Notes under the pieces: model-generated
What the model was told of the DNA's origin: nothing
The model's database searches: none
The model's input: only the letters and a program-made list of their open reading frames with translations
Program-made: the position numbers and the translations under genes
Shown here: one piece after another, positions 1 to 64,000 of the stretch
How the letters are laid out: each line of letters begins with the position of its first letter
How positions within the stretch are numbered: the first letter of the stretch is position 1
IMG/VR virus record: IMGVR_UViG_3300047585_000133
Location: 32,001-96,000 of that record
Direction: 5' to 3' (one strand)
DNA: 64,000 bases
DNA from: a virus

Positions 1-286
1 TCACTCCCCGCTTACCGCAAACAGAGCACCGAACGTTCTCCATCCACCAGGCGTACGCCTCGTCCGGGTCCATGTCGGTCAGCTCACCGGGGAACGCGAC
101 GCAGGTGACCCCGTACTCCTTCTCGCCGCACGAGCAGACCGTCCTCGTCCCGTCCAGGTGAACGTGATGATCGCGGTGCGGGTCGTTGGCTTCCTCCCAG
201 GCCAGCTCCTGGAGTTCATCCGCCTCGCGGATCTCCCGGCGCACGGCAGCTTTAGCAGCCATCCGGCCTTCCCAGGTGTCAGTCAT
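1..286 (-). CDS. hypothetical Cys-rich protein (partial, runs off window edge)
   Basis: ATG 286 overlaps the upstream stop; MTDTWEGRMAAK...CSCGE...CSVCG; high GC3. Confidence 0.7.
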   Translation of the reverse strand, partial: MTDTWEGRMAAKAAVRREIREADELQELAWEEANDPHRDHHVHLDGTRTVCSCGEKEYGVTCVAFPGELTDMDPDEAYAWWMENVRCSVCGKRGV

Positions 287-1689
287 CAGAACCGGCTCCT
301 CCAGGTTCGGTCTGCCGCGTAGATCCGGTTGGGGACGATACCGCCCTGCTGGGCCGCCAGGGACACCGCATGGTTGAGGAACTTGCGCGGCGCCAGTCCC
401 GGGTGCCGCCACTTCACCCCGACGTTGCCCTTGGCGACGGCCCCGGCCACCTTGCCCGGCGTCGTGAACGGGCGGCTCGTCTCCCGTTTGGAGATCCGGC
501 CGGGAGCACCAGGCTGGACGGCCTTGCGGAAGATCAGCACCTGGGTCTTCCCGGACAGGGTCAGCCGGGTCTTCGCCTTCGGGTTCTTCGCCCGCTCGCT
601 GCCGTCCAGGTCGTCGACCCACATCGGGATCGTCTTGCCCTGGAGGGCGAACATGGTGAACGGCCGGATGCCCTGTTCCTGGAACCAGACGTAGCTGTTG
701 TGACTTGCCATCCCCTCAGACATGTAGGTGTGCTCGCTTGTCTCCATAAGCATCACCATCCGCTCTCCGACATCTCGGACTGCCACTACCCGGCGTTCTC
801 TGGTCGCTCGCATGTACCTGTTTTCGTAGCGCAGCTTGGGAAGCAGCCGGAGCGGACGAATAGACCCCAAGAATCTGGCTTGCTCTGAAAATCCGCCCAG
901 GATGTCAAGATGCCAAGCGGTACCCGTACCCTGCCAGGCTCTGTAACGGAAGCCCCGAGATTCCAGCAGACGCTTGATCTCATCAAGCACAGGGCCAGCA
1001 TTCTGGGCTACTACCAGTCCTCCTGCGTTGGTCCACGACTCGCTTCGAGAGCCGTTGTAGAACATCGATCCTTCACCGTCGTAAATCCCAGCGAGCCACC
1101 CAGCCTCTCGCGACTTGTCTTCGTCCCAGGTAGGCAGGTAGTAGCCGATCCGGTCTCCGGGTCGCAGCTCGGCCGCCTTCATCCACTTCCTCGGATGACC
1201 ATCATGGCGAGATCCGAGGAGCGGGTGAGTCCGGGTACACGTGAAGCGGAATCCGTCGTCGAATTCGACCTCTACGCACTGGCGCGGCGCAGGAACAGCA
1301 GCGAGAACCTCGGCAGTACGGAAGCGACGACCTCGACCCCGGTATCCGTCTGGAGTCGGGACAACATCCTCGTCCACTGCGATGAGCTTGTCTCCGGCGA
1401 CGATCTTTTCGACTGGAACCCACTGCCAGTCTGATCTCAGGACACGCATACCAAATGATACACAGTCTGCCCAGCCGAGGCCGAAGAAGCCCTGGCCGTA
1501 CAAGGGGAACAGGCGGCTGGCCGAGGCCCCGGTCAGCTTCGGCATGACCCGCCGGGCCTCCTTGACGGCGACGTTGGCCAGGGTCCGGGCCCGGGACCCG
1601 GACAGGCCGTCCACCCGCATGATCAATCGATCGGGATGGGCGGCGATCACCATCTCCTGCGTCTCGACCAGAGCGACCATGCTGCCCAT
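286..1689 (-). CDS. HK97 gp10-like neck/tail-completion protein interrupted by an intein
   Basis: Exteins carry YVWFQEQG and HPG..PRKFL motifs typical of gp10-like proteins. Confidence 0.7.
   Translation of the reverse strand: MGSMVALVETQEMVIAAHPDRLIMRVDGLSGSRARTLANVAVKEARRVMPKLTGASASRLFPLYGQGFFGLGWADCVSFGMRVLRSDWQWVPVEKIVAGDKLIAVDEDVVPTPDGYRGRGRRFRTAEVLAAVPAPRQCVEVEFDDGFRFTCTRTHPLLGSRHDGHPRKWMKAAELRPGDRIGYYLPTWDEDKSREAGWLAGIYDGEGSMFYNGSRSESWTNAGGLVVAQNAGPVLDEIKRLLESRGFRYRAWQGTGTAWHLDILGGFSEQARFLGSIRPLRLLPKLRYENRYMRATRERRVVAVRDVGERMVMLMETSEHTYMSEGMASHNSYVWFQEQGIRPFTMFALQGKTIPMWVDDLDGSERAKNPKAKTRLTLSGKTQVLIFRKAVQPGAPGRISKRETSRPFTTPGKVAGAVAKGNVGVKWRHPGLAPRKFLNHAVSLAAQQGGIVPNRIYAADRTWRSRF
697..1464 (-). 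mobile_element. intein (256 aa) with LAGLIDADG homing endonuclease
   Basis: Starts CVSFGMRV, block B TRTHPLL, WLAGIYDGEGS, ends SHN followed by Ser+1; lower GC3 than the exteins. Confidence 0.93.
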
Positions 1690-1704
1690 GGTAGGCCCGG
1701 ATAG

Positions 1705-1734
1705 GCTACCGGCGGGTAAGCTACCGGCGGGTAA
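1705..1734. repeat. 15-bp tandem duplication GCTACCGGCGGGTAA x2
   Basis: Read directly. Confidence 0.85.
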
Positions 1735-1739
1735 CCGGC

Positions 1740-2300
1740 TTAGAAAACTAATTCCACTAGTGCAACCTAAATACCCTAACTACTACTATAGACAATAAAT
1801 TTTTTCTAAAAATTATTAGTAGTTAGTACTTATAGGTGTTGCAGTTAGCGAACGCCACGCGGCTACTGATAGTCACTACGCGGCCACTTAAAGTGATAGT
1901 GCAATTCTTCCGAGAGCCAGTGCAATTCTTTGTGCACTGAAAGTGCGATTCTTTTGTTCGATATACGCGGCTGACCTGGAGTTAGTGCAATAGTGCAGTT
2001 CTTTTGCCCTGGTATGAGCTACGCGCGATGCTAAGGCTAAGTTACGTAATCGTCAGTTCACTCTTAGTCACTACGCGGCCGGTCTCCCCGTGATGTCCGA
2101 TTTGACTTATTTGAGAGCTTCGTCCCTCCGCAGATTTTCTCAGAGGATCCGGGCAAAAATAACTGCACTATTGCACTTCTTGCAGCTAGCATTACTTAAA
2201 TCGAATACAGGTTCTGCACTTTTAATTGCACGGGTCTGCACCAGACGGCCGAGAATTGCACGGATCTCCGTCACGACCCGGACTCGGTTATGGTGACTGC
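1740..2300. other. AT-rich non-coding region with iteron-like repeats; candidate replication origin or control region
   Basis: AGTGCRRTTCTT at 1898, 1919, 1942, 1992; inverted copies 2161-2261; long IR 1984-2009/2151-2177; AT-rich tract 1740-1835. Confidence 0.55.
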
Positions 2301-2368
2301 TACCCTGGCCAGCCTCTTTGCGGCAATCTGGCCTAGTCAGTCCCGTGCGTCACCATAAGGAGTCTTCC

Positions 2369-2611
2369 GTGAGCGTTACTGCGCCCGTACCCAGAGAGGG
2401 CGGCGACCGCCTGTTCACCCCGGCCGAGGTGGCGGCGATCTTCCGGGTCGACCCCAAGACGGTCACCCGCTGGGCAGCTGCCAGACCTCCCCGGATCCGC
2501 TCAATGCGTACCCCGGGCGGCCACCGCCGGTTTCCCGAGTCCGAGGTCTACCTGCTGCTGAACGGGCAGGTCGCGGGCACCGCCCAGCAGTTATCAAGAA
2601 AACCTGTATAA
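2369..2611 (+). CDS. bldC: BldC-family MerR-like DNA-binding protein
   Basis: LFTPAEVAAIFRVDPKTVTRWA...RTPGGHRRF closely matches Streptomyces BldC; AAGGAG RBS before GTG 2369. Confidence 0.9.
   Translation: MSVTAPVPREGGDRLFTPAEVAAIFRVDPKTVTRWAAARPPRIRSMRTPGGHRRFPESEVYLLLNGQVAGTAQQLSRKPV
2591..2609. promoter_or_regulatory. conserved 19-bp motif, copy 1
   Basis: TTATCAAGAAAACCTGTAT, just upstream of the tRNA-array promoter. Confidence 0.7.
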
Positions 2612-2616
2612 AAGTC

Positions 2617-2646
2617 TTGCTGGTTGGCGAGAGAGGATGGTACGGT
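2617..2646 (+). promoter_or_regulatory. sigmaA/HrdB-type promoter for the tRNA array
   Basis: TTGCTG-18bp-TACGGT. Confidence 0.55.
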
Positions 2647-2907
2647 TTGAACATGCCGCCGGGGAACCGGCGGACAGCAGACCCCAGCAGTCCAGGACAA
2701 GGAAGCATGGAACTCTCCGCCTCACCCGTTTACCAGCCGTCGTGCTGGCTGAAGGCGCATGACGCCGTCAGCTTCCAGCCCGCGACTGGAAGGGGCAGTG
2801 AGCGCCGGGGGCTCCCCGGGTAGGACCTTACGAGGAACTTGCCCAGGAGCCGCCAGCGGAGAGAAAACCGCAGGCGGCTCCTCTGGTTCCCGGGTACAAC
2901 TGAACAT

Positions 2908-2975
2908 GCGAGTAGCCGCTGGGCGGTAGCCGGTCTCCAAAGCCGGCAAGCTGGGTTCGACTCCTGGTACTCGTG
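2908..2975 (+). tRNA. tRNA-Trp(CCA), shortened D arm
   Basis: CCGGT-CTCCAAA-GCCGG; GGTTCGACTCC T arm; acceptor GCGAGTA/TACTCGT. Confidence 0.8.
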
Positions 2976-3405
2976 CTGGTCCGCGAGGACCTTGCCACCG
3001 GCTGACGGGCGAGAGCCCCGAGGACGGCAACCGGCTCGACTTTTCTCATCTCAACAGCGGAACACGATGCGGCAGGGTGCCAACCTGCCGCACGGTGACC
3101 AGCGGACTGGCCCCTGCCCCGGTATGGTGGCGGAGGAGATCTCCGTACGACCTTTACGGATGGTTCAGGGCACGAAACAAACGGGGCAGGAGCCAGCCTG
3201 CCGGTCACCCAGATTTCGGCGCGGTGAAAGACAATGCAGCTACTCCCGGGGAGCAGCGGCCGTTAAAGGCCGGGGACGTACCGTCAAGGATGGTTCCTGT
3301 ACCGGGCACCGCGCCAGCAAGACTCCCCTCCTCCCGGTGTGCTCACACCCGCCGGGACAAGGGAGCCGTGGGCCCGTCCCTGCTTGCGGGGTCGGGCTCC
3401 ACCAC

Positions 3406-3478
3406 GGGGCCTTGGCGCAGCTGGTAGCGCGTCTGCATGGCATGCAGAAGGTCAGGAGTTCGACTCTCCTAGGCTCCA
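3406..3478 (+). tRNA. tRNA-Ala(GGC)
   Basis: Cloverleaf, loop ATGGCAT, G3:U70. Confidence 0.95.
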
Positions 3479-3481
3479 CGA

Positions 3482-3553
3482 GGGGGCGGTGCGGGTTCGA
3501 ATCCTGCCCGGCGGGAGAAATCCCAACGGTAGCTCAATGGCAGAGCAGCCCCC
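3482..3553 (+). ncRNA. circularly permuted tRNA mimic (T arm - closed acceptor - D arm), YrlA-like
   Basis: GGGGGC / T arm GCGGGTTCGAATCCTGC / CCG..CGG / TAGCTCAATGGCAGAGCA / GCCCCC. Confidence 0.75.
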
Positions 3554-3790
3554 GTCAGTTTGGGCAGGATAAACCGGGCGAAACGTAGATGATCCCGGTG
3601 GAGCGGGGACGGCAGGCCGGCGGAACATCGTGCCTGTGGTACTTGGTTGTCCTGGACCGGGAGGGTACCCCGGACGCAAACCTGGTAGGTGCCGTCGTGA
3701 AACACGGCCGTGAGTAGCGGCGGCAACTGCCCGGCGGGCGCCGCGAGCCCGTTAATAGGAAACCGGACCGAGGATTCCGGACGCGGACCT

Positions 3791-3865
3791 GGGCTGTTAG
3801 CTCACCGCAGGTAGAGCACTGCACCCGCAATGCAGAGGTACCCGGTTCGAGCCCGGGACGGTCCA
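3791..3865 (+). tRNA. tRNA-Ala(CGC)
   Basis: Loop CCCGCAA, G3:U70. Confidence 0.9.
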
Positions 3866-3987
3866 CGGGAGGAAGACGCAGGGTTCGATTCCATGCCCGG
3901 CCGCTTGGGAGGCCGGCGCTCATGCGAGTACGCGTTGCGGAAAGCCTGCGCCGGCCGCGTCCGGTACCTCAGGGCAGAGGACTCCGT
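3865..3987 (+). ncRNA. second permuted tRNA mimic with ~60-nt insert in the acceptor stem
   Basis: GGAG / CAGGGTTCGATTCCATG / CCGG...CCGG / TACCTCAGGGCAGAGGA / CTCC. Confidence 0.6.
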
Positions 3988-3990
3988 CAC

Positions 3991-4063
3991 GGGGAAGTAG
4001 CTCAGCTGGAAGAGCACCCGCCCTGCAAGCGGGATGTCAGGGATTCGAGTTCCCTCTTCTCCA
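3991..4063 (+). tRNA. tRNA-Ala(TGC)
   Basis: Loop CCTGCAA, G3:U70. Confidence 0.9.
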
Positions 4064-4114
4064 CGTCGGCCTCTGGAATCCCCGGGAGAATGATCTCCCG
4101 CCATGCCGGCTCCA

Positions 4115-4188
4115 CGGGATATTGCGTAGTGGTAGCGCGCCTGGTTTGGGACCAGGCGGCTGGGGTTCGATTCCCTGTATCCCGACCA
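4115..4188 (+). tRNA. tRNA-Pro(TGG)
   Basis: Loop TTTGGGA, encoded CCA. Confidence 0.93.
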
Positions 4189-4281
4189 GTCGCCTGGAGC
4201 TGGCTCAAGCTCCCTGGTTTCCCCCGAGCAGGGAGCTGGTCCCGGAAGCACCGGGAGGGCGGCGTTAAGTCCGGTACACGG

Positions 4282-4325
4282 CTGCGGCGCACGGGACATT
4301 CCGGTTCGACTCCGGATCGCCGCAG
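4282..4325 (+). ncRNA. acceptor+T minihelix lacking D and anticodon arms
   Basis: CTGCGGCG-10nt-TCCGGTTCGACTCCGGA-T-CGCCGCAG. Confidence 0.5.
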
Positions 4326-4434
4326 TGCAGTAGGCCGCGTTGCCCCTAGCAAGCGGGCGCCGAAAAACCGCCTGGAGCGGCAGTAGCTTGCAGGTGACCG
4401 GGACGCGATCGCGACGTGAGCCCGGCACCGTCAA

Positions 4435-4508
4435 CGGAGCGTAGCTCAACTTGGCAGAGCACTCGGCTGGGGGCCGAGCGGTTGCGCGTTCAAATCGCGC
4501 CACTCCGA
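4435..4508 (+). tRNA. tRNA-Pro(GGG)
   Basis: Loop CTGGGGG. Confidence 0.92.
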
Positions 4509-4584
4509 CGTGAGGGCCTAGGGCCGGGTAACCGGCTGGCGCGATATACGACCTAGGGAGCGGGAGCACTGGTACCCCGCATAT

Positions 4585-4659
4585 CTGGCTATGGCGCAGC
4601 TTGGCTAGCGCGCTGCCTTCGGGAGGCAGAGGTCCCCAGTTCAAATCTGGGTAGCCAGA
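4585..4659 (+). tRNA. tRNA-Pro(CGG)
   Basis: Loop TTCGGGA. Confidence 0.93.
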
Positions 4660-4711
4660 CGAGACCCAAAGGCCACGGGTCTGCTGGAACGCGGGTTCGC
4701 TACCTGCGTTG

Positions 4712-4818
4712 GATGCAAGGTGTAGGGCGCACAGGGGCGCGCGGACGCCCAGAGCCGGGGGAAACCCGGTAGCTGGGTGGTCACGGGCCTCGGGGCCGGG
4801 TTCAACTCCCGGGGCATC
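4712..4818 (+). ncRNA. multi-arm tRNA-like RNA
   Basis: GATGC/GCATC closing stem, T arm CCGGGTTCAACTCCCGG, no canonical anticodon arm. Confidence 0.4.
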
Positions 4819-4879
4819 GCTGGATCTCAAAGGCCCAAGTGAGGCGGAAGATAGGGCCACGCCCTGCCGGAGATCTTAT

Positions 4880-4953
4880 GGTCGCTTAGCTCAGTTGGAA
4901 CGAGCGCCTGATTGAAACCCAGGAGGACCCCCGTTCGGCTCGGGGAGTGACCA
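4880..4953 (+). tRNA. tRNA-Phe(GAA)
   Basis: Loop TTGAAAC. Confidence 0.88.
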
Positions 4954-5068
4954 CGGTGACGGAGTACTACGTCACTTGGGCCCTGTGGTAAGCGCACCAC
5001 AGGGAAAGCGGTTGGCAGGCTACGCCAGCTCCTCCGGGGGCGAGCCGGGTTCAAAACCCGGGACCGTG
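4952..5068 (+). ncRNA. multi-arm tRNA-like RNA
   Basis: CACGGT/ACCGTG closing stem, several hairpins, T arm CCGGGTTCAAAACCCGG. Confidence 0.4.
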
Positions 5069-5203
5069 CGATGCCGTGACCCTGTCGATCGCAGGATCAC
5101 CACGGCAGCCGGGAAAGAACTTTCCCGGCGCGAAGGTTGCCGGTAACCCCTGCGTTAAAGGGAGGCAGTTCCGTTGCAACGGACTGCCGTGGAACTGGAC
5201 CAT

Positions 5204-5274
5204 GCGGATGTCGTCCAACGGCAGGACAGCAGCCTTCCAAGCTGCTGATGCGGGTTCGAGTCCCGTCTTCCGCT
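5204..5274 (+). tRNA. tRNA-Gly(TCC)
   Basis: Loop CTTCCAA. Confidence 0.95.
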
Positions 5275-5471
5275 CTACGGCACGACGCCCCGCCTGGCTC
5301 CGCCCAAATGGTACCCAGGGGGATACGGCCGGGAGAGTAGCGCTCCTCCCGGTAAGCCGGCCTGTTGCAACGGGCCGGACTTCGTGCCGCCCGGGTGATC
5401 CTGCCGGAGCCCCTGTGAGCCCTGCCGCAAGCGGGGCAATACCAGGCTCCCCGGCGGGACTCCGGGACCCT

Positions 5472-5544
5472 GCGCCGCTAACTCAACTGGCAGAGTACCG
5501 TCCTCTTAAGTCGGGAGTTGGGGGTTCAAGTCCCTCGCGGCGCA
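5472..5544 (+). tRNA. tRNA-Lys(CTT)
   Basis: Loop CTCTTAA. Confidence 0.93.
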
Positions 5545-5622
5545 CTGAAGGAATGCTGAAGGCCAAACCCGGGGCTGGTGCCGACGAAGAGGCCTCCTGC
5601 CACCAGCAGCATTCCTTCTCAC

Positions 5623-5696
5623 GGGCAAGTAGCAGAACGGCATATGCGGCGGATTCAAGCTCCGCGCTCTTACGGGTTCGAATCCCGTCTTGCCTA
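5623..5696 (+). tRNA. tRNA-Leu(CAA), short variable arm
   Basis: Loop TTCAAGC. Confidence 0.88.
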
Positions 5697-5776
5697 CGTG
5701 CCGGGTCGCTCCCGGCGGAGCAGGGGATCGTGCACAGGACCCGTCCTGCCCAGTGGACCGGGGAAGTGCTCACCAT

Positions 5777-5848
5777 TGGAGTATGGCGTAATCGGCAGCG
5801 CGCCGGGTTCTGGTCCCGGCGGTCTAGGTTCGAGTCCTGGTACTCCAG
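5777..5848 (+). tRNA. tRNA-Gln(CTG)
   Basis: Loop TTCTGGT, U1-A72. Confidence 0.95.
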
Positions 5849-5916
5849 CGTGATCGTCGGAGTTTCGTTGGCAGGATCCCAGTCCTGCACCTGGGCAACT
5901 TCGCCGGCGGTCTTAT

Positions 5917-5989
5917 GCCCCTGTAGCTCAGACGGAAGAGCAGTGCACCCGTAATGCACAGGCCAGCGGTTCGAAGCCGCTCGGGGGCT
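5917..5989 (+). tRNA. tRNA-Thr(CGT)
   Basis: Loop CCCGTAA. Confidence 0.9.
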
Positions 5990-6189
5990 CGTAGTGCAAC
6001 ACCGGAGACCTCGGTCTCGCATGCACGTCCGGGTAGCGCAAGGTGGAACCGTCCGGCGGTTAGAAGGAGCGAGGTACAGGCGGGGCTCCCGCGACGGCTA
6101 GGGATGAGGCCGTCACCACGATCGTGATCCTGGTCAGGCCCAGGTGTGCGAGTGGCCATAGGCATGAGGGCCGCCGCCAGGATCACCAT

Positions 6190-6274
6190 GTCCGTGTGGC
6201 GAAATGGCATACGCGCCAGCTTGAGGTGCTGGTGCCCCGCGAGGGGTGTGAGGGTTCGAGTCCCTCTTCGGACA
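6190..6274 (+). tRNA. tRNA-Leu(GAG)
   Basis: Loop TTGAGGT, long variable arm. Confidence 0.95.
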
Positions 6275-6373
6275 CATGGTGGGAGATCCCGGTGACGGGC
6301 TAACCGGGGCGGATTGCGTCCAGCGGTCTGCTAGCTCAGGGCCGCTTCTGGACAGAAGAGCCCCACCTTACAC

Positions 6374-6444
6374 GCCTCTGGCTCCAACGAGCGGGCGTCC
6401 CCTGTACGGACACCAGCCCGGGGTGGCACCGGGTGGAGGCTCCA
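6374..6444 (+). tRNA. atypical tRNA-Thr(TGT)
   Basis: GCCTCTG/TGGAGGC+TCCA; mini D arm; loop CCTGTAC; degenerate T loop GGTGGCA. Confidence 0.6.
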
Positions 6445-6449
6445 TTCGA

Positions 6450-6520
6450 TCCGGGATCGTTTAACGGCAGGACGCGGTATTTTGAGTGCCGCTGTGTTGG
6501 TTCGAGTCCAGCTCCCGGAA
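6450..6520 (+). tRNA. tRNA-Gln(TTG)
   Basis: Loop TTTTGAG. Confidence 0.9.
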
Positions 6521-6532
6521 CGAAAGTCACAT

Positions 6533-6605
6533 GCCCGGATAGCTCAGTTGGCAGAGCATGCGCATGGTAAGCGCAAGGTCATCGGTTCAAATCCGTTTTC
6601 GGGCT
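6533..6605 (+). tRNA. tRNA-Thr(GGT)
   Basis: Loop ATGGTAA. Confidence 0.93.
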
Positions 6606-6617
6606 CGCATTAAATAT

Positions 6618-6689
6618 GTCGGCGTAACTCAGCGGTAGAGTGCGGCGTTGCCAACGCCGTTGTCGCGGGTCCGAATCCCGTCGCCGACT
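6618..6689 (+). tRNA. tRNA-Gly(GCC)
   Basis: Loop TTGCCAA. Confidence 0.93.
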
Positions 6690-6911
6690 CTATGGGGTAC
6701 CAGATCTCTGCTGGCCCAAAGCCCGAGCCATGGCACAGAGCATCCTCCGAGGCCGGACGCGGCCGACGGGGACCCCATTTCAGGCAGGTACAGGATCAGT
6801 ATGGTCTGGCAAAGCGGCGGAAGTCGCCATTCTCCGGAGAACGCAACCTGACCTGACTCCCTATCCGACTCCCGGGACGGATCCAGACAAGGGGGATAAG
6901 TCCCGGGGCAT

Positions 6912-6983
6912 GCGACCGTAGTGTCAAAGGCAGCACACGACCTTCCCAAGGTCGGTGAGCCGGTTCGAATCCGGTCGGTCGCT
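6912..6983 (+). tRNA. tRNA-Gly(CCC)
   Basis: Loop TTCCCAA. Confidence 0.93.
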
Positions 6984-7100
6984 CACCTGACACCAGCATC
7001 AGGCTCCGCGAGCCGCCTGCCCCAAGGTTTCCGGGCAGATGAGACTACGGTTGCCCAAAGGTATCTTCAAGCGGACTCCGGGCTGGCGGGGTCCGTCCAT

Positions 7101-7185
7101 GGGCGTGTGGTGGAACGGCAGACACGCTGGCCTCAGGTGCCAGTGGCCCGGAAGGGCCGTGAGGGTTCGAATCCCTCTTCGCTCA
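7101..7185 (+). tRNA. tRNA-Leu(CAG)
   Basis: Loop CTCAGGT, long variable arm. Confidence 0.95.
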
Positions 7186-7288
7186 CAAAGCCGCTGGCGA
7201 CGCGGCGGCCTGGCATGGCGGGATCAGCATTTCCAGGATGCCCGCCTGACCATTTACCCCAAGCCTGGACCCGGGGGAGCGTCGTAAT

Positions 7289-7373
7289 GGAGAGTGAACC
7301 GGACGGGCGTCCGGGCTTCGCTGCTAACGAATGCGCGCTGTGAAGGCGTGGGTTTCGAGTACTCCGCTCTCCG
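7289..7373 (+). tRNA. tRNA-Ser(GCT)
   Basis: Loop CTGCTAA, long variable arm, G73. Confidence 0.88.
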
Positions 7374-7806
7374 CTCGACGGGCTGTAAGGAACGGGTTGT
7401 TCCGGCCGGCAAGACGGGTTCGAGTCCCGTACAGTCCACGCGGGGTTCGATTCCCCGCTACGGGTGCTGCGACCCGTGCCAGGCTCCGGCCGCGAAGCGC
7501 TCCCAGGGGCGACCGCAGATTATGGAGAGGTCGCCTAGTCTGGCCTATGGCGCCGCGTCGGAAGCGCGGTCGGGGTAACCCTCGCGAGTTCGAATCTCGC
7601 CCTCTCTGCCACTCGCCGGCAGCCATGTCCAGAGTGAGCACCTCCTGCTGGCCGGGGGTCGTGAAGATGATCTCCACGCCGAACTCCCCGTGCTTGCCCT
7701 CCACCATGAAGAGGGCCCTCTTGATCATGGTCACCACAGGGAGCGCAGCCGCGTCTGGATTCTTCAGCCCCCGGACCGTCACGGTCACCTTTATCTCGCC
7801 TTCCAC
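7324..7806 (-). CDS. hypothetical protein antisense within the tRNA array (coding-like only over 7612-7806)
   Basis: First ~63 codons have phage-like GC3; the frame then runs antisense over tRNA-Ser. Confidence 0.45.
   Translation of the reverse strand: MEGEIKVTVTVRGLKNPDAAALPVVTMIKRALFMVEGKHGEFGVEIIFTTPGQQEVLTLDMAAGEWQRGRDSNSRGLPRPRFRRGAIGQTRRPLHNLRSPLGALRGRSLARVAAPVAGNRTPRGLYGTRTRLAGRNNPFLTARRAESGVLETHAFTARIR
7380..7438 (+). ncRNA. 59-nt Ala-identity mini-tRNA without anticodon (tmRNA TLD-like)
   Basis: GGGCTGT/ACAGTCC with G3:U, A73, perfect T arm ACGGGTTCGAGTCCCGT. Confidence 0.65.
7524..7611 (+). tRNA. tRNA-Ser(GGA)
   Basis: Loop TCGGAAG, encoded CCA. Confidence 0.9.
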
Positions 7807-7821
7807 CCCGGAAGGCTATCT

Positions 7822-7904
7822 GGCGAGGTCGCACAGTGGCCTAGTGCGCTTGCTTCGAAAGCAAGTGGGGGCGACCCCCGTGAGTTCGAATCTCACCCTC
7901 GCTG
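7822..7904 (+). tRNA. tRNA-Ser(CGA)
   Basis: Loop TTCGAAA. Confidence 0.93.
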
Positions 7905-7988
7905 CTCTGTCCCGGCCGCTCACTTCGCGTGCTTCGAGGTTTCGTGAGCCTCCCTCTTTTAGGTCGCACACGAGCCGGGACAGGTCAT

Positions 7989-8071
7989 GGCGGGGTCGCC
8001 TAGCGGCCTAGGGCGCCGGCTTTGAAACCCGGTGAGGGGAACCTCCGTGGGTTCGAATCCCACCTCCGCTG
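7989..8071 (+). tRNA. tRNA-Ser(TGA)
   Basis: Loop TTTGAAA, Ser-type D and variable arms. Confidence 0.9.
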
Positions 8072-8269
8072 CTAGACGCCCGTGCGGGTGCGCCTGGTGT
8101 TCCAGTTGCCCGCGCCCCAGCCGGACCCGAACCCGGCGGCGGCGAGCGCGAAGAAGGCGAGCCCGATGGCGATGATCCCGACGACGACGGTCAGCGAGAT
8201 GCTGTGGACGCCGACGATCGCGATGATCGCGGCGACGATGAAGGCGAGGACGGCAAGGCCGTAGGTCAT
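8072..8269 (-). CDS. small two-TM membrane protein
   Basis: AAGGAG RBS; two hydrophobic helices, basic tail. Confidence 0.8.
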   Translation of the reverse strand: MTYGLAVLAFIVAAIIAIVGVHSISLTVVVGIIAIGLAFFALAAAGFGSGWGAGNWNTRRTRTGV

Positions 8270-8328
8270 GACATGCTCCTTCTACTGGAGGAGCATGCGC
8301 TCCCCGGTGCTTCCGGGGCGCGCACCAC

Positions 8329-8402
8329 GGGCGTGTAACTCAGATGGTCAGAGTACTTCCCTGATAAGGAAGAAGGCGCTGGTTCAAGTCCAGCCTCGCC
8401 CA
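8329..8402 (+). tRNA. tRNA-Ile(GAT)
   Basis: Loop CTGATAA. Confidence 0.95.
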
Positions 8403-8472
8403 CCGGCACGCAGCGATCATCTGAGCCAGGACGTTCCGGAGACACGGCTGTACCGGGCGCTGCGAGCCTCAC

Positions 8473-8545
8473 GGCGGTGTAGCTCAGTCGGCAGAGCACC
8501 CGACTCATGATCGGGTTGCCGGTGGTTCGATCCCACCTACCGCTA
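8473..8545 (+). tRNA. tRNA-Met(CAT), elongator
   Basis: Loop CTCATGA. Confidence 0.9.
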
Positions 8546-8547
8546 CC

Positions 8548-8623
8548 GGGGGCGTATCCCCTCTGCCTTATAAGCAGTCGAAAGGGTAACCGGTGCAAGC
8601 GGGTTCAAGCCCCGCCGCCCCTA
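8548..8623 (+). tRNA. non-canonical tRNA-Ile(TAT)
   Basis: GGGGGCG/CGCCCCT acceptor, CTGC-CTTATAA-GCAG, normal T arm, no D arm in the usual place. Confidence 0.7.
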
Positions 8624-8624
8624 C

Positions 8625-8695
8625 GCCTCTCTAGCACAATGGAATGCAGCGGGCTTTTACCCCGTGGAGTCAGGGTTCAAGTCCCTGGGGAGGCA
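8625..8695 (+). tRNA. tRNA-Lys(TTT)
   Basis: Loop CTTTTAC. Confidence 0.92.
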
Positions 8696-8699
8696 CTGA

Positions 8700-8773
8700 G
8701 CGCCAGTAGCTCAGCGGAACAGAGCGGCTGGCTTCTATCCAGCTGGTCGGGGGTTCGATTCCCTCCTGGCGTA
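8700..8773 (+). tRNA. tRNA-Arg(TCT)
   Basis: Loop CTTCTAT. Confidence 0.93.
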
Positions 8774-8857
8774 CGTGAACGGCCGCGCTTAAAGACGGCC
8801 CCGTGGACCCGCAGCTAGCGGCGGGGACTCAGAGACTCGTCGGTCAAGCAGTCCTAT

Positions 8858-8929
8858 GGTCCTATCGTCTAGCGGTCAGGACGGCTGCTTCTCAGGCAGC
8901 TGACGCGGGTTCGACTCCCGCTGGGACTA
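8858..8929 (+). tRNA. tRNA-Glu(CTC)
   Basis: Loop TTCTCAG. Confidence 0.95.
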
Positions 8930-9109
8930 CGAACACGGGTAAGCGCGCTTGGCCTTTACCGGACCGATCATCCGGGTAACGGCCTGGAGACCCTGAAGGG
9001 CGAAGCCTCGGCTATGAGGGCTTGTTATGATCCTCCTGTGAAGCAGGGAAATCGCCCTGGGACCGGCGGTACATGGCACGCCCGGGGACCCGCCTGCAAC
9101 GCGCACCAA

Positions 9110-9181
9110 GCCCCCATCGTCTATTGGTTAAGATCGCGGCCTTTCAAGTCGCGGAACGGGGTTCGAATCCCCGTGGGGGAG
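9110..9181 (+). tRNA. tRNA-Glu(TTC)
   Basis: Loop CTTTCAA. Confidence 0.93.
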
Positions 9182-9212
9182 CAAGGCCGGGACTGTTATC
9201 CTGGTCGTGCGA

Positions 9213-9287
9213 CGCGGAGTGGGGAAGTTCGGTGTTCCCGCTGGCCTCATAAGCCAGAGATCGCTGGTTCAAATCCAGCCTCCGCTA
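9213..9287 (+). tRNA. tRNA-fMet(CAT)-like
   Basis: Loop CTCATAA, unpaired C1:U72. Confidence 0.85.
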
Positions 9288-9567
9288 CGAGAGAAGCAGG
9301 TGCTAGCGCTCTTACGTCCGGACGTACTGGGGGCCTGTTCGCTAGCACCGGACCGTGACCGGCTGCCCGGCCGGCTCTCGCAACGGGCAGGCCCATCCGG
9401 ATGGCAGTACGGGTGTCAGCAGACCCCCTCGCGCTGCGGGCCGAAGCGGGGGACCAGAATCTTCTAGTGCGAGGAGAAATCATGCGAGAAAAAGACCCGG
9501 CTCCGTGCGGCGCCTGCGGGCAGGTACACGACGGGCCGTGCCCTGGCCAGGGCGGCTGAACGAACGA

Positions 9568-9641
9568 TCTCCGGTAGCTCAATCGGCAGCAGCAGCGTCC
9601 TGTTAAGGCGATGGTTCCAGGTTCGAGTCCTGGTCGGAGAG
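9568..9641 (+). tRNA. tRNA-Asn(GTT)
   Basis: Loop CTGTTAA. Confidence 0.92.
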
Positions 9642-9718
9642 CTGTGCGGTCCTGCCCGCGCCGACACCACCCGGGATGCACGGGGAGGGAAGCACCCGGC
9701 GGGGTGCAGCAGGATCAT

Positions 9719-9792
9719 GGTTGTGCAGAGCAGACGGAGTGCTCGCCTCCCTGTCAAGGAGGAGATCACGGGTTCGAGTCCCGTCACGACCG
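9719..9792 (+). tRNA. tRNA-Asp(GTC)
   Basis: Loop CTGTCAA. Confidence 0.93.
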
Positions 9793-10006
9793 CTGAGGGG
9801 AAGGTCATTACCGGGCGGCAGGACACCTTCCCCTTCAGTCCAGCCCGGCGCGGCGCCGGAGTTCGCGGTGGGCAACCTGGCTGACGTTCAGGATGGCGCG
9901 CCAGCCGCCGTACCACTTGCCGACGGCAAGTCCGACAAGTAGACCGACGACCAGGCCTGCGAGGAACATACCTTCAACGGTACCTCCGGCCGAAGTGCCT
10001 GACTAC

Positions 10007-10081
10007 GGGTGTTTAGCTCAGCGGGAGAGCGCTGTCTCGACAAGGCAGAGGCCGCAGGTTCGATCCCTGCACCACCCACCA
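10007..10081 (+). tRNA. tRNA-Val(GAC)
   Basis: Loop TCGACAA, encoded CCA. Confidence 0.92.
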
Positions 10082-10209
10082 GCAGCATGGGCTCTACCCG
10101 GTGATCTCCAGGGGCCGGCAGTTTCGTTCTAGACTCCGGGGCGGCTGGCGGAAGGTCCGAAGGCGGTAATCCTGGTTAAGCCGCCCGAATAGCCCATGCT
10201 GCTGTACAT

Positions 10210-10283
10210 GCCCTCATAGCTCAGCGGACAAGAGCGGCGCGCTACGGACGCGCAGGACGGGAGTTCGAGTCTCTCTGGGGGTA
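10210..10283 (+). tRNA. tRNA-Arg(ACG)
   Basis: Loop CTACGGA. Confidence 0.95.
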
Positions 10284-10450
10284 CGCGAAGGTGGTGTAAG
10301 AGGCCGGCTCCGGCCGGGTCCGTGCGCACGGGCCCGGCCGGACAGGGGACCTCAAACGGAAGGAGGCGGAACCATGGATAACCGCGCTCCGGACAGCACT
10401 CCCCGGTTCCACCCGGGGCAGTCCTGGCAGAATCCAGGCCTTCGTGCCAC

Positions 10451-10522
10451 GGGCAATTAGCTCAGCGGGAGAGCGCTTCGTTCACACCGAAGAAGTCGGC
10501 GGTTCGAGTCCGTCATTGCCTA
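10451..10522 (+). tRNA. tRNA-Val(CAC)
   Basis: Loop TTCACAC. Confidence 0.95.
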
Positions 10523-10524
10523 CC

Positions 10525-10600
10525 GGGTCGTGATCCATATGGCTGAGGAAACGGTTTGTGAGACCGTTATTGACGGGTTCGAATCCCGTACGACCCTCCA
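10525..10600 (+). tRNA. tRNA-His(GTG)
   Basis: Loop TTGTGAG, encoded CCA; G-1/C73 not evident. Confidence 0.82.
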
Positions 10601-10601
10601 T

Positions 10602-10686
10602 GGCAGGTTACTCAAGCGGCAACGAGGGCGGCCTGTAAAGCCGCTGGCCCAGTCCTGCGCTGGTTCGAGTCCAGCACCTGTCACCA
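10602..10686 (+). tRNA. tRNA-Tyr(GTA)
   Basis: Loop CTGTAAA, long variable arm, CCA. Confidence 0.95.
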
Positions 10687-10687
10687 T

Positions 10688-10761
10688 GCACCTGTAGCTC
10701 AGCGGACAGAGCGCCGGTTTCCGGAACCGGGTTGCCGGGGGTTCGAGTCCCTCCAGGTGCA
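10688..10761 (+). tRNA. tRNA-Arg(CCG)
   Basis: Loop TTCCGGA. Confidence 0.95.
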
Positions 10762-10915
10762 CGTGCATCCCCAGGGCCGCCGGCTAACCATTGGCCGGTT
10801 ACAACAGCCCCCTGCTCAGTCCTCATGGACATACATGGCCGGATGAAGGGAGTCCTGGTACCAGGCGGCACCTCCAAGTGCCCGGTACCGGCGGATAGGC
10901 CCGGGGATGCACCCT

Positions 10916-10987
10916 GACGGGATGGCCGAGCGGCTCAGGCACGCCCCTGCAAAGGGCGATACACGGGTTCGAATCCCGTTTCCGTCT
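10916..10987 (+). tRNA. tRNA-Cys(GCA)
   Basis: Loop CTGCAAA, U73. Confidence 0.95.
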
Positions 10988-11022
10988 CGGGGACCTGGTC
11001 CGGTGCACCGACGCAGATGCTA

Positions 11023-11095
11023 AGCCCGGTAGCTCAGCGGACAGAGCCGCCGTTTCCTAAACGGAAGACCGAGAGTTCGAATCTCTCCCGGGCCG
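11023..11095 (+). tRNA. tRNA-Arg(CCT)
   Basis: Loop TTCCTAA. Confidence 0.92.
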
Positions 11096-11135
11096 CCTGA
11101 ACGTGTTCCGCTGCTGAGCTGCGCCGGGAAGGGTC

Positions 11136-11468
11136 ATGAGCACGCCGATCCCGCCCGATACCGTCGCCCAGGGGCAGACCGGGCACATCGCCGCCCACAA
11201 CTCGATCTCCGACGTCCTGACCCAGTTCGAGAACCAGCTGTCCGCCATTCCCGGCCTCAGCTACGGGACTGCCACCCTCGTCGCCGGGTCGGTGAACGTC
11301 ACCCTGCCGTCGGTGACCACGGGCGTACCCATCCTCGTTTCACGGATGACCCCGGGCGGGACCGTCGGCCACCTGGCCGTTCCTGTCGTCAATAACGGCA
11401 GCGGCTTCACCATCACCTCCAGCTCGTCCGCCGACACCTCCGTGATCGCCTGGCTCGTCCTCGGCTAG
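11136..11468 (+). CDS. small virion/fibre-like protein
   Basis: C-terminal GFTITSSS..DTSVIAWLV resembles fibre-tip modules. Confidence 0.7.
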   Translation: MSTPIPPDTVAQGQTGHIAAHNSISDVLTQFENQLSAIPGLSYGTATLVAGSVNVTLPSVTTGVPILVSRMTPGGTVGHLAVPVVNNGSGFTITSSSSADTSVIAWLVLG

Positions 11469-11496
11469 CGGCCACGGAAGGACTAGGAGGAAATCA

Positions 11497-12051
11497 ATGT
11501 CCGTCATGGAATCCGACCTGCCCTCGGCAGGCGACGCGCTGTCCGTCATGTGCCAGAACCAGATGTCCGGCCGTACCGTCATCGCGGCCGATGCCAAGCG
11601 GAACTACGAGGTCGTCTGGGAAGGGAAAGGGGACCCGGACGGCAACGACGTCCAGCCGATCCCCGACGCCCTGCTGCGCACCATCCAGTTCCAGCGGGCT
11701 ATCAGCCGGGGGGTAATCCGCGTCGTCGAGGGAGCCGACCACCCGGTGGTGAAGCAGGCCCTGGCCCGGCAGAACGACTCGTTCGCCAGGCGGATGGCCG
11801 CCTCCGACATGGCCGCCCGCGAGGTGATCGACGCCCCTGCCGCGAACGACATCACCGTGGTCAACTGTTTCGGCCCCGGCAGCCGTGAGGGAGCCGTCTG
11901 CGGGGAGCAGGTGCCGGTCCGCTCCGGGGACACCGGCAAGCCGCCGCTGTGCGACCGCCACGCGGGACTGAAGGACCGCTGCGTCAAGCGCGGCGACGGC
12001 CCCTGGGTCCTGGAGGACGACGGCCTCGCATTCGAGGGAGGGCAGTTCTAG
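11497..12051 (+). CDS. hypothetical protein with C-terminal Cys/His cluster
   Basis: AGGAGG RBS, high GC3. Confidence 0.8.
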   Translation: MSVMESDLPSAGDALSVMCQNQMSGRTVIAADAKRNYEVVWEGKGDPDGNDVQPIPDALLRTIQFQRAISRGVIRVVEGADHPVVKQALARQNDSFARRMAASDMAAREVIDAPAANDITVVNCFGPGSREGAVCGEQVPVRSGDTGKPPLCDRHAGLKDRCVKRGDGPWVLEDDGLAFEGGQF

Positions 12052-12088
12052 ATGGACGCGCTCAGCGCTGCGGCAGCAGGGACCTGAA

Positions 12089-12511
12089 ATGACCAGGGGG
12101 CACGTCGACCCGGCGATGATGACCGGGACCTATGACACCTCGGACACCGCCGGGCCGTCGGCTCCGCATACCGAGCTGCGCGGAGTGACCCCGGCCTTCG
12201 ACATGGCCCGTGCGTCCGACCTGGCCTGGGCGCTGCGCGCCATGGACCCGGATGACGAGGACGTCTCCCCGAACGTCGTGCAGACCAGTCCGGGGCTGAC
12301 CGTCAACCGGGGAGACCCGGACGGCGACCGCCAGCGGGTAGCCGACGCTGCGCAGCGCGCCAGGCAGGCCCTGGAAGAGGCGGGCATGGACCTGGACGCG
12401 AAGACCGGGGCGATCCGGACCAGAGACCACTCCGCGCCCTGGGAAAACCACGCCGCCGCGATCGGGCCGATGACCGTTGTTGACGAGAATACTGACCGGA
12501 GTGCCGGATGA
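12089..12511 (+). CDS. hypothetical protein
   Basis: Coupled to the next gene by ATGA overlap. Confidence 0.7.
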   Translation: MTRGHVDPAMMTGTYDTSDTAGPSAPHTELRGVTPAFDMARASDLAWALRAMDPDDEDVSPNVVQTSPGLTVNRGDPDGDRQRVADAAQRARQALEEAGMDLDAKTGAIRTRDHSAPWENHAAAIGPMTVVDENTDRSAG

Positions 12512-14850
12512 CCGTCCCCGCTGACTTCTACGGCGTCCCCCTGATCGGGGTCACCGAGCAGACCGACTCGATCACCCTGACGGCGAGCCCGTCGGCCCTG
12601 TCGAAGAAGGGAATCGTCTCCTACCCGTCGCTGGAGACCGCCGGGGCATCTCCGACCGCCGACGTGATCACTGTCTACGACGTCACCGCGAGCAAGACCC
12701 TGGTACTGAACACCGACTACACGCTGACCGCTTCGGGCAGCTCGCCGGAAACGCAGACGTACTCGGTAACCTGGGTCAGTTCCTCGTCGAACGCCGCCAG
12801 CGGCGACACCTGCCGGGTCACCTACCGCTGGGGTACTGTCCCGGACACGTCCTTCAACGCGGGCGACTTCGAGGGCGAGCCCGGTGCCGCCCCGACGGGC
12901 ACCGCGTTCGAGGCGTCTAACCAGGCGACCACCGGATCCACGGTCGCGGGCATCGGCGACCAGGCAGCGGGCGGCTCCCTGACCGACCCGGCCATGGGTA
13001 CCCAGTCCAGCTCGGAGACAGGTGCTCCCGGCAGCGAGTACAAGGTTACCGGGGTTTCCCCGGGGCCGTTCGGGTGGACCGGGCCCGGCGCCCCCGACTC
13101 CGAGGGCGTCTACGGCGGGGACCTGCCGGAGAACTTCACTCCGTCCACCAACTACGAGTCCGGCACCCTGGACACCACGTACGCGGGCGGCGGCGACCTG
13201 GTGCCGTCGATGTACTCCAGCCCGAACGGCTACCGCGCCCCGTCAGCCGGAGTGGCCGCAGCGAACAAGGACACGACGCTGACGGACATCCTGGGCAACC
13301 AGGTTAACGACACCCCGGTCTTCGCCGACGCCTCGTACGCGGCGGCGGTCATCGACACCAGCTACATCGGCGCCCCGGCTAAGCCCACTCCGCTGCTGAC
13401 GCAGACGGACGCCTTCGCCGCCGCCCAGGCGGGCTCGCCGCAGTACCTGAGCCAGTCCGGGATCGTCCCGTCCACCATCGTGGTGACGGACACCAGCACC
13501 TCGGCGACGCTGGTACTGACCACCGACTACACGGTGACCACCGCCGGAAACGGGCCGACGCTCGCCGCCTATATCACGCCGGCCAGCGGGACGAACTTCA
13601 CCAGCGGGAACAACATCTCGGTGGCCTACTCCTACGGGGACGCCACCTACTGGGACTCCAACCCCCCGGCGAGCGTCCCGGGCGCGCCGACGATGAACTC
13701 CGTCACGGCCGTCAACCGGGGCGCGAAAGTCAGCTGGTCGGCGCCTTCGACGGACGTCTACGTCCAGTACTACCTGCTCCAGGCCAGCGACCTGGGTACG
13801 ATGTACGTGCCCTACACCGGCCAGCCGGTCTCCTACGGGCAGCCGTCTCCCTCGGGCGGCGCGGACGTGGGCCAGCCGACTTTCCAGTCCGACGCGCTGA
13901 CCCTGCTGGCCGCCGCCCTGGCGGTTCCGGCCTCGGCGCCCTCCCTGGCCACCGCGACAACCGGCGGCACCGTCCTGGCCGGGACCTACCACGCCGTCGT
14001 CACGTACGTGAACGCCAACGGCGAGACCACCGGGTCGGCAGCCGGGTCGGTCACCACCACCGGGTCCACTTCGACGATTACGGTCCCGTCCCCGGCGGCC
14101 GAGACCGGGACGACCGGATGGTACGCCTACGTCACCCAGGCCGGCGGCTCGACCTACACCCGGCAGCAGGCCGCCGGATCCCCCACGGCGGTCGGCACCG
14201 CTCTTACCCTGACCGCGCCGCCGACCAGCACCGGGGCGAATCCCCCCACCTTGAACACCACCGTCCCGACTCTGTCCAGGACAGGCATCCTCACCCCGCC
14301 GGGACAGCTCATCGTCCGCGACATCACTTCCTCGGGGCAGTCGATCCTGACGTCGGGGGAGATCGCGGGCGGCGAAGCCGACCCGCTCCAGGCGGACGGC
14401 CAGGTGCTGGAGTACGGCTACGACTACACGGTTACGACGATCGGGACAGGACCCTGGACCCAGTACCAGGTCGCGTTCGTGGCCAGCTCGGTCAACGCCA
14501 GGGCGGGCGATTCCATCACGGTGGACTACTGGTACGGCGCGGACCCGTCGTCGGTGGCTGCGGTCTTCACCCAGGGCCTCCTTCAGAACACCCCGGTCAT
14601 CTACCGGCCGGACGGGACAACTCCCTACAACCAGGGCTACCGCTTCAAGGTGGCCGCCGGGAACCAGGCCGGGCTCGGGCCTTTCAGTGCCTGGTCGTCC
14701 TACGTGGTGCCGCTGAACTACAACGAGGCCCAGCCCGGGTCGGAAGGCTCGATCACCGTGGGCACCGGGTCGCTGGATCCGGCCAACGCGACCAATCCCA
14801 TCTACCGTCCCGACGGCACGGTCAAGTCCGGCACCGGACTCGGAGGCTGA
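12508..14850 (+). CDS. S/T/G-rich virion protein with a split fibronectin type III domain
   Basis: PGAPT..VTA...AKVSWSAP and YRFKVAAGNQAGLGPFS FN3 halves; three L..(T)DYT(V/L)T repeats. Confidence 0.8.
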   Translation: MTVPADFYGVPLIGVTEQTDSITLTASPSALSKKGIVSYPSLETAGASPTADVITVYDVTASKTLVLNTDYTLTASGSSPETQTYSVTWVSSSSNAASGDTCRVTYRWGTVPDTSFNAGDFEGEPGAAPTGTAFEASNQATTGSTVAGIGDQAAGGSLTDPAMGTQSSSETGAPGSEYKVTGVSPGPFGWTGPGAPDSEGVYGGDLPENFTPSTNYESGTLDTTYAGGGDLVPSMYSSPNGYRAPSAGVAAANKDTTLTDILGNQVNDTPVFADASYAAAVIDTSYIGAPAKPTPLLTQTDAFAAAQAGSPQYLSQSGIVPSTIVVTDTSTSATLVLTTDYTVTTAGNGPTLAAYITPASGTNFTSGNNISVAYSYGDATYWDSNPPASVPGAPTMNSVTAVNRGAKVSWSAPSTDVYVQYYLLQASDLGTMYVPYTGQPVSYGQPSPSGGADVGQPTFQSDALTLLAAALAVPASAPSLATATTGGTVLAGTYHAVVTYVNANGETTGSAAGSVTTTGSTSTITVPSPAAETGTTGWYAYVTQAGGSTYTRQQAAGSPTAVGTALTLTAPPTSTGANPPTLNTTVPTLSRTGILTPPGQLIVRDITSSGQSILTSGEIAGGEADPLQADGQVLEYGYDYTVTTIGTGPWTQYQVAFVASSVNARAGDSITVDYWYGADPSSVAAVFTQGLLQNTPVIYRPDGTTPYNQGYRFKVAAGNQAGLGPFSAWSSYVVPLNYNEAQPGSEGSITVGTGSLDPANATNPIYRPDGTVKSGTGLGG

Positions 14851-14851
14851 G

Positions 14852-15511
14852 ATCGCCACCTACTCGACTGTCCTGGGGCTGAAACTCAACGACGAGTCCG
14901 ACCCGTTCCAGCTCAGCGACTTCATCCAGAACTGGGAGACGCTCGACGCCTCCCCGGGGACCTACATCTGCACGTCCACGTCCCGGCCGAGCTGGGGCAC
15001 CGGGCAGGCCGGGCGGCTGATCTTCATGAGCGACCTGAAGCAGCTGTCCTACTGGTCCGGGACGACCTGGAACGACCTGCGGGACGCCGCCCCGGTGTTC
15101 GCCGGCGGCTACTACATCAACGCTGCCTGCAACCCGGGCTCGACCGGGGTCTTCAACGTGCTGACGCTGACCACTCCGCGCCCGTCGGCGCTGAGCATCT
15201 GGATGGGCGCGACCTTCACCTACCCGGCCAACGGCTGGCAGATCGCCGCGCAGGCGATCACCTTCGACGGCACCGCCTCGCTGATGGGAAGCTTCCAGGA
15301 GGAGGTCCGGTTCGCCGGGGACCCGTACTCGACGGGCGGCGAGGGAGCGACCAACGCCACGAGCATGACGCTGATCCCGGACTGCACCGCCGGGCAGCAC
15401 CAGATCGGGGTCCGGGTGCAGGTCAGCAACACCTACTTCACGACCGTGACGCTCGTCGGGGTGAAGATCCTCGCGATGCTCTCGACTTACGCTTCGGGTA
15501 ACAGCCTGTGA
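14852..15511 (+). CDS. minor tail/fibre protein, apparent ATC start
   Basis: GGAGG 5 nt before ATC; (M)ATYSTVLGLKL...LSYWSGTTW in frame with ORF 15026-15511. Confidence 0.75.
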   Translation: MATYSTVLGLKLNDESDPFQLSDFIQNWETLDASPGTYICTSTSRPSWGTGQAGRLIFMSDLKQLSYWSGTTWNDLRDAAPVFAGGYYINAACNPGSTGVFNVLTLTTPRPSALSIWMGATFTYPANGWQIAAQAITFDGTASLMGSFQEEVRFAGDPYSTGGEGATNATSMTLIPDCTAGQHQIGVRVQVSNTYFTTVTLVGVKILAMLSTYASGNSL

Positions 15512-15520
15512 GGTGACCTG

Positions 15521-16420
15521 GTGAGCATCACCGACCCCGGCCTGGTCGACTGGACCGAGCGCACGTACCTGAGCCAGTTCTCCCAGCCGCCGCTTACCTT
15601 CACGGTCTACATCGGCGGGGCACCTGCCGACCCGGACGGCTCCTCGGTAACCGGGCGGCTGCTGATGCAGAACCCGGACGGCACCGAGGCCCTGGTGAAC
15701 ACCTACACGGCGGTCCGGGAGGCGCCCGGCACGTACGTGATCACCCCGTCCAGCTCCGACACGCAGACGCCGGGGTACGCCGAGCTGGACTGGATCTACG
15801 CGATCAGTGCCGTGCCGCAGCAGTACGCCACCTACCTTCAGATCGGCCCGGCCAACCCGTACTACGACGCACTGCCGCCGGAGACGCAGGACTTCCTCAA
15901 CGACCAGGTGTGGGTCCGGTTCGCCGACCTCTTCGACTCAGCCGGGGGCGGCCCCAACCTCCAGGAATATTTTCAGGCGCACTGGTCACGAGGCCGGATG
16001 GCGCAGATGATGAACATCGCGCTGCACAAGATCAACGCGGTCGCCCAGCCGTGGAGCAACTACACCCTCGACGGGGTGGACGGCCCGATGTACGCCTATC
16101 ATTTCTGGGGCGGCCTCCTGGCTTCCTACACCTACGTGGAGTGCTGCAAGCAGCTGATCCGCTCCTACACCGAGCAGCCGCAGTTCTCCGGGCCGCCGGT
16201 CGCCCGGATGGACCGCCGCGACTACACCGACCGCTGGCGGGCCGCCCTCCAGGACGAGCAGGCGGAGCTGAAGTCCCTGCTGGACGTGTTTAAGATTCGT
16301 CACATTTTGAATGGGTCACCTCGGGTGCTAGTTTCGGGAGGCAGCTATGGACGTTACGCCCCGACCAGGATCGCAGGCAGTGTGGCGGCTCGTCCGAGGA
16401 TGTATGCCAGGTGGTATTGA
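15521..16420 (+). CDS. putative head-to-tail adaptor/neck protein
   Basis: Ig-like N-terminus plus RFADLFDS..GGPNLQ, DRRDY.DRW motifs; structural context. Confidence 0.6.
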   Translation: MSITDPGLVDWTERTYLSQFSQPPLTFTVYIGGAPADPDGSSVTGRLLMQNPDGTEALVNTYTAVREAPGTYVITPSSSDTQTPGYAELDWIYAISAVPQQYATYLQIGPANPYYDALPPETQDFLNDQVWVRFADLFDSAGGGPNLQEYFQAHWSRGRMAQMMNIALHKINAVAQPWSNYTLDGVDGPMYAYHFWGGLLASYTYVECCKQLIRSYTEQPQFSGPPVARMDRRDYTDRWRAALQDEQAELKSLLDVFKIRHILNGSPRVLVSGGSYGRYAPTRIAGSVAARPRMYARWY

Positions 16421-16445
16421 TCCAGTCTGCGTCCACGGTCACGGC

Positions 16446-16655
16446 ATGAACGGCTGGCCCGACGGCCAGCCGGTCACCCCCTGGGCCGACCCGTGGCATG
16501 ACATAGCCGGGGACATCAGGAGTCTCTACATCCTGGATTCGTTCACGCTGCCGCTGCCGACGAAGCACAGCCGCGAGCGCGAGCGCTGGCGCGAGTCCGG
16601 CACCCTCACCCGGGAGATGATCGCCCGGCTGCTGGCGGGCGAGTTCAGGGAGTGA
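16446..16655 (+). CDS. hypothetical protein
   Basis: Coupled ORF run. Confidence 0.5.
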   Translation: MNGWPDGQPVTPWADPWHDIAGDIRSLYILDSFTLPLPTKHSRERERWRESGTLTREMIARLLAGEFRE

Positions 16656-16861
16656 CGCCGCCCCCGGGTACCTGCCAGTGTTCCCGGTCCCCGTTCCGCT
16701 CGTGCAGCTCTGCCATCACCCAGGAAGACCTGCTGTGCGACACCTGCCGGGCCGTCCGGGACGCGGGGGCGGCCTGCTGGGTAATGCCGGTTCTCCCGGA
16801 CGAGTACGTGCACTTCGGCGTCATCCTGGCTGACAGCGGGTTCTCCGTCCTCTGGCCGTGA
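16652..16861 (+). CDS. small Cys-rich protein (paralog of 17244-17465)
   Basis: TCQC...TQEDLLCDTCR shared. Confidence 0.65.
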   Translation: MTPPPGTCQCSRSPFRSCSSAITQEDLLCDTCRAVRDAGAACWVMPVLPDEYVHFGVILADSGFSVLWP

Positions 16862-17244
16862 GGGAAAGGCAGATAATAACCGTCATGCCCTCTTCTCCCT
16901 GGATCCGCGACATCCTCGACGTCTACTGCCCGGCGTGCGGCGAGCCGAAGCTGCACCTGATGCAGTCCGACGTCATCCACTGCCTCGCTCCCGGCTGCCC
17001 AGACCCGGACGCGGCCCACAAGATCCTCGCCGAGCGGGAAACCCTCGACATCGTGACGTTCGACGACGGCCACTTCAACGTGCTCCACCCCCTGCGGGAG
17101 CGGATCGGCGGGGCGCTGCTGGACTGCCCGGTGGCCGAGGCGCTGGCTAGCACCCCGACGGCGGCGCAGCGGGCCGGGGGCCGGTACCGCGTGTGGCTGG
17201 ACGAGGACGGAAAGCTGATCTTGAAGCAGATCGAGGAGACGTAG
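16858..17244 (+). CDS. zinc-ribbon hypothetical protein
   Basis: CPACGE...C..PGCPDP. Confidence 0.75.
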   Translation: MRERQIITVMPSSPWIRDILDVYCPACGEPKLHLMQSDVIHCLAPGCPDPDAAHKILAERETLDIVTFDDGHFNVLHPLRERIGGALLDCPVAEALASTPTAAQRAGGRYRVWLDEDGKLILKQIEET

Positions 17245-17465
17245 TGACCTGCCAGTGCGACGTCATCCCGGAGCGGCCGTGCCCGGCGCAGGTCACCCAG
17301 GAGGACCTGCTGTGCGACACCTGCCGGAAAGCCAGGAGACCCGGCATGATCCACGCCGCCTCCACGATCTTCGGCGGGAGCATCGTGCGGACCTCGCACC
17401 TGGCCATCGACGCAAGGGTGTTCGCCCCGGAAGGATTACAGGCGGCAGCGGGGGAGGACGCATGA
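17244..17465 (+). CDS. small Cys-rich protein (paralog of 16652-16861)
   Basis: TCQC...TQEDLLCDTCR. Confidence 0.65.
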   Translation: MTCQCDVIPERPCPAQVTQEDLLCDTCRKARRPGMIHAASTIFGGSIVRTSHLAIDARVFAPEGLQAAAGEDA

Positions 17466-17779
17466 TCGTCTTCCCGCTGGTCAGCCGGTTCTTCCGGGCG
17501 GTGCTGGGCGAACCCCGTGCGCAGAACGTCATGAACAAGTGGCTGATGTACTTCTGGGTCGCCAACCTCGTCGGCGTGCACCTGGTGTTCTTCTTCGCCA
17601 ACAGCTTCTGGCAGAAGGCCTCGATCCTCTACCTGGCCGACATCTCCGTGTACGCCTGCATCGGCCAGCACTACACCGGGATGACCGCGTCCCTGACCGG
17701 GCTGAAAGCCGATGACCGGGCCGAGGCCCTGGAAGCATCAGGAGGCGATGACAGTGACCAGACGCGAACAGGAACTTGA
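17462..17779 (+). CDS. membrane protein
   Basis: Two hydrophobic segments; GGAGG RBS. Confidence 0.7.
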   Translation: MIVFPLVSRFFRAVLGEPRAQNVMNKWLMYFWVANLVGVHLVFFFANSFWQKASILYLADISVYACIGQHYTGMTASLTGLKADDRAEALEASGGDDSDQTRTGT

Positions 17780-17990
17780 AACCGAGAACCGGATGCTGCG
17801 CGAGCAGGTGGTCACCCTGGTGAAGTTCGTCGAGCAGGCGACCCGGCCGGTGATCCGCCTGGACTCCGCCCCGGCTTACCCGGTGTACATCCCGGACGGC
17901 AACCCTCCCTACTGGTACTGGAACCCGGTCGTCAACTACGGCAGCTGGATCTCTCCTGAGGTAAGCGTCTCTACTTTGACGTTCTCCTGA
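17748..17990 (+). CDS. hypothetical protein
   Basis: GGAGG RBS, coiled-coil N-terminus. Confidence 0.65.
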   Translation: MTVTRREQELETENRMLREQVVTLVKFVEQATRPVIRLDSAPAYPVYIPDGNPPYWYWNPVVNYGSWISPEVSVSTLTFS

Positions 17991-18068
17991 GCTATCCTGG
18001 CGGCGTGAGGGGCTGCCCCCGTGCCCCCGCGTCCGAATGAAGGCCCGGTTCCCCGCCCGGCCTCTTCA

Positions 18069-18112
18069 GGAGCCCGCCTGCGTTCAGAGCCCGCAGGCGG
18101 GCTCCCTCTTTT
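18069..18112 (+). terminator. intrinsic terminator
   Basis: 14-bp stem GGAGCCCGCCTGCG/CGCAGGCGGGCTCC followed by CTCTTTT. Confidence 0.7.
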
Positions 18113-18144
18113 CCCCCGGAAGACGTGAGACCGGGGAGGAATCG

Positions 18145-18525
18145 ATGACGGAAGACAGCGCCGGACTGGGAATGGCGGTGAACCCGTCGCGGTTCGAGAA
18201 GATCCTGGGCCTGATCCCCCGGTTCCTGTCCAGTCACGTCCACGTGATCTGGCTGCTGGGTCTCGGGATCTACCTGATTGTCCTGCCGCTGTGCGGGGTG
18301 AACGTCAGCGCCAAGTCCGAGCTGATCGGCGGCAACTACACCAACGTGAGCGGTGATATCGGCGCCTGCATCGCCGCCGGGGGAACAGTCCACCTGGTGA
18401 AGCAGCAGCGCAAGCGGAACAGGGTGACTGACGCCACCCACAAGATCATGGCCGATCTCTACCGCGAGCGCACAGGCGAGGCTCACCCGGCGGCGGTCAC
18501 GGAGATCACCGAGCCCCAGGGGTAG
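18145..18525 (+). CDS. membrane protein
   Basis: GGAGG RBS, TM segments. Confidence 0.75.
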   Translation: MTEDSAGLGMAVNPSRFEKILGLIPRFLSSHVHVIWLLGLGIYLIVLPLCGVNVSAKSELIGGNYTNVSGDIGACIAAGGTVHLVKQQRKRNRVTDATHKIMADLYRERTGEAHPAAVTEITEPQG

Positions 18526-18528
18526 CCG

Positions 18529-20745
18529 GTGCCCACCCAGAACGGCGCCGCCGCGTTCTCGGCCGGCCCCAGCGGCACCCAGGAGCTGCTGGACCAGGCT
18601 GGGAACGTCTTCCTGGACCAGGCGGGGAATCCTCTTCTCCTCCAGGGCGGCTCGGTACCCGGGGCGTCGATGGCCGTTACGGCTTCCTCGTTCACGCCCG
18701 ACCTGCACGGAGCAGCCGCCCTGTCCGGTACGGGAGAGCTGGCTTTCGGGACCGCCCCCGGCGCCGCCGCCCTGTCCGGGTCGGGTTCCCTGGCGGGCGG
18801 CGCGGCCGTCGTCAACCCGAACCCGTCGGCCGGCCTTTCGGCCGCTGCTTTCCTGACGGTTCCGGCACGGGTCATCAAGAACGCCTCGGCGTCGCTTTCG
18901 GCTGCCACGGTGATGACCGTCTCCGGGTTCGTCCCGCTGCTGACCGCCCGCCCGGTCATGGGCGCGACCGCCGTGGTCCACCAGGCTGCCGCCGCGCACC
19001 TGGCGGCCGGGGCGGTGCTGAGCGCCGCGACGTCGGCTTCGGCTGCGCACCTGAGCGCCGGGGCCGTGCTGCTCGCGCCGGGCCGGGCGGCGGCGGCCAG
19101 GCTCCTGGCGGGCACCAGCCTGCGGGTGTCCGGCAGCTACTTCATGCCGGGCCAGGCGGCCCTGTACGCCGCGCCCGCCCTGGCCGGGGCCGCGCACGTC
19201 ACCGAGCCCGGCTCTGTGCACCTGGCCGCCTCCACGGCGCTGGCGGCGGCGGCGCTGCTGCACGTCTCCGGCGGTGCCGCACTGCACGGGTCGGCGGCAC
19301 TGGCGGCAGCCCCGTTTACCGCTTCCGCTCACCTGGCCGCTGCCCCGCAGCTCGCAGCAGCGGGCGGGAAGACCGCACAGGCCGCTGCCGGCCTGCACGC
19401 CCCCGGTTCCGTCACGGCCGCCGCAAAGGTCACCGAGCATGCCAGGAGCGCTCTGGGGGCCGCTGCGGTGCTGTCGCCCCGTGCGGTCGTGGCCAAGACC
19501 GCCAGGGCCGCCCTGGGGGCTTCTGCCGTGCTGCACGCGGCGGGGATCCGCAGCGTTACCGGGCACGCTCCGTTCACGGCGGCCACGGCTCTGACGGCAC
19601 ACGGCGCCCGCACGGCCGTGGCCGCCGCCGCACTGTCCGCACCGGGCACTGCCGGGACTGCCGGCCACGTGTTCCCGGGCGCCCGGATGCACGCTTCCCC
19701 GTCGCTGGCGGCCGGGGCGGTGCTGTCCCGGCCGGGGCGGGCGGCGCTGGCGGCTACGGCGCGGCTGACCGGGACGGCGCACGGGACCGTGTTCCCGTCA
19801 GCTGCCTTTACGGCACCCGGTGCCTTCCTGCCTACTCCGCTGGGAGTAGTCCGGGCCCAGGCCGGATTCACCGCCCGGCCGTGCCTGCACGCCGCTGCGG
19901 AGACCAGGCCCGGAATCCCGCTTCCGGTCCGCCCGGCGGGGCAGCAGCCCGCCTGGCAGCGGGACGTCCAGCGGTTCGCAATTGTCCAGGAACGGCAGCG
20001 GCACGCCCAGGCGCTGTGGCAGTACGGGGAGCTGGCGGTGTTCGCCCTGCTGTGGCGGCCGGAAGACATCGGGCCCGGTCTGGCGCAGCGGTGCACCCGC
20101 TGCTGGAATCCCTCGGCGGTGATCGCCGGCCTGCCGCCGGATACCGTCCCGCCGGCGGGCTACTACACGATCCCCGGGGTGGAGGACCAGATCAGCGCCG
20201 CCTACGGGCAGGGGAACCAGTACCGCTGCACCCTGTGCTACGGCACCCAGCTCATCGCGGCCGGCCAGGTGAAGGTCCCCGGGGTCCGGGCCCTGCTGGT
20301 GCGCCCGGCTGTCCTTACCGACACCGACCAGAACCAGCAGCGTACCGCGAAGGGCACGGTGAACACCGGGTCGGTGTCGGTGCAGAGCACCCCGGACTTC
20401 CGGGTGAACACCCTGGACTACTTCTTCCGGTCCGACGGGCGCCGCTACCAGCTCCAGGTCCCGGCCCGGACCACCTTGCGGACCGGGTTCGGTTCCCCGT
20501 GGCAGGCTTCGGCTGCGATCAGCTACAACCTGGCGAACGCGTCCCTGGAAGACCCGAAGGCGTCGGTGGCGTACATCATCCCGCCGCTCAAGGGAGAGCT
20601 GGAGCGGGTACTGGGCACCTATACCCGCATCCCGGCTGACTACGCGTGGATCGAGCAGGTCAACGGCCCGCTGATCCCCGGAGAAGACCCGCCTCCGGCC
20701 GCCTCGGGGCTCTACCAGCCGCCGGTCAGTCTCGGGATCCGCTGA
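18529..20745 (+). CDS. Ala-rich repeat fibre fused to a putative head-closure/neck domain
   Basis: ~450 aa of A.L.A repeats, then a globular domain with RCTRCW/RCTLCYGT. Confidence 0.7.
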   Translation: MPTQNGAAAFSAGPSGTQELLDQAGNVFLDQAGNPLLLQGGSVPGASMAVTASSFTPDLHGAAALSGTGELAFGTAPGAAALSGSGSLAGGAAVVNPNPSAGLSAAAFLTVPARVIKNASASLSAATVMTVSGFVPLLTARPVMGATAVVHQAAAAHLAAGAVLSAATSASAAHLSAGAVLLAPGRAAAARLLAGTSLRVSGSYFMPGQAALYAAPALAGAAHVTEPGSVHLAASTALAAAALLHVSGGAALHGSAALAAAPFTASAHLAAAPQLAAAGGKTAQAAAGLHAPGSVTAAAKVTEHARSALGAAAVLSPRAVVAKTARAALGASAVLHAAGIRSVTGHAPFTAATALTAHGARTAVAAAALSAPGTAGTAGHVFPGARMHASPSLAAGAVLSRPGRAALAATARLTGTAHGTVFPSAAFTAPGAFLPTPLGVVRAQAGFTARPCLHAAAETRPGIPLPVRPAGQQPAWQRDVQRFAIVQERQRHAQALWQYGELAVFALLWRPEDIGPGLAQRCTRCWNPSAVIAGLPPDTVPPAGYYTIPGVEDQISAAYGQGNQYRCTLCYGTQLIAAGQVKVPGVRALLVRPAVLTDTDQNQQRTAKGTVNTGSVSVQSTPDFRVNTLDYFFRSDGRRYQLQVPARTTLRTGFGSPWQASAAISYNLANASLEDPKASVAYIIPPLKGELERVLGTYTRIPADYAWIEQVNGPLIPGEDPPPAASGLYQPPVSLGIR

Positions 20746-20959
20746 GGTTGCCGGAATCGTCGAACTCGCCGTTCCGCACCCCGCCGAGGAAGTCGTGCCA
20801 CTCGCCGGGCGTGAAGCACAGGATGCCTTCCTCCGGCCTGCGGCTGTTGCGCACGTTCACGGAGCCGTCGAGGAGGAACTGCACCTCGACGCAGTTGCCG
20901 TTGGCGTAGCTGAAGGAGGACTTGATCCATTCCGGCTCTGATGTAACTCTTTGTGCCAT
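20726..20959 (-). CDS. DUF397 (BldB-family) protein
   Basis: WIKSSFS..NGNCVEV...VRNSR.PE...L.FT..EW..FL.GVR.GEFD. Confidence 0.9.
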   Translation of the reverse strand: MAQRVTSEPEWIKSSFSYANGNCVEVQFLLDGSVNVRNSRRPEEGILCFTPGEWHDFLGGVRNGEFDDSGNLSGSRD

Positions 20960-21062
20960 ACCAGTCATCCTATGTAGTAACGTGGTCGTGTGCTCCGGGT
21001 ACGTGCGGCCCACCTGCCCGCAGGCACGGTGAGGCCCCGGCCTGGAGGCGGGCCGGGGTCCC

Positions 21063-21290
21063 TCACTGCCAGATAGAGATCGCCGCCCGGATCTTTCCGT
21101 CGTCCGGGTTGCCGAGCACTTCGGTCAGGTCTTCCTGCGTCGGCCGGGCTTCCTCGTCCAGGGGCATGCGCACGATCAGGTCAGCCAGCCGCTCACGGCG
21201 GCGCTCCTTCTCGTCCAGTTCCCCGGTGACCCGCTCCTTCGCCAGCTTCAGCGCGCCGATGATGACCGTTCCCGCCTCTTCGATGTCCAT
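21063..21290 (-). CDS. hypothetical protein
   Basis: High GC3. Confidence 0.6.
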   Translation of the reverse strand: MDIEEAGTVIIGALKLAKERVTGELDEKERRRERLADLIVRMPLDEEARPTQEDLTEVLGNPDDGKIRAAISIWQ

Positions 21291-21327
21291 GCCCCGCATC
21301 ATAAAGCGTCCCGGTAAAGTCACGGAC

Positions 21328-21504
21328 ATGGACGTAATGCGCGCCGGGCGCAGCCTGAGCCAGGTTCCGGAGAGCCTGTGCACCCTCTACCGGGTCACCG
21401 GAGAGGACTGGCAGGACCACGAGTGCATCGGCATCGTGAAGTCTCCGGAGATAGCGGCAGCCGTCTGCGAGGCTGTCAACGCACGGGGTATACCGCTGCC
21501 ATGA
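21328..21504 (+). CDS. hypothetical protein
   Basis: Divergent small ORF. Confidence 0.5.
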   Translation: MDVMRAGRSLSQVPESLCTLYRVTGEDWQDHECIGIVKSPEIAAAVCEAVNARGIPLP

Positions 21505-21691
21505 CGCAGCCGGAGTGAGAACCCCGCTCCGCTGGTGGCGCGAGGTCTTCATGGCAGACCTGCGGCGCGAGCTGCCCGTGATCGTCCGGGCCCAGCGCGA
21601 GATGCCGTTCGTCCGCGATGCCGGCGGCGTGCCGGTTGCCGTCGCGGCTATCCCCCGGAAGGAGCAGGATCAGCCTCCGGGGAGGTGAACC

Positions 21692-22282
21692 GTGCCGGAC
21701 GAGGAGCACACGTCCGCCTGGGGGCAGCGTTCCTCTCCGTCCGGGGACTGGCGGCCGGTCCCTGACCCGACCTCCCTGACCACAGAAGCCGTACGTCTCG
21801 CCACGGAGCAGTTCCGGCGGGAAATGGCCGCCGAGCGCGAGTTCATCCTCTCCCGGATCGCGCTCGGCACAGCGGAAACGCGCCGGGTAGAGGAAGTCAT
21901 CCGGGAGAGATTTTCCGCGATCGAGGGCACGTTCTCCTCCAACGCCCTGGCCCTGACCGCCGCCCTGGCCGCGCAGAAGGAGGCGGCGGCCGAGCAGAAC
22001 AAGTCGAACTCCACCGCGATCGACAAGTCCGAGGAAGCCACCAAGGAGACGATCGCGGCCAACGCGGCACAGACCTCGGCCGGACTGAGTTCCCAGGCGG
22101 CGATAGTCGCCGACCTCAAGGAACGGGTGGTGCGCCTGGAGACCGCCGGCCCGGTCCGCCTGGAGGAACGGTCGGAGCGGCGCCTGGACCGGGGCGTCAG
22201 CATGGCAACGCTCATGGCGGTGATTGCCGTCGTCTCGGTGGTCGCCGCTATTGCCCTCGGCCTGGCGGCTGCTCTCAGGTAG
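21692..22282 (+). CDS. coiled-coil protein with C-terminal TM anchor
   Basis: GGAGG RBS; AALAAQKEAA coiled coil; hydrophobic C-terminus. Confidence 0.75.
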   Translation: MPDEEHTSAWGQRSSPSGDWRPVPDPTSLTTEAVRLATEQFRREMAAEREFILSRIALGTAETRRVEEVIRERFSAIEGTFSSNALALTAALAAQKEAAAEQNKSNSTAIDKSEEATKETIAANAAQTSAGLSSQAAIVADLKERVVRLETAGPVRLEERSERRLDRGVSMATLMAVIAVVSVVAAIALGLAAALR

Positions 22283-22341
22283 TCCCGAATGTCGGACCCC
22301 TCCGGTAAAATACAAGGTAATCAGATAAACCGGAGGATTAC

Positions 22342-23445
22342 ATGGCCGCGTACGCGCCCGCAGGACAGCCCGCCAATATCATCAACCACTTCGTTTTCGT
22401 GGTGGACGAGTCGTACTCGATGAAGCACCTGAAGGACACCACGATCCGGGTGTTCGACGCCTTCATCTCGCGGCTGGCCGCCAAGTCCAGGGCCAAGGAG
22501 CAGGAGACACGGGTCACCGTGTACTTCTTCAACTCCTACGGCACCGAGCGGTGCGTCATCTACGACATGGACGTGCTCCGCGTTCCCTCTCTCGCGGGAA
22601 TGTACCGCCCGGACGGCAACACCGCGCTGCTGCGCACTTTCCTGCTGGCCATCAGGGACCTGCGGGAGCTGCCGCAGAAGTACGGCGACCACTCGTTCGC
22701 CGTCTTCGGGTTCACCGACGGCCAGGAGAACGACAGCGCCCGGCCGCGTACCCACCAGGCGCAGTCGAAGGTGATCGCCGAGCTGCACCAGGCTATCCTT
22801 ACCGCTCCCGGCAACGAGACGTACGGCCTGTTCGTGCCCGACCAGGAAGGCGTCCACGACGCTAAGAGCTTCGGGTTCCCGGCCGGCAACATCAGTATCT
22901 GGAACCCGAACTCAGCTGAGGGCATCGAGGAAGTCGGCCGGCTGCTCGACGACGTGACCGAAGGCTACATGGAGGGCCGCAAGCACGGCGTGCGCGGCTA
23001 CAGTGCCAGTTCCAGCGCACGAGGCGGCGGCCTGTTCAGGATGCGGGACTTCACCGCCAGCGACGTCCAGCACTCGCTTACCCCGGTCACTCCCGGCAGC
23101 TTCTTCTACCTGGACGTCGAGCAGCAGCACCGCGACCCTGGGTCCGACGGTGCCCGGCTCGACTGGTTCGTCGAGAAGGAGACGAAGAAGCCGTTCCAGC
23201 GGGGACGCTACTACTACCAGTTCACCAAGAAGGAGAAGGTCCAGGGCTACAAGCAGGTTGCCATCGAGGTCGGCGACGTCCTGTACTCCGGGACGCTGGA
23301 CGAGACCCGGGAGCTGCTCGGCCTGCCGTCTGACCACGCCGTGGCGCTGAGCCCCGACCAGAAGCCGGGCGCCACTATCTTCATCCAGTCGACAAGTAAT
23401 AACAGGAAGCTGATGCCGGGGACGCGGCTGCTGGTGCTGCGGTAG
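22342..23445 (+). CDS. vWA-domain protein
   Basis: MIDAS motif FVVDESYSM...T.L...FTDGQEN. Confidence 0.9.
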   Translation: MAAYAPAGQPANIINHFVFVVDESYSMKHLKDTTIRVFDAFISRLAAKSRAKEQETRVTVYFFNSYGTERCVIYDMDVLRVPSLAGMYRPDGNTALLRTFLLAIRDLRELPQKYGDHSFAVFGFTDGQENDSARPRTHQAQSKVIAELHQAILTAPGNETYGLFVPDQEGVHDAKSFGFPAGNISIWNPNSAEGIEEVGRLLDDVTEGYMEGRKHGVRGYSASSSARGGGLFRMRDFTASDVQHSLTPVTPGSFFYLDVEQQHRDPGSDGARLDWFVEKETKKPFQRGRYYYQFTKKEKVQGYKQVAIEVGDVLYSGTLDETRELLGLPSDHAVALSPDQKPGATIFIQSTSNNRKLMPGTRLLVLR

Positions 23446-23454
23446 CTTCTCTCC

Positions 23455-23646
23455 GTGCCGGAAAATCCTGCCCCCGAGGGCTACCGCGACGCCGGGAACC
23501 TGACGATCACCGTCAGGTTCCCGGCTGGCCCGTTCGTTATCCAGGGCCTGGTTCTGGAACACGAGGAATGCGGGCGGCTGGTAGCCCCGGACGGGGTCGG
23601 GAAGCACGAGCGGCTGCACCCGGAAGGCGGGAAGGAGGCAACATGA
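23455..23646 (+). CDS. hypothetical protein
   Basis: Coupled ORF. Confidence 0.55.
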   Translation: MPENPAPEGYRDAGNLTITVRFPAGPFVIQGLVLEHEECGRLVAPDGVGKHERLHPEGGKEAT

Positions 23647-23915
23647 TCCAGGACAGCGACGCAAAGGTGCTCGCCTGCCTGCGCGAGCACGGGCCCGGCA
23701 CCATCACGGTGAAGCAGCTCGCGCAGATGACGGGCCTGCCCCGGATCACCGTCCGGACGTCGGTGGATACTCTCGACTTCGACGGCCTGATCTGCCTTCT
23801 GACTAACGGGCCGGAGACGACGTACATGATCCGCCACCTGCACGCGGATCCGGGAGAGTGCGGGCAGCCGCTGGGAATGACGGTCCAGGAGGTCCACCCG
23901 GACGGGCAGCGCTAG
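23643..23915 (+). CDS. winged-helix DNA-binding protein
   Basis: ITVKQLAQMTGLPRITVRTSV HTH. Confidence 0.7.
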   Translation: MIQDSDAKVLACLREHGPGTITVKQLAQMTGLPRITVRTSVDTLDFDGLICLLTNGPETTYMIRHLHADPGECGQPLGMTVQEVHPDGQR

Positions 23916-23920
23916 CGGCA

Positions 23921-24115
23921 CTATTCCGGCAGGTCCGGCGAGAGAGGCTCCGCGCGGCCGTCCCGCATGTCGGCTTCGGCTTCCTCGACCAGCTTGCCGA
24001 GCTGCCCCGAGAAGCGCCGGACCTGGCCGGCCGCCTCCTGGACTTCGAACCTGACGGGCCCGTTCACGTAGGAGACGGTGACGACCTGGCCGCTGCGGGA
24101 TGCGGAGAATGGCAT
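23921..24115 (-). CDS. hypothetical protein
   Basis: High GC3. Confidence 0.55.
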   Translation of the reverse strand: MPFSASRSGQVVTVSYVNGPVRFEVQEAAGQVRRFSGQLGKLVEEAEADMRDGRAEPLSPDLPE

Positions 24116-24196
24116 AGGACGAGGCTACTGCGTGATCTCGCCCAGGTCCCGGACAATCCTGGCGGCCTCGGCCAGGATGCGGTTCCCTCAGATCAG

Positions 24197-24742
24197 TCAG
24201 GCAGGGTCGTGCACGTCCGGCTCCTGCTTGACGTAGCGCCACCCCTCGGTCAGCGGCGGCCGGTCCGGGCCCTCGTAGCTGCTCTTCACCTCGTCGGCGC
24301 GGCCCTGGGCCGCCTCAGCCTCGTCGGCAGCCTCCTGTGCACGGATCTTAGCGTCGTCGGCCAGCCGCTGGGCGACATGAGGACGGGAGGCATCCTGGTA
24401 TTCGGCTTCCGCCTGCCGGCGGGCGTCCTCGGCTTCGGGCTGGTCGCGGGGGAGCCGGAACCCGTCCACGGCCTCGACGGCACTGAGGTCTACTCCGGCG
24501 GGGACAGCGGCGACCGGGGTATCCCGCTCGCGCTTCTCCTCCTCGGTGAGCGGGACGCCGTTCTCGTCCAGGTCCTCCTCCGGGACGGCCTCGTCCGAGG
24601 CCTCCGGGGACCGCGTGCCGTCGGCCGCGTGCACGGTGCCCTGTCCGGGCTCGTCCTTGATCCTGCCGGTCACTTCGCCGGTCACTTCGCCGGTTACCCG
24701 GCCGGTGACCTCGCGGTCGTCCTCGTCCCTGTTCCTGCTCAT
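24197..24742 (-). CDS. acidic low-complexity protein
   Basis: AGGAAGGA RBS; VTG(E/R) tandem repeats. Confidence 0.7.
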   Translation of the reverse strand: MSRNRDEDDREVTGRVTGEVTGEVTGRIKDEPGQGTVHAADGTRSPEASDEAVPEEDLDENGVPLTEEEKRERDTPVAAVPAGVDLSAVEAVDGFRLPRDQPEAEDARRQAEAEYQDASRPHVAQRLADDAKIRAQEAADEAEAAQGRADEVKSSYEGPDRPPLTEGWRYVKQEPDVHDPA

Positions 24743-24918
24743 ACGGTATTCCTTCCTCTTTTTATAGCCCTTTATGTTCTTCTGGCCGGAATGCTAAAGG
24801 ATTCCGAGCACGAACAGCACGATAAGTACGATAACGATCAGGAGGATCAGGCTCCACGGAAAATACGGCATGTGCTATGACTGCCCTTTAAGTAACAGCC
24901 TATTCACTGCCTTCTGAA

Positions 24919-25296
24919 TTACCAGGTCTTTTCGTCCAGCAGCCGGCTGCTGTCGATCGCTTTCAGCCGGGCGGCGAACTGGGCCGGGCGGCTGGCTTCC
25001 CGCAGGGTGTCCAGTTCCTCGCGGTACAGGACGACCAGAGAGCCGCTGTGCTGAGCGCGCCAGGCCGCCCGGTAGGGGCGCATCGCGGAGTCAGTCAGGT
25101 CGCTGCCGATCTCGACGTGCACGGTCAGGATCCTGGGGACGGCAACACGGAGCGCAGTCCACTGCCACGCAGGCATATCTCCTGCCGGCCGCGCTTCCAT
25201 GACGACGCGCAGGACAGGGACCTCGTGAAAATGGCACAGCCCGTAGAACAGGGCCTCCATCGGCGAGTCCAGCACGATCTCAGAGGATGCCTTCAC
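24919..25296 (-). CDS. degenerate paralog of the nuclease domain of 28419-29423
   Basis: SPMEALFYGLC...LVVLYREELDTLR vs NGLESAFKGLC...LAVLFEEDLQTLR. Confidence 0.6.
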   Translation of the reverse strand: MKASSEIVLDSPMEALFYGLCHFHEVPVLRVVMEARPAGDMPAWQWTALRVAVPRILTVHVEIGSDLTDSAMRPYRAAWRAQHSGSLVVLYREELDTLREASRPAQFAARLKAIDSSRLLDEKTW

Positions 25297-25496
25297 GCGA
25301 GCCACGACAGCGTGTCCTTCCTGGTAACGGTAAGCATGGATACCGCGTCCCACATCGGCCGGCACCCGCGCGGGTCGCCGGGATGCCCGGACAGACGGCC
25401 GCCGTCGTCGTGAATCCACCAGCCCGGGTTCGGCATCCAGCCCAGCTTCCGGCGGTGCGCCGTGCAGTAGAAGACAGGCAGCTCGGTCTCTTTCAC
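25293..25496 (-). CDS. hypothetical protein
   Basis: GTGA-coupled. Confidence 0.6.
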   Translation of the reverse strand: MKETELPVFYCTAHRRKLGWMPNPGWWIHDDGGRLSGHPGDPRGCRPMWDAVSMLTVTRKDTLSWLA

Positions 25497-25762
25497 TGCT
25501 CCTCCGGGTACAGGTGGCCGTAGGCGGCGATCATGTCGCGGGCATGCATGAGCTTCTCAGACCTGTAACTCGGCTGCTGGTAAGCGATCCCCGGCGGCGG
25601 CCCGCTGGCGATCAGGTCTTCCTCGAACTCGGTCCGGACCTCCCGGCAGTGGACGATGAGGCACCTCATGCACAGCGGGGTGTCCGGGTCGCAGTCCATG
25701 CAGACGTCGCAGGCCTGGTACCCAGAGTCGGCGTTCCCGCACCGGCTGCACGGCGATGTCAT
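25493..25762 (-). CDS. Cys-rich (B-box-like) small protein
   Basis: CxxC x3 + H. Confidence 0.65.
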   Translation of the reverse strand: MTSPCSRCGNADSGYQACDVCMDCDPDTPLCMRCLIVHCREVRTEFEEDLIASGPPPGIAYQQPSYRSEKLMHARDMIAAYGHLYPEEQ

Positions 25763-25764
25763 AA

Positions 25765-26298
25765 TCAGCTGCCTCCTTCGTCATCCTGGAACCGGAAACC
25801 GAGCGCGTGCGAGTGACCGCGCAGCAGCTCCCGGACCATGGTGGTGAACTCCGGGTCGCCGGAGACCCTGGCGGTCATCTCGGCGACGATCTCGTTGAGG
25901 CTGGCCAGGTTGGCGGCGACGGCGTCCAGGCGGGTGCTATCGGCAGCTTTGTCGTCGGCTCCGAACGGAGACCAGGCCGGGAATCCGGGCAAGTGACCGC
26001 TGAGAGACTCTGCCCCGAACTCGACGGTGATGATGTCGCCGGGGTCTACGGTCGTCAGCTCGATGGAGGCCCGCAGGACATATCCGGTGTCCTGGTTGAT
26101 CACGGCGACGCGGTGCACGGTCCTGCGCGGCGAGGTTACCGGATAGGGAATGTCGACCTTGAGCTTGCCGGCGGTCGCCGGGGGAGGAAAAGGCACGTCG
26201 GGTACTTCCACGGTGACGCGGTCAGTGGTGAACAGCCGGGCCGTCAGCCGGGGCGCCTTGGTCTCTAGTGCGGGACGGCGGTTGATCTCGGTGCCCAT
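25765..26298 (-). CDS. hypothetical protein
   Basis: Coupled ORF. Confidence 0.7.
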   Translation of the reverse strand: MGTEINRRPALETKAPRLTARLFTTDRVTVEVPDVPFPPPATAGKLKVDIPYPVTSPRRTVHRVAVINQDTGYVLRASIELTTVDPGDIITVEFGAESLSGHLPGFPAWSPFGADDKAADSTRLDAVAANLASLNEIVAEMTARVSGDPEFTTMVRELLRGHSHALGFRFQDDEGGS

Positions 26299-26299
26299 G

Positions 26300-26503
26300 T
26301 CAGCAGCTCCCGAAGAAGAACGAAGTGAATCCCAGGCCGGACTCGTCCGGGGTGAAGTGCAGTTCTTCCAGCCGGACCAGGTCCTGCGGCGAGACGAGGT
26401 CCGGGCTGACGTCCACGTAGAGCAGGTCGTGCGTGCAGTTGGTGGGAATCTCAGGGTTGGCGTACTTGCGCATGATGACCAGCGCTTCGATCAGAGCATC
26501 CAT
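26300..26503 (-). CDS. hypothetical protein (paralog of next)
   Basis: LIEAL.I..Y...HD.L.V.V.P..V.P.DL.RL..LHF. Confidence 0.7.
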   Translation of the reverse strand: MDALIEALVIMRKYANPEIPTNCTHDLLYVDVSPDLVSPQDLVRLEELHFTPDESGLGFTSFFFGSC

Positions 26504-26504
26504 G

Positions 26505-26714
26505 TCAGTGCACTCCCGGCCAGGAAAAGGTGTGCCCGTCCTGGATGAAGTGCAGCTTCGCCAGCCGGGTCAGGTTTTCCGGCGTGACGACCGTCGGGTC
26601 TACCTCGACGCAGAGGACGTCCTCTCCGGTGTATACGTCGTGAGCGGGATACGCGCAGGTACCAGGCTGCGCGTACCAGTGCAGAATCATCAGTCCCTCG
26701 ATCAGTTCTTCCAT
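26505..26714 (-). CDS. hypothetical protein (paralog of previous)
   Basis: Same pattern as 26300-26503. Confidence 0.7.
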   Translation of the reverse strand: MEELIEGLMILHWYAQPGTCAYPAHDVYTGEDVLCVEVDPTVVTPENLTRLAKLHFIQDGHTFSWPGVH

Positions 26715-26715
26715 G

Positions 26716-26880
26716 TCAGTGTTCTCCTGGCACTTCGGTGTCCAGATTGACGGTGACCGCGATTATGCTGTCGCACAGCAGCACGCGCAGGATGCCTTCC
26801 GCGTCGGTTGCCCCGCATTTCACGCCGTACGCGGCCAGCTTCTCTGCCAGCGATGCGATCTCCTGTGCTAGTTCGCTCAT
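26716..26880 (-). CDS. leaderless small protein
   Basis: ATG 6 nt after TAAGAT. Confidence 0.6.
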   Translation of the reverse strand: MSELAQEIASLAEKLAAYGVKCGATDAEGILRVLLCDSIIAVTVNLDTEVPGEH

Positions 26881-26889
26881 GGATGCATC

Positions 26890-26909
26890 TTATCAAGAAA
26901 AGCCGTAAT
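26890..26909. promoter_or_regulatory. 19-bp motif inside a bidirectional promoter
   Basis: TTATCAAGAAAAGCCGTAAT with -10 hexamers at both ends. Confidence 0.75.
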
Positions 26910-26918
26910 GTATAGCCT

Positions 26919-27302
26919 ATGAGACGCACCGTCAGCGCAGCCAAGGTCCAGTGGGAAGTCCAGGACCTCCGCGAGCAGCTCGTCATCGCTCAGGCCGAGC
27001 TGGTCAAGACAGAACGGGTCATCCGCGAGATCGTGCGGCACCCGCGCAACAGGGCCGGGGTCTTCGGAGCAGGGGACGCTCCTCTCTACACCGACCCGGC
27101 CAGGGCGGTAGACGCACTGCGCGAAATGGGCCGGCTCGCCTACCTGGTCTACCCGGGCCGGAAGAACCGGATTAAGCCGGGAGTGCTGCTGCGCCAGTAC
27201 GAGGGCAGGATCACGGCAGTAGTGAGCCTGGAGGGCCGGCTGGAAGCACTGGAGGCCGCGCTGCGCGAGGCCGGGGTGAACCTGGACGTACTGCCCGGGT
27301 AG
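26919..27302 (+). CDS. leaderless hypothetical protein
   Basis: ATG 7 nt after TAATGT. Confidence 0.7.
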   Translation: MRRTVSAAKVQWEVQDLREQLVIAQAELVKTERVIREIVRHPRNRAGVFGAGDAPLYTDPARAVDALREMGRLAYLVYPGRKNRIKPGVLLRQYEGRITAVVSLEGRLEALEAALREAGVNLDVLPG

Positions 27303-27342
27303 TTCTAGCCCTGCTTCCGGCCGGTCTTCATGAGCCCCTCCC

Positions 27343-27585
27343 TCAGGCGTATGCGATCCAAGCGGCCATCGGCGCGGTACCTGGCTCCGGGCCGTACCAG
27401 ACGACGATCCGGATGTTCGTGACCGGGCCAGTCTGGATGCCCTCTTCCAGGCAGTTGCCCAGGACGGCGTTCGCGAACTCCTCGGGGTCGTCGTCATAGT
27501 CGTCGTTCGTGCCGGTCATGTCGTCGACAGGCACCCAGGTCTGGTCGTCGTCGGTGGCCTCGACTGCGTAGGTGAAGGTCGTCAC
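27343..27585 (-). CDS. leaderless acidic protein
   Basis: GTG 7 nt after TAAGCT. Confidence 0.7.
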   Translation of the reverse strand: MTTFTYAVEATDDDQTWVPVDDMTGTNDDYDDDPEEFANAVLGNCLEEGIQTGPVTNIRIVVWYGPEPGTAPMAAWIAYA

Positions 27586-27595
27586 GAGAAGCAGC

Positions 27596-27615
27596 TTATC
27601 AAGGAAAGCTGTATT
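27596..27615 (-). promoter_or_regulatory. 19-bp motif in promoter spacer
   Basis: Minus strand CTAGAC-AATACAGCTTTCCTTGA-TAAGCT. Confidence 0.75.
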
Positions 27616-27629
27616 GTCTAGCGCCAGGT

Positions 27630-28097
27630 CTAGAACTGCTCAGGGTCGTAGATAACATCCGGGTGAAAAGGGATCTTGCGGCCTGTCACCACCGGGTCAC
27701 CGGAGTAGTCCACGGGCGGCTCCGGCGGCATCCTCCCGCCGAGCATCAGCACCTCCTCGGTGACGATCACCAGCCGCCAGCCGTCCTTGTCCAGGTCCGG
27801 GTTCACCTTCACCGGGACGGGGAACCAGTCCCCCGCCGTGGTCTCCCAGCCGGAGCGCTCCCACAAGTCAGCATCCATGTGCAGCAGGTGGCGTACCGCA
27901 GGGTGCATCTCCAGGCGCAGCCCGTCCGGCAGCCGCTGGCCTGGCATCCAGTGCTCGTGCACGTACTCGTTGACGCTGGTGACCAGGTGACGGACCAGCT
28001 GCTGCTCTTTCCTCCAGCCGGGGCAGTCGTGGCCGGTGGACCCCTGGTGGGCAGGATGGGGTTCTTCGTTGCCGCAGCGCGGCCAGGGGATGCTCAC
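27630..28097 (-). CDS. hypothetical protein
   Basis: Coupled ORF. Confidence 0.65.
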   Translation of the reverse strand: MSIPWPRCGNEEPHPAHQGSTGHDCPGWRKEQQLVRHLVTSVNEYVHEHWMPGQRLPDGLRLEMHPAVRHLLHMDADLWERSGWETTAGDWFPVPVKVNPDLDKDGWRLVIVTEEVLMLGGRMPPEPPVDYSGDPVVTGRKIPFHPDVIYDPEQF

Positions 28098-28330
28098 TGA
28101 CCCGGATCCCGCAGCACTAGCCGGCCTTGCATGGCCAGTCTGACCAGCACGTCTTCCCAGTCAGTGCCGCCGATCACCTCGACTCCGAGGACCTGGCCGT
28201 CTGAATCCACGTCGATCATCTCGGAGTCGCTTACCTCAAAGGTCCGGGCCACCTTGCCTTCGCGCAGCTTCGCGTAGCAGGCGTTCACCTGGGGGTCGTG
28301 CCTGAATTCAAGTACCTTCGCTTCGCCCAT
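28094..28330 (-). CDS. DUF2283-like protein
   Basis: DPQVNACY..L...VART......IDVDSDGQVLGVEVI. Confidence 0.75.
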   Translation of the reverse strand: MGEAKVLEFRHDPQVNACYAKLREGKVARTFEVSDSEMIDVDSDGQVLGVEVIGGTDWEDVLVRLAMQGRLVLRDPGQ

Positions 28331-28418
28331 GACAGCAGGCTAACGGACCGGGCAGGGCCTCCCCAGGCTCTTGGTCACTCGGGAGACCGTGCCTTACTGC
28401 ACCGGCCGGAGTACCAGG

Positions 28419-29423
28419 TCACCGGAGAAGAGAAGAACCGCTTGTCGCCCGGTAGCGCAGCATCGCCCAGAACTGGTCGGCCGACGGTGCCGTCCGCAAG
28501 GTCTGGAGATCCTCCTCGAAGAGCACGGCCAGCAGGCCGCGCTGGACTCGCCAGGCTGTGTGCTTCGGCTCAGTGTCTTCTTTCACCCAGTGGTCGCCTT
28601 TGGTCTCTACGGCGATCACTTCTCCGCGCCACTCGCAGATAAAATCAGGCGCGTAGGAACCGCGATCACCCCAGGGAATCTGCTCATCGCCCTCCGGGCG
28701 GCGGCAGCCGATCTCCATCAGGTAGCAGAGTCCCTTGAAGGCTGATTCGAGTCCGTTGAGCTGCTCGTTCGGCCGGGTGTGCTCCTGCGAGCACTTGTCG
28801 GAGCAGTAGCGGCGGTGACCCTGGGATTTCGGGTAGGTGAACTGCCGACCCTCGCGCGGGCAGCCAGGGTTCTGGCATACAGCGATGAGGGTATTGGCGG
28901 GGTCGGCCTGCCGCCTGAGCGCATACTTCTCACGGCACTCGTCAGAGTGGTACTTCTTCGGGTAAGGACTGTAGAAGACCTCGCCGCACGGGCAGGTGGT
29001 CATCTTCCGCTTGTCGGCCCAACGGTCCTTGTTGTCTACGGACCGGGCGCACGTCAGTCCACAGAACCGCTGCGGAGAGTTGACCGGGGCCTCGAATATC
29101 TCCTCGCACGCCGGGTTCTCGCATGACCTCGCCTCGCGAGCGATAACCCGCTTGCGTCCGCCGTGCTGGCCGCCGGAGCCGATCCGGTTTCGCTGGCTTG
29201 CTGCGATCCGCTCGTTGATCTCCCGCTGGTAGTCCTCGCTGCGCCCGGCGTTCGGGTTCCTCGGCCGGGCGGCCAGTTCGATTCCCTCTTCACCGAGCCA
29301 CCGGGAGAGAGTCTGGACGCTGGGACCCAGAAGCTGGCTGATCTCGCTGAGCGACTTCAAGTTCTCGATGTAGAGACGCTTGACCTCGTCGATGTACTGG
29401 CTTTTCTTAGATGTTCTAGACAT
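28419..29423 (-). CDS. free-standing homing-type endonuclease: HTH + Cys repeats + PD-(D/E)XK domain
   Basis: SLSEISQLLG HTH; C..C...F....FC...C repeats; YAPDF...AVETKG. Confidence 0.8.
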   Translation of the reverse strand: MSRTSKKSQYIDEVKRLYIENLKSLSEISQLLGPSVQTLSRWLGEEGIELAARPRNPNAGRSEDYQREINERIAASQRNRIGSGGQHGGRKRVIAREARSCENPACEEIFEAPVNSPQRFCGLTCARSVDNKDRWADKRKMTTCPCGEVFYSPYPKKYHSDECREKYALRRQADPANTLIAVCQNPGCPREGRQFTYPKSQGHRRYCSDKCSQEHTRPNEQLNGLESAFKGLCYLMEIGCRRPEGDEQIPWGDRGSYAPDFICEWRGEVIAVETKGDHWVKEDTEPKHTAWRVQRGLLAVLFEEDLQTLRTAPSADQFWAMLRYRATSGSSLLR

Positions 29424-29516
29424 GAAACACTCACCTCCTCCGTCATCGTATCGGAAGAAGTGAGTGTTATGCAAGCTTGCTAGTCAAGATACACTTAAGT
29501 CATGACTAGCTAAGAC

Positions 29517-30542
29517 TCAGCTTTTCGTGATCGACGCCAGCCCTCTTGGATTGAGCACCGACATAGCGATCATTTCATCGAAGACCCAGCCCTTCCAGAA
29601 CGCCTCGACGTTGTGGTTCTCTTCGACATCCAGGCTGTAAAGAATCGGGAAAACTCCGAGGAAGTTGGGTTCGGGAGCCAGGAAGATCTTCGCCTGGGGC
29701 ACGATGATGGACCGCTGGATCTGGAACTCGCCGAAGGACGTGATGGTCTCGCCGGCGACCACCCGGTCCTTGAACGCCCATCCGGTTTGGTTTATATCCC
29801 ACCGGAACATGTCCCGGTAGTCGAACGGGTTGATCAGGATGCGGGCCGACGGCAGCTCGTGCAGGTCGGTCATGGCGACCGCGCTGTACAGCGAGCCGGG
29901 GGTCAGGTACCCCGACGCCTCGGTGATGTTGTGGTTGGGCGTGACCACGTGGTCCGGGCGGGTGGCGTAGTCGGTGATCGCCGCCTGAAGCAGGACCAGC
30001 AGCCGGGCGTCCTCCTGCTTGAGGATGGCCTGCTTGGTCTCGTCCTGGGCCTGCTCGACGGCGTTGATCCGCAGGTAGAACAGGTCTTCCTTGCGGATGG
30101 CCGGGCGCGACGCGATCCGGAAGAACCGGACCGGGATCCGCTTGCCCTCGAACGGGGTGACCCGGACTTCGCCTTCAGTCCCGGACAGGATGTAGGCCTG
30201 GCCGAGGTCGTCCCAGACGTCGTACTCCACCGGGGTACCGGGGGTGACCGGGTCCTCCACCAGGACGTTGCGGACGATGCCCTGGTACCGGAGCTTCAGC
30301 TGGATCGGCCCGACCATGCCGACACCCAGGCGCCGGAAGCCGTGCATCTCGTCGGAGAGGATCAGGGCCATCTTCCGGACCTTGGCCTCCCTCGTAAGAG
30401 AGACGCCGTTGGTCCGTGCCCGCCGGGCCTCGATCTGGGCGATGTAGTCGTCGGACTTCCGCGAGGCCACGCGGGGCCGCAGGCCGCCGCCCGGAGCCAG
30501 CGCCAGCTGCCCGCCGGCCGAAGTGGTCGCCAGCTCGTTCAT
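29517..30542 (-). CDS. major capsid protein
   Basis: RLGVGMVGPIQLKLRYQGIVRNVLVED..., LNPRG end; follows protease and decoration genes. Confidence 0.9.
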   Translation of the reverse strand: MNELATTSAGGQLALAPGGGLRPRVASRKSDDYIAQIEARRARTNGVSLTREAKVRKMALILSDEMHGFRRLGVGMVGPIQLKLRYQGIVRNVLVEDPVTPGTPVEYDVWDDLGQAYILSGTEGEVRVTPFEGKRIPVRFFRIASRPAIRKEDLFYLRINAVEQAQDETKQAILKQEDARLLVLLQAAITDYATRPDHVVTPNHNITEASGYLTPGSLYSAVAMTDLHELPSARILINPFDYRDMFRWDINQTGWAFKDRVVAGETITSFGEFQIQRSIIVPQAKIFLAPEPNFLGVFPILYSLDVEENHNVEAFWKGWVFDEMIAMSVLNPRGLASITKS

Positions 30543-30594
30543 GGGTTCCCTTTCCTGCGTTCCCGCGTGTTTTCTGTTTCTCGCTGCCCGGTCG

Positions 30595-31224
30595 TCAGAC
30601 CTTGGCCGCAGTCAGGTTGCCGGCGGTGCCGGAGGTGAAGGCGGGCAGGCCGCCGATGGTGAGCTTGGTGCTGGAGTTGACCTTCAGCAGCCGGGCCACC
30701 GGGGAGGAGATCGTGACGCTCGACGACCAGGGGACGAGCATCCCCTGGTTGGAGGTCGCCGTGGACACCCCGACCAGCTCCGAGCCGGAACCGTCCGTCG
30801 GGTCCGTCCACGTCTGGGTGGCGTCGAACGCGGGAGCCAGGATCTCGAACTCCGAGTCGGGGCCCAGCACCCACACCGCGAAGGCGTTGATGCCCGCGTA
30901 GAGCAGCTCGTCGATGCCGTCGCCGCCGACGTACAGCGCACCGAGGCCGTAGACCGGCTGGACGCCCGCTGTCGCCAGGGTGGTGCCGGCGTTGCCCGAG
31001 TAGGCGGTGCCGGTCATCGTCTTGGAGCCCATCTGGGTGGTGTTCGCGCCCACCGGGGCCACCAGGTCGCCGCCGGTCCGCATGTAGCCCATCCCGGGCC
31101 ACAGCGGGATCGCACGGGTCCAGGCCGGGTCGAGGAAGCACGACTTGGGCGTGGCCTGGGTCCAGGAATAGAGCGGGCGAATTGTCCTTTTGACGTAATC
31201 ATTTGAAAGGTACGTTCTGATCAT
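30595..31224 (-). CDS. capsid decoration/cement protein
   Basis: AGGAGG RBS at MIRTYL; KRTIRPLY..TQATP motif; directly upstream of MCP. Confidence 0.7.
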   Translation of the reverse strand: MIRTYLSNDYVKRTIRPLYSWTQATPKSCFLDPAWTRAIPLWPGMGYMRTGGDLVAPVGANTTQMGSKTMTGTAYSGNAGTTLATAGVQPVYGLGALYVGGDGIDELLYAGINAFAVWVLGPDSEFEILAPAFDATQTWTDPTDGSGSELVGVSTATSNQGMLVPWSSSVTISSPVARLLKVNSSTKLTIGGLPAFTSGTAGNLTAAKV

Positions 31225-31412
31225 AGTATGTATGCCTCCTGATACTCGAACGCACTTTCCATGAGAAGAGCGGCCGAATGGTACTCGCCGAGATATAGAG
31301 AGGACGAATCGTCTACCTGAAGCCCAGCCCGGAGCAGCTCGCCGAGGTGATCGCCCTGCTGGAGGCAGCGCAGCAGCGAGCCGCACATCTGCTCGAATAG
31401 CGGGCTGCTCAT
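31221..31412 (-). CDS. hypothetical protein
   Basis: AGGAGG RBS; ATGA overlap. Confidence 0.55.
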   Translation of the reverse strand: MSSPLFEQMCGSLLRCLQQGDHLGELLRAGLQVDDSSSLYLGEYHSAALLMESAFEYQEAYIL

Positions 31413-31475
31413 CTGCTGCCTCCTCTCACCGGGTTCCTGCTATTCCTTCTGGGGCTGCGGACGCAAAAGGCACCG

Positions 31476-31826
31476 TCATGACAGCGTCGTCGTGTTAGCG
31501 GAGAACAGCGCACTCAGCGCCGTGGCCGGGATCAGCGAGTACTCCGCGTCCGAAAGCACCGCGACGGCGCCGCCGGAGTAGCGGATCCCGTTGGGCAGCA
31601 CCACGTTGGACAGGTCCGCCGTGATCGTCACCTGATGACTCACGTCCCCTCCCAGGGAGCCCGTGGAAGTGCCCCCGGCACCCGCCGTCAGAAGTGCCTT
31701 CGCCCCCGCCGTCAGCAGTCCGAACTGATCGTCCGGGAGCGTGAAACCGGCTCCCGCCGCATAGCGGATGCCGTTCGGCATGACAATCGAGTCGGTGCCG
31801 GAGTTGACGACGAGGGAGTAGGTCAT
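31476..31826 (-). CDS. small protein with two VxPNGIRY repeats
   Basis: TGATG coupling to the protease gene; internal duplication. Confidence 0.75.
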   Translation of the reverse strand: MTYSLVVNSGTDSIVMPNGIRYAAGAGFTLPDDQFGLLTAGAKALLTAGAGGTSTGSLGGDVSHQVTITADLSNVVLPNGIRYSGGAVAVLSDAEYSLIPATALSALFSANTTTLS

Positions 31827-34800
31827 CAGTCGAACAGGTCCGAAGCGTCCAGGTCGTCCATGACCGCCGGGGCGTAGGAAGCCGACGCCCCCACCGAGGC
31901 GAGCGACGGAACCGACCGGGACGCGGTGCGCGCCACCGGGCGGGCCGCCTGCCGCTGCTGGACGACCGGAGTCTGCGACAGGACGCTGATCTCCCGCTCG
32001 ATCCAGTCCGTGGGGGTAGAGGCGTCCTTCTCGATTTTCTCGGCTACCGCCAGCTCGTCGCCCTGGGCGAGGCCCGCCTGCACCCGCATCTTCGCCAGCC
32101 GGATGGAGGCGAAGGTGCGGCGGGAGGCGTCGGCTTCCAGAGAGGCGGCCTTCTGGGCACCGGGCTGGCCGCCCTGCTCCCCGCGTGCGTCGAGAATCCA
32201 CGGGAACGCCGCCCCGTTGTCGCCCTGGCCGCCGATCCCCGGACCGTGGGCCTTCAGCGGGTCCGGGTCGATCCGGACGTCGGTCTCGATCCTGCGCTGC
32301 TCCAGCGGGACGCCGCCGTCCTGCGACGGGTTGGTGCCCTGCACCGGAGCGGTCACGTCGACCAGGTTGGTGGCCGGCGGCGTCTGCATCTCCACGCCGG
32401 GAGTGATCGGCGTGGTGGTCATCTGGGCCGGGACTCCCGCGTTGGCGCCCGGGGTGGTGCCGGGGCGGCCCGCGTTGTCCATCGACCCGGGCATCAGGGC
32501 CTGCTCGGTGGTCTCCGCCGGCGGTCCCTCCGGCGGGTCCGGGACCGGCTGGGCCGGGTTGAGGATGTCCGCGTGCTTGCGCATCACCCGGCGGCTGATT
32601 TCAGTCAGCTCCGGGGCGATCCCCGCAGCGGAGGCGAGGAACGAGAGCTGGGCATGCAGGACCTCGTTCTGCACGCTCAGCTCGGCGATCCTCCGGGCCT
32701 GCGCCTGCGCGAGCGCGGCAGCCGTCTTGCTTGCTGGCATGTCCTTGTCCTCTTCCTCGTCCTGTTCGGCCTCAGGCTCTTCCTCGCCGTCGCCAGACGG
32801 GTCTTCTGCTCCTTCCGGGGGTGCCGCTTCGCCCCCGGGGTCTTCCTCGTCGATCAGGTGCAGCGAGGCCATCCCGCAGGCGGGGCACGGCACCCCCGGC
32901 TGCGCGGCGGCGTCGGTCTCGAAGGTGGTGCCGCAGGCCGGGCAGATCAGGTCGTCGCCCGGCTGGTCTTCCAGCTCTCCGGCCGGGTCCTCCGGCGGGA
33001 CGTCGCCTTCGCCTTCGAGGTTCTGCTCTTCCTCCCCGGCTTCCGGGTCGGCGCCAGGATCGGCCGAGGGGTCGGCGAGGGGGTCTTCCTGGGCATCCGG
33101 CGGCTGGCCGTCGGTCTCGCCCGGGTCGCCGCCCTGCACTGTCGGCACGCCGTCGGGGGCGATCTGGTCGGGGTGCACCAGCTGGCCGTCCGCGTCCTGG
33201 CCGCTGCCGACCTGAGCGGCGGGCAGCTGGGCGTCCGGCTGCTGCGCGCCGGGGGCGTCCGGCGGCAGGGTGACGTCGCCAGCGGAGCCGAGCTGGTCGC
33301 GGACCTCTCCGGCCTTGGACGTGTCCGGGTCGCGGAACACCGACGGCGGCACCACGAACCCGCAGACCGGGCAACGGCTGCCGGACCAGACGTTGTGCTC
33401 TCCGCAGACCGGGCACTCGTCCATCCGCAGGGTGTCCACCTGGGCCGGCACCCGGGTCTCCCCGTACGCCTGGACCTGGAGTCCGTTCTGGGACTGGCGC
33501 AGGTGGTCGTCGGGGTGGTACTGCCGGAACCGGCCGCCGCCCTCGATGACGTCGGCGGGACGGGTGCGGGGCAGTCCGGCCAGCCCGTTCATGTCAGGAG
33601 CCTGGGCGTGCCTGGGCGCGCAGTCCCTGCACAGGAACGGGATGAACCGGCTGCGGGACTTCCCTTCCGGATTCGCCTTTCCGGAGAACTGGGCGCCGCA
33701 GCCCGAGCAGTGGCTTCCCTCCTGGCCGATCGACCCTGTCGCCCGGATCTGCTCGATTTCCTGATCCGGGATGTCGTCGACCGTGGGGTAGCTGTCGCTC
33801 CTGGACCTATGAGTGTGCACGTAGAACCCGTTCTTGTCCTTCTTGAGGGCAAGCCCGTCGAATTTCGGATCCCGGCCGTACCCGCGTACCGGCTTCGGCT
33901 GCCGGCCTCTGGGCTTCTTCGAGCGGGCATTCTGGGAGCGCTTCAGGGCGTCTCCGGCTTCCCACGGGCGGATTTTCCCGGTCTCGTAGTGCTCCGGGTA
34001 GTCCATCTCGTCGGAGGCAACCGGGTGGTACTGGGTGCCGCCCTTGTCCATGGGGCGGACGGGCATTCCCTTGACGGTGTGCTCGGCGCCGCCCATGTGA
34101 CCGTAGAAGCAGTCGTTGCACAGGAACGGCATGCTCTGGTGCGGCCAGCTGCCCGACTTCTTATCGGTGTACATCGACCCGAACTCGGTCCCGCAGTTCA
34201 CGCAGTGCGCCGGCCTGGCGGTGACTCCGGCGGTCTTCTTCGACGCGGTGAACGGGTCGGGCGGCATCTGGTGCTCGTCTCCCCTGGGGCTGCGCGGCAG
34301 CGGACGGCCTTCAAGCTGCTCGAACAGGCCGTGCATGTGGTCTTCCACCCGCGAGCGCGCCTGGTCGTACTCCGCCCGGGCCCCGGGGACGGAGTCGTAG
34401 ACCTTCTGCGGGTCAGCCGGGTAGGGGTCGTGACCCTCCCGCTTCATGCCGTCCTCGTGGTACCAGCCGTTCCCTGGCCGGCTCAGTGAGTGCAGGTTGA
34501 TCCTCACCGGGTCGCCGCAGAACAGGCAGTGCGTACCGCCGAACTGAGACGGCGCCATCCGCCCGGACTTGTCCTGCGGGTTCACCGGGTCCGGATCGTG
34601 GTCGTAGTCGCGCGCGCTGTCGTGCTTGAACCTGGGCGGATGACGGGTATTGCCGGGTGTCCAGGCCACCGCATCGCCGCAGTTCCGGCAGGTGTTGCCG
34701 AGGTAGTCGCGGAAGTCGGGCTCGCCTGAGGCGGTCCTGGCGGAAGCAGCCTTGGCCATTCCGCGTGCGTCGGGAGTCCCAAGGACGAAAGCCGAAGGGT

Positions 34801-35440
34801 CAGCCGGATCTTCCACCAGCAGGCTGTTCTCGAAGAACGACAGCCCGGCGCAGACCTCGTGGATCAGCTTCTCTTCCAGCTTGCCGGTCGTCTTGTTCCG
34901 CTGCCGGATCTTCTTGCCCTTCAGGGCCGGCAGGTGCTTGCAGTACTCGGCCGGGGAGGTGGCCTTGTTGCCGCAAGCGGAACAGGTGGACCAGTCCACG
35001 TCCACGCCCATGGAGGTACGGTTGACCCGCCCGGCCAGGACCGCCTTCGCCAGCCTGGGGAACCTGACCGCGTCGACTTCGTGGAGGCCCTCGACCCAGG
35101 TGTCCGGACTGCCGTCGGGGTTCCTGTCGCGGTGCAGGGCGACGGCGACGATGACGCCCCGGGCCCGGCGGTGGTTCTCGTTGTTGTGGTTGACGAAGAC
35201 CGGCTTGCCGAGGAAGGTCTTGTAGCCCTTCTCGATCTCGCCGGCCGGGAACGTGTCGTGGTTGTCGTTGGTCCGGCTGGAGATCATCCGGGACCGCAGG
35301 TACAGGTAGCCGGGACGCGGCTCGTAGTCGAATGTCACCCGGTGAGCGGCTTTGACGATCCTCCGGACACCGCTTCCGGGGTTGCCGGGAACGGCCTGGC
35401 GCCAGGCTTCCAGCACCTCCAGCGACGCGTACTTCCGCAC
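31826..35440 (-). CDS. prohead protease / scaffold polyprotein
   Basis: NDNHDTF, GKPVFVNH, TSMGVDV..CS.CG..YC.H, FFENS.LVEDPAD; acidic scaffold-like C-terminus. Confidence 0.8.
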   Translation of the reverse strand: MRKYASLEVLEAWRQAVPGNPGSGVRRIVKAAHRVTFDYEPRPGYLYLRSRMISSRTNDNHDTFPAGEIEKGYKTFLGKPVFVNHNNENHRRARGVIVAVALHRDRNPDGSPDTWVEGLHEVDAVRFPRLAKAVLAGRVNRTSMGVDVDWSTCSACGNKATSPAEYCKHLPALKGKKIRQRNKTTGKLEEKLIHEVCAGLSFFENSLLVEDPADPSAFVLGTPDARGMAKAASARTASGEPDFRDYLGNTCRNCGDAVAWTPGNTRHPPRFKHDSARDYDHDPDPVNPQDKSGRMAPSQFGGTHCLFCGDPVRINLHSLSRPGNGWYHEDGMKREGHDPYPADPQKVYDSVPGARAEYDQARSRVEDHMHGLFEQLEGRPLPRSPRGDEHQMPPDPFTASKKTAGVTARPAHCVNCGTEFGSMYTDKKSGSWPHQSMPFLCNDCFYGHMGGAEHTVKGMPVRPMDKGGTQYHPVASDEMDYPEHYETGKIRPWEAGDALKRSQNARSKKPRGRQPKPVRGYGRDPKFDGLALKKDKNGFYVHTHRSRSDSYPTVDDIPDQEIEQIRATGSIGQEGSHCSGCGAQFSGKANPEGKSRSRFIPFLCRDCAPRHAQAPDMNGLAGLPRTRPADVIEGGGRFRQYHPDDHLRQSQNGLQVQAYGETRVPAQVDTLRMDECPVCGEHNVWSGSRCPVCGFVVPPSVFRDPDTSKAGEVRDQLGSAGDVTLPPDAPGAQQPDAQLPAAQVGSGQDADGQLVHPDQIAPDGVPTVQGGDPGETDGQPPDAQEDPLADPSADPGADPEAGEEEQNLEGEGDVPPEDPAGELEDQPGDDLICPACGTTFETDAAAQPGVPCPACGMASLHLIDEEDPGGEAAPPEGAEDPSGDGEEEPEAEQDEEEDKDMPASKTAAALAQAQARRIAELSVQNEVLHAQLSFLASAAGIAPELTEISRRVMRKHADILNPAQPVPDPPEGPPAETTEQALMPGSMDNAGRPGTTPGANAGVPAQMTTTPITPGVEMQTPPATNLVDVTAPVQGTNPSQDGGVPLEQRRIETDVRIDPDPLKAHGPGIGGQGDNGAAFPWILDARGEQGGQPGAQKAASLEADASRRTFASIRLAKMRVQAGLAQGDELAVAEKIEKDASTPTDWIEREISVLSQTPVVQQRQAARPVARTASRSVPSLASVGASASYAPAVMDDLDASDLFD

Positions 35441-35490
35441 GGGTTCCTCCCGGTCTGCTCTCCTCTCTTCCGTGGACCCCGGGACGCCCG

Positions 35491-35519
35491 TTGCTCAATA
35501 CAGCTTTTCTTGATATTGT
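35491..35519 (+). promoter_or_regulatory. promoter with 19-bp motif as spacer
   Basis: TTGCTC-AATACAGCTTTTCTTGA-TATTGT. Confidence 0.8.
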
Positions 35520-35572
35520 CATCTCAGCGAACGCAGAGCACTGACTACGCAGGCGAAACTGAGGAGAAGCAG

Positions 35573-36139
35573 ATGGCACTCGTACTCGGATCGGACAAGA
35601 CCGGAACCGGCCTCGCGCAGGAGATCGCCGGACTCGCCGCCGGGCGCCAGCACAACCTGGCCGCCTACCTGGTGGACGGCCTTCACCCTATTAACCCGGC
35701 CCAGGCTGACAGCATCCGCAAGTACCTGGAGGGCCGCCCGCTCCGTGAGACCACTGAGGAGGCGATAGTGGCCAAGGCCGTTCCGCCGGCCCCCCGGTTC
35801 ACCTTCGGCGACATCCCGGCCGGCTTCTACGCCACGTCCAACAAGACCGAGAGCGCCAACGACTACAGCTTCTGGAAGGTCACGGTCTCTGAGAAGAGCG
35901 GCTTCCGGAACGTCAAGCGGGTTATCGGCGGCAGCGCCACACCGCTGCCGCAGCTCGTCATGATCGGGAGGCCCCAGCAGACTGCTGCGCTCAGCGCAAT
36001 CCTCCGGGCGGGGATCGAGACTTCTGCCGCCCTGTACGCGAAGCTGGAGACGCGCTGCTCCGACTGCGGGCGCCAGCTCACGACCGAAAGGTCCCGCGAG
36101 TACGGGAAAGGCGACATATGCAGGGAGAAGAACGGGTGA
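35573..36139 (+). CDS. DUF6011-like zinc-finger protein
   Basis: CSDCGRQLT...S...GKGDIC. Confidence 0.8.
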   Translation: MALVLGSDKTGTGLAQEIAGLAAGRQHNLAAYLVDGLHPINPAQADSIRKYLEGRPLRETTEEAIVAKAVPPAPRFTFGDIPAGFYATSNKTESANDYSFWKVTVSEKSGFRNVKRVIGGSATPLPQLVMIGRPQQTAALSAILRAGIETSAALYAKLETRCSDCGRQLTTERSREYGKGDICREKNG

Positions 36140-36642
36140 GCAGCTGGTTTCAGGTGACATCGGCGCAGGCGGCCGGGGTCATCCTGGGTTTCGCCGTCCT
36201 CGCGCTGGCCATGCCGCGCGAGGACGGCTTCCTCATTCCCGAGTACCGGGACTGGCGGGCGATGATCCGGCGGCGGTTCAGCCGCCGGGAACGGGAACGC
36301 CTGGAGGTCACGGGCGAACTGGAGGCGGCTGCCTTCGTCGCCGAGCTGCACGAGGACCGGGGCAGGCACCGCCTGCCGGAGCCCATGACGGTCAGGGCAG
36401 CTGACCTTCCCAGCCGGAACCGGGTTATCACCACGCTCCTGACGGACGGAGCACCTCCCTGGGAGGAGATCCCGGCTCCGGAGCCCGAGCCGCCGGAACC
36501 CGTGCAGCCGGATCCGCCCGTGAGGAAGTCCAGGCACCAGGGCGACCCGCCGACCATCGTCATCGAGCAGGTTCGGCCGAACATCAGCCGGGGCCTGGGG
36601 ATGTACCTGGCCCGGCTGCCCCGCTACCGGGACGGGGACTAG
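36136..36642 (+). CDS. membrane-anchored hypothetical protein
   Basis: N-terminal TM; GTGA coupling. Confidence 0.6.
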   Translation: MSSWFQVTSAQAAGVILGFAVLALAMPREDGFLIPEYRDWRAMIRRRFSRRERERLEVTGELEAAAFVAELHEDRGRHRLPEPMTVRAADLPSRNRVITTLLTDGAPPWEEIPAPEPEPPEPVQPDPPVRKSRHQGDPPTIVIEQVRPNISRGLGMYLARLPRYRDGD

Positions 36643-36965
36643 CCGGCTTTGTCCCGGTTGTCGGCTGCCGCGCCGTCCCGCTGGGTCCGCCAGATCATCA
36701 CCGTCCTCCACAGCACGTTGACGGTCACCAGTGCGAGGAAAACTACCTGCGTCCACTCCAGGGGGACGTCGGTGATGTGAAAGTCCAGGTGCAGCACCGA
36801 CGGGAACAGCGTCCCGGCGATCGACACTTCCAGCAGGACGGTGTTCCAGCCCCACCACGACAGGTGCCAGGGCCAGAAGAACCGGGTGACGAACGGGAAA
36901 AGCAGACTTACCCAGAACCCGATGTTCACTTCCCAGTGAACGGACAAAAGCAGAGCGTTATCCAT
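36639..36965 (-). CDS. three-TM membrane protein (holin-cassette-like)
   Basis: Three hydrophobic helices. Confidence 0.7.
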   Translation of the reverse strand: MDNALLLSVHWEVNIGFWVSLLFPFVTRFFWPWHLSWWGWNTVLLEVSIAGTLFPSVLHLDFHITDVPLEWTQVVFLALVTVNVLWRTVMIWRTQRDGAAADNRDKAG

Positions 36966-37161
36966 TGGGGCGGTCCTGCTGGGAACGCTGCTGGATGAGC
37001 ATGGTGATCGTCTCTATTACATGGTTCTTCGCACGGATCTCCCGCAGGGGAATGATCACCTGGTCCTTGTCCCTGGCCAGCAGGTGTTCAGCTGCCTTCC
37101 GCCTGGCACGGACTTCGACGAGTTCGGGAGACGGGAGCCTGTTCCTGCGAATTCGCCACAT
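36958..37161 (-). CDS. small basic protein of the membrane-gene trio
   Basis: GGAG RBS; LREIRAKNH motif. Confidence 0.6.
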   Translation of the reverse strand: MWRIRRNRLPSPELVEVRARRKAAEHLLARDKDQVIIPLREIRAKNHVIETITMLIQQRSQQDRPNG

Positions 37162-37162
37162 G

Positions 37163-37408
37163 TCACTCCAGGATCCTTGGAGCCCCGTGGGTCTGGAGGG
37201 CATCGGCAACGATACGGCCAGCAAGGATGCCGGCTTCCGCGCGGGCGCCCGCAAGCTCGGCGAGCCGTTTCCACTCATCCCTCTGTTCTTTCATATCGTC
37301 GTAGGAACTCTTCGAGTAGATCTGCCCGGTGACAAAAAGAACGAGCATGACGATGGCCACTCCGCCGCTTGTCCCGCCGAGCACCGTGAGGAGGTCACTC
37401 GCGCTCAC
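37163..37408 (-). CDS. single-TM membrane protein
   Basis: TM followed by coiled coil RDEWK. Confidence 0.65.
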   Translation of the reverse strand: MSASDLLTVLGGTSGGVAIVMLVLFVTGQIYSKSSYDDMKEQRDEWKRLAELAGARAEAGILAGRIVADALQTHGAPRILE

Positions 37409-37664
37409 TCGCCCTTCCCCCGTCCCATCGGTCACGGATCAGCCCGGCACTCATCCCACAGCTTCCAGGGTCAACCCAGGCGCCTATGCCATCCCAGGCA
37501 ACAGCAGGCACGATCATCCCCATGCGGGCTGCGAGTGCTTCGACGATCTCGCTGCTCTTCATGCCGGGCGCACCGAGGAACACTCCCCGCCCCTCGTACG
37601 GGTCGGCGGCGGCCATCTGCTCGCGGGTGACCGCTTCCATCCGGTAGCTGCCGAAGATGCTCAC
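37395..37664 (-). CDS. hypothetical protein
   Basis: GTGA coupling. Confidence 0.5.
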   Translation of the reverse strand: MSIFGSYRMEAVTREQMAAADPYEGRGVFLGAPGMKSSEIVEALAARMGMIVPAVAWDGIGAWVDPGSCGMSAGLIRDRWDGGRASERE

Positions 37665-40600
37665 GCGAACATCACGTCGTCGTCGTAGTTGTCAAGGTTG
37701 AGTCCCCTACGCTCAAGTTCACTGTCGGCATCCTCGTAATGCGTGCCCTCCAGGCGCAGCAGGTCCAGGTTCCGGGCCCGCTGCCCGCGTCCCTCCCGGA
37801 TCAGGTCGTCGGCTTCCGCTTGCGGCAGCACGTCGGCCGTCTTGGCGAGGTACTCCCTCGCCGCCACCGCGATATCCCCGTCGCCCTGACCGGGAGCAGA
37901 ATCGCCGGTATAGGACCTGGACGCGGCTGACCGCTGGAAGGACGCCACGATATCTTCGATACCTCCCTGCGGCAGCCCGGCCGGGACGTCCACCTCGTCG
38001 GAGTCGGCGCCGCCGCCGGACCACTGCTGGTTCCCGGTCGTCTGAATTGACGGGTCCTCCGGAGACAGGTACTCGTCCTGGGCGCCCATGCCCGGCTCCT
38101 GGGTGACCGGAGAAGGCTGCTGGGCCTGCGGGGAGGTCTCGCGGTTCAGGTCGCCCATCGGGGTGCCTGCGCCCCGCTGGAAGCTGGCCCCGAACTCGCC
38201 GAGCGCAGCGGTATCCAGCGGGGCACCCTGGCCCTGGCCCGTCCCCGCGTCACCGCCGCCGATCGTCCCGTCAGCCGCTGCCGTCGCCTCGATGTCCTCG
38301 CCGGTCGTCTCCGGGAGTGCGGCCTCCGGGTGATCCTTCAGCTCGGCTCTGGATTCTTCCATCCGGATGCCGTTCGGGTCACGCGGGCTGATCGCGGTCG
38401 ACGGACCGGCGGTGTTCGCCCGGTCGGAGTATCCGAAGCTGTCCTGGTTCTCCTGCTGCCATCCCTCAGTAGAAGGCCAGTGCACGTCTCCCGGTACCGG
38501 CTGCTGCGCGGCGGTATTGCTCAGCGGCATCTGAAGGGCGCTGCCGTCCTGGATGCCGCCCCAGTTCTCCGGGTCGGGAGCGGCCAGGAAGCCGTAGGAG
38601 GCCGGGCTCTGGTCCTTGTTGGGCGGGGACGTCGCGCCGTAGGGCTTCTGCGTCGGGTGCTCGGAGACGTTCTGGCTGCCCCAGGAGCTGTTCGCCTGGT
38701 CGGCGGTGACGGCGAAGGACTCGACGGCGCGCAGCGGCACAGGATCGCCCGGCTCCTCGTGCCGGTGCGGGAGGCGGACCGCTGCGCCGTTGTCGTGCAG
38801 CGCCTGGTGGAATGCGTCAGCCGATTCCAGGCTCCCGGTCCGGCGCGCCACCGAATCCTCCGGCAGGCCGTGCGCCACCTGAAGGTGGCGCGCCATCAGG
38901 CCAGTGGAGCGCGCCAGGTCGGCGACGGAGCACATCCCGGCCAAGAGCCGGAGCGCGCCAATCTCGTCCGGGTCTTCTTTGGCGCGCACCAGCGCGGTAG
39001 TGGCACGGTGTGATGGCGCACCACGGGCGATTTCCCATTCGTCGCGCTCCTCCGGAGTCCAGTCCCAGTCGCGTGCCTCATCCGGGGTGGCGCGGTGCAC
39101 CATGCTGCTCCGGCGCGCCAGCGGAGCGCGCCACTCCTCGCTCCACCGGCCCCGGTGCGGCGCGCCGTCGTACGGCGGCATCGACTTCACCACGACCGAG
39201 GACGGCGACCAGGAAGCGGGCTCGGCATCGGAGTCGAAGGACCGGCCGAACATGCCGCGCGACTGAGCCTCGAACTGGAGAGCCATCACGTGGCTGCACG
39301 GGCGGCCGGCGTACCGGCTGCTCGCCGTCTTCTGGTGGAAAGATGCCCAGGGGCACCCGCAGGCCCAGTGAGATATCGTCTGCCGCTTGCCGACAGGCCG
39401 CTGGATGCCGGACTCGTAGGTGTCGTGGTCGCCCCGCACCTCGCCGATCACCATGCCCGCCGAGGCGTGGGTGATCCGGACGTAGCCTTCGGCCCGGATC
39501 CGCTTCGCCTTCGCCACCACGTCGCTCCAGGCGGCGGTGAACTCGAACCGGAAGTCCCGGTTTCCGGCGGCGGCGGTGAACATCGCGAGCGCCGCGTCCT
39601 TGCTGAACGGGGTGTCCTCGTCGCCCTTGCCGGTGTCGTTCGGGTCTGTTCCCGCAGACTGGTCGTTGTCGTCGTCCTGGTCCCCGCCGCCGCCGCTGTC
39701 CCCGTCGTCCGGGGCGAAGGGGGCAGCAGGCGGAGTACCGCGTTTCACTTTCCCGTCGTCGCGGCCCTGGGTCCAGGCGCGGTTCCGCTCGCTGACCTCT
39801 GCCCCGGCGGCGGGCCACTCGTCCGGGTCGGCGGGCGGCATGTCGTCCGGGTTCCCGGGGATCCCGGCCGGGGGGATATCCGCCGGATTGTCCTCTTCGC
39901 CGTCCCCGATGGCCTGCGGGGAGTCGTTACCGGGGCCTGCTTCGTCCTCGTCGCCGTCCTCGTCGCCGTCCAGGTCGTTGCCCGGGTCGTCGTGCTCGTG
40001 GGCGGGAGCCGGGCTGTCGTCTTCACTGCCATGATTATGGTCGTGCACGTGCACGTGCACGTTGAGCGCCGACATCATCCGGCGGAACCGCGCCGGGTCG
40101 GTCTGCTGGTACACGGCCGGGTCCGGGGCCGGCTTCACTCTCCTCAGCCGGTCCATGGCGCGGGCAGGGTCTTTCGACGAGCCGCCGTGCTCCGGGGCCA
40201 CGATGGGATATCCCTCGGGGGTACGCATGCGCGGGGTACTGAAGATCGACGGGCCGAACATGTTGCTCAGCGATTCCTCGCGGTCCGGACCCTGCTCGTC
40301 TTCCGGCTCGGTGTGGCTGTGGTTCGCCATCCCGGCGTCGTGCATGCCCTGGTGCAGGTCCTGGATCCGGTCCCCGTGCGCCCGGATCCGGTTGAACTGC
40401 GTCTCGCCCCAGCCGTGGCCGTCGCGCATGTGGTCTTCCCACTGGCTGTCGGCCGATGCCTCCACCGGGCCGATGCCCTCTCCCTGCGCCTCTTTCATCC
40501 GTTCTTCCACCTGGGACCTCGGCGGAGTATTGCGGCCGAGGAACTCCCCCGACGGCACGAAATCGCCCTCGGTGATACCGGGCGGGACCGTCTGCCAGCT

Positions 40601-41752
40601 GTGCAGGTGCTCGCGCTGCGGCCCGGTCCACGGCACCCGGGCTCCGGTGAACTGGTGGGAGCTGCTGGCGTCGTCTCCGAGGTCCCAGTGCGGGTCGAAG
40701 TCGTACTCGTCGGGATGGCCGTGGCCGACGTCGCCGTAGGCGTGCTGGGCGTCGTGGTCTTCCGACAGCATCCGCCGCTGGGCATCGCTCATACCGGGAG
40801 TCTGGGGCGGGAAGCCGTGCTCTTCCTCCATGTGCCGGGGCAGGTTGTCCAGTGCTGCGGTGAAGGCGCCGATCTCCAGTCCGGGGCCGCCGCCGGCTGA
40901 CATTCCCTCGGGGTACATGCCGACGGTGGCGGCGTTCTCGTTCTTCTTGTCGCCGTGCTGCGACTTCGGCAGCGCCTGGTTCCATCTGGGGTCGCCGTCA
41001 CCCTCGGTGGAACGGTCATCGTAGGAGTCCGGGTCGCCGGCACGCGGGACAGTGCCGTGCTGCGGGGCGTCGCCGTGGCCGTCGATGTTCGTGCCGTTGA
41101 TGTCGGTGGCATGACGGCGGGAGCCAAGGTACTGCCCGCTGGCATCGTCGCCGTGCTCCCACAGAGGGTCAAGTTCTCCCTCATGCTGGTGATCGGCGTC
41201 CCCGCTGTCGTGCAGCTGGTCGTGCGCGTGCGCCATGGTGAACTGCCAGGACGGATCACGGTGGTTGGCGCGGTCGAATATCTCTTTACCGTGGTCCTCC
41301 ACCAGGTGGCGCTTCAGGGCCAGGTACTCAGCGCTCGACCCGGTTACGCTGATCGCCGTGGCATGGTGGCGCATGCCGACCAGTCCGGCAGCTTCCTCCA
41401 TCTCGGCGAGCCGCGCCATCACCGGGCTTGTCATCCACGGCGGGGGCGGTGCCTCCTGCTGGGGTCCGAGGTGCTCTTCCGTCCAGTCCTGCTCGGCGGG
41501 CTCGGCCCAGTCCATGCCGGTGTCGCCTTCGCCGCCGTTGTACCCGCCGTTGCGGGGGTCTTCCTCGGTGCCGTAGGCGGCGGCGGTCTTCGACCCGATG
41601 ACGGTGATCTGGCTGCCTGGATCGGGCCGGTCAGACAGGATGCTGCCCATCTCCGGGTAGTCATGAGCCGCTGTGCGGTGCTGCTGCTCCTGCTCGTCCT
41701 CAGGCTCGTCGTCGTTGAGCTGGGACAGCCTGGTGCTGTGCTTCCGGATCAT
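37661..41752 (-). CDS. large mosaic head-module protein with SWIM zinc finger and His-rich repeats
   Basis: GGGAGG RBS at MIRKH; WACGCPW...CSHVMAL SWIM; four HxxxxHG modules. Confidence 0.8.
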   Translation of the reverse strand: MIRKHSTRLSQLNDDEPEDEQEQQHRTAAHDYPEMGSILSDRPDPGSQITVIGSKTAAAYGTEEDPRNGGYNGGEGDTGMDWAEPAEQDWTEEHLGPQQEAPPPPWMTSPVMARLAEMEEAAGLVGMRHHATAISVTGSSAEYLALKRHLVEDHGKEIFDRANHRDPSWQFTMAHAHDQLHDSGDADHQHEGELDPLWEHGDDASGQYLGSRRHATDINGTNIDGHGDAPQHGTVPRAGDPDSYDDRSTEGDGDPRWNQALPKSQHGDKKNENAATVGMYPEGMSAGGGPGLEIGAFTAALDNLPRHMEEEHGFPPQTPGMSDAQRRMLSEDHDAQHAYGDVGHGHPDEYDFDPHWDLGDDASSSHQFTGARVPWTGPQREHLHSWQTVPPGITEGDFVPSGEFLGRNTPPRSQVEERMKEAQGEGIGPVEASADSQWEDHMRDGHGWGETQFNRIRAHGDRIQDLHQGMHDAGMANHSHTEPEDEQGPDREESLSNMFGPSIFSTPRMRTPEGYPIVAPEHGGSSKDPARAMDRLRRVKPAPDPAVYQQTDPARFRRMMSALNVHVHVHDHNHGSEDDSPAPAHEHDDPGNDLDGDEDGDEDEAGPGNDSPQAIGDGEEDNPADIPPAGIPGNPDDMPPADPDEWPAAGAEVSERNRAWTQGRDDGKVKRGTPPAAPFAPDDGDSGGGGDQDDDNDQSAGTDPNDTGKGDEDTPFSKDAALAMFTAAAGNRDFRFEFTAAWSDVVAKAKRIRAEGYVRITHASAGMVIGEVRGDHDTYESGIQRPVGKRQTISHWACGCPWASFHQKTASSRYAGRPCSHVMALQFEAQSRGMFGRSFDSDAEPASWSPSSVVVKSMPPYDGAPHRGRWSEEWRAPLARRSSMVHRATPDEARDWDWTPEERDEWEIARGAPSHRATTALVRAKEDPDEIGALRLLAGMCSVADLARSTGLMARHLQVAHGLPEDSVARRTGSLESADAFHQALHDNGAAVRLPHRHEEPGDPVPLRAVESFAVTADQANSSWGSQNVSEHPTQKPYGATSPPNKDQSPASYGFLAAPDPENWGGIQDGSALQMPLSNTAAQQPVPGDVHWPSTEGWQQENQDSFGYSDRANTAGPSTAISPRDPNGIRMEESRAELKDHPEAALPETTGEDIEATAAADGTIGGGDAGTGQGQGAPLDTAALGEFGASFQRGAGTPMGDLNRETSPQAQQPSPVTQEPGMGAQDEYLSPEDPSIQTTGNQQWSGGGADSDEVDVPAGLPQGGIEDIVASFQRSAASRSYTGDSAPGQGDGDIAVAAREYLAKTADVLPQAEADDLIREGRGQRARNLDLLRLEGTHYEDADSELERRGLNLDNYDDDVMFA

Positions 41753-41792
41753 TGCCGCCTCCCTTACTTCTTCCCTGGAACGGCCGGAAGCG

Positions 41793-41821
41793 TTGAGGAA
41801 TACAGCTTTTATTGATATTGT
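41793..41821 (+). promoter_or_regulatory. promoter with 19-bp motif as spacer
   Basis: TTGAGG-AATACAGCTTTTATTGA-TATTGT; leaderless ATG 6 nt later. Confidence 0.8.
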
Positions 41822-41827
41822 CCTGTC

Positions 41828-42067
41828 ATGACGCCGATTAACGAGGCCCAGATCCGCGAAGACCACTACGACGAGGACATCCTGGAGATCTACGAGAACG
41901 CCGGGGTGCTGGCGTCCGACCAGGACCAGGTCACCTTCATCACCGACAGCGAAGGCAAGCGCGTCTTCGCGATCGTCCCCGTCGAGTTCGCCGAGCACGC
42001 ACTAGACCGGGAGGACGTGGCGACCTTCGCGGCCCGCGCCGGGCTCCTGAGCCGCAGGCTCAGGTGA
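41828..42067 (+). CDS. Phd/YefM-like small protein
   Basis: VTFIT..GKRVFAIVPVE; leaderless. Confidence 0.55.
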   Translation: MTPINEAQIREDHYDEDILEIYENAGVLASDQDQVTFITDSEGKRVFAIVPVEFAEHALDREDVATFAARAGLLSRRLR

Positions 42068-42203
42068 ACTGCGCTATCTGCGGCCACCCGGACGACGAGC
42101 ACAGCATCGCGCCCGGATTTACCGGGTGGCCAGCGAACAAGCTGGCATGTCCGCAGTGTCCGGACGGCCTGTGTCTCCTGCCGGAAGCAGAGGAGGACCG
42201 CTG

Positions 42204-42617
42204 GTGCAGTTCCTGGCCCTGATCGGCGTCGTCGTGCTGATCCTCCTGGTCTGCTGGGGAGGCGTCGAGCTGAACGACCTGATCCACCAGTACCCCGGGC
42301 AGTTCTACATGGGCGTCTTCGCCGTCCTGTTCATCGCCGCAGCCGCCGGGGCGGCGCGGTTCTACCGGGTTACGCACGACCAGGTGCCGCTGCGGCCGAA
42401 GGTCCCGGAGATGCCGAAGGCGATCGAGGCCGTCCCCCTGGTGACGGCTATCGCCGCGCCGCATACCGAGGAGGCGCAGGCCTGCGAGGGACCAGGATGC
42501 GGCAACAAGGTGGACGACGACCCGTGGACGGCCGCACCCGAGGACGATCCGGACGACAAGCACCGTTTCTGCTCGCACCGCTGCGCCCGGCGCTGGAGCG
42601 ACCGTCAGCCGGTGTAG
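42204..42617 (+). CDS. two-TM protein with C-terminal Cys cluster
   Basis: AGGAGG RBS; CEGPGC...FCSHRC. Confidence 0.7.
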   Translation: MQFLALIGVVVLILLVCWGGVELNDLIHQYPGQFYMGVFAVLFIAAAAGAARFYRVTHDQVPLRPKVPEMPKAIEAVPLVTAIAAPHTEEAQACEGPGCGNKVDDDPWTAAPEDDPDDKHRFCSHRCARRWSDRQPV

Positions 42618-43978
42618 TTGTAGTTGTAACCCGCGTAGGTGTCGACGGTGGATGCCAGCGCGTAGTTGGTGACGGTCCCGCTGGTGGTCGCGGCGGCGCT
42701 GTAGCCGTTGAGCATGCCCACCCCGCCGACCTTGAACGGGGCGGCGCCCAGGCTGGTAGCGATGATCCCGTAGCGCGGACCGATGGTACCGGAGCCGCCG
42801 TCGCCGATCCCCGTGGTGACGACGGGGCAGCCGCCGACGTACACCGGCAGGCCCGCCGACCCGCCGGCCGCCGCGCTGTAGTTGACGTCGATGCCGGCCC
42901 AGCTGCCCGCTGCCCCCGACTCTCCCTTGCCGTCCCGGCGGCAGCTCGGACTGGTGAGCTGGATCATGCAGGCTCCGGTCCCGGCTCCCTGGCCGGTCTG
43001 GAAGGTGGCGTCGCACCGGATGCCCGACTGGGTGTTCGCATCGGTCGAGAAGCTGTCGAAGGTGGCGTACCCGGGGGCGTACGTCCAGTCGTACGGCGTG
43101 CCGCCGTCGGTGATGTTGGTGAGGTGAAGCCCGTACCCTCCGTTCCACTCTCCACGGCAGTGGCTCCAGTGGCTGTTGTCTCCCCCGCAGATCTGCCAGC
43201 CGTCCCCGCCGCAGCCGATGATGTAGCAGAAATGGAACTGGGAGTCCTCGGGGTAGATCAGCCTCGCGCCGTTCAGCGCACACGAATCGATGGTGACGTT
43301 GCTCCAGATCTGCCCGTCGGCGCCGATGGGGGTCGCCGTGGTGTCCACGTGAGTGTTGACGCCGTTCCCCGACATCTCCACGATGCTCACGTAGCTCATG
43401 GTCAGGAAGGCGGGCCCGTTGACCACGATGCCGTCCACCGGCTCGGCGGTATAGGCGGAGCCGACGATGCCGAAACCGGACAGGATCGGGGCGTTCACGG
43501 CCGTCGAGTCGGCGGTGTCGTCGCACGCGAACACGTAACTGCCGGAGAAGCTGCTGGAGACGACGAAAACCGAGCCGTTCATGTTCGCGGTGCCGGTCAC
43601 CGATCCGCCCTGAACGCCGGCACCCTGAAGGACCAGGTTCTTCGGCAGCACCTGCCCGGCGGTCACGCTGAACCGGCCCGGGGGAACCGTGAGGCCGTAC
43701 GGCGCCGGGTAGACGGCGGTCGCCGCCGCGCAGGCATTCGCCAGGGGCGTCGCGACCGACGTCGTCCCGGTCGGGTCGGCTCCGAAGTCCCGCACCAGGT
43801 TGGCCCACCCGGTGATCACCTTGCCGGCCCGCGCCAGCGTCAGGGTCTTGTTCGACCCCGAGGAGTTGGCCGGGGCCGTCGTGGTGTCAGCCGGGTCCAG
43901 GACGAGCAGCGAGACAGCTGCCGTGGGGTTCGTCAGCGCCGTGAGGGCTGTCCCGCCGGCCATATCGTAGTTGGGCAC
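42605..43978 (-). CDS. beta-helix (pectate-lyase-like) tailspike/depolymerase
   Basis: VRDFGADPTG.T, PPGRF, parallel beta-helix repeats. Confidence 0.8.
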   Translation of the reverse strand: MPNYDMAGGTALTALTNPTAAVSLLVLDPADTTTAPANSSGSNKTLTLARAGKVITGWANLVRDFGADPTGTTSVATPLANACAAATAVYPAPYGLTVPPGRFSVTAGQVLPKNLVLQGAGVQGGSVTGTANMNGSVFVVSSSFSGSYVFACDDTADSTAVNAPILSGFGIVGSAYTAEPVDGIVVNGPAFLTMSYVSIVEMSGNGVNTHVDTTATPIGADGQIWSNVTIDSCALNGARLIYPEDSQFHFCYIIGCGGDGWQICGGDNSHWSHCRGEWNGGYGLHLTNITDGGTPYDWTYAPGYATFDSFSTDANTQSGIRCDATFQTGQGAGTGACMIQLTSPSCRRDGKGESGAAGSWAGIDVNYSAAAGGSAGLPVYVGGCPVVTTGIGDGGSGTIGPRYGIIATSLGAAPFKVGGVGMLNGYSAAATTSGTVTNYALASTVDTYAGYNYNYTG

Positions 43979-44008
43979 CGCACCGCCTCTCCGGTCATTC
44001 CTTCCGGG

Positions 44009-46057
44009 TCAGGAGACGCGCTCGAAGGACGACGAGGCGATCGTGACGGTGTTCGACGTGTTCGCTGTCGCCCACGTCCAGTCCAGGGACAGGTTCTCCG
44101 CCGAGCTGGTGGTTACCGTCACTGCCGAGGAAGCCTGGTTGAACCAGACGACGGATGCGGTAGTAGCCGTCGGACGGTACGTCAGCTGAAGCCAGCCGAC
44201 GGCAGTCGTCGTCGTGTAGAACTCGATCTCGCCTTCGATCTTGACGGGGACAGCCGCCAGGCTCGCCGGAGACGCCGGAGCGGACGTGCCGGTCACCAGG
44301 GAGACGACCAGCGTGCCCGTCGTACCGCCCCACCGCAGGTCCACCGTGATCACGCCGGGCGTGGCCTCCGTGGTCAGCGTGCCGTGCGCCGTCACCCTGT
44401 ACTTCGCCCCGGCGACAGGATCGTGAGCGGGCACGCTGACCGACCCGAGAGACCCGATCGCGTTCGTGTCCCCGACGGTAACCGGGGACACGGCCGCCGG
44501 CTGCGCCTGCTGGAGCAGGCCGCCGAGTCCGGCTCCGGTGACCGACCCGAGATTGCCGTAACCGAGTCCGGCCGGGTCGTAGCCGACCAGCTGGGCGAAA
44601 TACGGCGACGCAGCCGGGAACGCCGTCTGCCCCTGGACCGCAGCACCGGGATTTCCCGTAAGGTACAAGGGACTGCCAACGGCGGCCTGGGTGTAGTCGA
44701 TGATGACGACGCCGCCGCCGTTGACGTAGTTGACTGTCTCGTTGACGCCTTCGTTTACCCCGGTCACCGAGTTGCCGATGACCAGGACATTGGTCATCGT
44801 GCCGTCCAGCTGGACACCGTACGACTGGCTCCCCGGCGGGTCGTATGAATTATTGGCCCCTGTAACATCGGCCACCGTGATATTGGTGCAGGTGCCAGTC
44901 AGGTTAACGCCGCATCCGGTGGTAACGTCCGTCCCGGAGGAATTGGTGTCGCACTCGCCGCCGACGATGGTGGTGTAGGAGGCGCTGCTCAGGGTGACTC
45001 CGTGGAGGGCGCACTGCTGGAACGAGCAGCCGATGACCCGCTGGTAGCTGGCGGCACTGTACAGGCCGACGGCCGTCGTGGAAGTCCATGCTCCGCTTGC
45101 CTCTGAATAGCCGGCGTAAAATCCTTTGCAGCCGTTGAGGATATTGTTGCCCGAAGCAGCTTCAAAATGCATTGCGTCCAGGCCGGAATGCCCGCTGATA
45201 AAGTTAGTGAAGTGGTTGTCGGTGGCCCCTACGCCGTCAGATGCTGCGCCGTCTCCGCAGTAGAGCCCGTATCCGCTGCAGTTGTACTGAATGCAGTCGG
45301 TCATCCGCATGCTGCGGACCTGGTTATCGAAATTATACGCATTGCCGTTAGCGGCCAGTACGACGATGCCGGTAAGCGTATGCATCTGGTCGTACGGCAC
45401 CCATTGCACTTCAGGAGCGAAACCTGTGTTATCCAGGCCGATCCCGCCGCAGATATTATCGCAATTCAGGACAAAATTACGGAGCTTTACCTGCTTGGTC
45501 GTTGCGGGAGTTTTGAGGGCTATCGCGTAGCCGGTAGTTCCGGTGGCCACCTGGAGAGTAGCGCCGTTTCCTTCGATGCCCCCGAGAGAATCCGGGAGCA
45601 GGTTCGTGACGTAGTACAGGGCGCCGGTCGCGAGGGAGGCGAGCTGGCCGGCCTGGGCGACCGCGTTGATCGCGCTGGTGTCCGTCGCGCCGCTCGTGTC
45701 GCCGGACGGCAGGACCAGTCCCGTGGTACCAGCCTGGACCAGTTCCTCCAGGGCGGCGGCGGTGATCACGTTCTCGACGGTGAACCCGCTCGTATGGGTG
45801 ACCGGGGTCGTGCCTTCGGCTCCGCGTGTTACCGTCCACGTAGTGCCGCTGACGTTGGTGACGATCATCTTCTCCGACGAGGCTGCCGGGTCGGTGACCC
45901 GGAAGAACGTCGGCGGGGAGGCCGTCGAGCTGGCCGCCGGGAACCCGGTGCTGGCCGCCACGGTCCACGTCTGGGAAGTGCCGGCTGAGGGCGCGGTGGT
46001 CCCGCCGCTGGACACGGTGGTCTGCGCCTGGTTGGCGAAAAGCTCAAGCCCGGCCAA
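44009..46057 (-). CDS. beta-helix tail fibre/tailspike
   Basis: N-terminal anchor WTVTRGAEGT; PSGDTSGATD..AIN; beta-helix repeats. Confidence 0.8.
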   Translation of the reverse strand: MAGLELFANQAQTTVSSGGTTAPSAGTSQTWTVAASTGFPAASSTASPPTFFRVTDPAASSEKMIVTNVSGTTWTVTRGAEGTTPVTHTSGFTVENVITAAALEELVQAGTTGLVLPSGDTSGATDTSAINAVAQAGQLASLATGALYYVTNLLPDSLGGIEGNGATLQVATGTTGYAIALKTPATTKQVKLRNFVLNCDNICGGIGLDNTGFAPEVQWVPYDQMHTLTGIVVLAANGNAYNFDNQVRSMRMTDCIQYNCSGYGLYCGDGAASDGVGATDNHFTNFISGHSGLDAMHFEAASGNNILNGCKGFYAGYSEASGAWTSTTAVGLYSAASYQRVIGCSFQQCALHGVTLSSASYTTIVGGECDTNSSGTDVTTGCGVNLTGTCTNITVADVTGANNSYDPPGSQSYGVQLDGTMTNVLVIGNSVTGVNEGVNETVNYVNGGGVVIIDYTQAAVGSPLYLTGNPGAAVQGQTAFPAASPYFAQLVGYDPAGLGYGNLGSVTGAGLGGLLQQAQPAAVSPVTVGDTNAIGSLGSVSVPAHDPVAGAKYRVTAHGTLTTEATPGVITVDLRWGGTTGTLVVSLVTGTSAPASPASLAAVPVKIEGEIEFYTTTTAVGWLQLTYRPTATTASVVWFNQASSAVTVTTSSAENLSLDWTWATANTSNTVTIASSSFERVS

Positions 46058-46095
46058 GTTCCCCTCCGGAAGTAGTGCTCAGGACTTCCGTGGGC

Positions 46096-48918
46096 TCACC
46101 CGGTTACCCCGGCGAATACCTGCTTCTGCGCCTCCCGGAAGGCCTTGTAGGCAAGGTCGGCCTGGCGTTCGGCTTCGTAGGCCTTCCCGTACAGGAACCC
46201 GGCGGTTCCGTCGGTGCCGCCCGCCTGGCGGGACATCCGCCAGTTCTCCATAGCCCGGTTCTCGATATGCCGGAGATGCTGGTAAGCCGCCCACAGCCCT
46301 TCCAGGTCAGGTCCGGCCGTCCCGGAGACGGCCATGAGCGGGTACCCCGAGAACGCGGCCGTCCCCTCGGCGCTGAACGCCGCCGTCAGCAGCGCGGCAG
46401 CGGCCAGGGATGCTCTCGCAGCCAGGACGTGATGAGGGGCCGCGCTCAGGGTCCCGAGGCCGCTGAGCGGCGCCGCCGCGTTTGCCCGCTTCGTCCCGGT
46501 GCCGGATGCCGACCCGGACCCGGACAGTGCGGCGGCCCCGTGGACGTACCCTCCGCTGGCCGCCGTGAGGGACCCGGTCCCGGCCAGGACGGCTGACGCA
46601 TGCTTGACGAGGACCTGCGAAACACCCAGGGTTCCCGAACCGGACAGGGCTGCGGAACCGGGGACGAGCAGGTACCCGGCAGCGGCGAATGTCCCCGAAC
46701 CTGAGAGGGAAGCGGCACCCGGCAGCCCGTAGACAGCGGTGCCCCCGAGTATCCCGGCACCGGAAAGAGCCGCCGACCCGGGAAGAATGCCGGTCGCGGC
46801 TGCGCTGAGAGCACCGGACCCGGACAGTGACGCCGCACCGGGAATGTTTTTGTGCCCCGTCCCGCCGAGAGTGCCTGAACCGGACAGGGCGGCGGCAGCG
46901 AGGAGACTCTCTTCGGCGGAGGAAGCAGCCGTGCCCGAACCGGACAGTGCGGCGGCCCCGTTCACCTGCTTCTGGCCGGTACCGTTGAGCGTCCCGGCCC
47001 CGGACAGAGCAGCGGCAGACGGGATGAACCCGCCGGACACGCCCGTCAGGAGACCAGATCCGGACAGGGCGGCCGACCCGGAGAAGGTCTCCGTTCCGTC
47101 CGGGGTCAGGGCCCCGGCTCCGGACAGTACAGCCGCACCGGGGACCTTCTTGGCACCGCCGCCCGCCAGGCTTCCCGACCCCGACAGCGTCGCGGCACCA
47201 GGGATGCTCTTCTGGCCGGTGCCCGCCAGCGCTCCGGCCCCGGACAGGGATGCCGCTGCGGGCATCTGGTTCTGCCCCGAGGCGGTGAGTCCTCCGGTGC
47301 CGGACAGGACCGCTGTTCCGGCGAAGACGGCGGCGCCGGCCAGGGACCCCAGGCCGCTAAGGGAAGCCGCACCGGGAATACTCTTCTGCCCGGTGCCGCC
47401 GAGAGCGCCCGAACCGGACAGGGAGGCAGCACCGGGAACGATCTCCAGGCCCGCTGCGGCCAGAGTGCCGCTGCCGGACAGGGCAGATGCCCCGGGGATC
47501 TTCTTCTGGCCTGCGGCACTGAAGGCACCGGACCCTGAAAGCGCCGCCGCACCAGGGATGCTCTTCTGGGCCATGCCGCTGAGAGTGCCCGAACCGGACA
47601 GAACGGCGGCACCCGCGTACGTCCCGGTTTCCGTCCCCGAAAGGGCACCCGAACCGGACAGTGCTGCCGCGCCGGACAGGGTTGTCGCTGCCGACGGAGT
47701 GCCCGGTACCGCGCTGCCGGGCAGCGCGATGCCGGGAACGGCCGGAGTGAGGAAAGGAAGAGGCCCGGTGCCTGTCAGCGTTCCGGTACCGGACAGGACC
47801 GCAGCCCCGGAGATCTTCTTCTGGCCGGTACCCGCCAGGGTCCCTGACCCGCCGAGGGATGCGGCACCGGGGATCTTCTTGGCTCCCGTGGCGGACGCAT
47901 TCCCCGAGCCGGACAGGGCGGCTGCTCCGGGAAGGACCGCCCGGCCTGCTGCGCTGAGAGTGCCGGACCCGGACAGGGACGCGGCTCCGGCGAAGTATCC
48001 GGCTCCGCCTGCTGTTCCGGTGCCGCTGAGCGCGGCAGCTCCGGGAATCGTCTTCTGCGCCGCTGAGGTGAGGACTCCGGACCCGGACAGGGATGCTGTC
48101 CCGGCGAGATTGCCGGCGGCTGTCAGAGTGCCGCTGCCGGACAGGGCAGATGCCCCGGGGATCTTCTTCTGGCCAGCTGATGCGAGGGTCCCGGACCCGG
48201 ACAGTGACGCCGCACCAGGGATGCTCTTCTGGGCCGTCCCGCCGAGAACGCCGGACCCGGACAGGGCGGCGGCACCCGACAGGGTCGTCGAGGTGGGCGC
48301 GATGGTGACGATGGACGCGACCCAGTTCTGCGCCGTCGTCGAGGTCTGCGACCACGAGTACGTGCCCCCGGAAGACGAAGGCAGCTGGTAGCCGGCCCAC
48401 GACCACGCCTGGGAATCCTGGGTGGCGGTCCAGGACCCGCCGGGCGAGGCCGACGCCTCCCCGTAGATCACGGACGAGCCGATGACCAGTTCGTTCGCGG
48501 CGGTAATCGCGGCGGTGGTGCCGGACGACGGGTCGAGGCTGGCCGTCCCGGTGTTCGAGACCGACTTGTCGATCGTCGGCGACGAGCCGAGGCCGCTGAC
48601 CTCGTACGCCTTGCAGTCGTACGAGGTCCCGGTGCTGGCGCTGAACCCGAACGTCTTGACGCCGCCGGACACGGCGGCGAACACGTACACGACCTGGCGG
48701 ACTGTGTCAGTCGAGCCGCCGGACAGGGGCGGCTGGTAGGTCAGGGTCGGGCTGGTGGCACCGCCCCCGTTGCCGCCGCTGAAGGTAACGCCCGTTGTGC
48801 CGCCGTTGTAGCAGGTGCCGATCACGACCACCGCGTTGCCGGAGGCGACGTTGTTGGTGAACGTCCCCGAGGAAGCGAAGTCTGCCGACGTCCCGGTCTG
48901 GACGATGGTGGTGGTCAC
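46096..48918 (-). CDS. Gly/Ser/Ala repeat fibre protein
   Basis: About 30 GAA(S/A)LSGSGxL repeats after an N-terminal beta-sandwich. Confidence 0.85.
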   Translation of the reverse strand: MTTTIVQTGTSADFASSGTFTNNVASGNAVVVIGTCYNGGTTGVTFSGGNGGGATSPTLTYQPPLSGGSTDTVRQVVYVFAAVSGGVKTFGFSASTGTSYDCKAYEVSGLGSSPTIDKSVSNTGTASLDPSSGTTAAITAANELVIGSSVIYGEASASPGGSWTATQDSQAWSWAGYQLPSSSGGTYSWSQTSTTAQNWVASIVTIAPTSTTLSGAAALSGSGVLGGTAQKSIPGAASLSGSGTLASAGQKKIPGASALSGSGTLTAAGNLAGTASLSGSGVLTSAAQKTIPGAAALSGTGTAGGAGYFAGAASLSGSGTLSAAGRAVLPGAAALSGSGNASATGAKKIPGAASLGGSGTLAGTGQKKISGAAVLSGTGTLTGTGPLPFLTPAVPGIALPGSAVPGTPSAATTLSGAAALSGSGALSGTETGTYAGAAVLSGSGTLSGMAQKSIPGAAALSGSGAFSAAGQKKIPGASALSGSGTLAAAGLEIVPGAASLSGSGALGGTGQKSIPGAASLSGLGSLAGAAVFAGTAVLSGTGGLTASGQNQMPAAASLSGAGALAGTGQKSIPGAATLSGSGSLAGGGAKKVPGAAVLSGAGALTPDGTETFSGSAALSGSGLLTGVSGGFIPSAAALSGAGTLNGTGQKQVNGAAALSGSGTAASSAEESLLAAAALSGSGTLGGTGHKNIPGAASLSGSGALSAAATGILPGSAALSGAGILGGTAVYGLPGAASLSGSGTFAAAGYLLVPGSAALSGSGTLGVSQVLVKHASAVLAGTGSLTAASGGYVHGAAALSGSGSASGTGTKRANAAAPLSGLGTLSAAPHHVLAARASLAAAALLTAAFSAEGTAAFSGYPLMAVSGTAGPDLEGLWAAYQHLRHIENRAMENWRMSRQAGGTDGTAGFLYGKAYEAERQADLAYKAFREAQKQVFAGVTG

Positions 48919-48954
48919 TGCCGCCGCCCTCCTGACGCGGGCAGGGGGCCGTGT

Positions 48955-49404
48955 TTACCAGGTGGAGGCGTTCACGGTGACGCTGGCTGCTGCGAACTGC
49001 ACGGTGTCCCCGGAGGCCACGCCCGTGATGTTGGCGGTCAGCGCCCCCCACAGGTGCCGGACCGGCGTGCCGGAGGTATCCCAGATCTCGATGGCGACGA
49101 CGGTGGACCAGGTCCCGGTAGCAGACCAGGACACCACGTTGGCATTGGAGAACTGGCCGCCGGAGATGCTGCCCGCGAAAGTGGTCCCGAGGGACGAGCC
49201 GCCGGCGGTGTACCCGTTGGAAGTGCTCAGCTCGGTGCCGGTCGCCGTTTCGGACCCGATCACCGAGAAGAGCCGCAGGTGGAACGGCGGCGTGACGGTC
49301 TGGGAGGTGCCGCCGGTCCCGGCTGTGACCGTCGTGGCGGTCGACGTCTTGTAGAGGTTGGTGAGCAGGCCGTTGACGAACGTCTGGTCCATCATCCCGG
49401 TCAT
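48955..49404 (-). CDS. minor tail/fibre-associated protein
   Basis: GTELS..NGY..GG...W.TV....IWD...GDTVQF. Confidence 0.75.
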   Translation of the reverse strand: MTGMMDQTFVNGLLTNLYKTSTATTVTAGTGGTSQTVTPPFHLRLFSVIGSETATGTELSTSNGYTAGGSSLGTTFAGSISGGQFSNANVVSWSATGTWSTVVAIEIWDTSGTPVRHLWGALTANITGVASGDTVQFAAASVTVNASTW

Positions 49405-49628
49405 CAGGCACCCCCGGCCGGAGCGACTTCAGCACTGCCGGGGACCATGGTGATAGTCACCGGGCGGCACGGGACCGCGCCGGGCTCGTTAGCCGCCTGG
49501 CCGTGATGGTGATCCTGCGGGCAGCACTTGCAGCCCGCCGCGTCGAGCGCGGTGTGGACGTCCACGTCGTCCTCGGTGATCACCGCGACTGCGGTGCAGT
49601 CGGGGTTCTTGTCCTGCACCAGGTGCAC
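49404..49628 (-). CDS. hypothetical protein (CKCC..HHH)
   Basis: GAGGAGG RBS after the portal stop. Confidence 0.7.
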   Translation of the reverse strand: MHLVQDKNPDCTAVAVITEDDVDVHTALDAAGCKCCPQDHHHGQAANEPGAVPCRPVTITMVPGSAEVAPAGGA

Positions 49629-49642
49629 GCCGTCCTCCTCGT

Positions 49643-51916
49643 TCAGCCCCCGGCCGGGGTGTACTTCTCGTAGTCGGCCAGGTGACCGTCTTCCTCGGTC
49701 ACTCCCAGCCGGGCGCGCATCCCCACGTGCGGCGGATCCTGGTAGGCGCGGATCGACGGCCCGGACATCCATCCGCCCTTGCCGTCCTTCGCTTCCACTT
49801 CGGAGTCCGGCAGGTGGGCTTCGAGGACGAAGCCTTCGCCGCCGGACGACGCGGCTACTCCTTCCAGGGGCGCTTCGTCCACTGCGCGGGCGAGGGCGGC
49901 CATCTTCCTGACCCGGTCGGCCCGGCGGAACAGCGCGCCCTGCTTCGGCATGCCGCGCTTGCCTGCTTTCGGCATGGACCCGCGCTGCTCGTCGGACTCC
50001 GGCGGGCGCTGCGGGTCAGCGTCTTGCTCAGCCGTCTCGCCTTCCGGCGGGGCGTTGAGCGGGCCGCCCGTCTGGGCGTCCATCTCGTCGGCCATCTGCT
50101 GGTCCTCGGGGGTGGGCGCGAGGTCGGGCAGCGGGAGGGGGGAAGCGCCCATCCGGTCGATCATCATGGCCTGGCCCGCTACGGCCGGGGGCACGCCTTC
50201 CACCTGGGCGACCGGAGCGAAGTCGGCCATGAGGTCGGCGGGGACCGGCAGTCCCTGGTTGCGGAGTTCGACGAACGCCTGGCGGCGGGTACGGGCCTGG
50301 GCGATGATGTCGGCTACCGCCTCGTCCTGGGACCGTTCGCGTTCCTCGTCCAGCTCGATGCCGAGGCCCCGGGTCCGGGTGCGGGCGGAGATCGGGATGC
50401 CGCTGGCGCGAAGGGCCTCGGTGAACTGGCGGGTGGTGTCCTCGTCCCGGAAGTTCAGCACCTGGCAGGTCAGGTCGGGCACCAGGAGTTTCGGCTGCTC
50501 GGTGATGCGCTTCTCGCCGGTCTCCTCGTCGGTTTCGAGGACTTCCTCCATGATCACGAAGCGGCGGCCGTTGCGTTCCTCGTAGTCGTAGTGCTCCTGT
50601 GCTTCGGCGACGATGAGCATCCGCTGCCTGATGTGCCGCTTCAGCATCTTCTGGTAGCTGGTCATCAGCTGCTCGACCAGCTGCTTGTTGAGGGCGTCGG
50701 CGGCGTAGGTCTGGCCTTCTCCGGCTCCGGTGAGGAATGTGCGCGAAAGTCCGAAAACTTGCAGGACGCGGTCTTCGATGCGTTCGAAGTCCATGCTCAG
50801 GTCGGGCATGTTCTCCCGGCCGAAGACGGACTCCAGCTCGACGGCGAAGTTGTGGATCAGCACCCGGAAGTCCCCGGCGAGGGCGGCGTCCATGGCCATC
50901 TCGAAGTTTTCGAGGTCGTCGTCGGTGGGGATCCACGGGACCGACGTGCCGAGGTCGGTGGCGCTGGCACCGAGTTTGGCCAGCAGCAGCGGGGTGTAGA
51001 GCCGGTCGGCGATCGAGTCCAGGGCGGTGTTGAGCATCTCCTGCTGGAGCATCGAGCGCATCGCCCGGGTCAGCAGCGGCAGCCCTCTCAGGTTGAAGGT
51101 GTCGCCCTTGAACTTGAGCTGCCGCAGCAGGATGTTGCTGACCGGCATGAAAGCGTTCTCGGCCGTGTAGGCGGCCAGCTCCGGGTACTCCTGGACGAGC
51201 TTGTTATATTCCCAGGCGGGCTGGCGGGTGGTGAGGATCTGCCGGATCGTCCACGGCAGCCGGGTGAAGTACCGGGGTTCCTTCAGGAACGGGCTGCGCT
51301 CGACCTTGATGTCGTCGGAGTTGAGCAGCTCCTCGTCGTCCCAGATTCCCAGGTCCTCGTTGAAGGTGGCGAACGGCCACGCCTCGCCCGTGATGTAGTA
51401 CTCGCGGCCGATGTCGACGAGGAATTCCGAGTAGTCCAGGCCGTCGTCGCCGAAGAACAGGTCCTCGTAGAACTCCGTCAGCCGCTGGTCTTTGCATTCG
51501 AGCTTGGCGCCGACAACAGGGAACTTGGAGAAGATGTCGATGCAGGAGCCGACGATCGGGTCCGTCTGGTAAAGGAGTCGGCAAAAGGCTCTGACCTTAG
51601 CCAGTTCCTCGTTCTGGCTGAAGTCGTAGGGAAGGTTGTTCTGGCGCCAGTAGAAGAGCGGGTCTCTGGGCCTGCCTGTAGCAAACTGGATGTCGCTGAA
51701 CCCCGACCCGCCGGCTCCGCCCGTCGAGTAGCCCGTACGGCGGCCGACCGAGGCGGTACGTGCGTTGGCCCGGCGGTTCTTACGGGCCTCCAGCACTTCG
51801 GGGGACATCTGCTCGGCGGAGGCCGCCCCGATGCCCATGGTGCGGCCGAGCTGACGGGCGACCGAAGCCTGCCGTGCAGCACCCGACCCCGGCTGGTACG
51901 CGACCCTCATCCGCAA
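49643..51916 (-). CDS. portal protein
   Basis: CRLLYQTDPIVGSCIDIFSKFP, GREYY..GEA, A.DSIADRLYTP..LAKLG. Confidence 0.85.
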   Translation of the reverse strand: MRMRVAYQPGSGAARQASVARQLGRTMGIGAASAEQMSPEVLEARKNRRANARTASVGRRTGYSTGGAGGSGFSDIQFATGRPRDPLFYWRQNNLPYDFSQNEELAKVRAFCRLLYQTDPIVGSCIDIFSKFPVVGAKLECKDQRLTEFYEDLFFGDDGLDYSEFLVDIGREYYITGEAWPFATFNEDLGIWDDEELLNSDDIKVERSPFLKEPRYFTRLPWTIRQILTTRQPAWEYNKLVQEYPELAAYTAENAFMPVSNILLRQLKFKGDTFNLRGLPLLTRAMRSMLQQEMLNTALDSIADRLYTPLLLAKLGASATDLGTSVPWIPTDDDLENFEMAMDAALAGDFRVLIHNFAVELESVFGRENMPDLSMDFERIEDRVLQVFGLSRTFLTGAGEGQTYAADALNKQLVEQLMTSYQKMLKRHIRQRMLIVAEAQEHYDYEERNGRRFVIMEEVLETDEETGEKRITEQPKLLVPDLTCQVLNFRDEDTTRQFTEALRASGIPISARTRTRGLGIELDEERERSQDEAVADIIAQARTRRQAFVELRNQGLPVPADLMADFAPVAQVEGVPPAVAGQAMMIDRMGASPLPLPDLAPTPEDQQMADEMDAQTGGPLNAPPEGETAEQDADPQRPPESDEQRGSMPKAGKRGMPKQGALFRRADRVRKMAALARAVDEAPLEGVAASSGGEGFVLEAHLPDSEVEAKDGKGGWMSGPSIRAYQDPPHVGMRARLGVTEEDGHLADYEKYTPAGG

Positions 51917-51958
51917 TGACCTCCTGCCCCTTCCGGGGGAGGAGGTCTTGAGACTAAA

Positions 51959-52327
51959 TCAGAAGCGTCTCGGCCAGGTTCCGTCGTTCTCGGAACCGGG
52001 CGTCATCTGCTCCTGCATAGAGCGGAGAACGTGCGGCTGCCGCATAGCGGCTACGGCACGTTCTCCTACGTCGTCGTCTCCGGGGCCGAGCCCGACGCTG
52101 AGCGAGCGCATGTTCGCAGGATCGCTGTTGTGAAGAACCCGCAACTTCCACTGACCTTCATCGTGGTTGTACGGAGTGATCACCGTGTGCCCGGTCTCAA
52201 GGTGGGCGATGCCCAGGCCGTCGCTGCGCGAGGTGATCCCGTTGCGCTCAAGTGACGGACGGGCGCGTTCCCATCGCTGCTCGTCTTCCGAAGCCGCCCT
52301 TTTCCGCAGCAGGTCGGAGATGCCCAT
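51959..52327 (-). CDS. hypothetical protein (paralog of 52514-52879)
   Basis: ETGHT...H...SV.LG...M.EQM. Confidence 0.7.
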   Translation of the reverse strand: MGISDLLRKRAASEDEQRWERARPSLERNGITSRSDGLGIAHLETGHTVITPYNHDEGQWKLRVLHNSDPANMRSLSVGLGPGDDDVGERAVAAMRQPHVLRSMQEQMTPGSENDGTWPRRF

Positions 52328-52521
52328 CAGTCCTCCCCGGGGTCGCCGGACTCCAGGATCATCCAGGCCAGCGCCCGCCACTCCTGCCAGGTGGCAATCG
52401 GGGACAAGATGATCCACTTCTTGCAGCGGCTGTCCTCGGTGAACTGCGGCTGGCCCTCAGGATCGGCCAGCCGCCGTGCGCCGGGCTCGCCGGTAACGGT
52501 CAGCCTCCCGCTGTTACTCAT
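52327..52521 (-). CDS. hypothetical protein
   Basis: Coupled ORF. Confidence 0.55.
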   Translation of the reverse strand: MSNSGRLTVTGEPGARRLADPEGQPQFTEDSRCKKWIILSPIATWQEWRALAWMILESGDPGED

Positions 52522-52879
52522 CGCCGTACGGTCCGTTCATCTGCTCGTGCATCCGGTTCATTACGTTCCGGTCGTTGAGGTGCTTCACCAGGTTGGGAAA
52601 CCACTGGCGCGGGTCGTGCCCGAGCGGCACGGACATGGGGTAGCCGGCGTTGCGGTGCTGAATGACGACCTGCGGGCCTTTTACATCGTCAGGGCCGAAA
52701 GCGCCGGGATCGGTCACGGGAAGCAGCGTGTGGCCGGTTTCCATCCGGACGCTGTGCGGCCCGTTGGGAGTGAATGCCGAGGCGAGCTGCTGCCGGAAAG
52801 CGACGTTGTTCCCGTAGTCTTCCAGACTCTGACCGGAGTGCCGCTCCGGGCTGGTGAAGTGGTAGTCGTTGTATCCCAT
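52514..52879 (-). CDS. hypothetical protein (paralog of 51959-52327)
   Basis: GGAGG RBS; shared motif. Confidence 0.7.
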   Translation of the reverse strand: MGYNDYHFTSPERHSGQSLEDYGNNVAFRQQLASAFTPNGPHSVRMETGHTLLPVTDPGAFGPDDVKGPQVVIQHRNAGYPMSVPLGHDPRQWFPNLVKHLNDRNVMNRMHEQMNGPYGDE

Positions 52880-53364
52880 CAGCTCCTCCCGAACTCATCC
52901 CACGGGTCAGTCTCGTCCGGCTCCGGCGGCGGCCACTGGTGACTGACGTCCTCGTGAGCATGCGGCACCGCGACGTGCTCGTGCCGGGGGACCGAGTGCT
53001 CAGCATCATGATGACGGGGCAGGACGTTAGCTGCTTCCGGCCACTCCGTCGCCTCGCGCACCTCGTCGGCACTCCACCCGTGATGGCTCATCATGTGCAG
53101 CGGCAGGACTTCGCGCGTATGCGGGTCGTAGTGGAGCATGCTCGTGACAACGTTCCAGCGGTTAGCAATAAATCCCGTATTGCTGGAGGCGTCCGGAGAC
53201 CCGTACCAGGGCTGGCTGTCGCGCTCGGCGTGCTCTTCCTCGTGCAGGCTCGTCAGGGTCCGCTGAGGGATCATGTGCGCCGTGCTCAGGCCGTGGTCGT
53301 CGCGCATGTGCTCCCGCAGCTCCGTCAGGCTTCTCAGCGGCCCGTGGGCGCTGCGGCGAAAGGG
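52879..53364 (-). CDS. His-rich module, probable -1 frameshift extension of the upstream gene
   Basis: Frame entered by slippage at C CCT TTC; two HxxxxHG modules. Confidence 0.6.
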   Translation of the reverse strand, partial: PFRRSAHGPLRSLTELREHMRDDHGLSTAHMIPQRTLTSLHEEEHAERDSQPWYGSPDASSNTGFIANRWNVVTSMLHYDPHTREVLPLHMMSHHGWSADEVREATEWPEAANVLPRHHDAEHSVPRHEHVAVPHAHEDVSHQWPPPEPDETDPWDEFGRS

Positions 53365-54542
53365 CGGCGGCTCGCGCTGCGGGAGGCGAACTTGCCGTAG
53401 AGAGAGCAGCCCGGCTGGTCGTGGTCCCCGGTCGTCGTGCACTCCAGGGCATGGTACTTGGGCCGGTCGGCGGTGTAGTCGTGGTAGCCGTCGTACCACT
53501 GCTTCGGCTCGCCCCGGGTGTCGGCCTTCTCCAGGGGACTCGGGCCGTAGTCGTAAACCCCGTTGACGGCCCGCTGGCCGGCGTTCCACCCGCGCTGGTA
53601 GTGGCCCCGTGCGGTCTTCTCCTCTTCGCCCCGGGCGGCCGTACGGCTCGCACTGTGGAACGGGGTGTCCCGGAACACCTGGTTCGGGGTATTCCACCAC
53701 TGGTTCGGCGACTCTCTTTCGGGCATGCCCTCGCCGCCCCGGTCCGGGGTGGTGGCGTGCACGAACGACCGGGCCGGGTCGCGGGCAAGCTGCCGCTCGG
53801 CTTCCTGGCGGGGGTCGCCGTCCTGGCCCAGGTGCATGAGGTGAATCTGGGAGGAGGCGGGGTGGGTGATCGTGCCGTACCAGTCGCGGCCTGTTCTGCC
53901 GATGGACACCTGGTGCCCGCTGGACAGCGTCCGGTAGGGCCGGGCATTCGCGGTCACCCGCTTCTTCGCTCCCTCGGCCCGCAGCCGGGCCATGACGCGG
54001 GGATCGGCGCCGGAGGCGGCGACGGCCATGTGCCGGACAAGCTGTTCCTCGTTCAGCTGCTGTCCTGCGGTACCCCGGTAACGGAGAGAAGACTTCTTCT
54101 TCGACTTGCCCTTCGGCGGGGGCGGCGGACCGCTATCGTCGTCGTCACCGGGCGGCGGCTCAGTGCCGCTGTCGTCGCCCGGTCCTTCAAACGGCCCGTC
54201 TCCCGGCTCGGAATCCCCGTGAGGCGGGCCGTCTCCATCCGCAGGGGCTCCGTCCGGGCCGACCATGCCGGGATCGACGAGGCCGCCGTCCGGGCCGACG
54301 TCGGAGGGAGCACCAGGACCCATCGGCATCTGGGGCATACCGGGAAAAGCGGGCTGAACCCGGACGATGTAGTTCTGGCCGCGTTAAACAGAAGTCACAC
54401 CCGATCGTCCCGTCAGACCGGCCGACTACCTGACCGCTTCCACAGAACGGGCTAAACAATGGCTGGTGACCAGAGGGTCGCCCGGATCGTGGGCTTCCTT
54501 GATCAGACCAGCCGTGCCAGCACGCAGGTTGCTTGACTTCAT
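53334..54542 (-). CDS. zinc-ribbon head-module protein (~398 aa) with two coding gaps (54451-54455, 54381-54387)
   Basis: Three frames join as MKSS...SHC|PFCGSGQVVGRSDGTIGCDFC|GQNYIVRVQPAFPGMPQ; AAGGGGG RBS. Confidence 0.75.
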
Positions 54543-54591
54543 TCGCATCACCCCCTTGAAACCGGGGCCGACTCGCGGCCAGATCATCCGT

Positions 54592-54717
54592 CTAGTTCTT
54601 CTGCGGCTGACCACTGACCTGGTCGCCAGACGGGGACGCCGGACTGCCTGACAGCGGGTCGCCCGGGTCATGGGCCGTCCTGGTGCCGATACCGCGCGGC
54701 CGGGTCATGGTGCTCAT
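54592..54717 (-). pseudogene. orphaned duplicate N-terminus of the zinc-ribbon gene
   Basis: MSTMTRPRGIGTRTAHDPGDPL duplicates AHDPGDPL at 54471-54494. Confidence 0.55.
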
Positions 54718-54729
54718 GACCCTTCCGCG

Positions 54730-54978
54730 TCAGAAAACCTCGCGGGCACCGGACTCGTCGAGGCCGTAATCAGCAGCGCGTACCTCGACGTCTGCTTTGC
54801 GGAGCTTGCGGGCGTCCCTGGCTGCGTCCCGGTACGCGCTGGCGACGTAGAGGAACCAGTCCGACAGCTCTTTCCTTGCTTCGGTGAAGGTGGCGAAGAT
54901 CTCGCTGCCGTCTACCGGGTCGTCAGTCGGGAAGACAGTACCGTGCTGGCCGTCAGCCATGAAACCCCAGTTGGTCAC
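54730..54978 (-). CDS. hypothetical protein
   Basis: GGAGG RBS, GTGA coupling. Confidence 0.7.
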   Translation of the reverse strand: MTNWGFMADGQHGTVFPTDDPVDGSEIFATFTEARKELSDWFLYVASAYRDAARDARKLRKADVEVRAADYGLDESGAREVF

Positions 54979-55226
54979 TGCTCCTCCGCCGGGTACCAGA
55001 GGGCGCCCTTCGGGTTAAGTTCTGCCCGGACGCGCCCCTGCTTCTCCAGTTCGCACAGGAGCGACAGCACGAGAGTCAGCGGCGCGGAGGAAGCCAGGAT
55101 CTCAGAACGGGCCGGGTGCTCTACCGGAATATGAAATCCCACCTGGAAGGCTGTCAGTCCCGGCTTCTCCGCCAGGATCGCGGCGACGGCCTGGAGCTGC
55201 CGCTCGCGGAGCTGAGCTTTGTTCAC
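54975..55226 (-). CDS. winged-helix-like small protein
   Basis: PGLTAFQVG...L.ELEKQGRV...W. Confidence 0.6.
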   Translation of the reverse strand: MNKAQLRERQLQAVAAILAEKPGLTAFQVGFHIPVEHPARSEILASSAPLTLVLSLLCELEKQGRVRAELNPKGALWYPAEEQ

Positions 55227-55540
55227 GGGACCGGCCCCAGGTACAGTGCGTCCTCGCCCAGGCTAACCAGGTACTTGGTGATTTCCTCGTGCTGCCGGGA
55301 GATGAACGACTCCAGGTTCTCGCGCTCAGACCGAAGCTGAGCCGACTGTGCAGAATAAACGCGGTCGCCTCCGGAGGAGCGGTAAGCATATTCGAGTTTT
55401 TGCTGCTCCCTCGTTATGTCAGCCAGCCGGTCTTCGGTACGGCTGGCCGCGCGGTACAGCGACAGAACGTGCTGGAGCTGCGCTTCAACTCGTGCATCCG
55501 GGTGCGGCTCGCGGGCCTGTGTCTTCCTTCTCGGGAACAT
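55223..55540 (-). CDS. hypothetical coiled-coil protein
   Basis: Divergent from the 55570 motif. Confidence 0.6.
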   Translation of the reverse strand: MFPRRKTQAREPHPDARVEAQLQHVLSLYRAASRTEDRLADITREQQKLEYAYRSSGGDRVYSAQSAQLRSERENLESFISRQHEEITKYLVSLGEDALYLGPVP

Positions 55541-55569
55541 GGTCAGATTCTATGCCGGGACTTGCATTT

Positions 55570-55592
55570 ATTACAGCTTTTCTTGATAAGAT
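55570..55592 (+). promoter_or_regulatory. 19-bp motif plus -10 TAAGAT
   Basis: ATTACAGCTTTTCTTGATAAGAT; leaderless ATG at 55599. Confidence 0.8.
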
Positions 55593-55598
55593 CTAAGC

Positions 55599-56114
55599 AT
55601 GCCGCGAATGCTAGACAGCCTGACGCCGGCGGAGATCCGCACGGCCGTCCTGGCGCAGATGCTGGAAGAAGGCCCTTGCGGCGGTCGCTGGACTGAGGCC
55701 TACATGCTGTACGGGCCGGTCGCCCAGCGGCTCGGCTCCGGCTGGGGCAGGTCAGGCATGCCCGAGCCGGGCCCGTACGGGGGGCGCCGTCAGGAGGAAG
55801 CGATCCTGAACCGCTACAACGGGCGGGTGACCAGCGCGCTGGAATCCCTCGCCGCCAGCGGCGACCTGGTTAAAGTCGGCAAGAACCAGCCCGGTCCGAA
55901 CGGGGTTACCTGGAGCGGGGTGCAGTACTGGGTCCCGGCTGCCTACGAGAAGGAGAAGCGCACGGCCGAGATAAAGGCGGACGCCGCCGCAGCGGAGAAG
56001 CTCCGCTGGGAGCGCGTCGCCGTGCGGCTGCTGCCGTTCGACATCATGCTGAAGAAGGACGGCTCCCTGTCCCTCGACGACTGGGAGCACCTGCTGGAGG
56101 CGACGGGCCTGTGA
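55599..56114 (+). CDS. hypothetical protein
   Basis: Leaderless, high GC3. Confidence 0.75.
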   Translation: MPRMLDSLTPAEIRTAVLAQMLEEGPCGGRWTEAYMLYGPVAQRLGSGWGRSGMPEPGPYGGRRQEEAILNRYNGRVTSALESLAASGDLVKVGKNQPGPNGVTWSGVQYWVPAAYEKEKRTAEIKADAAAAEKLRWERVAVRLLPFDIMLKKDGSLSLDDWEHLLEATGL

Positions 56115-56347
56115 ACGGCGGCATGGAACCAGCAGACCAGTACCACAGCGAAAAAGACGCTGCTCTCCTGGAGCGCGCAGCGGAGGTCCTCCAGCGCCGC
56201 TTCGGCCGCCTGACGTCCGGGGACCTGATCGACGGGCTCACCGGGGCAGCACTGTCGCTGCGGACCCGTACCGGGGACAGTCCGGTCATCAAGCCGCTCG
56301 CGCTGGTCGCTGAGATCCGCCGTCTCCGGAACGGAGAGCAGTCGTGA
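56111..56347 (+). CDS. hypothetical protein
   Basis: Coupled. Confidence 0.6.
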   Translation: MNGGMEPADQYHSEKDAALLERAAEVLQRRFGRLTSGDLIDGLTGAALSLRTRTGDSPVIKPLALVAEIRRLRNGEQS

Positions 56348-56487
56348 CCAGGTGGGACACGGCTGTCAGCGTGGCAGCGTGGAACGACCTGGTGAAGCGT
56401 TACCGCGAGGTCGGCGGAGAAGAAGCCAGCGACTTCGAGCTGGCGGAGCTGTTGCGGCAGAAGATAACGGAGGTGGAAGGCGAGTGA
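56344..56487 (+). CDS. hypothetical protein
   Basis: GTGA coupled at both ends. Confidence 0.55.
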   Translation: MTRWDTAVSVAAWNDLVKRYREVGGEEASDFELAELLRQKITEVEGE

Positions 56488-56930
56488 GCGGGAATCCTCT
56501 CAACTACTCGACGATCGTCAGCCCCGACAAGAGCGCGAACGAGTGCACGGCCATGCTCGGCCGGTTCGGCGCTGTCAGGACCGGACTGGCCTACGACCGG
56601 AACCGGGTGCCGTTCGGGCTGACGTTCGTGCTGAACACCCGGTGGGGCGAGCGCCTCTACGAGCTGCCGGTGGACTTCGAGGGCACCTACCAGGTCCTGC
56701 TGAAGGCCTACAAGGACGGGAAGATCAAACGGAGTTACGCCGAGCGCGGCCACGCACAGCGGGTGGCGTGGCGCGTCGTCAAGGACTGGCTGGAAGCCAA
56801 CCTGGCGCTGATCGAGCAGGGCCTGATGGAGGCTGACCGGGTGATGTTCCCGTACATGCTCGTCGCCCCGGAGCTGTCGGTCTTCAGTGCCTACGACGAG
56901 CAGCAGCCGGCGATCGGGAGCGGGCAGTAA
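56484..56930 (+). CDS. conserved phage protein
   Basis: NYST.V...AQRVAWRVVKDWLEA.LA..E......VMFPY. Confidence 0.8.
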   Translation: MSGNPLNYSTIVSPDKSANECTAMLGRFGAVRTGLAYDRNRVPFGLTFVLNTRWGERLYELPVDFEGTYQVLLKAYKDGKIKRSYAERGHAQRVAWRVVKDWLEANLALIEQGLMEADRVMFPYMLVAPELSVFSAYDEQQPAIGSGQ

Positions 56931-57018
56931 GCACGGCAGAGGACCTGACCACCCTGGTCCGCATCTACGAGCGGTTCGGCGGGTTCGACGAGGTCGACCC
57001 GCCCGAAAAGGAGGACGA

Positions 57019-57201
57019 GTGAGCGAAACACGGGCAACCCTGGCACCCGGGACGAGCCTTGAGGTGGTAGTGCCCGGTGCGCTGCTGAAGATCGATGTCG
57101 GAGACGACGGGGAGACGACGGTCCTGACGTTCACCGGAACCGGCACCGAGATCACCGGCATCGCGCCGTCGCTGCGCATCTCGCCCGGGGCGGACTGGTG
57201 A
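57019..57201 (+). CDS. hypothetical protein
   Basis: GGAGG RBS. Confidence 0.6.
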   Translation: MSETRATLAPGTSLEVVVPGALLKIDVGDDGETTVLTFTGTGTEITGIAPSLRISPGADW

Positions 57202-57500
57202 GCGCCCAGGACAAGCCCCGGTGCGCGACCGCGACAGACGCTCTCGTCCAGGCACTGACGGCGGCTGTGCGGCCGGTAGTCACCGGCCGGGTGGAAGGAC
57301 GCCTCGACAAGGTGGAATTCGGACGGTTCGCGGCCGAGGGAGCCGGGTGGTACTGGCAGCTCGGCGTCACCACCGAAATGTGCTCTGACCCGAAGCACCG
57401 GACTGACCTGGGCGACACCCTCGAACGGCGCATCCGGATGATCATCGAGAAATGGAAGCTGGATCTTGACAGGTACGAGCACCCACGGGAGGACGGATGA
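57198..57500 (+). CDS. hypothetical protein
   Basis: Coupled. Confidence 0.65.
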   Translation: MSAQDKPRCATATDALVQALTAAVRPVVTGRVEGRLDKVEFGRFAAEGAGWYWQLGVTTEMCSDPKHRTDLGDTLERRIRMIIEKWKLDLDRYEHPREDG

Positions 57501-57751
57501 CCCTAGACGAGGCCCGCGAGCACATCGGCGAGAGGGTGCTTTACTCCTCCGTCCCCGGCGAGTGCGAGGTTGGCGAGATCATCGCGGCCGGCAGGAAGTA
57601 CGTCCACGTGCTCTACTTCGGCCAGCCGAACGCGAAGGCGACGCCGCCTGAGCTGCTGACCCTCATGCGCGGCGGCAGCGTGCACGAGCACTTCCACCTG
57701 AACATGGCCGAGTCCGGGTTCCCGGTTCGAATGTACGGAGACGGCCTGTGA
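57497..57751 (+). CDS. SH3/KOW-like small protein
   Basis: IGERVLY...GEI......VHVLY. Confidence 0.6.
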   Translation: MTLDEAREHIGERVLYSSVPGECEVGEIIAAGRKYVHVLYFGQPNAKATPPELLTLMRGGSVHEHFHLNMAESGFPVRMYGDGL

Positions 57752-58551
57752 CGACTAGCAGGCGCAGAGTTCTCCTCGGGTGCGAGTGCTCCGGCCGGGT
57801 GCGGGACGAGTTCGCGAAGCTCGGCTGGGAAGCGTGGTCGGCTGACATCCTGCTAAGCGAAAGTCCCGACAGCGGCGTACAGGGACGTGGCTCGGCCCGG
57901 CATTACAAGGGCGACGTCCTCGACCTGTTCTCCTGGGATCACCCGGTGAACGGCTCACGGGACAGGTACAGGCGGCTGGACAATGACGGAGCAGACGCTC
58001 CGCTGTGGGACCTGGTGATCGCATTCCCGCCGTGCACGCACCTGTCGCTGGCCGGGGCGGTGTGGTGGAAGAAGAAGCGCGAGCCCCGGGGGTACTGGGA
58101 CGACGGGCTAGACAAATGGATCGAGATCCCCTCGCTCCAGGACGAGGCGGCTGGCTTCTTCATGGAGATGATCGGCGCCCCGGCGCCGTACGTGGCGGTG
58201 GAGAACCCGCGCGGGGACATGACCCGGCGCTACCGGGCGCCTGACCAGTACGTGCAGCCGCACATGTTCGGCGACCCCCTGATCAAGGCGACCGGGCTGT
58301 GGCTGAAGGGCCTGCCGCTCCTGGTCGCCGACAACCCCGTCGAGCCGGCCGGGCGGGTGGCGACCGGCGGGGGCTCGTGGCGCACCGACCGGGACAACCC
58401 TAAGGAAGGCTGGGAGCCGAGCAACCGGCATGAGGACGGCAAGGGCCGTAAGTTCCGGCAGCGTGAGCGCAACCGGACGCTGCCCGGCCTGGCACGGGCA
58501 ATGGCCCAGCAGTGGTCGGCTTTCATCGAAGAACAGGAGAAAACAGCATGA
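57748..58551 (+). CDS. phage-type DNA cytosine-5 methyltransferase
   Basis: VLLGCECSG, DLVIAFPPCTHLS (motif IV), VENP (motif VI), K.TGLWL, R.RT.PG.A.AMA.QW. Confidence 0.85.
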   Translation: MTTSRRRVLLGCECSGRVRDEFAKLGWEAWSADILLSESPDSGVQGRGSARHYKGDVLDLFSWDHPVNGSRDRYRRLDNDGADAPLWDLVIAFPPCTHLSLAGAVWWKKKREPRGYWDDGLDKWIEIPSLQDEAAGFFMEMIGAPAPYVAVENPRGDMTRRYRAPDQYVQPHMFGDPLIKATGLWLKGLPLLVADNPVEPAGRVATGGGSWRTDRDNPKEGWEPSNRHEDGKGRKFRQRERNRTLPGLARAMAQQWSAFIEEQEKTA

Positions 58552-58582
58552 AGATGCCCGATCCGGACCCGGCGGTGGCGCT

Positions 58583-59287
58583 GTGACGGCGAAAGGCAAG
58601 GACCAGCGCGGCCCCTGGGGCGAAGCGACGGCCGAGGCCACGGTGGACGAGGCGCTGAGGCTCATGAAGCCGACGAGGCACTGCACCCCCGAAGTGCTGG
58701 CTCTCCTGGCCGCCGAACTCCCCGGGATCTCCGGGTCCGTCTCGGAGATCGCGGCCATGAAGCCGCTGCGGCTGGCCTCTCGCCTGATCGGGATGCAGTT
58801 CGTGGACGAGGACGACCTGTTCGACATCGCCAGGGACGTGGACGAGGACGACCTGTTCGACATCGCCAGGGACCTGATCGCCGGGTTCCAGGCGATGCTC
58901 GGCCCTCAGCCTGAACCGGAAGCCAAGCCTGAACCTGAGCAGCCCAAGGCGGCGCCGGCCCCTGAGCAGCGCGCCCGGCAGAAGTCGGCTCGTACCGAGG
59001 AGGAGTACCGCAGGTTGCTGCTCGGCTCAGCCCAGGGACGCAAGAGCACCATGAGCGGCGACATCCGGCTCGGGGCGACAGTCATTGAGTCATTCGAGAC
59101 TATGAGCGGGGACGTAACCCTTGACGGCACCATCGTGCTCAGCGGCGGCAGCACCATGAGCGGTGACCTCCGGGGTTCTGCCTACATGCCGCGCGGTGCC
59201 AGGATCTCGACGATATCCGGTGACGACCGGCTCGACGTGCGCGTGGAGTCCTATGAGGAACTCGCCCGCCTGGCAGGCCTGACGTGA
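58583..59287 (+). CDS. hypothetical protein with C-terminal TMSGD beta-repeats
   Basis: Four T(M/I)SGD repeats; internal 12-aa duplication. Confidence 0.7.
   Translation: MTAKGKDQRGPWGEATAEATVDEALRLMKPTRHCTPEVLALLAAELPGISGSVSEIAAMKPLRLASRLIGMQFVDEDDLFDIARDVDEDDLFDIARDLIAGFQAMLGPQPEPEAKPEPEQPKAAPAPEQRARQKSARTEEEYRRLLLGSAQGRKSTMSGDIRLGATVIESFETMSGDVTLDGTIVLSGGSTMSGDLRGSAYMPRGARISTISGDDRLDVRVESYEELARLAGLT
58802..58873. repeat. perfect 36-bp in-frame tandem duplication
   Basis: GTGGACGAGGACGACCTGTTCGACATCGCCAGGGAC x2. Confidence 0.9.
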
Positions 59288-59754
59288 GCGGCCGGTGGAA
59301 CCTGTACTGGTACGAGGCCCGCGCGGTGATCGGCTGCGGAGAGGCGTACCTGCCGCTGGAAGACCTGGAGGCGGCGCTGCGGGAACTGCGGTGGCAGGAC
59401 ACCAGGAACCTGAACGTGGGTGCGGCTAACAGCAGAGAGGCCCGTGTCGTCATCGTGACAAGGGCACGGCACTCAGGCGAGGCAGCCGAGCGCCTCGTGG
59501 CGGGACTGGCTGCTGCCGCGCCGCGCGGCTGGAACTGGGCTCAGGCCGAGGTGGAGGCCCGCCGTGTCAAAGAGGGCATCGTCCGCTGGCCGAGACTGGC
59601 GGTGAACCCGGCGCTGGGGGAGCAGACGTGCGCCAGCGCAGCTACGTGGCTGGCCGGGCGGGCGGCGACGACAGAAGCCCCGGCGGCGGAGACGCTGGAG
59701 CTGCTGCGGATGTGCGGGCTGACCACCAGCGCGGGCAGGGAGGAGAACCTGTGA
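59284..59754 (+). CDS. hypothetical protein
   Basis: Coupled. Confidence 0.65.
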   Translation: MSGRWNLYWYEARAVIGCGEAYLPLEDLEAALRELRWQDTRNLNVGAANSREARVVIVTRARHSGEAAERLVAGLAAAAPRGWNWAQAEVEARRVKEGIVRWPRLAVNPALGEQTCASAATWLAGRAATTEAPAAETLELLRMCGLTTSAGREENL

Positions 59755-59987
59755 GCGCCTGGAACATCATGGGCTTCACGTCGGTCGAGCAGATGTACGT
59801 GGTCGAAGGGGCGCTGCGGCTGGAAGTCAGCTACGAGGGGTTCGTCATCATGGTGGGGACGGACTTCATCCGGCAGCAGGCATCCGGGTACGAGACCCCG
59901 AACCAGTTCGCTTCCGTGTGCCGGGACCGGGACGGGCGCCGGGCGCGGGCTCTTGAGCGGTACTTCGGGTGGGAGCAGGGTCTGTGA
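59751..59987 (+). CDS. hypothetical protein
   Basis: GGAGG RBS. Confidence 0.65.
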   Translation: MSAWNIMGFTSVEQMYVVEGALRLEVSYEGFVIMVGTDFIRQQASGYETPNQFASVCRDRDGRRARALERYFGWEQGL

Positions 59988-60105
59988 CGCAGGAGCCGGA
60001 GCGGCTGTCGTCCTGCTGCGGTGCGCCTGTCACGGTGAAAGGCCGGACGACGCAGTACTGGGCGTGCACGGGATGCGGGCAGCCGTGTGACGCAAAACCT
60101 GTCTC

Positions 60106-60128
60106 AATACAGCTTTTATTGATAAGAT
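60106..60128 (+). promoter_or_regulatory. 19-bp motif plus -10 TAAGAT
   Basis: AATACAGCTTTTATTGATAAGAT. Confidence 0.8.
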
Positions 60129-60155
60129 TCTGGCACGAGCCATTACGGAGGAATC

Positions 60156-60524
60156 ATGAACGGGTACGCGCTGCTGCGCTACGACATCAAAGAAGGCACG
60201 ATGACGTCGCTGGGCGTCTACCTGGCCGCTGACACGGCGGTAGCCAACGCCGAGTACGACGTAAACGCGCGCCGTGGCCTGCGGGCCGGTGCTGACGGCC
60301 AGCGTCTTGAGCCGGCGGAGGAAGAGATCTCCCTGGACTGGCAGGCTGCCGGGGACGAGCCGAGCGGCCTCGTTGCCTGCGACTGGTGGGCGGTCAGCGA
60401 CTACGGCTCGTACTACATCTCCACGGTCGAGGTAGTCGGGGAAAACACCTGGTCGGCCGCCGGGAAGGCTATGTCCCTGCTGCGGCAGGTGCTGACCTCG
60501 ATCGTGCGGCACGGGGCGGCGTGA
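60156..60524 (+). CDS. hypothetical protein
   Basis: GGAGG RBS. Confidence 0.7.
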   Translation: MNGYALLRYDIKEGTMTSLGVYLAADTAVANAEYDVNARRGLRAGADGQRLEPAEEEISLDWQAAGDEPSGLVACDWWAVSDYGSYYISTVEVVGENTWSAAGKAMSLLRQVLTSIVRHGAA

Positions 60525-60766
60525 ACCCGGTGCACGAAGAAGAACTGACCCCGGTATTGCAGATGGAAGCCGAGTACGCCCCGTATATCGGTTTTTCCTT
60601 TACCTGCGACTTCCGCGTGCTCGGTGATGAAGACTGGGAGTGGCTGCGTCTCCGGGCTGTCCCCGGGACAGATATCAAAGTCTGCGCGGGCAAGGTAGCC
60701 GGCACGGCAGAGATTACCTACGTGGACGAGATCCTGCGGGTAATCGGGCTTCGCGGGACGGCGTGA
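60521..60766 (+). CDS. hypothetical protein
   Basis: Coupled. Confidence 0.6.
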   Translation: MNPVHEEELTPVLQMEAEYAPYIGFSFTCDFRVLGDEDWEWLRLRAVPGTDIKVCAGKVAGTAEITYVDEILRVIGLRGTA

Positions 60767-60987
60767 TGACCAGGGTGCCGCCCACCGGGCTGTACGAGTG
60801 TCCGTGCGGCGAGTCCCACGTGCTGGACGCCGTACTGGGAGAGTTCATCGCGGACCTCGGGCCGGACAGGCTGACGGAGACCGTCCAGGGCACCTACCTG
60901 GTACCCCGTGTCTACATCTTCGCGCACGGTATCAAGGGCAAGAACGTCGCGAGGCTGGCATCGGTCTACGGGTGGGAGCAGGCATGA
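60766..60987 (+). CDS. hypothetical protein (CPCGESH)
   Basis: Coupled. Confidence 0.65.
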   Translation: MTRVPPTGLYECPCGESHVLDAVLGEFIADLGPDRLTETVQGTYLVPRVYIFAHGIKGKNVARLASVYGWEQA

Positions 60988-61289
60988 ACGGCATCGTGAA
61001 TATCCTGCTGGGACAGCGGGCGGACGGCAGGGCCGCCGGAAAAGACCGGAGGCCGTGGGCTGAGGGCGAGGAGGTTACCATCCTCGCGTGCGATCTCAGA
61101 ACCGGGAAGCCGGTACGGGGATCGCTTGTGGTGCACTGCTCAGTTGCCGAGGCCGACGGCTTCTACGTCGCTGTCCTCGTCGGCGACGGCCGGAAGGCTG
61201 CCTACGAGGTATTCCGTGCGCGTACCGGCTGGGACGTCCGTCCGGCCCCCAGCCCCTGGCGGCTGCACCACGGGAGCTGGAAGCGGTGA
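60984..61289 (+). CDS. hypothetical protein
   Basis: Coupled. Confidence 0.6.
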   Translation: MNGIVNILLGQRADGRAAGKDRRPWAEGEEVTILACDLRTGKPVRGSLVVHCSVAEADGFYVAVLVGDGRKAAYEVFRARTGWDVRPAPSPWRLHHGSWKR

Positions 61290-61489
61290 GCCGCCAGCTG
61301 ACGAAAGGCGAGCGGAACGAGGCCCGGCACCTGCTCCAGGAACTGTCGGAAACCGCTCGCCTGGTGCGGAACGCGGTCGAGCCGGAAACCGGCGTCTTCG
61401 TGCTGACGGCCGAGCAGTGGGAACAGCAGTGGAACCAGATGACGCTGGCGCTCGAAGTCTTCACGGCTCAGGTGAGGGCGAGGCAGTGA
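61286..61489 (+). CDS. hypothetical protein
   Basis: Coupled. Confidence 0.6.
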   Translation: MSRQLTKGERNEARHLLQELSETARLVRNAVEPETGVFVLTAEQWEQQWNQMTLALEVFTAQVRARQ

Positions 61490-61586
61490 CTGGCCGGCCG
61501 CACTGCCCGGTGCTGGTGGACCGGGCCACGGGCCTGACACCTGATCACGTGGAAACTGTCAGGGAATGGCTGAAGACGCTTTAAGT

Positions 61587-61608
61587 TTATCAATAAAAGC
61601 TGTATCCT
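61587..61608 (+). promoter_or_regulatory. 19-bp motif (reverse orientation) plus -10 TATCCT
   Basis: TTATCAATAAAAGCTGTATCCT. Confidence 0.75.
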
Positions 61609-61644
61609 GGTCTCCGAAAGGGAAATCGACCAGAGGGGACAGCG

Positions 61645-61845
61645 ATGCCGCGCAAGCCAGACCCGGACCCCGGCAAGCCGTGTGAGTTCGGCCCGCCGGG
61701 ACGGAATCACCGGGCGTCGTTCAATGTCTTCGCCGGCTTCGAGGCGCGGAAATCCTGCGGGCAGCACCTCCAGGAGGCGGTCCTGTGGGCAATCGGCATG
61801 AGCGGGGCTCCCGCCTCGGTCTACGACCTGAAAGCGAGGACCTGA
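61645..61845 (+). CDS. hypothetical protein
   Basis: GAGGGG RBS; C.QHL motif shared with 62371. Confidence 0.65.
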   Translation: MPRKPDPDPGKPCEFGPPGRNHRASFNVFAGFEARKSCGQHLQEAVLWAIGMSGAPASVYDLKART

Positions 61846-62072
61846 TGGCAACGGTCACGATCGGCGGCATCGAGGCGGCAGCAGACATCGAGGAAATCGA
61901 CGGCGTGTTCACGTGCGAGCTGAAGGCCGCCGCCGAAGAGGACCTGAAGGATTTCATCCGCCTGGCCGTGCCCGGCGCCAGGGCTGTTATCGCATACGAC
62001 GGCGGCGACGAGTACGAGTGCCGCGTGACCATTACCGACCCCTGGGACTACGTGACCGTGGTGGAGATCTGA
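61845..62072 (+). CDS. acidic hypothetical protein
   Basis: Coupled. Confidence 0.65.
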   Translation: MATVTIGGIEAAADIEEIDGVFTCELKAAAEEDLKDFIRLAVPGARAVIAYDGGDEYECRVTITDPWDYVTVVEI

Positions 62073-62221
62073 TGGATCCCGTGTGCCCCCGGTGCGGCTT
62101 CCCCGCCGAATCCGACGGCCAGGGCGGGCAGCAGCACGTCAGCCGCGCCGATGCCCTGGTATGCGGCCTGCTGTTCGGCGGCGGCAGCATGCTGGACTCC
62201 CTGCTGGACGAGGAGAGCTGA
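62072..62221 (+). CDS. hypothetical protein
   Basis: Coupled. Confidence 0.55.
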   Translation: MDPVCPRCGFPAESDGQGGQQHVSRADALVCGLLFGGGSMLDSLLDEES

Positions 62222-62222
62222 C

Positions 62223-62378
62223 ATGAGCGAGTTCCTGCTGGTCGAAGTAGACGGCGAATCGGAAGACAGCAACGAGCTGGAGGCTTACCTCTACAGCCTC
62301 GGGAACGTGATCTCGGTCAGCGTGCACGGTCCGGGATGCTGCTGCAAGAACTGCCCGTGGGACGGAAACCATGGCTGA
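62223..62378 (+). CDS. hypothetical protein
   Basis: AGGAG RBS. Confidence 0.55.
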   Translation: MSEFLLVEVDGESEDSNELEAYLYSLGNVISVSVHGPGCCCKNCPWDGNHG

Positions 62379-62775
62379 CAAAAAGGCGCTGTGCGGCTAC
62401 TGCGCGAAAGAACGCTCGTGGACGGTCACCCGCGACGTCCCCGGCTCCCCGGTGACTGCTGCCTGCTCGCAGCACCTGGCGGTCGCCTGCGCCAAGACGG
62501 CCGAGGTCACGGGAGCGGCATCGGTGACCGTCTACCTGGCCGGCAGAGGCGGGGAGACCGGGAACGGACAGCTTCCCGCAACTGAGCACGTCCTGGAACA
62601 AGTACGGCGGGTCGGCGCTCACTCGGCGGAACCTGAGACTGCCCATTCGATGGAGGACGCACTTTACCTGGGCGTCCTCGGGGCAATCGCCCAGGGAGCA
62701 CCGCAGCCGTCAGTCCTGGCGGCGGCGGCCCTGACGACGCAGCGGTACGGCTTCGAGAGACGAGCCGGACGGTAA
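62371..62775 (+). CDS. hypothetical protein; C-terminal half Ocr-like helical
   Basis: PETAHSMEDALY..VL.AIA motif. Confidence 0.6.
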   Translation: MADKKALCGYCAKERSWTVTRDVPGSPVTAACSQHLAVACAKTAEVTGAASVTVYLAGRGGETGNGQLPATEHVLEQVRRVGAHSAEPETAHSMEDALYLGVLGAIAQGAPQPSVLAAAALTTQRYGFERRAGR

Positions 62776-62799
62776 AGCAGATCCCGTGGGGGGACCGAA

Positions 62800-62961
62800 A
62801 TGAGCGAGGACCAGATAAAGGAAAACAGCACGGTAGAAACGCTCGCAACCGGGCGGCGCGGCACGGTGCAGTACGTCACCGCGAACGGCATGGCAGCCGT
62901 GCGGTTCGCCGGCGGGATCGCCGAGGCGGTTCCCGTGGGGGAACTGAGACTGATCGAGTAG
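62800..62961 (+). CDS. SH3/KOW-like miniprotein 1
   Basis: TGRRGTVQYV...AAVRF. Confidence 0.65.
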   Translation: MSEDQIKENSTVETLATGRRGTVQYVTANGMAAVRFAGGIAEAVPVGELRLIE

Positions 62962-63019
62962 GAGGAACAGTGGAAGAGGACGCGGAAACGGGGATCGCCG
63001 AGGACCAGGTGAACGGGCC

Positions 63020-63187
63020 GTGAGGGACATCGAGCCGGGCGACGAGGTCGTTGTGACTGGGACCGGGGAGCACGGAACCGTCCAGTACGTCATCAGCGAG
63101 CCGCAGGCAGCTGTCACGCTGGAGGACGGCAGCACGGTCGTCCTGGAGGTAAGCCTGCTCGACCTGGCCGGGGACGAAGCGCCGTGA
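63020..63187 (+). CDS. SH3/KOW-like miniprotein 2
   Basis: IEPGDEVVV..TGEHGTVQYV...AAVTL. Confidence 0.65.
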   Translation: MRDIEPGDEVVVTGTGEHGTVQYVISEPQAAVTLEDGSTVVLEVSLLDLAGDEAP

Positions 63188-63354
63188 GTCTCGCCTGGTG
63201 CCATATCTGCCCTGATGATCTCGTCGTGGACGGGGAAAGCGGCCACATGGGTACCGTCATCGAACTGAAGGGCGAGTACGCCCTGGTGGAGGTGGCGCTG
63301 CTCGGGCGGCACTGGATCCTCGCGGACGACCTGGAACTGGCGGCAAGAGCGTGA
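63184..63354 (+). CDS. SH3/KOW-like miniprotein 3
   Basis: SGHMGTVIEL.GEYALVEV...DDLEL. Confidence 0.65.
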   Translation: MSLAWCHICPDDLVVDGESGHMGTVIELKGEYALVEVALLGRHWILADDLELAARA

Positions 63355-63617
63355 AACCGCGATCGGTCCTGGTTCTGTGGATTGTCACCAGCGACCCGGA
63401 GCTTGACGTCCTGGCCGTCGACCCGCAGGAGCTGGGTATCGGCATCCCGGACGACGTGTTCGCCTACGCCTGCGGCATGTGGAAGCGCAACGCCCGGGTA
63501 CTGGTCACTACCCGGCGCACCGGGCTGCTGAACGGGCGCTGCGACGCGCTCCTCGGGCACGTCACCGCCGAAGAGGCCATTGCGGTAGAAGCGGCCCTGG
63601 CCGCACTGGTTTCATGA
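63351..63617 (+). CDS. hypothetical protein
   Basis: Coupled. Confidence 0.65.
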   Translation: MKPRSVLVLWIVTSDPELDVLAVDPQELGIGIPDDVFAYACGMWKRNARVLVTTRRTGLLNGRCDALLGHVTAEEAIAVEAALAALVS

Positions 63618-63621
63618 GCGC

Positions 63622-64000
63622 ATGAAGCTGAGCGAGGACACGCGGCCGTGCGCCACGCCGGGATGCGGGCACGAGGGCCGCGTCCACGACCACTACAACC
63701 TGTTCACCTACTGCGGGAAGACCGGGTGCCCGTGCCGGAAATGGAAGCGGTCGTATAGCTGGAATACAGGGTTTATTGGTATCGTCATTGCTGTGAGCGA
63801 GGGAGCGGGAGGACGGGTGCGGTACACGACGTGGCTGAGGCTGTGGCTTCAGGAGCTGTGGATCGAGGCAACTACCCAGCCGGTGCGGCTGCTGCCGCAC
63901 TCTCACCGGCCGGAGTCTCTGGGCCCGAACGGCGGGTACAGGTGCACCAGGTGCGGATCGTTCTCGGCCCGGGTGCAGCACAAGGGAATACAGCAGGCCG
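63622..64000 (+). CDS. Cys/His-rich hypothetical protein (partial; possible second start at GTG 63793)
   Basis: C...GCGH...H...C...GCPC; frame open to the window edge. Confidence 0.5.
   Translation, partial: MKLSEDTRPCATPGCGHEGRVHDHYNLFTYCGKTGCPCRKWKRSYSWNTGFIGIVIAVSEGAGGRVRYTTWLRLWLQELWIEATTQPVRLLPHSHRPESLGPNGGYRCTRCGSFSARVQHKGIQQA
63763..63785 (+). promoter_or_regulatory. degenerate 19-bp motif plus -10 TATCGT
   Basis: AATACAGGGTTTATTGGTATCGT; GTG 7 nt later. Confidence 0.55.

What the first reader, a model, noticed from the sequence alone, without database searches (positions are those of the whole stretch)
2369..54542. Possible phage-encoded bld development-sensing system: BldC + DUF397/BldB-family + bldA-codon gates
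Seen: a near-canonical BldC homologue (2369-2611, itself with an in-frame TTA at 2591), a stand-alone DUF397 gene (20726-20959) with no adjacent XRE partner, TTA-led gaps in a head gene, and no Leu(UAA) among 42 tRNAs. Established: bldA, bldB (DUF397) and bldC control entry into sporulation, and BldC represses development to prolong vegetative growth. Inference: the phage may hold the host in the vegetative state and restrict virion assembly to low-bldA conditions.
Basis: inference. Interest (0 to 1): 0.72.

Follow-up and report, generated by a model that had tools for sequence, protein, structure and literature searches.

The report
Phage BldC, DUF397 and TTA gates
A large uncultured soil phage of filamentous actinobacteria carries copies of host sporulation regulators and has rare-codon gaps in virion-region genes, but nothing yet shows that these parts act together as one sensor of host development.

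Summary
The window lies in a 120-kb IMG/VR record of a roughly 160-kb phage with no integrase found. It is a distant relative of the Myrna and Bxz1-type mycobacteriophages.

Most of the observations hold:
- There is a true BldC-family gene at 2369-2611, with an in-frame TTA at 2591.
- There is a DUF397 gene at 20726-20959 with no recognisable XRE neighbour.
- There are 39 tRNAs plus 1-2 doubtful ones, not 42. None reads UUA.
- The gene at 54542-53334 is broken by two TTA-headed inserts of 5 and 7 nt.

Four corrections apply:
- BldC's TTA is the first three bases of an 18-nt motif that occurs 19 times in the record.
- The gapped gene has no known family, so "head gene" is unsupported.
- The tRNAs for CUA and GUA are missing too.
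- The virion structural gene beside the tail sheath also carries TTA-headed gaps, here and in 5 relatives.

All these traits sit in one well-supported clade, so their co-occurrence cannot be separated from shared descent.

I read them as separate modules: host-mimic regulators (BldC, DUF397, WhiB, Lsr2) and phiHau3-type UUA bypass sites. A single circuit remains possible at about 15%. This scan has noted the same combination before on other DNA.

The parts
2369..2611 (+). BldC-family small MerR-like HTH gene (80 aa). The domain spans residues 15-64. The in-frame TTA is codon 75, at 2591-2593.
   Evidence: NCBIfam HTH_BldC scores 82.7 bits against a cut-off of 77. PDB 6AMA gives E 6e-16. Pfam HTH_17 matches. 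A BldC-like gene sits directly upstream of the tRNA array in 7 related loci.
2591..2608 (+). One copy of an 18-nt AT-rich motif. It overlaps the last codons of the BldC-like gene and supplies its TTA.
   Evidence: The window has 9 matches at up to 3 mismatches, against 0 expected. The whole record has 19 at up to 4 mismatches. The same motif lies at or after the 3' end of the BldC genes of L083, L084 and L086, in different reading frames.
2908..11097 (+). tRNA array of 39 genes. There are no readers for UUA, CUA, GUA, ACA or AUA.
   Evidence: ARAGORN. Rfam.
7288..7373 (+). Probable 40th tRNA, Ser(GCU), with an unusual architecture resembling tRNA-Sec.
   Evidence: Rfam tRNA-Sec model, 35.4 bits, below its gathering score of 47. 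Relaxed ARAGORN calls Ser(gct) at 7289-7374. Relatives have Ser(gct) at the same place in the array.
20726..20959 (-). DUF397 (BldB-family) gene, 77 aa.
   Evidence: PF04149, E 2.5e-18. It sits tail-to-tail with the 738-aa gene, as in G001, G012, G020 and G021.
21066..21302 (-). Conserved small gene directly upstream of the DUF397 gene, with no known family. The TTA of the longer ORF (21063-21383, codon 23) lies 5' of the part shared with relatives.
   Evidence: tblastn to relatives starts at residues 28-30. No family found.
53334..54542 (-). Gene with an N-terminal CxxC-N15-CxxC zinc ribbon and unknown function. Two TTA-headed inserts break it: 5 nt at 54455-54451 and 7 nt at 54387-54381. Each follows a TGT codon.
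   Evidence: Alignment with 4 relatives. Frames. Intact 391-aa orthologue at L178:2315-3490. Independent contig across both inserts. Matches in 20 of 22 related records, interrupted only here among those inspected.
54592..54717 (-). Short ORF that duplicates the original 5' end of the zinc-ribbon gene. An insertion or duplication of about 182 nt separates it from the present start at 54542.
   Evidence: blastn of the region against relatives. Sequence.

Best explanation
The window belongs to a lineage of uncultured, roughly 160-kb contractile-tailed actinophages in which no integrase was found. Three kinds of feature have accumulated in this lineage, and I read them as separate modules inherited together, not as one wired circuit.

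(1) Small host-type regulators.
- The phage carries a genuine BldC-family DNA-binding protein, a BldB-family DUF397 protein, and, outside the window, WhiB and Lsr2 homologues.
- I infer that the BldC copy binds AT-rich direct repeats as host BldC does and mimics the host's brake on sporulation.
- I infer that the DUF397 protein joins host BldB-type oligomers.

(2) A 39-40-gene tRNA array that leaves UUA, CUA and GUA to the host.

(3) UUA-headed coding gaps in the virion structural gene next to the tail sheath and in a zinc-ribbon gene upstream of the portal.
- I infer that ribosomes pausing at the hungry UUA hop over these gaps, as proposed for the phiHau3 terminase.

Shown here: the genes, their family membership, the gaps, and their distribution among relatives. 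Inferred: what the regulators bind, that the gaps are bypassed, and any dependence on host bldA.
For: Lineage:
- The portal is 38-40% identical to those of Myrna, Phabba, Finch and Stormageddon.
- Major head, portal and protease PHROG families match.
- No tyrosine or serine recombinase was found in the record or in 4 complete relatives, 0 of 5 each.

BldC:
- It passes the curated HTH_BldC model.
- The DNA-contact residues named in PMC5859096 (passages read) are Lys26, Arg30 and His46. All three are identical in the alignment, and Lys36 is Arg.
- A BldC-like gene occurs in 13 of 21 relatives. It sits at different places among them.
- The copies in G011 and G004 are 48 of 54 and 46 of 48 residues identical to Streptomyces BldC. 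This fits repeated capture of host copies.

DUF397:
- It occurs in 11 of 21 relatives, also at different places. In G003 and G014 it lies inside the tRNA array.

WhiB and Lsr2 are present in the record.

Gaps:
- The zinc-ribbon gaps are real DNA.
- The 21 codons between them differ from L178 only at synonymous positions.
- The virion structural gene (phrog_2756, next to the sheath phrog_2839) is interrupted in 6 of 19 genomes at 4 sites.
- Every insert starts with an in-frame TTA.
- The landing triplet equals the take-off codon in G014 and G020, and in the +2 slip on a U run in this phage.
- phiHau3 has the same grammar.

Trait distribution: all traits fall in one clade.
Against: - No expression, protein or binding data exist.
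- The host is unknown. This phage's BldC is closest (69-77%) to Micromonosporaceae and Streptosporangiales copies, not to Streptomyces copies.
- RNA folding around the zinc-ribbon gaps is unremarkable, z = 0.18.
- In those two gaps the landing triplets (AGC, CGC) match a Cys codon only in positions 2 and 3.
- The perfect co-occurrence of gaps with BldC and DUF397 (6 of 6) is what a single circuit would also predict.
- Genomes were scored as gap-free on two genes only.
Confidence: 0.55

Rival explanations
1. The phage BldC, helped by DUF397, keeps the host vegetative, so charged tRNA-Leu(UAA) stays scarce. The phage supplies every other tRNA but not this one. Ribosomes therefore hop the UUA gaps, and virion proteins are made only in young, low-bldA hyphae.
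For: - All 6 gap-bearing genomes have both BldC and DUF397.
- None of the typed arrays has Leu(UAA).
- BldC sustains vegetative growth in S. venezuelae (PMC6428758, abstract and passages).
- UUA bypass was proposed as a sensor of host stage for phiHau3 (PMC10732093, abstract and sections 19, 21 and 23).
- Earlier notes of this scan report BldC together with TTA hops in another phage (unchecked).
Against: - All traits lie in one clade. Within it, BldC is in 11 of 11 genomes, while gaps are in 6 of the 9 that hold the gene, so BldC does not discriminate.
- G010 has gaps with only 2 tRNAs.
- CUA and GUA readers are absent too.
- BldC's own TTA is part of a motif.
- The main text of the BldC regulon paper has 0 mentions of bldA or adpA.
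- L149 and L150 have BldC with a tRNA-Leu(taa) within 10 kb.
Confidence: 0.15
2. The BldC-like protein works on the phage's own DNA and not on the host regulon. It would act as an architectural or transcription factor for phage promoters, for instance the repeated AT-rich 18-nt motif or the tRNA array just downstream. Mycobacteriophage D29 Gp36 works this way.
For: - D29 Gp36, a BldC/Xis-like protein, binds direct repeats in the phage genome and regulates phage genes (PMC12266134, passages).
- The gene sits directly upstream of the tRNA array in 7 related loci.
- The copy in this subclade has diverged to 64% identity, with a 2-residue insertion beside Lys36.
- The AT-rich motif has 19 copies.
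Against: - The G004 and G011 copies are 96% and 89% identical to host BldC, and the gene's positions vary. This is easier to explain by host mimicry.
- The motif shows no evident AATTxxxxC direct repeats. This is my reading.
- G005, G010, G011 and G013 carry BldC away from any large array.
Confidence: 0.2
3. The zinc-ribbon gene of this phage is simply decaying, and its two inserts are not bypassed. Only the part after the internal ATG near 54338, or nothing, is expressed.
For: - Only this genome is interrupted among the 20 of 22 records that hold the gene.
- The 5' end also carries a rearrangement of about 182 nt.
- No RNA structure signal was found.
- The landing triplets are only near-cognate.
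Against: - Both inserts start with the rarest codon, in frame, directly after TGT, and together they restore the frame (5+7 nt).
- There are zero non-synonymous differences from L178 in the 21 codons between them.
- The same variant is present in a second study.
- The same TTA grammar recurs in the virion structural gene next to the sheath in 6 genomes.
Confidence: 0.1

Closest known systems
BldC of Streptomyces coelicolor / S. venezuelae (PDB 6AMA, 6AMK; NCBIfam NF033787)
   Same: It is a single-domain MerR-like winged HTH of about 70-80 aa and scores above the curated family cut-off. Lys26, Arg30 and His46 are kept.
   Different: It is encoded by a phage that is probably lytic. Identity is 64%, with a 2-residue insertion next to Lys36, which is Arg here. 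The C-terminal tail runs into a phage DNA motif. Its targets are unknown.
UUA-headed coding gaps in the large-terminase gene of Streptomyces phage phiHau3 and two prophages (Smith et al. 2013 as cited in, and Antonov et al. 2023, PMC10732093)
   Same: Short inserts that break the frame start with an in-frame TTA directly after a take-off codon and end in a triplet like that codon.
   Different: The gaps lie in other genes: a virion structural protein beside the sheath, and a zinc-ribbon protein. The lineage is unrelated and much larger, and no integrase was found in it. A lysis-lysogeny decision is therefore unlikely to be the purpose. The inserts are 2-15 nt, against 7-10 nt in the known cases. 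Several landing triplets are only near-cognate.
BldB / DUF397 proteins of WhiJ-AbaA-BldB loci (PMC10294661); DUF397-Xre pairs predicted as toxin-antitoxin-like modules (PMC2701414)
   Same: The Pfam DUF397 domain is well over its cut-off, and the protein is small.
   Different: No Xre/WhiJ or AbaA neighbour was found. The upstream partner is a conserved small protein of no known family. Phage-borne copies sit at several different places among relatives.
Mycobacteriophage D29 Gp36 (PMC12266134)
   Same: It is a phage-encoded BldC/Xis-like small HTH protein.
   Different: Gp36 resembles BldC in structure only and prefers GC-rich repeats. The protein here is a sequence-level member of the BldC family.
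Actinophage-borne WhiB and Lsr2 homologues. That these are common is recalled and comes from no paper read here.
   Same: They are host-type small regulators carried by actinophages, and both are present in this record.
   Different: I did not find phage BldC orthologues described in the papers listed (15 of 39 hits listed).

Membership tests
BldC family (NF033787) | Scores above the curated family model | tested here: met
   82.7 bits against a cut-off of 77.
BldC family (NF033787) | Single MerR-like wHTH domain with no coiled-coil or effector domain | tested here: met
   The protein is 80 aa and the domain spans 15-64. No other Pfam domain was found.
BldC family (NF033787) | DNA-contact residues Lys26, Arg30, His46 and Lys36 (PMC5859096) | tested here: met
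   In the alignment K, R and H are identical and Lys36 aligns with Arg, next to a 2-residue insertion. The residue numbering is my own count from that alignment.
BldC family (NF033787) | Binds AT-rich direct repeats head-to-tail and delays development | not testable with these tools
   Needs EMSA or ChIP and genetics.
Excisionase / recombination directionality factor | Works with an integrase encoded by the same element | tested here: not met
   PF00589 and PF00239 each gave 0 of 5 records, covering this record and 4 complete relatives.
DUF397 / BldB family (PF04149) | Pfam domain above the gathering score | tested here: met
   66.4 bits against 24.
WhiJ-AbaA-BldB type locus | Adjacent Xre/WhiJ-type HTH gene and AbaA-type gene | tested here: not met
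   The neighbours have no Pfam, PHROG, NCBIfam or PADLOC family.
phiHau3-type UUA-headed coding gap | Short insert that breaks the frame, or carries a stop, relative to intact orthologues | tested here: met
   Zinc-ribbon gene: 5 and 7 nt. Virion structural gene: 4 and 2 nt here, and 7, 8, 8, 8 and 15 nt in G004, G001, G014, G010 and G020.
phiHau3-type UUA-headed coding gap | Insert begins with an in-frame TTA directly after the take-off codon | tested here: met
   Met in 9 of 9 inserts.
phiHau3-type UUA-headed coding gap | Landing triplet cognate to the take-off codon | tested here: inconclusive
   Identical in G014 (TGG), in G020 (TCT) and in the U-run slip here. Two of three bases match in 5 other inserts: the two zinc-ribbon gaps, G001, G004 and G010. 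The 4-nt insert here is unclear. phiHau3 uses synonymous codons.
phiHau3-type UUA-headed coding gap | Full-length product made by bypass, increased when tRNA-Leu(UAA) is scarce | not testable with these tools
   Needs reporter assays and mass spectrometry.
bldA-dependent control | Host has a developmentally regulated single tRNA-Leu(UAA) | not testable with these tools
   The host is unknown. The only hints are the phage's own TTA scarcity (11 of 33,771 codons) and near-identical Streptomyces BldC in two relatives.

The most novel reading that the evidence does not exclude
A lytic actinophage clade runs a two-armed programme on host development.
- A manipulating arm: captured BldC, BldB-family, WhiB and Lsr2 copies that freeze the hyphae in the vegetative, low-bldA state.
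- A sensing arm: UUA-headed gaps in tail and head-region genes. These yield virion proteins only while UUA stays unread. The phage protects that state by supplying about 40 tRNAs but never the UUA reader.
Probability: 0.15. Interest if true: 0.85.

Novelty: new variant of a known kind. Interest (0 to 1): 0.55.

Why it matters
If the parts were coupled, this would be the first case of a virus that both reads a bacterial developmental clock, through the bldA tRNA, and resets it.

Even uncoupled, the data add three things:
- BldC-family genes are recurrent cargo of large soil actinophages.
- UUA-headed coding gaps extend from temperate phage terminases to virion genes of an unrelated lineage in which no integrase was found.
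- The data name concrete cassettes for testing UUA-dependent bypass.

They also warn annotators that these genes look like pseudogenes.

Tried and rejected
- Near-identity search of GenBank phages with 20 kb of the window found only a 58-nt tRNA-like match.
- Two composition-only (GC3) scans for further TTA-headed frame switches did not recover even the four known gaps. They returned antisense-frame noise, so they say nothing about the number of gaps.
- RNA folding of the zinc-ribbon gap region gave z = 0.18 here and -1.62 in L178. This gives no support for a stimulatory structure.
- The zinc-ribbon protein has no Pfam, PHROG or NCBIfam family and no GenBank phage match. The protein atlas gave only sub-threshold hits of 0.76-0.78. 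A PADLOC hit to PDC-S64 at E 0.0064 was ignored.
- The PADLOC 'mad1' hit of BldC (29.5 bits) is read as generic HTH likeness.
- The promoter and terminator scan of 1600-3000 found nothing above shuffles.
- The idea that the BldC-like gene is an excisionase was rejected, because no integrase was found.
- The in-frame TTA in the 1346-aa protein (record 15426-15424) sits at a module boundary. The ORF is continuous here and in G012. I could not tell whether it is an ordinary codon.
- The crude gene calls include false ones. The minus-strand call at window 69864-70487, with 2 TTAs, overlaps a plus-strand WhiB match. The call at 61468-61767 contains a motif copy. The TTA census is therefore an upper bound.
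- No RNA holder was listed by the look-up of sequencing runs. Runs X4 and X5 covered only small parts of the stretch.
- The split match of the zinc-ribbon query in G002 was not inspected.
- The tRNA array of G004 and of the fragments G016-G019 was not typed.
- Supplementary tables of PMC10732093, which list the published gap sequences, were not open. I read the phiHau3 gaps from the GenBank record instead.

Full report
WHAT THE DNA IS

The window is bases 32001-96000 of a 120,290-b IMG/VR virus record rated 76% complete. GC content is 62-70%.
- PHROGs identify a major head protein (29517-30542, minus strand), a portal (49643-51910, minus strand) and a head-protease fusion (31826-35440, minus strand).
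- The portal is 38-40% identical over about two thirds of its length to portals of Mycobacterium phages Myrna and Phabba, Rhodococcus phage Finch and Gordonia phage Stormageddon. In all, 227 GenBank records matched, none closer.
- IMG/VR holds many close relatives: 197 stretches encode the head protein, and the best 80 are 81-99% identical. Fourteen of the 21 records I followed are rated complete, at 124-166 kb.
- Neither a tyrosine nor a serine recombinase is found in this record or in four complete relatives, 0 of 5 for each family. The lineage is therefore probably lytic.

THE BLDC-LIKE GENE

The ORF at 2369-2611(+) codes for 80 aa.
- It passes NCBI's curated BldC model at 82.7 bits against a cut-off of 77.
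- It aligns with the BldC chains of 6AMA and 6AMK at E 6e-16, with 34 of 53 aligned residues identical. PMC5859096 names those entries as the BldC-DNA complexes.
- The same paper names Lys26 and Arg30 as the major-groove contacts, His46 as the wing residue in the AT-rich minor groove, and Lys36 as a flexible contact (passages). In the alignment the first three are identical. Lys36 is Arg, next to a two-residue insertion.
- It is the only copy in the record.
- In GenBank phages the best match is one uncultured contig at 58%. The other seven records match at 38-44%.
- In IMG/VR, 119 stretches encode relatives.

Within this lineage, 13 of 21 relatives carry a BldC-like gene, and 9 of the 14 complete ones do.
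- In seven loci it sits 300-400 nt upstream of the first tRNA of a large array.
- In G004, G005, G010, G011, G013 and G019 it sits elsewhere.
- The G011 and G004 copies are 48 of 54 and 46 of 48 residues identical to the Streptomyces protein.
- The copy in this window is closest (69-77%) to Micromonosporaceae and Streptosporangiales BldC.
- Different positions and very different divergence suggest repeated capture from hosts. That argues the gene is useful as a host look-alike.

BLDC'S TTA

The TTA at 2591 is in frame, as codon 75 of 80, beyond the conserved domain. It is also the first triplet of an 18-nt AT-rich motif.
- The motif occurs 9 times in the window at up to 3 mismatches, against 0 expected.
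- It occurs 19 times in the record at up to 4 mismatches, mostly just upstream of gene starts on either strand.
- The same motif lies at the end of the BldC genes of L083, L084 and L086. In L083 a different frame reads it as the stop codon. Nine other lineage copies have no TTA in the tail.
- I therefore read this TTA as a by-product of a regulatory DNA element overlapping the gene's end, not as a bldA gate on BldC.

DUF397

The gene at 20726-20959(-) is a clear DUF397.
- Its neighbours have no recognisable family. The upstream small gene is conserved next to DUF397 in G001, G004 and G020.
- Homology of that upstream gene starts at residues 28-30. The TTA at codon 23 of the long ORF therefore probably lies before the true start.
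- DUF397 occurs in 11 of 21 relatives, at several places. In G003 and G014 it lies inside the tRNA array, between tRNA-Gln(UUG) and tRNA-Thr(GGU).
- Among 80 BldC-bearing viral loci, 13 have a DUF397 ORF within the roughly 10 kb of flank that I held. Nine of these 13 come from contigs outside the set of relatives studied here. I had no baseline rate to compare with this.
[quoted passage not shown] DUF397-Xre pairs were predicted to be toxin-antitoxin-like modules (PMC2701414, passages). The direction of any effect of a phage copy cannot be predicted.

tRNAs

ARAGORN finds 39 tRNAs, all between 2908 and 11097, and none elsewhere in the record.
- A 40th tRNA, Ser(GCU), is probable at 7288-7373.
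- There is no reader for UUA. There is also none for CUA, GUA, ACA or AUA.
- Eight related loci hold arrays of 33-40 tRNAs, two pairs of them near-identical. All lack Leu(UAA), Leu(UAG) and Val(UAC). Some have Thr(UGU) and Ile(UAU).
- In the complete relative G001, all 38 Rfam tRNA matches lie inside the typed array. The missing quarter of this record is therefore unlikely to hide a UUA reader.
- Other relatives have only 1-6 tRNAs.
- TTA is the rarest sense codon in my crude gene calls, at 11 of 33,771 codons. CTA has 25 and GTA has 178.
- The absence of a UUA reader is expected from codon usage alone, and it is not specific to UUA. It fits the gate idea but does not discriminate.
- In two BldC-bearing loci of other viral lineages, a tRNA-Leu(taa) lies within 10 kb of BldC.

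THE TTA-HEADED GAPS

On the minus strand, the gene that starts at 54542 reads through a zinc-ribbon motif.
- In L177, L178, L179, L180 and L181 this is one open frame.
- Here two inserts break it: TTAGC at 54455-54451 and TTAACGC at 54387-54381. Each follows a TGT codon and each opens with an in-frame TTA. Together they add 12 nt.
- The 21 codons between them differ from L178 at 11 positions, all synonymous.
- A 255-nt contig from a different study covers 54221-54475 with one mismatch and no gap. The other full holder may be the source sample. The inserts are therefore real DNA.
- The gene is found in 20 of 22 related records. Of the flagged matches I inspected, only this one is interrupted.
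- Its function is unknown. 'Head gene' is a guess from its place four genes upstream of the portal.

- The intact orthologue L084:708-1244 is a 'virion structural protein' (phrog_2756). It lies next to the sheath (phrog_2839).
- Of 19 records with a match, 6 are interrupted. The alignment shows that every insert starts with an in-frame TTA. I inspected 10 of the 19 in that alignment; for the other 9 I rely on the single stop-free match.

| Genome | Take-off codon | Insert |
|---|---|---|
| This phage, first site | TGT | 4 nt |
| This phage, second site | TTT | 2 nt, a +2 slip on a run of five T |
| G001 | TGG | TTAATTGT |
| G004 | TGG | TTAATGC |
| G014 | TGG | TTACCTGG |
| G010 | CAG | TTACTTAG |
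| G020 | TCT | TTAGGAGCCTAGTCT (in frame, carries a stop) |

- In G014 and G020 the last triplet of the insert equals the take-off codon. This is exactly as in phiHau3, where GGC is followed by TTACTCCGGT and TCT by TTAACGGTCC.
- Bypassing has experimental support for phiHau3 (PMC10732093, sections 19, 21 and 23).
- A gene of the tail module cannot plausibly be dead in a third of the lineage. I therefore take bypass as the likely reading for that gene, and by analogy for the zinc-ribbon gene. Nothing here measures it.

ARE THE PARTS ONE SYSTEM?

- The 6 gap-bearing genomes all have both BldC and DUF397.
- Of the 13 genomes without gaps, 5 have BldC and 4 have DUF397, one of these weakly.
- On a head-protein tree of 20 records, every gap, 11 of the 12 BldC carriers and 9 of the 11 DUF397 carriers fall in one clade with 100/99 support.
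- Within that clade, BldC is in 11 of 11 genomes, DUF397 in 9 of 11, and gaps in 6 of the 9 that hold the gene.
- This amounts to one evolutionary event, not repeated association.
- The three loci lie 18 and 34 kb apart on different strands.
- G010 keeps gaps with only 2 tRNAs.
- The main text of the BldC regulon paper never mentions bldA or adpA.
- The record also encodes WhiB and Lsr2 homologues. BldC and DUF397 thus look like two more members of the usual actinophage set of host-type regulators.

VERDICT

The observations are largely right. The unifying interpretation is neither refuted nor supported beyond co-inheritance.

Most likely (0.55) these are separate modules:
- regulators that mimic host proteins;
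- a tRNA set shaped by codon use;
- phiHau3-type bypass sites.

The single-circuit reading keeps about 0.15. Earlier notes of this scan describe the same combination in other phage genomes and reached the same open verdict. I did not check those genomes.

LIMITS
- The host is unknown.
- Gaps were scored in two genes only.
- My gene calls are crude.
- No expression data exist.
- The supplements of the bypass paper were closed.

Noticed in passing
window 2591-2608, 26890-26907, 27596-27613, 35499-35516(-), 41801-41818(-), 55572-55589(-), 60108-60125(-), 61587-61604 and others: An 18-19-nt AT-rich motif (as at 2591-2608) occurs 19 times in the 120-kb record, against 0 expected. Most copies lie 10-60 nt upstream of gene starts on either strand. 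It may be a phage-specific promoter or operator, and it is conserved in relatives next to the BldC gene.
   Followed up: partly
window 54476-54717: The 5' end of the zinc-ribbon gene is duplicated. A remnant ORF (54592-54717, minus strand) carries the ancestral N-terminus. About 182 nt further on, a new start at 54542 with a strong ribosome-binding site repeats the same eight-residue stretch.
   Followed up: partly
L133:16186-16259 and L136:16186-16259: ARAGORN calls a tRNA with anticodon CUA (amber-reading, labelled 'Pyl') at the array position where this phage and other relatives have tRNA-Arg(UCU). It may be a suppressor tRNA.
   Followed up: no
L084:10547-10620 and 14650-14730 (same in L085): Two tRNA-like genes have odd anticodon loops. 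ARAGORN reports a 2-base and a 4-base anticodon. L083 and L086 have an 80-81-nt 'tRNA-Pro(CGG)' at the second place.
   Followed up: no
record G000:C1:101826-102032(+) and 27157-27324(-), both outside the window: The record holds a WhiB-family match (56.5 bits) and an Lsr2-family match (77.3 bits). The Lsr2 gene lies just after the virion structural gene that carries the gaps.
   Followed up: partly
G003:C1:137661-137819 and G014:C1:57943-58101: In two relatives the DUF397 gene sits inside the tRNA array, between tRNA-Gln(UUG) and tRNA-Thr(GGU), about 4 kb from BldC.
   Followed up: partly
G001:C1:88562-90144: The orthologue of the 1346-aa protein appears in three frames in G001, with about 540 nt of extra DNA and stops inside. 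These may be further gaps or an inserted element.
   Followed up: no
window 8548-8623 and 6276-6449: Relatives have tRNA-Ile(UAU) and tRNA-Thr(UGU) at these array positions. Here neither ARAGORN nor Rfam calls a tRNA, so the copies may be degenerate.
   Followed up: no
window 17436-17438 and record 110268-110270: Besides BldC, two more credible in-frame TTA codons lie within the last nine codons of their genes. One is directly before the stop codon.
   Followed up: no

What the first reader, a model, noticed from the sequence alone, without database searches (positions are those of the whole stretch)
54378..54461. Two successive TTA-triggered coding gaps (candidate double ribosomal hop) in a head-module zinc-ribbon gene
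Seen: the minus strand reads CAT TGT [TTAGC] CCG TTC TGT GGA...TGT GAC TTC TGT [TTAACGC] GGC CAG AAC. Skipping the 5-nt (54451-54455) and 7-nt (54381-54387) gaps joins three frames into HCPFCGSGQVVGRSDGTIGCDFCGQNY, a clean CxxC-x14-CxxC ribbon on a ~398-aa protein. Both gaps share one grammar: Cys take-off codon TGT, then in-frame TTA, ending in xGC (AGC, CGC), which tRNA-Cys could re-pair at positions 2-3. Decoding the first TTA leads to a stop at 54426. Established: TTA is the rare codon read only by bldA tRNA in filamentous actinomycetes; T4 gene 60 is decoded by bypassing; I recall a single UUA-associated 10-nt gap in the Streptomyces phage phiHau3 terminase (verify). Inference: full-length protein is made only when UUA is hungry, an inverted bldA switch with two gates in series. 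Random assembly errors would be unlikely to give two AT-rich inserts with the same grammar.
Basis: partly seen in the sequence, partly recalled or inferred. Interest (0 to 1): 0.92.

Follow-up and report, generated by a model that had tools for sequence, protein, structure and literature searches.

The report
Two TTA-led ribosome-hop gaps in phage gene
A conserved zinc-ribbon gene next to the portal gene of an uncultured soil phage is broken by two tiny inserts that each begin with the phage's rarest codon, TTA, and comparison with relatives suggests ribosomes hop over them, as proposed earlier for one Streptomyces phage terminase gene.

Summary
On the minus strand, a 398-codon gene (ATG 54542, stop 53334) carries 5 extra bases (54455-54451) and 7 extra bases (54387-54381). 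Each follows a TGT codon and begins with TTA.

- **Relatives:** 36 of 43 distinct relatives' alleles read straight through both places.
- **Not assembly errors:** an independent soil run holds both inserts unchanged, and a wetland run holds a sister allele with 5 bases at the second site.
- **Other gapped alleles:** three further metagenome alleles have TTA-led gaps of other lengths (8 and 5, 5 and 5, 7) at the same two sites and at a third site.
- **Selection:** the 21 codons between the gaps differ between lineages by 10 synonymous and 2 non-synonymous codons.
- **Codon rarity:** TTA is the only sense codon absent from 27 long ORFs, and none of the phage's 39 tRNAs reads it.

The best reading, at confidence 0.6, is UUA-triggered translational bypassing of the phiHau3 terminase type (PMC10732093). 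The grammar matches what I read in phiHau3 DNA. The proposed bldA switch is untested, because the host is unknown.

New here are the gene, the phage lineage, the very short gaps of variable length, and their position at an intein homing hot spot. The scan has noted similar gaps on other DNA.

The parts
54551..54557 (-). Shine-Dalgarno-like AAGGGGG, 8 bases before the start codon
   Evidence: Read. Conserved together with the leader in L035.
54456..54542 (-). Coding segment A: 29 codons from ATG to the take-off codon TGT (Cys, first Cys of the first CxxC)
   Evidence: Ends in ..AHDPGDPLVTSHC, as in the homologues.
54451..54455 (-). Gap 1, 5 bases (TTAGC; equally parsed as TG[TTTAG]C inside the Cys codon). 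Begins with in-frame TTA; its last three bases, AGC, match the Cys codon at positions 2-3.
   Evidence: Absent from the 11 intact alleles in the alignment. Identical in L035; 8 bases in L021/L026/L051. Present in run X2.
54426..54428 (-). TAG stop reached in the zero frame if the first TTA is decoded as Leu (38-residue product)
   Evidence: ORF 54426..54671 frame.
54388..54450 (-). Coding segment B: 21 codons (PFCG...CDFC). Readable only after gap 1 is skipped. Ends in the second take-off codon TGT.
   Evidence: Against L021: 10 synonymous and 2 non-synonymous codon differences.
54381..54387 (-). Gap 2, 7 bases (TTAACGC; or TG[TTTAACG]C). Begins with in-frame TTA and ends in CGC.
   Evidence: Absent from intact alleles. 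5 bases (TTAGC) in L035, L021/L051 and in the contig of run X3. Present unchanged in run X2.
53334..54380 (-). Coding segment C: 348 codons plus stop (GQNYIVRVQPAFPG..., Pro/Gly/Asp-rich linker, then a folded domain of unknown function)
   Evidence: AlphaFold model of homologue P0004 has a confident domain at about residues 150-260. No Pfam or PHROG family.
54592..54717 (-). 41-codon remnant ORF. Its first 22 residues are the ordinary N-terminus of the family, ending AHDPGDPL (21 of 22 as in P0002). A decayed copy of the ribbon region follows.
54387..54612 (-). Mosaic block shared almost unchanged with metagenome allele L035. It covers the leader, start, segment A, gap 1 and segment B, and ends at gap 2.
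   Evidence: 178 of 180 bases identical over 54566-54387. Identity is 10-16 of 30 per bin over 54763-54597 upstream, and falls to 12-20 of 30 from about 54266 downstream.
49643..51916 (-). Portal gene, same strand, 1.4 kb downstream (context for 'head module')
   Evidence: phrog_2833, E 6.8e-144.

Best explanation
The gene encodes a 398-residue protein whose most conserved part is an N-terminal four-cysteine zinc ribbon. It carries two short non-coding gaps of 5 and 7 nt. Each gap sits directly after a UGU (Cys) codon and starts with UUA. This phage never uses UUA in its long genes and supplies no tRNA for it. I propose the following steps. When UUA enters the A site it is decoded slowly or not at all. 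The peptidyl-tRNA(Cys) leaves UGU, the mRNA slides 5 or 7 nt, and the tRNA re-pairs with the last triplet of the gap (AGC or CGC, two G:C pairs). Translation resumes at the next codon (CCG, then GGC), which restores the CPFC and CDFC knuckles. If UUA is decoded normally, the product ends after 38 residues. Shown: the gaps are real; they are homologous in position but variable in length among alleles; and the flanking coding segments are kept intact under purifying selection. Inferred: the hop itself, its trigger and its efficiency. Also inferred: the gaps ride on a small module that recombines between phage backbones. They sit on an intein homing hot spot, so they may persist because they spoil homing-endonuclease target sites, as the T4 gene 60 gap does for MobA.
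For: (1) Colinearity. 36 of 43 distinct alleles and 71 of 83 proteins read through both sites without extra letters. The window's three frames joined at the gaps equal that sequence.

(2) Independent gapped alleles.
- L035: 5 nt and 5 nt.
- L021/L026/L051, two different samples: 8 nt and 5 nt.
- L034, a different N-terminal lineage: 7 nt at a third site, GAU UUA .. GAC.
- All 7 instances start with in-frame UUA after the last conserved codon.
- All end in a triplet matching the take-off codon at positions 2-3 (AGC, AGC, GGC, CGC, AGC, AGC) or fully (GAC).

(3) Lengths. At site 2, window and L035 have nearly identical upstream flanks but need +1 (7 nt) and -1/+2 (5 nt). One single-base frameshift rule cannot serve both; skipping the gap can.

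(4) No decay. None of the 4 gapped alleles has another stop or frameshift in segments A, B or C. Segment B differs by 10 synonymous and 2 non-synonymous codons between window and L021. Segment C differs by 17 and 0 between window and L035.

(5) Codon and tRNA data. TTA occurs 0 times in 15,368 codons of 27 long ORFs, and TGT 7 against TGC 128. The 39 phage tRNAs include Cys(GCA) and Asp(GUC), but for Leu only CAA, GAG and CAG.

(6) Real DNA in three studies.

(7) Precedent. In phiHau3 terminase I read GGC-UUA..GGU and UCU-UUA..UCC, both 10-nt gaps. The paper reports full-length product in Streptomyces, and a junction peptide by mass spectrometry in E. coli with UAA in place of UUA (PMC10732093, sections 3.4-3.6).

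(8) The internal ATG at 54338 has no purine-rich ribosome-binding site, whereas ATG 54542 has AAGGGGG.

(9) Mobile-element context. Inteins sit at SH|C (L025, and P0073 with a LAGLIDADG domain) and at PF|C (L065), flanking gap site 1. There is a 99%-identical block ending at gap 2. [quoted passage not shown]
Against: - There are no RNA, ribosome or protein data for this gene.
- The Cys-site landing triplets match only 2 of 3 positions, whereas both phiHau3 landing codons are fully cognate.
- No gap-specific RNA structure was found. Folds of 136-nt stretches of three gapped alleles are no better than shuffles (z -1.1, -0.3, +0.65), and the one shared hairpin is also in the intact allele L033.
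- I saw no Shine-Dalgarno-like stimulator upstream of either gap.
- Two hops in series multiply their inefficiencies, so the yield could be very low.
- The purifying-selection argument weakens if the gaps arose recently and separately in each lineage, or if the module is spread by gene conversion faster than it decays.
- The host, and hence the availability of tRNA-Leu(UAA), is unknown.
- L021 site 1 also reads U_UUA_AAG, a classical -1 slippery heptamer.
- The contig is 120 kb while relatives reach 160-166 kb, so a tRNA-Leu(UAA) gene could lie on a missing part.
Confidence: 0.6

Rival explanations
1. The N-terminal zinc ribbon is simply lost in these alleles. The inserts are scars or passengers of recombination or homing-endonuclease events. 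The gene is dead, or works from a downstream start without the ribbon. The segments look intact only because the damage is recent or is refreshed by gene conversion.
For: The locus is visibly rearranged: a remnant N-terminus lies upstream and a 99%-identical mosaic block ends at gap 2. Gene callers start several database homologues after or inside the ribbon: P0003, P0011, P0014, P0025, P0043, P0045, P0049, P0021 and P0078. Contig ends were not excluded for these, except P0049, which is the L021 allele. No expression data exist.
Against: The ribbon is the most conserved part of the family; positions 14-66 are almost all invariant in 40 sequences. Four gapped alleles from diverged backbones have no second lesion. 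Segment B shows 10 synonymous against 2 non-synonymous changes between gapped lineages. Every gap starts with in-frame TTA and ends in a take-off-like triplet, which scars would not be expected to do. The internal ATG 54338 lacks a ribosome-binding site.
Confidence: 0.17
2. The frame is restored by ordinary programmed frameshifting at or next to UUA (-1 or +2 at 5- and 8-nt inserts, +1 at 7-nt inserts). The gap is translated, giving one to three extra residues.
For: A slow A-site codon also promotes frameshifting. L021 site 1 reads U_UUA_AAG, a canonical -1 heptamer. The phiHau3 authors could not at first exclude +1 events.
Against: Window and L035 share nearly identical upstream flanks at site 2, yet would need shifts of opposite sign. 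Extra residues would turn CPFC into CxxxC-CxxxxxC. No such spacing is seen in 36 of 36 intact alleles. The 'LG' in P0060 and P0021 is the only departure and may itself be a 6-nt gap. The other six instances contain no slippery heptamer, and no downstream structure stands out.
Confidence: 0.08
3. The extra bases are removed or absent at another level: RNA processing or editing, or a minority of gap-free genomes in the phage population supplies the protein.
For: Only contigs could be laid, not raw reads, and contigs drop rare variants. No RNA run holds the stretch.
Against: No known bacterial or phage mechanism excises 5-8 nt from mRNA. The same gapped alleles were assembled as the consensus in three studies and in two further metagenome collections.
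Confidence: 0.05
4. The hops form a regulatory gate. Full-length protein is made only while the host's tRNA-Leu(UAA) is scarce (bldA-like), so two gates in series tie head assembly to the host's developmental state.
For: This is the model published for phiHau3 (PMC10732093, introduction passages and the section 'Phage UUA...'). The phage lacks its own tRNA-Leu(UAA) although it carries 39 tRNAs. TTA is absent from long genes. The tail-tube gene of the same genome shows two more TTA-led frame breaks.
Against: The host is unknown. The nearest cultured relatives by portal infect Mycobacterium, Gordonia and Rhodococcus, for which I know of no bldA-type control (the latter point is recalled). The position of the gaps on an intein hot spot and on a mosaic module suggests a selfish or immunity origin rather than regulation. 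Most relatives do without the gaps (36 of 43 alleles).
Confidence: 0.2

Closest known systems
UUA-led coding gaps in the large terminase of Streptomyces phage phiHau3 (g6/g7/g8) and of the StrepC.1 and S. catenulae prophages (Smith et al. 2013, as cited in Antonov et al. 2023, PMC10732093)
   Same: A single conserved gene of a high-GC actinophage is split into three frames by two short blocks. Each block starts with an in-frame UUA right after the last conserved codon. Its last triplet resembles the take-off codon, and homologues are colinear across the junctions. I read GGC-UUA...GGU and UCU-UUA...UCC in phiHau3 DNA. The second phiHau3 gap and the window's gap 2 both begin TTAACG.
   Different: A different gene (a zinc-ribbon protein of unknown function, not terminase). 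A different phage lineage: 120-166 kb uncultured soil and peat phages with about 39 tRNAs and a cluster-C-like portal, not a 50-kb temperate Streptomyces phage. The gaps are 5-8 nt, not 7-10. Gap lengths include values of 2 mod 3, so they are not all '+1'. Cys landing triplets match at only 2 of 3 positions. Several alleles give a natural length series at the same site. The sites coincide with intein insertion points. There is no experimental evidence here.
Phage T4 gene 60 50-nt translational bypass with the MobA homing-endonuclease element
   Same: The peptidyl-tRNA leaves a take-off codon next to a poorly decoded A-site codon and lands downstream. The gap belongs to a mobile module, and in T4 it protects the DNA from the element's own nuclease. 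Here there is a mosaic module and an intein/LAGLIDADG hot spot.
   Different: T4 has a 50-nt gap with a take-off stem-loop, an internal SD, a nascent-peptide signal, matched GGA/GGA codons and a stop codon in the A site. None of these is seen here, where gaps are 5-8 nt, no structure stands out and a sense codon is in the A site. No endonuclease gene lies next to the window's gene: Pfam found nothing in the three upstream ORFs.
Low-level hops at hungry or stop codons in E. coli (+5/+6 hops: Weiss et al. 1987; Gallant and Lindsley), listed in the reference list of PMC10732093; the content is recalled
   Same: Very short forward hops of the P-site tRNA to a matching or near-matching triplet when the A site is slow.
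   Different: Those are inefficient laboratory events in reporter genes. Here the hop would be needed for a conserved phage protein and would have to occur twice within 23 codons.
Translational jumping over 'byps' in Magnusiomyces capitatus mitochondria (Lang et al. 2014, cited in PMC10732093; content recalled)
   Same: Many genes are interrupted by mobile, AT-rich inserts that ribosomes skip.
   Different: Byps are 27-55 nt with hairpins and occur in a mitochondrial system. Here the gaps are 5-8 nt without structure.

Membership tests
UUA-triggered short-gap translational bypassing (phiHau3 type) | In-frame UUA immediately 3' of the last codon shared with uninterrupted homologues | tested here: met
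   Both window gaps and all 5 gap instances in L035, L021/L051 and L034. The same holds in phiHau3.
UUA-triggered short-gap translational bypassing (phiHau3 type) | A short block that breaks the frame of an otherwise colinear, conserved gene; the block is absent from homologues | tested here: met
   Gaps of 5 and 7 nt. 36 of 43 distinct alleles are continuous; alignment.
UUA-triggered short-gap translational bypassing (phiHau3 type) | Junction residues so conserved that translating the block would be disruptive | tested here: met
   HCPFCG and CxFCG are invariant or nearly so in 40 aligned proteins. Spacing is unchanged in 36 of 36 intact alleles.
UUA-triggered short-gap translational bypassing (phiHau3 type) | Landing triplet cognate with the take-off codon | tested here: inconclusive
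   The Asp site in L034 is fully matched (GAU to GAC). The six Cys-site instances match at positions 2-3 only (AGC, GGC, CGC). phiHau3 is fully matched at both sites.
UUA-triggered short-gap translational bypassing (phiHau3 type) | Stimulatory stem-loop and internal Shine-Dalgarno near the gap (proposed for phiHau3) | tested here: inconclusive
   Folds are no better than shuffles, and the shared hairpin is also in an intact allele. No SD-like run was seen by eye upstream of the gaps. The supplementary figures of the paper were not seen.
UUA-triggered short-gap translational bypassing (phiHau3 type) | UUA rare and its tRNA limiting in the host | tested here: inconclusive
   TTA occurs 0 times in 15,368 codons of long ORFs, and there is no tRNA-Leu(UAA) among the 39 phage tRNAs. 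The host and its tRNA pool are unknown.
UUA-triggered short-gap translational bypassing (phiHau3 type) | Full-length product and a junction peptide without extra residues | not testable with these tools
   No proteomic or RNA data. No RNA run is listed as holding the stretch.
T4 gene 60-type bypass cassette | About 50-nt gap with take-off hairpin, matched GGA codons, stop codon in the A site and adjacent MobA-type endonuclease | tested here: not met
   Gaps are 5-8 nt, the A-site codon is sense UUA, and no hairpin stands out. No endonuclease domain was found in the neighbouring ORFs.
Programmed -1 ribosomal frameshift | X_XXY_YYZ slippery heptamer plus a downstream structure, with the same shift direction in orthologous sites | tested here: not met
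   Only L021 site 1 has U_UUA_AAG. The window sites read U_UUA_GCC and U_UUA_ACG. Site 2 needs opposite shifts in window and L035.
Sequencing or assembly artefact | Inserts absent from independent data | tested here: not met
   Present in contigs of runs X2 and X3 from other studies, and in alleles from two other collections.

The most novel reading that the evidence does not exclude
The gaps are not regulatory devices. They are heritable 'immunity marks' carried on a roughly 225-bp module that recombines between phage backbones. Each is the smallest insert (T-TTA plus a copy of the split codon's own base or bases) that both destroys the target site of intein or homing endonucleases at the ribbon's cysteine codons and can still be hopped by the P-site tRNA. 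Large soil actinophages would then use an unreadable codon, UUA, as a general hop signal. This would allow selfish-element scars in essential, highly conserved genes, with two hops only 21 codons apart working efficiently enough for a virion-module protein.
Probability: 0.3. Interest if true: 0.8.

Novelty: new member of a known kind. Interest (0 to 1): 0.6.

Why it matters
Programmed translational bypassing has few accepted natural cases. The UUA-triggered form rests on three terminase genes and on partial experiments; its authors say their data support it but do not prove it.

This locus adds:
- a different gene in a different, uncultured phage lineage;
- a natural allelic series (5/8 nt, 7/5 nt and a 7-nt third site) that argues against simple frameshifting;
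- ready-made constructs for testing take-off and landing rules, including landing triplets matched at 2 of 3 positions and two hops 21 codons apart.

Its position between two intein insertion points and on a mosaic block links short-gap hopping to selfish-element conflict, as in T4 gene 60.

For annotation, such genes are currently called as truncated ORFs. The database holds the window's gene as a 334-residue protein starting at MPQMP. In-frame 6-nt versions would pass unnoticed as two-residue insertions.

Tried and rejected
**Searches that found nothing**
- DNA search of the 1.4-kb gene region against 50,697 phage records, distant mode: no match.
- tblastn of the intact homologue P0006 against the same records: no match.
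- Pfam and PHROGs on the gene's pieces, on P0006 and on neighbours: nothing except the portal, plus a sub-threshold Lar-like zinc-ribbon hit at E 0.037.
- Fold of homologue P0004: mean pLDDT 64.6, one confident domain. Foldseek against the PDB: 0 matches at E <= 0.001. VIA-align wide: best Z 5.3, within noise. The function stays unknown.

**RNA and reads**
- RNA folds of three gapped alleles and one intact allele showed no gap-specific structure.
- No RNA holder is listed for the stretch.
- Run X4 laid nothing.
- Only contigs could be laid, not raw reads, so minority gap-free variants could not be sought.

**Chance hits and redundant scans**
- Site-1 pattern scan of viral contigs: 6 of 7 stretches (L027-L032) were chance hits. 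I left them out of the allele census.
- Site-2 pattern: only the L021 contig.
- Genome-contig scan with the IVRVQPAFPG pattern: one hit in a Bacteroidales rumen MAG (L069). I took it as chance and did not examine it.

**Analyses I do not rely on**
- A crude scan for frame switches at every TTA of the genome was contaminated by antisense frames and even missed the two known sites.
- The first rough codon table (112 ORFs, 11 TTA) contains spurious ORFs. I rely on the 27 long ORFs.

**Not obtainable**
- DNA of the N-terminally truncated or 'LG'-bearing database proteins (P0003, P0011, P0014, P0021, P0025, P0043, P0045, P0060, P0078) could not be fetched. Whether they are gapped is open. That P0060 and P0021 carry a 6-nt in-frame version of the site-3 gap is only an inference from the letters 'CDLGFC'.
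- Supplementary tables and figures of PMC10732093 (gap sequences, structures) were not opened. I read the phiHau3 gaps from its GenBank record instead.
- Bonocora et al. 2011 on MobA is known to me only through the Manning and Atkins preprint.

**Considered and rejected**
- Independent initiation of segment B at the TTG formed by the insert: no ribosome-binding site.
- A third recoding site at the gene's end (53334): no TTA, and homologues also end or fuse there variably.
Full report
**What is there.**
The window is part of a single 120,290-base contig of 67% G+C (window = bases 32001-96000). The contig carries 39 tRNA genes. It also carries a portal gene at 49643-51916 on the minus strand (phrog_2833, E 6.8e-144). 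The portal's nearest cultured relatives are large Mycobacterium, Gordonia and Rhodococcus myophages at about 39% identity. This is therefore an uncultured actinophage. The run that holds it completely is a peat metagenome.

The gene in question lies 1.4 kb upstream of the portal on the same strand. One search shows ATG at 54542 behind AAGGGGG, followed by:
- 29 codons ending in CAT TGT;
- TTAGC (54455-54451);
- 21 codons ending in TTC TGT;
- TTAACGC (54387-54381);
- 348 codons to the stop at 53334.

Read conventionally, the first frame stops at TAG 54428-54426. Gene callers keep only the last 334 codons, and the database holds the gene as P0001 starting at MPQMP.

**The inserts are extra relative to homologues.**
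A protein search found 83 relatives. Of these, 71 carry an uninterrupted four-cysteine ribbon. Their sequence across both junctions is what the window gives when the 5 and 7 bases are left out. The 12 exceptions are:
- the window's own ORF;
- nine proteins that start after or inside the ribbon;
- one that starts in an unrelated N-terminal sequence that I did not analyse further (P0030);
- P0060, which, like the truncated P0021, reads CDLGFC.

At DNA level I collected 25 loci from viral contigs and 36 from metagenome contigs. Together with the window they give 43 distinct N-terminal sequences:
- 36 continuous;
- 4 with TTA-led gaps;
- 2 with inteins;
- 1 remnant, the window's own upstream copy.

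The six chance hits L027-L032 were left out of this census. The alignment puts the window's extra bases exactly between TG and C of the first and fourth cysteine codons: TG[TTTAG]C and TG[TTTAACG]C.

**They are real DNA.**
- Contigs of a soil run from another study cover 54221-54475 with one substitution and no gap.
- A wetland run has a contig over 54250-54489 with 22 substitutions. It keeps insert 1 and lacks two bases of insert 2.
- That second form is the allele also found as metagenome locus L035.
- The allele L021/L026 and its twin L051 come from two different samples and cover different flanks.

**The allelic series.**

| Allele | Site | Take-off codon | Gap | Length | Resume codon |
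|---|---|---|---|---|---|
| Window | 1 | UGU | UUAGC | 5 nt | CCG |
| Window | 2 | UGU | UUAACGC | 7 nt | GGC |
| L035 | 1 | UGU | UUAGC | 5 nt | CCG |
| L035 | 2 | UGU | UUAGC | 5 nt | GGC |
| L021/L051 | 1 | UGU | UUAAAGGC | 8 nt | CCA |
| L021/L051 | 2 | UGU | UUAGC | 5 nt | GGG |
| L034 | 3 (sites 1 and 2 intact) | GAU | UUAGGAC | 7 nt | UUU |

- L034 has an ordinary N-terminus and so belongs to a different lineage. Its gap sits in the Asp codon between the third and fourth cysteines, and its take-off and landing codons are perfectly matched.
- In all seven instances TTA is in frame right behind the last conserved codon.
- In all seven the following base is a purine, which gives UAG or UAA in the +1 frame.
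- In all seven the last triplet of the gap matches the take-off codon at positions 2-3 (AGC, GGC, CGC) or fully (GAC).
- Put differently, each insert is T-TTA, zero to three further bases, and a copy of the base or bases that precede it in the split codon.

**Are the segments still translated?**
None of the four gapped alleles has a further stop or frameshift in any segment. The 21 codons between the gaps can be read only if gap 1 is negotiated.
- Between window and L021 they differ at 10 codons synonymously and at 2 non-synonymously. Both amino-acid variants also occur in intact homologues.
- Between L035 and L021 the counts are 8 and 2.
- Downstream of gap 2, window and L035 differ at 17 of 37 codons, all synonymously.

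This is what purifying selection in the shifted frames would give. The caveat is that part of the divergence may predate the gaps if they arose separately.

**Codon and tRNA context.**
- In 27 ORFs of at least 250 codons with a coding-type G+C pattern (15,368 codons), TTA is the only sense codon never used. TGT is the next rarest, at 7 against 128 TGC.
- The phage's tRNA set has Leu(CAA), Leu(GAG) and Leu(CAG) but no Leu(UAA). It does have Cys(GCA) and Asp(GUC).
- The contig may be incomplete, since relatives reach 160-166 kb.

**Mechanism.**
Single-base frameshifting does not fit. At site 2, window and L035 have nearly identical upstream flanks (178 of 180 bases). Yet they would need +1 and -1 respectively. 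Translating the gaps would also lengthen the CxxC knuckles, whose spacing never varies in the 36 intact alleles. Skipping the gap explains all seven instances with one rule.

I found no stimulatory RNA structure. Folds of 136-nt stretches have z-scores of -1.1, -0.3 and +0.65 against shuffles, and the one shared hairpin is also present in an intact allele. I saw no Shine-Dalgarno-like run upstream of the gaps. The internal ATG at 54338 has no ribosome-binding site, which argues against a ribbon-less product as the intended one.

**What is known.**
Antonov et al. 2023 (PMC10732093; I read sections 3.4, 3.5, 3.6 and the phage section of the discussion, plus passages of the introduction) report the following:
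- The phiHau3 large-terminase gene is split by two 10-nt UUA-led blocks.
- Two prophage terminase genes are split by one block each; the paper gives 7 nt for the S. catenulae one.
- A full-length product was seen in Streptomyces.
- A junction peptide was found in E. coli after UUA was changed to UAA.
- The authors state that this supports but does not prove UUA-mediated bypassing.

I read the phiHau3 record itself. It shows GGC UUA CUCCGGU | AAG and UCU UUA ACGGUCC | ACG. That is an in-frame UUA after the take-off codon and a fully cognate landing triplet at the end of each gap. The window's gaps follow the same grammar. The differences are shorter gaps, lengths that are not all congruent to +1, and only 2-of-3 matches at the Cys sites. 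Membership features are listed separately in the report. The biochemical ones could not be tested.

**Mobile-element context.**
- Homologues carry inteins at two places in the first knuckle. One lies before the first Cys: L025, and P0073 with a LAGLIDADG domain at E 1.3e-8. The other lies before the second Cys: L065. Gap site 1 lies between these two insertion points.
- Window and L035 share a block of about 225 bases: leader, start codon, segment A, gap 1 and segment B. It is 178 of 180 identical over 54566-54387 and ends at gap 2. Upstream of it the two sequences are unrelated. Downstream, identity drops and seven consecutive codons differ synonymously.
- In the window a 41-codon remnant of the ordinary N-terminus lies just upstream (54717-54592). 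Its first 22 residues match the intact relative P0002 at 21 of 22.
- This looks like a small module that has moved between backbones.
- In T4, the gene 60 gap is part of the MobA element and protects the DNA from MobA (Manning and Atkins preprint, section read). By analogy, the TTA gaps may persist because they spoil endonuclease target sites. This is inference. No endonuclease gene lies next to the window's gene.

**Function of the protein.**
The function is unknown. There is no Pfam or PHROG family and no homologue in cultured phages. A model of the homologue P0004 has one confident domain at about residues 150-260, but no convincing structural match.

**Earlier notes of this scan.**
Searched after I had reached the reading above, the notes list many TTA-led gaps in other large high-GC soil phages. 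They also list two in the tail-tube gene of this same contig. I looked at that place and saw frame breaks at TAC TGT TTA and CAG TTT TTA, but did not analyse them with homologues. These notes are leads and do not count as evidence.

**Verdict.**
The gaps are real, recurrent and embedded in coding segments that are kept intact. The most likely explanation, at confidence 0.6, is UUA-triggered hopping of the phiHau3 kind, here twice within 23 codons. The main rival, at 0.17, is that the ribbon is simply lost in these alleles. The regulatory 'bldA gate' is an untested add-on. This is a new member of a known but thinly documented kind. Its value lies in the natural allelic series and the link to intein homing sites.

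Noticed in passing
window 54592-54717 (-): A 41-codon ORF repeats the family's ordinary N-terminus up to AHDPGDPL and then decays. The gene therefore has two N-termini in tandem, as if a module with its own start had been inserted.
   Followed up: partly
window 54387-54612 versus L035: A mosaic block is about 99% identical between two otherwise diverged backbones and ends exactly at gap 2. In L035, seven consecutive codons right after gap 2 are changed synonymously, six of them to an A or T third base.
   Followed up: partly
L025 (about 2034-3100), L065, protein P0073: Two related inteins, one with a LAGLIDADG domain, are inserted before the first and before the second cysteine of the ribbon's first CxxC.
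   Followed up: partly
proteins P0060 and P0021: These read CDLGFC where the family has CDFC. This would fit an in-frame 6-nt TTA-led insert at the same place as the 7-nt gap of L034. The DNA could not be fetched.
   Followed up: no
   Followed up: partly
window 52879-53361 (-): The gene's stop at 53334 overlaps another frame that continues with a C-terminal domain (..LTELREHMRDDHG..). This domain is fused in frame in homologues such as P0006. There is no TTA here; it is probably a separate gene or a variable fusion point.
   Followed up: partly
window 2908-11097 (+): An array of 39 tRNA genes covers all 20 amino acids. It lacks Leu(UAA), Leu(UAG), Thr(UGU), Val(UAC) and Ser(GCU).
   Followed up: partly
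   Followed up: no
window 51959-52879 (-): Two small genes between the zinc-ribbon gene and the portal share an ..ETGH.. motif with the central folded domain of the zinc-ribbon protein.
   Followed up: no
L021/L026 about 1655-1665: Gap 1 of this allele reads U_UUA_AAG, a classical -1 slippery heptamer, inside the 8-nt gap.
   Followed up: no
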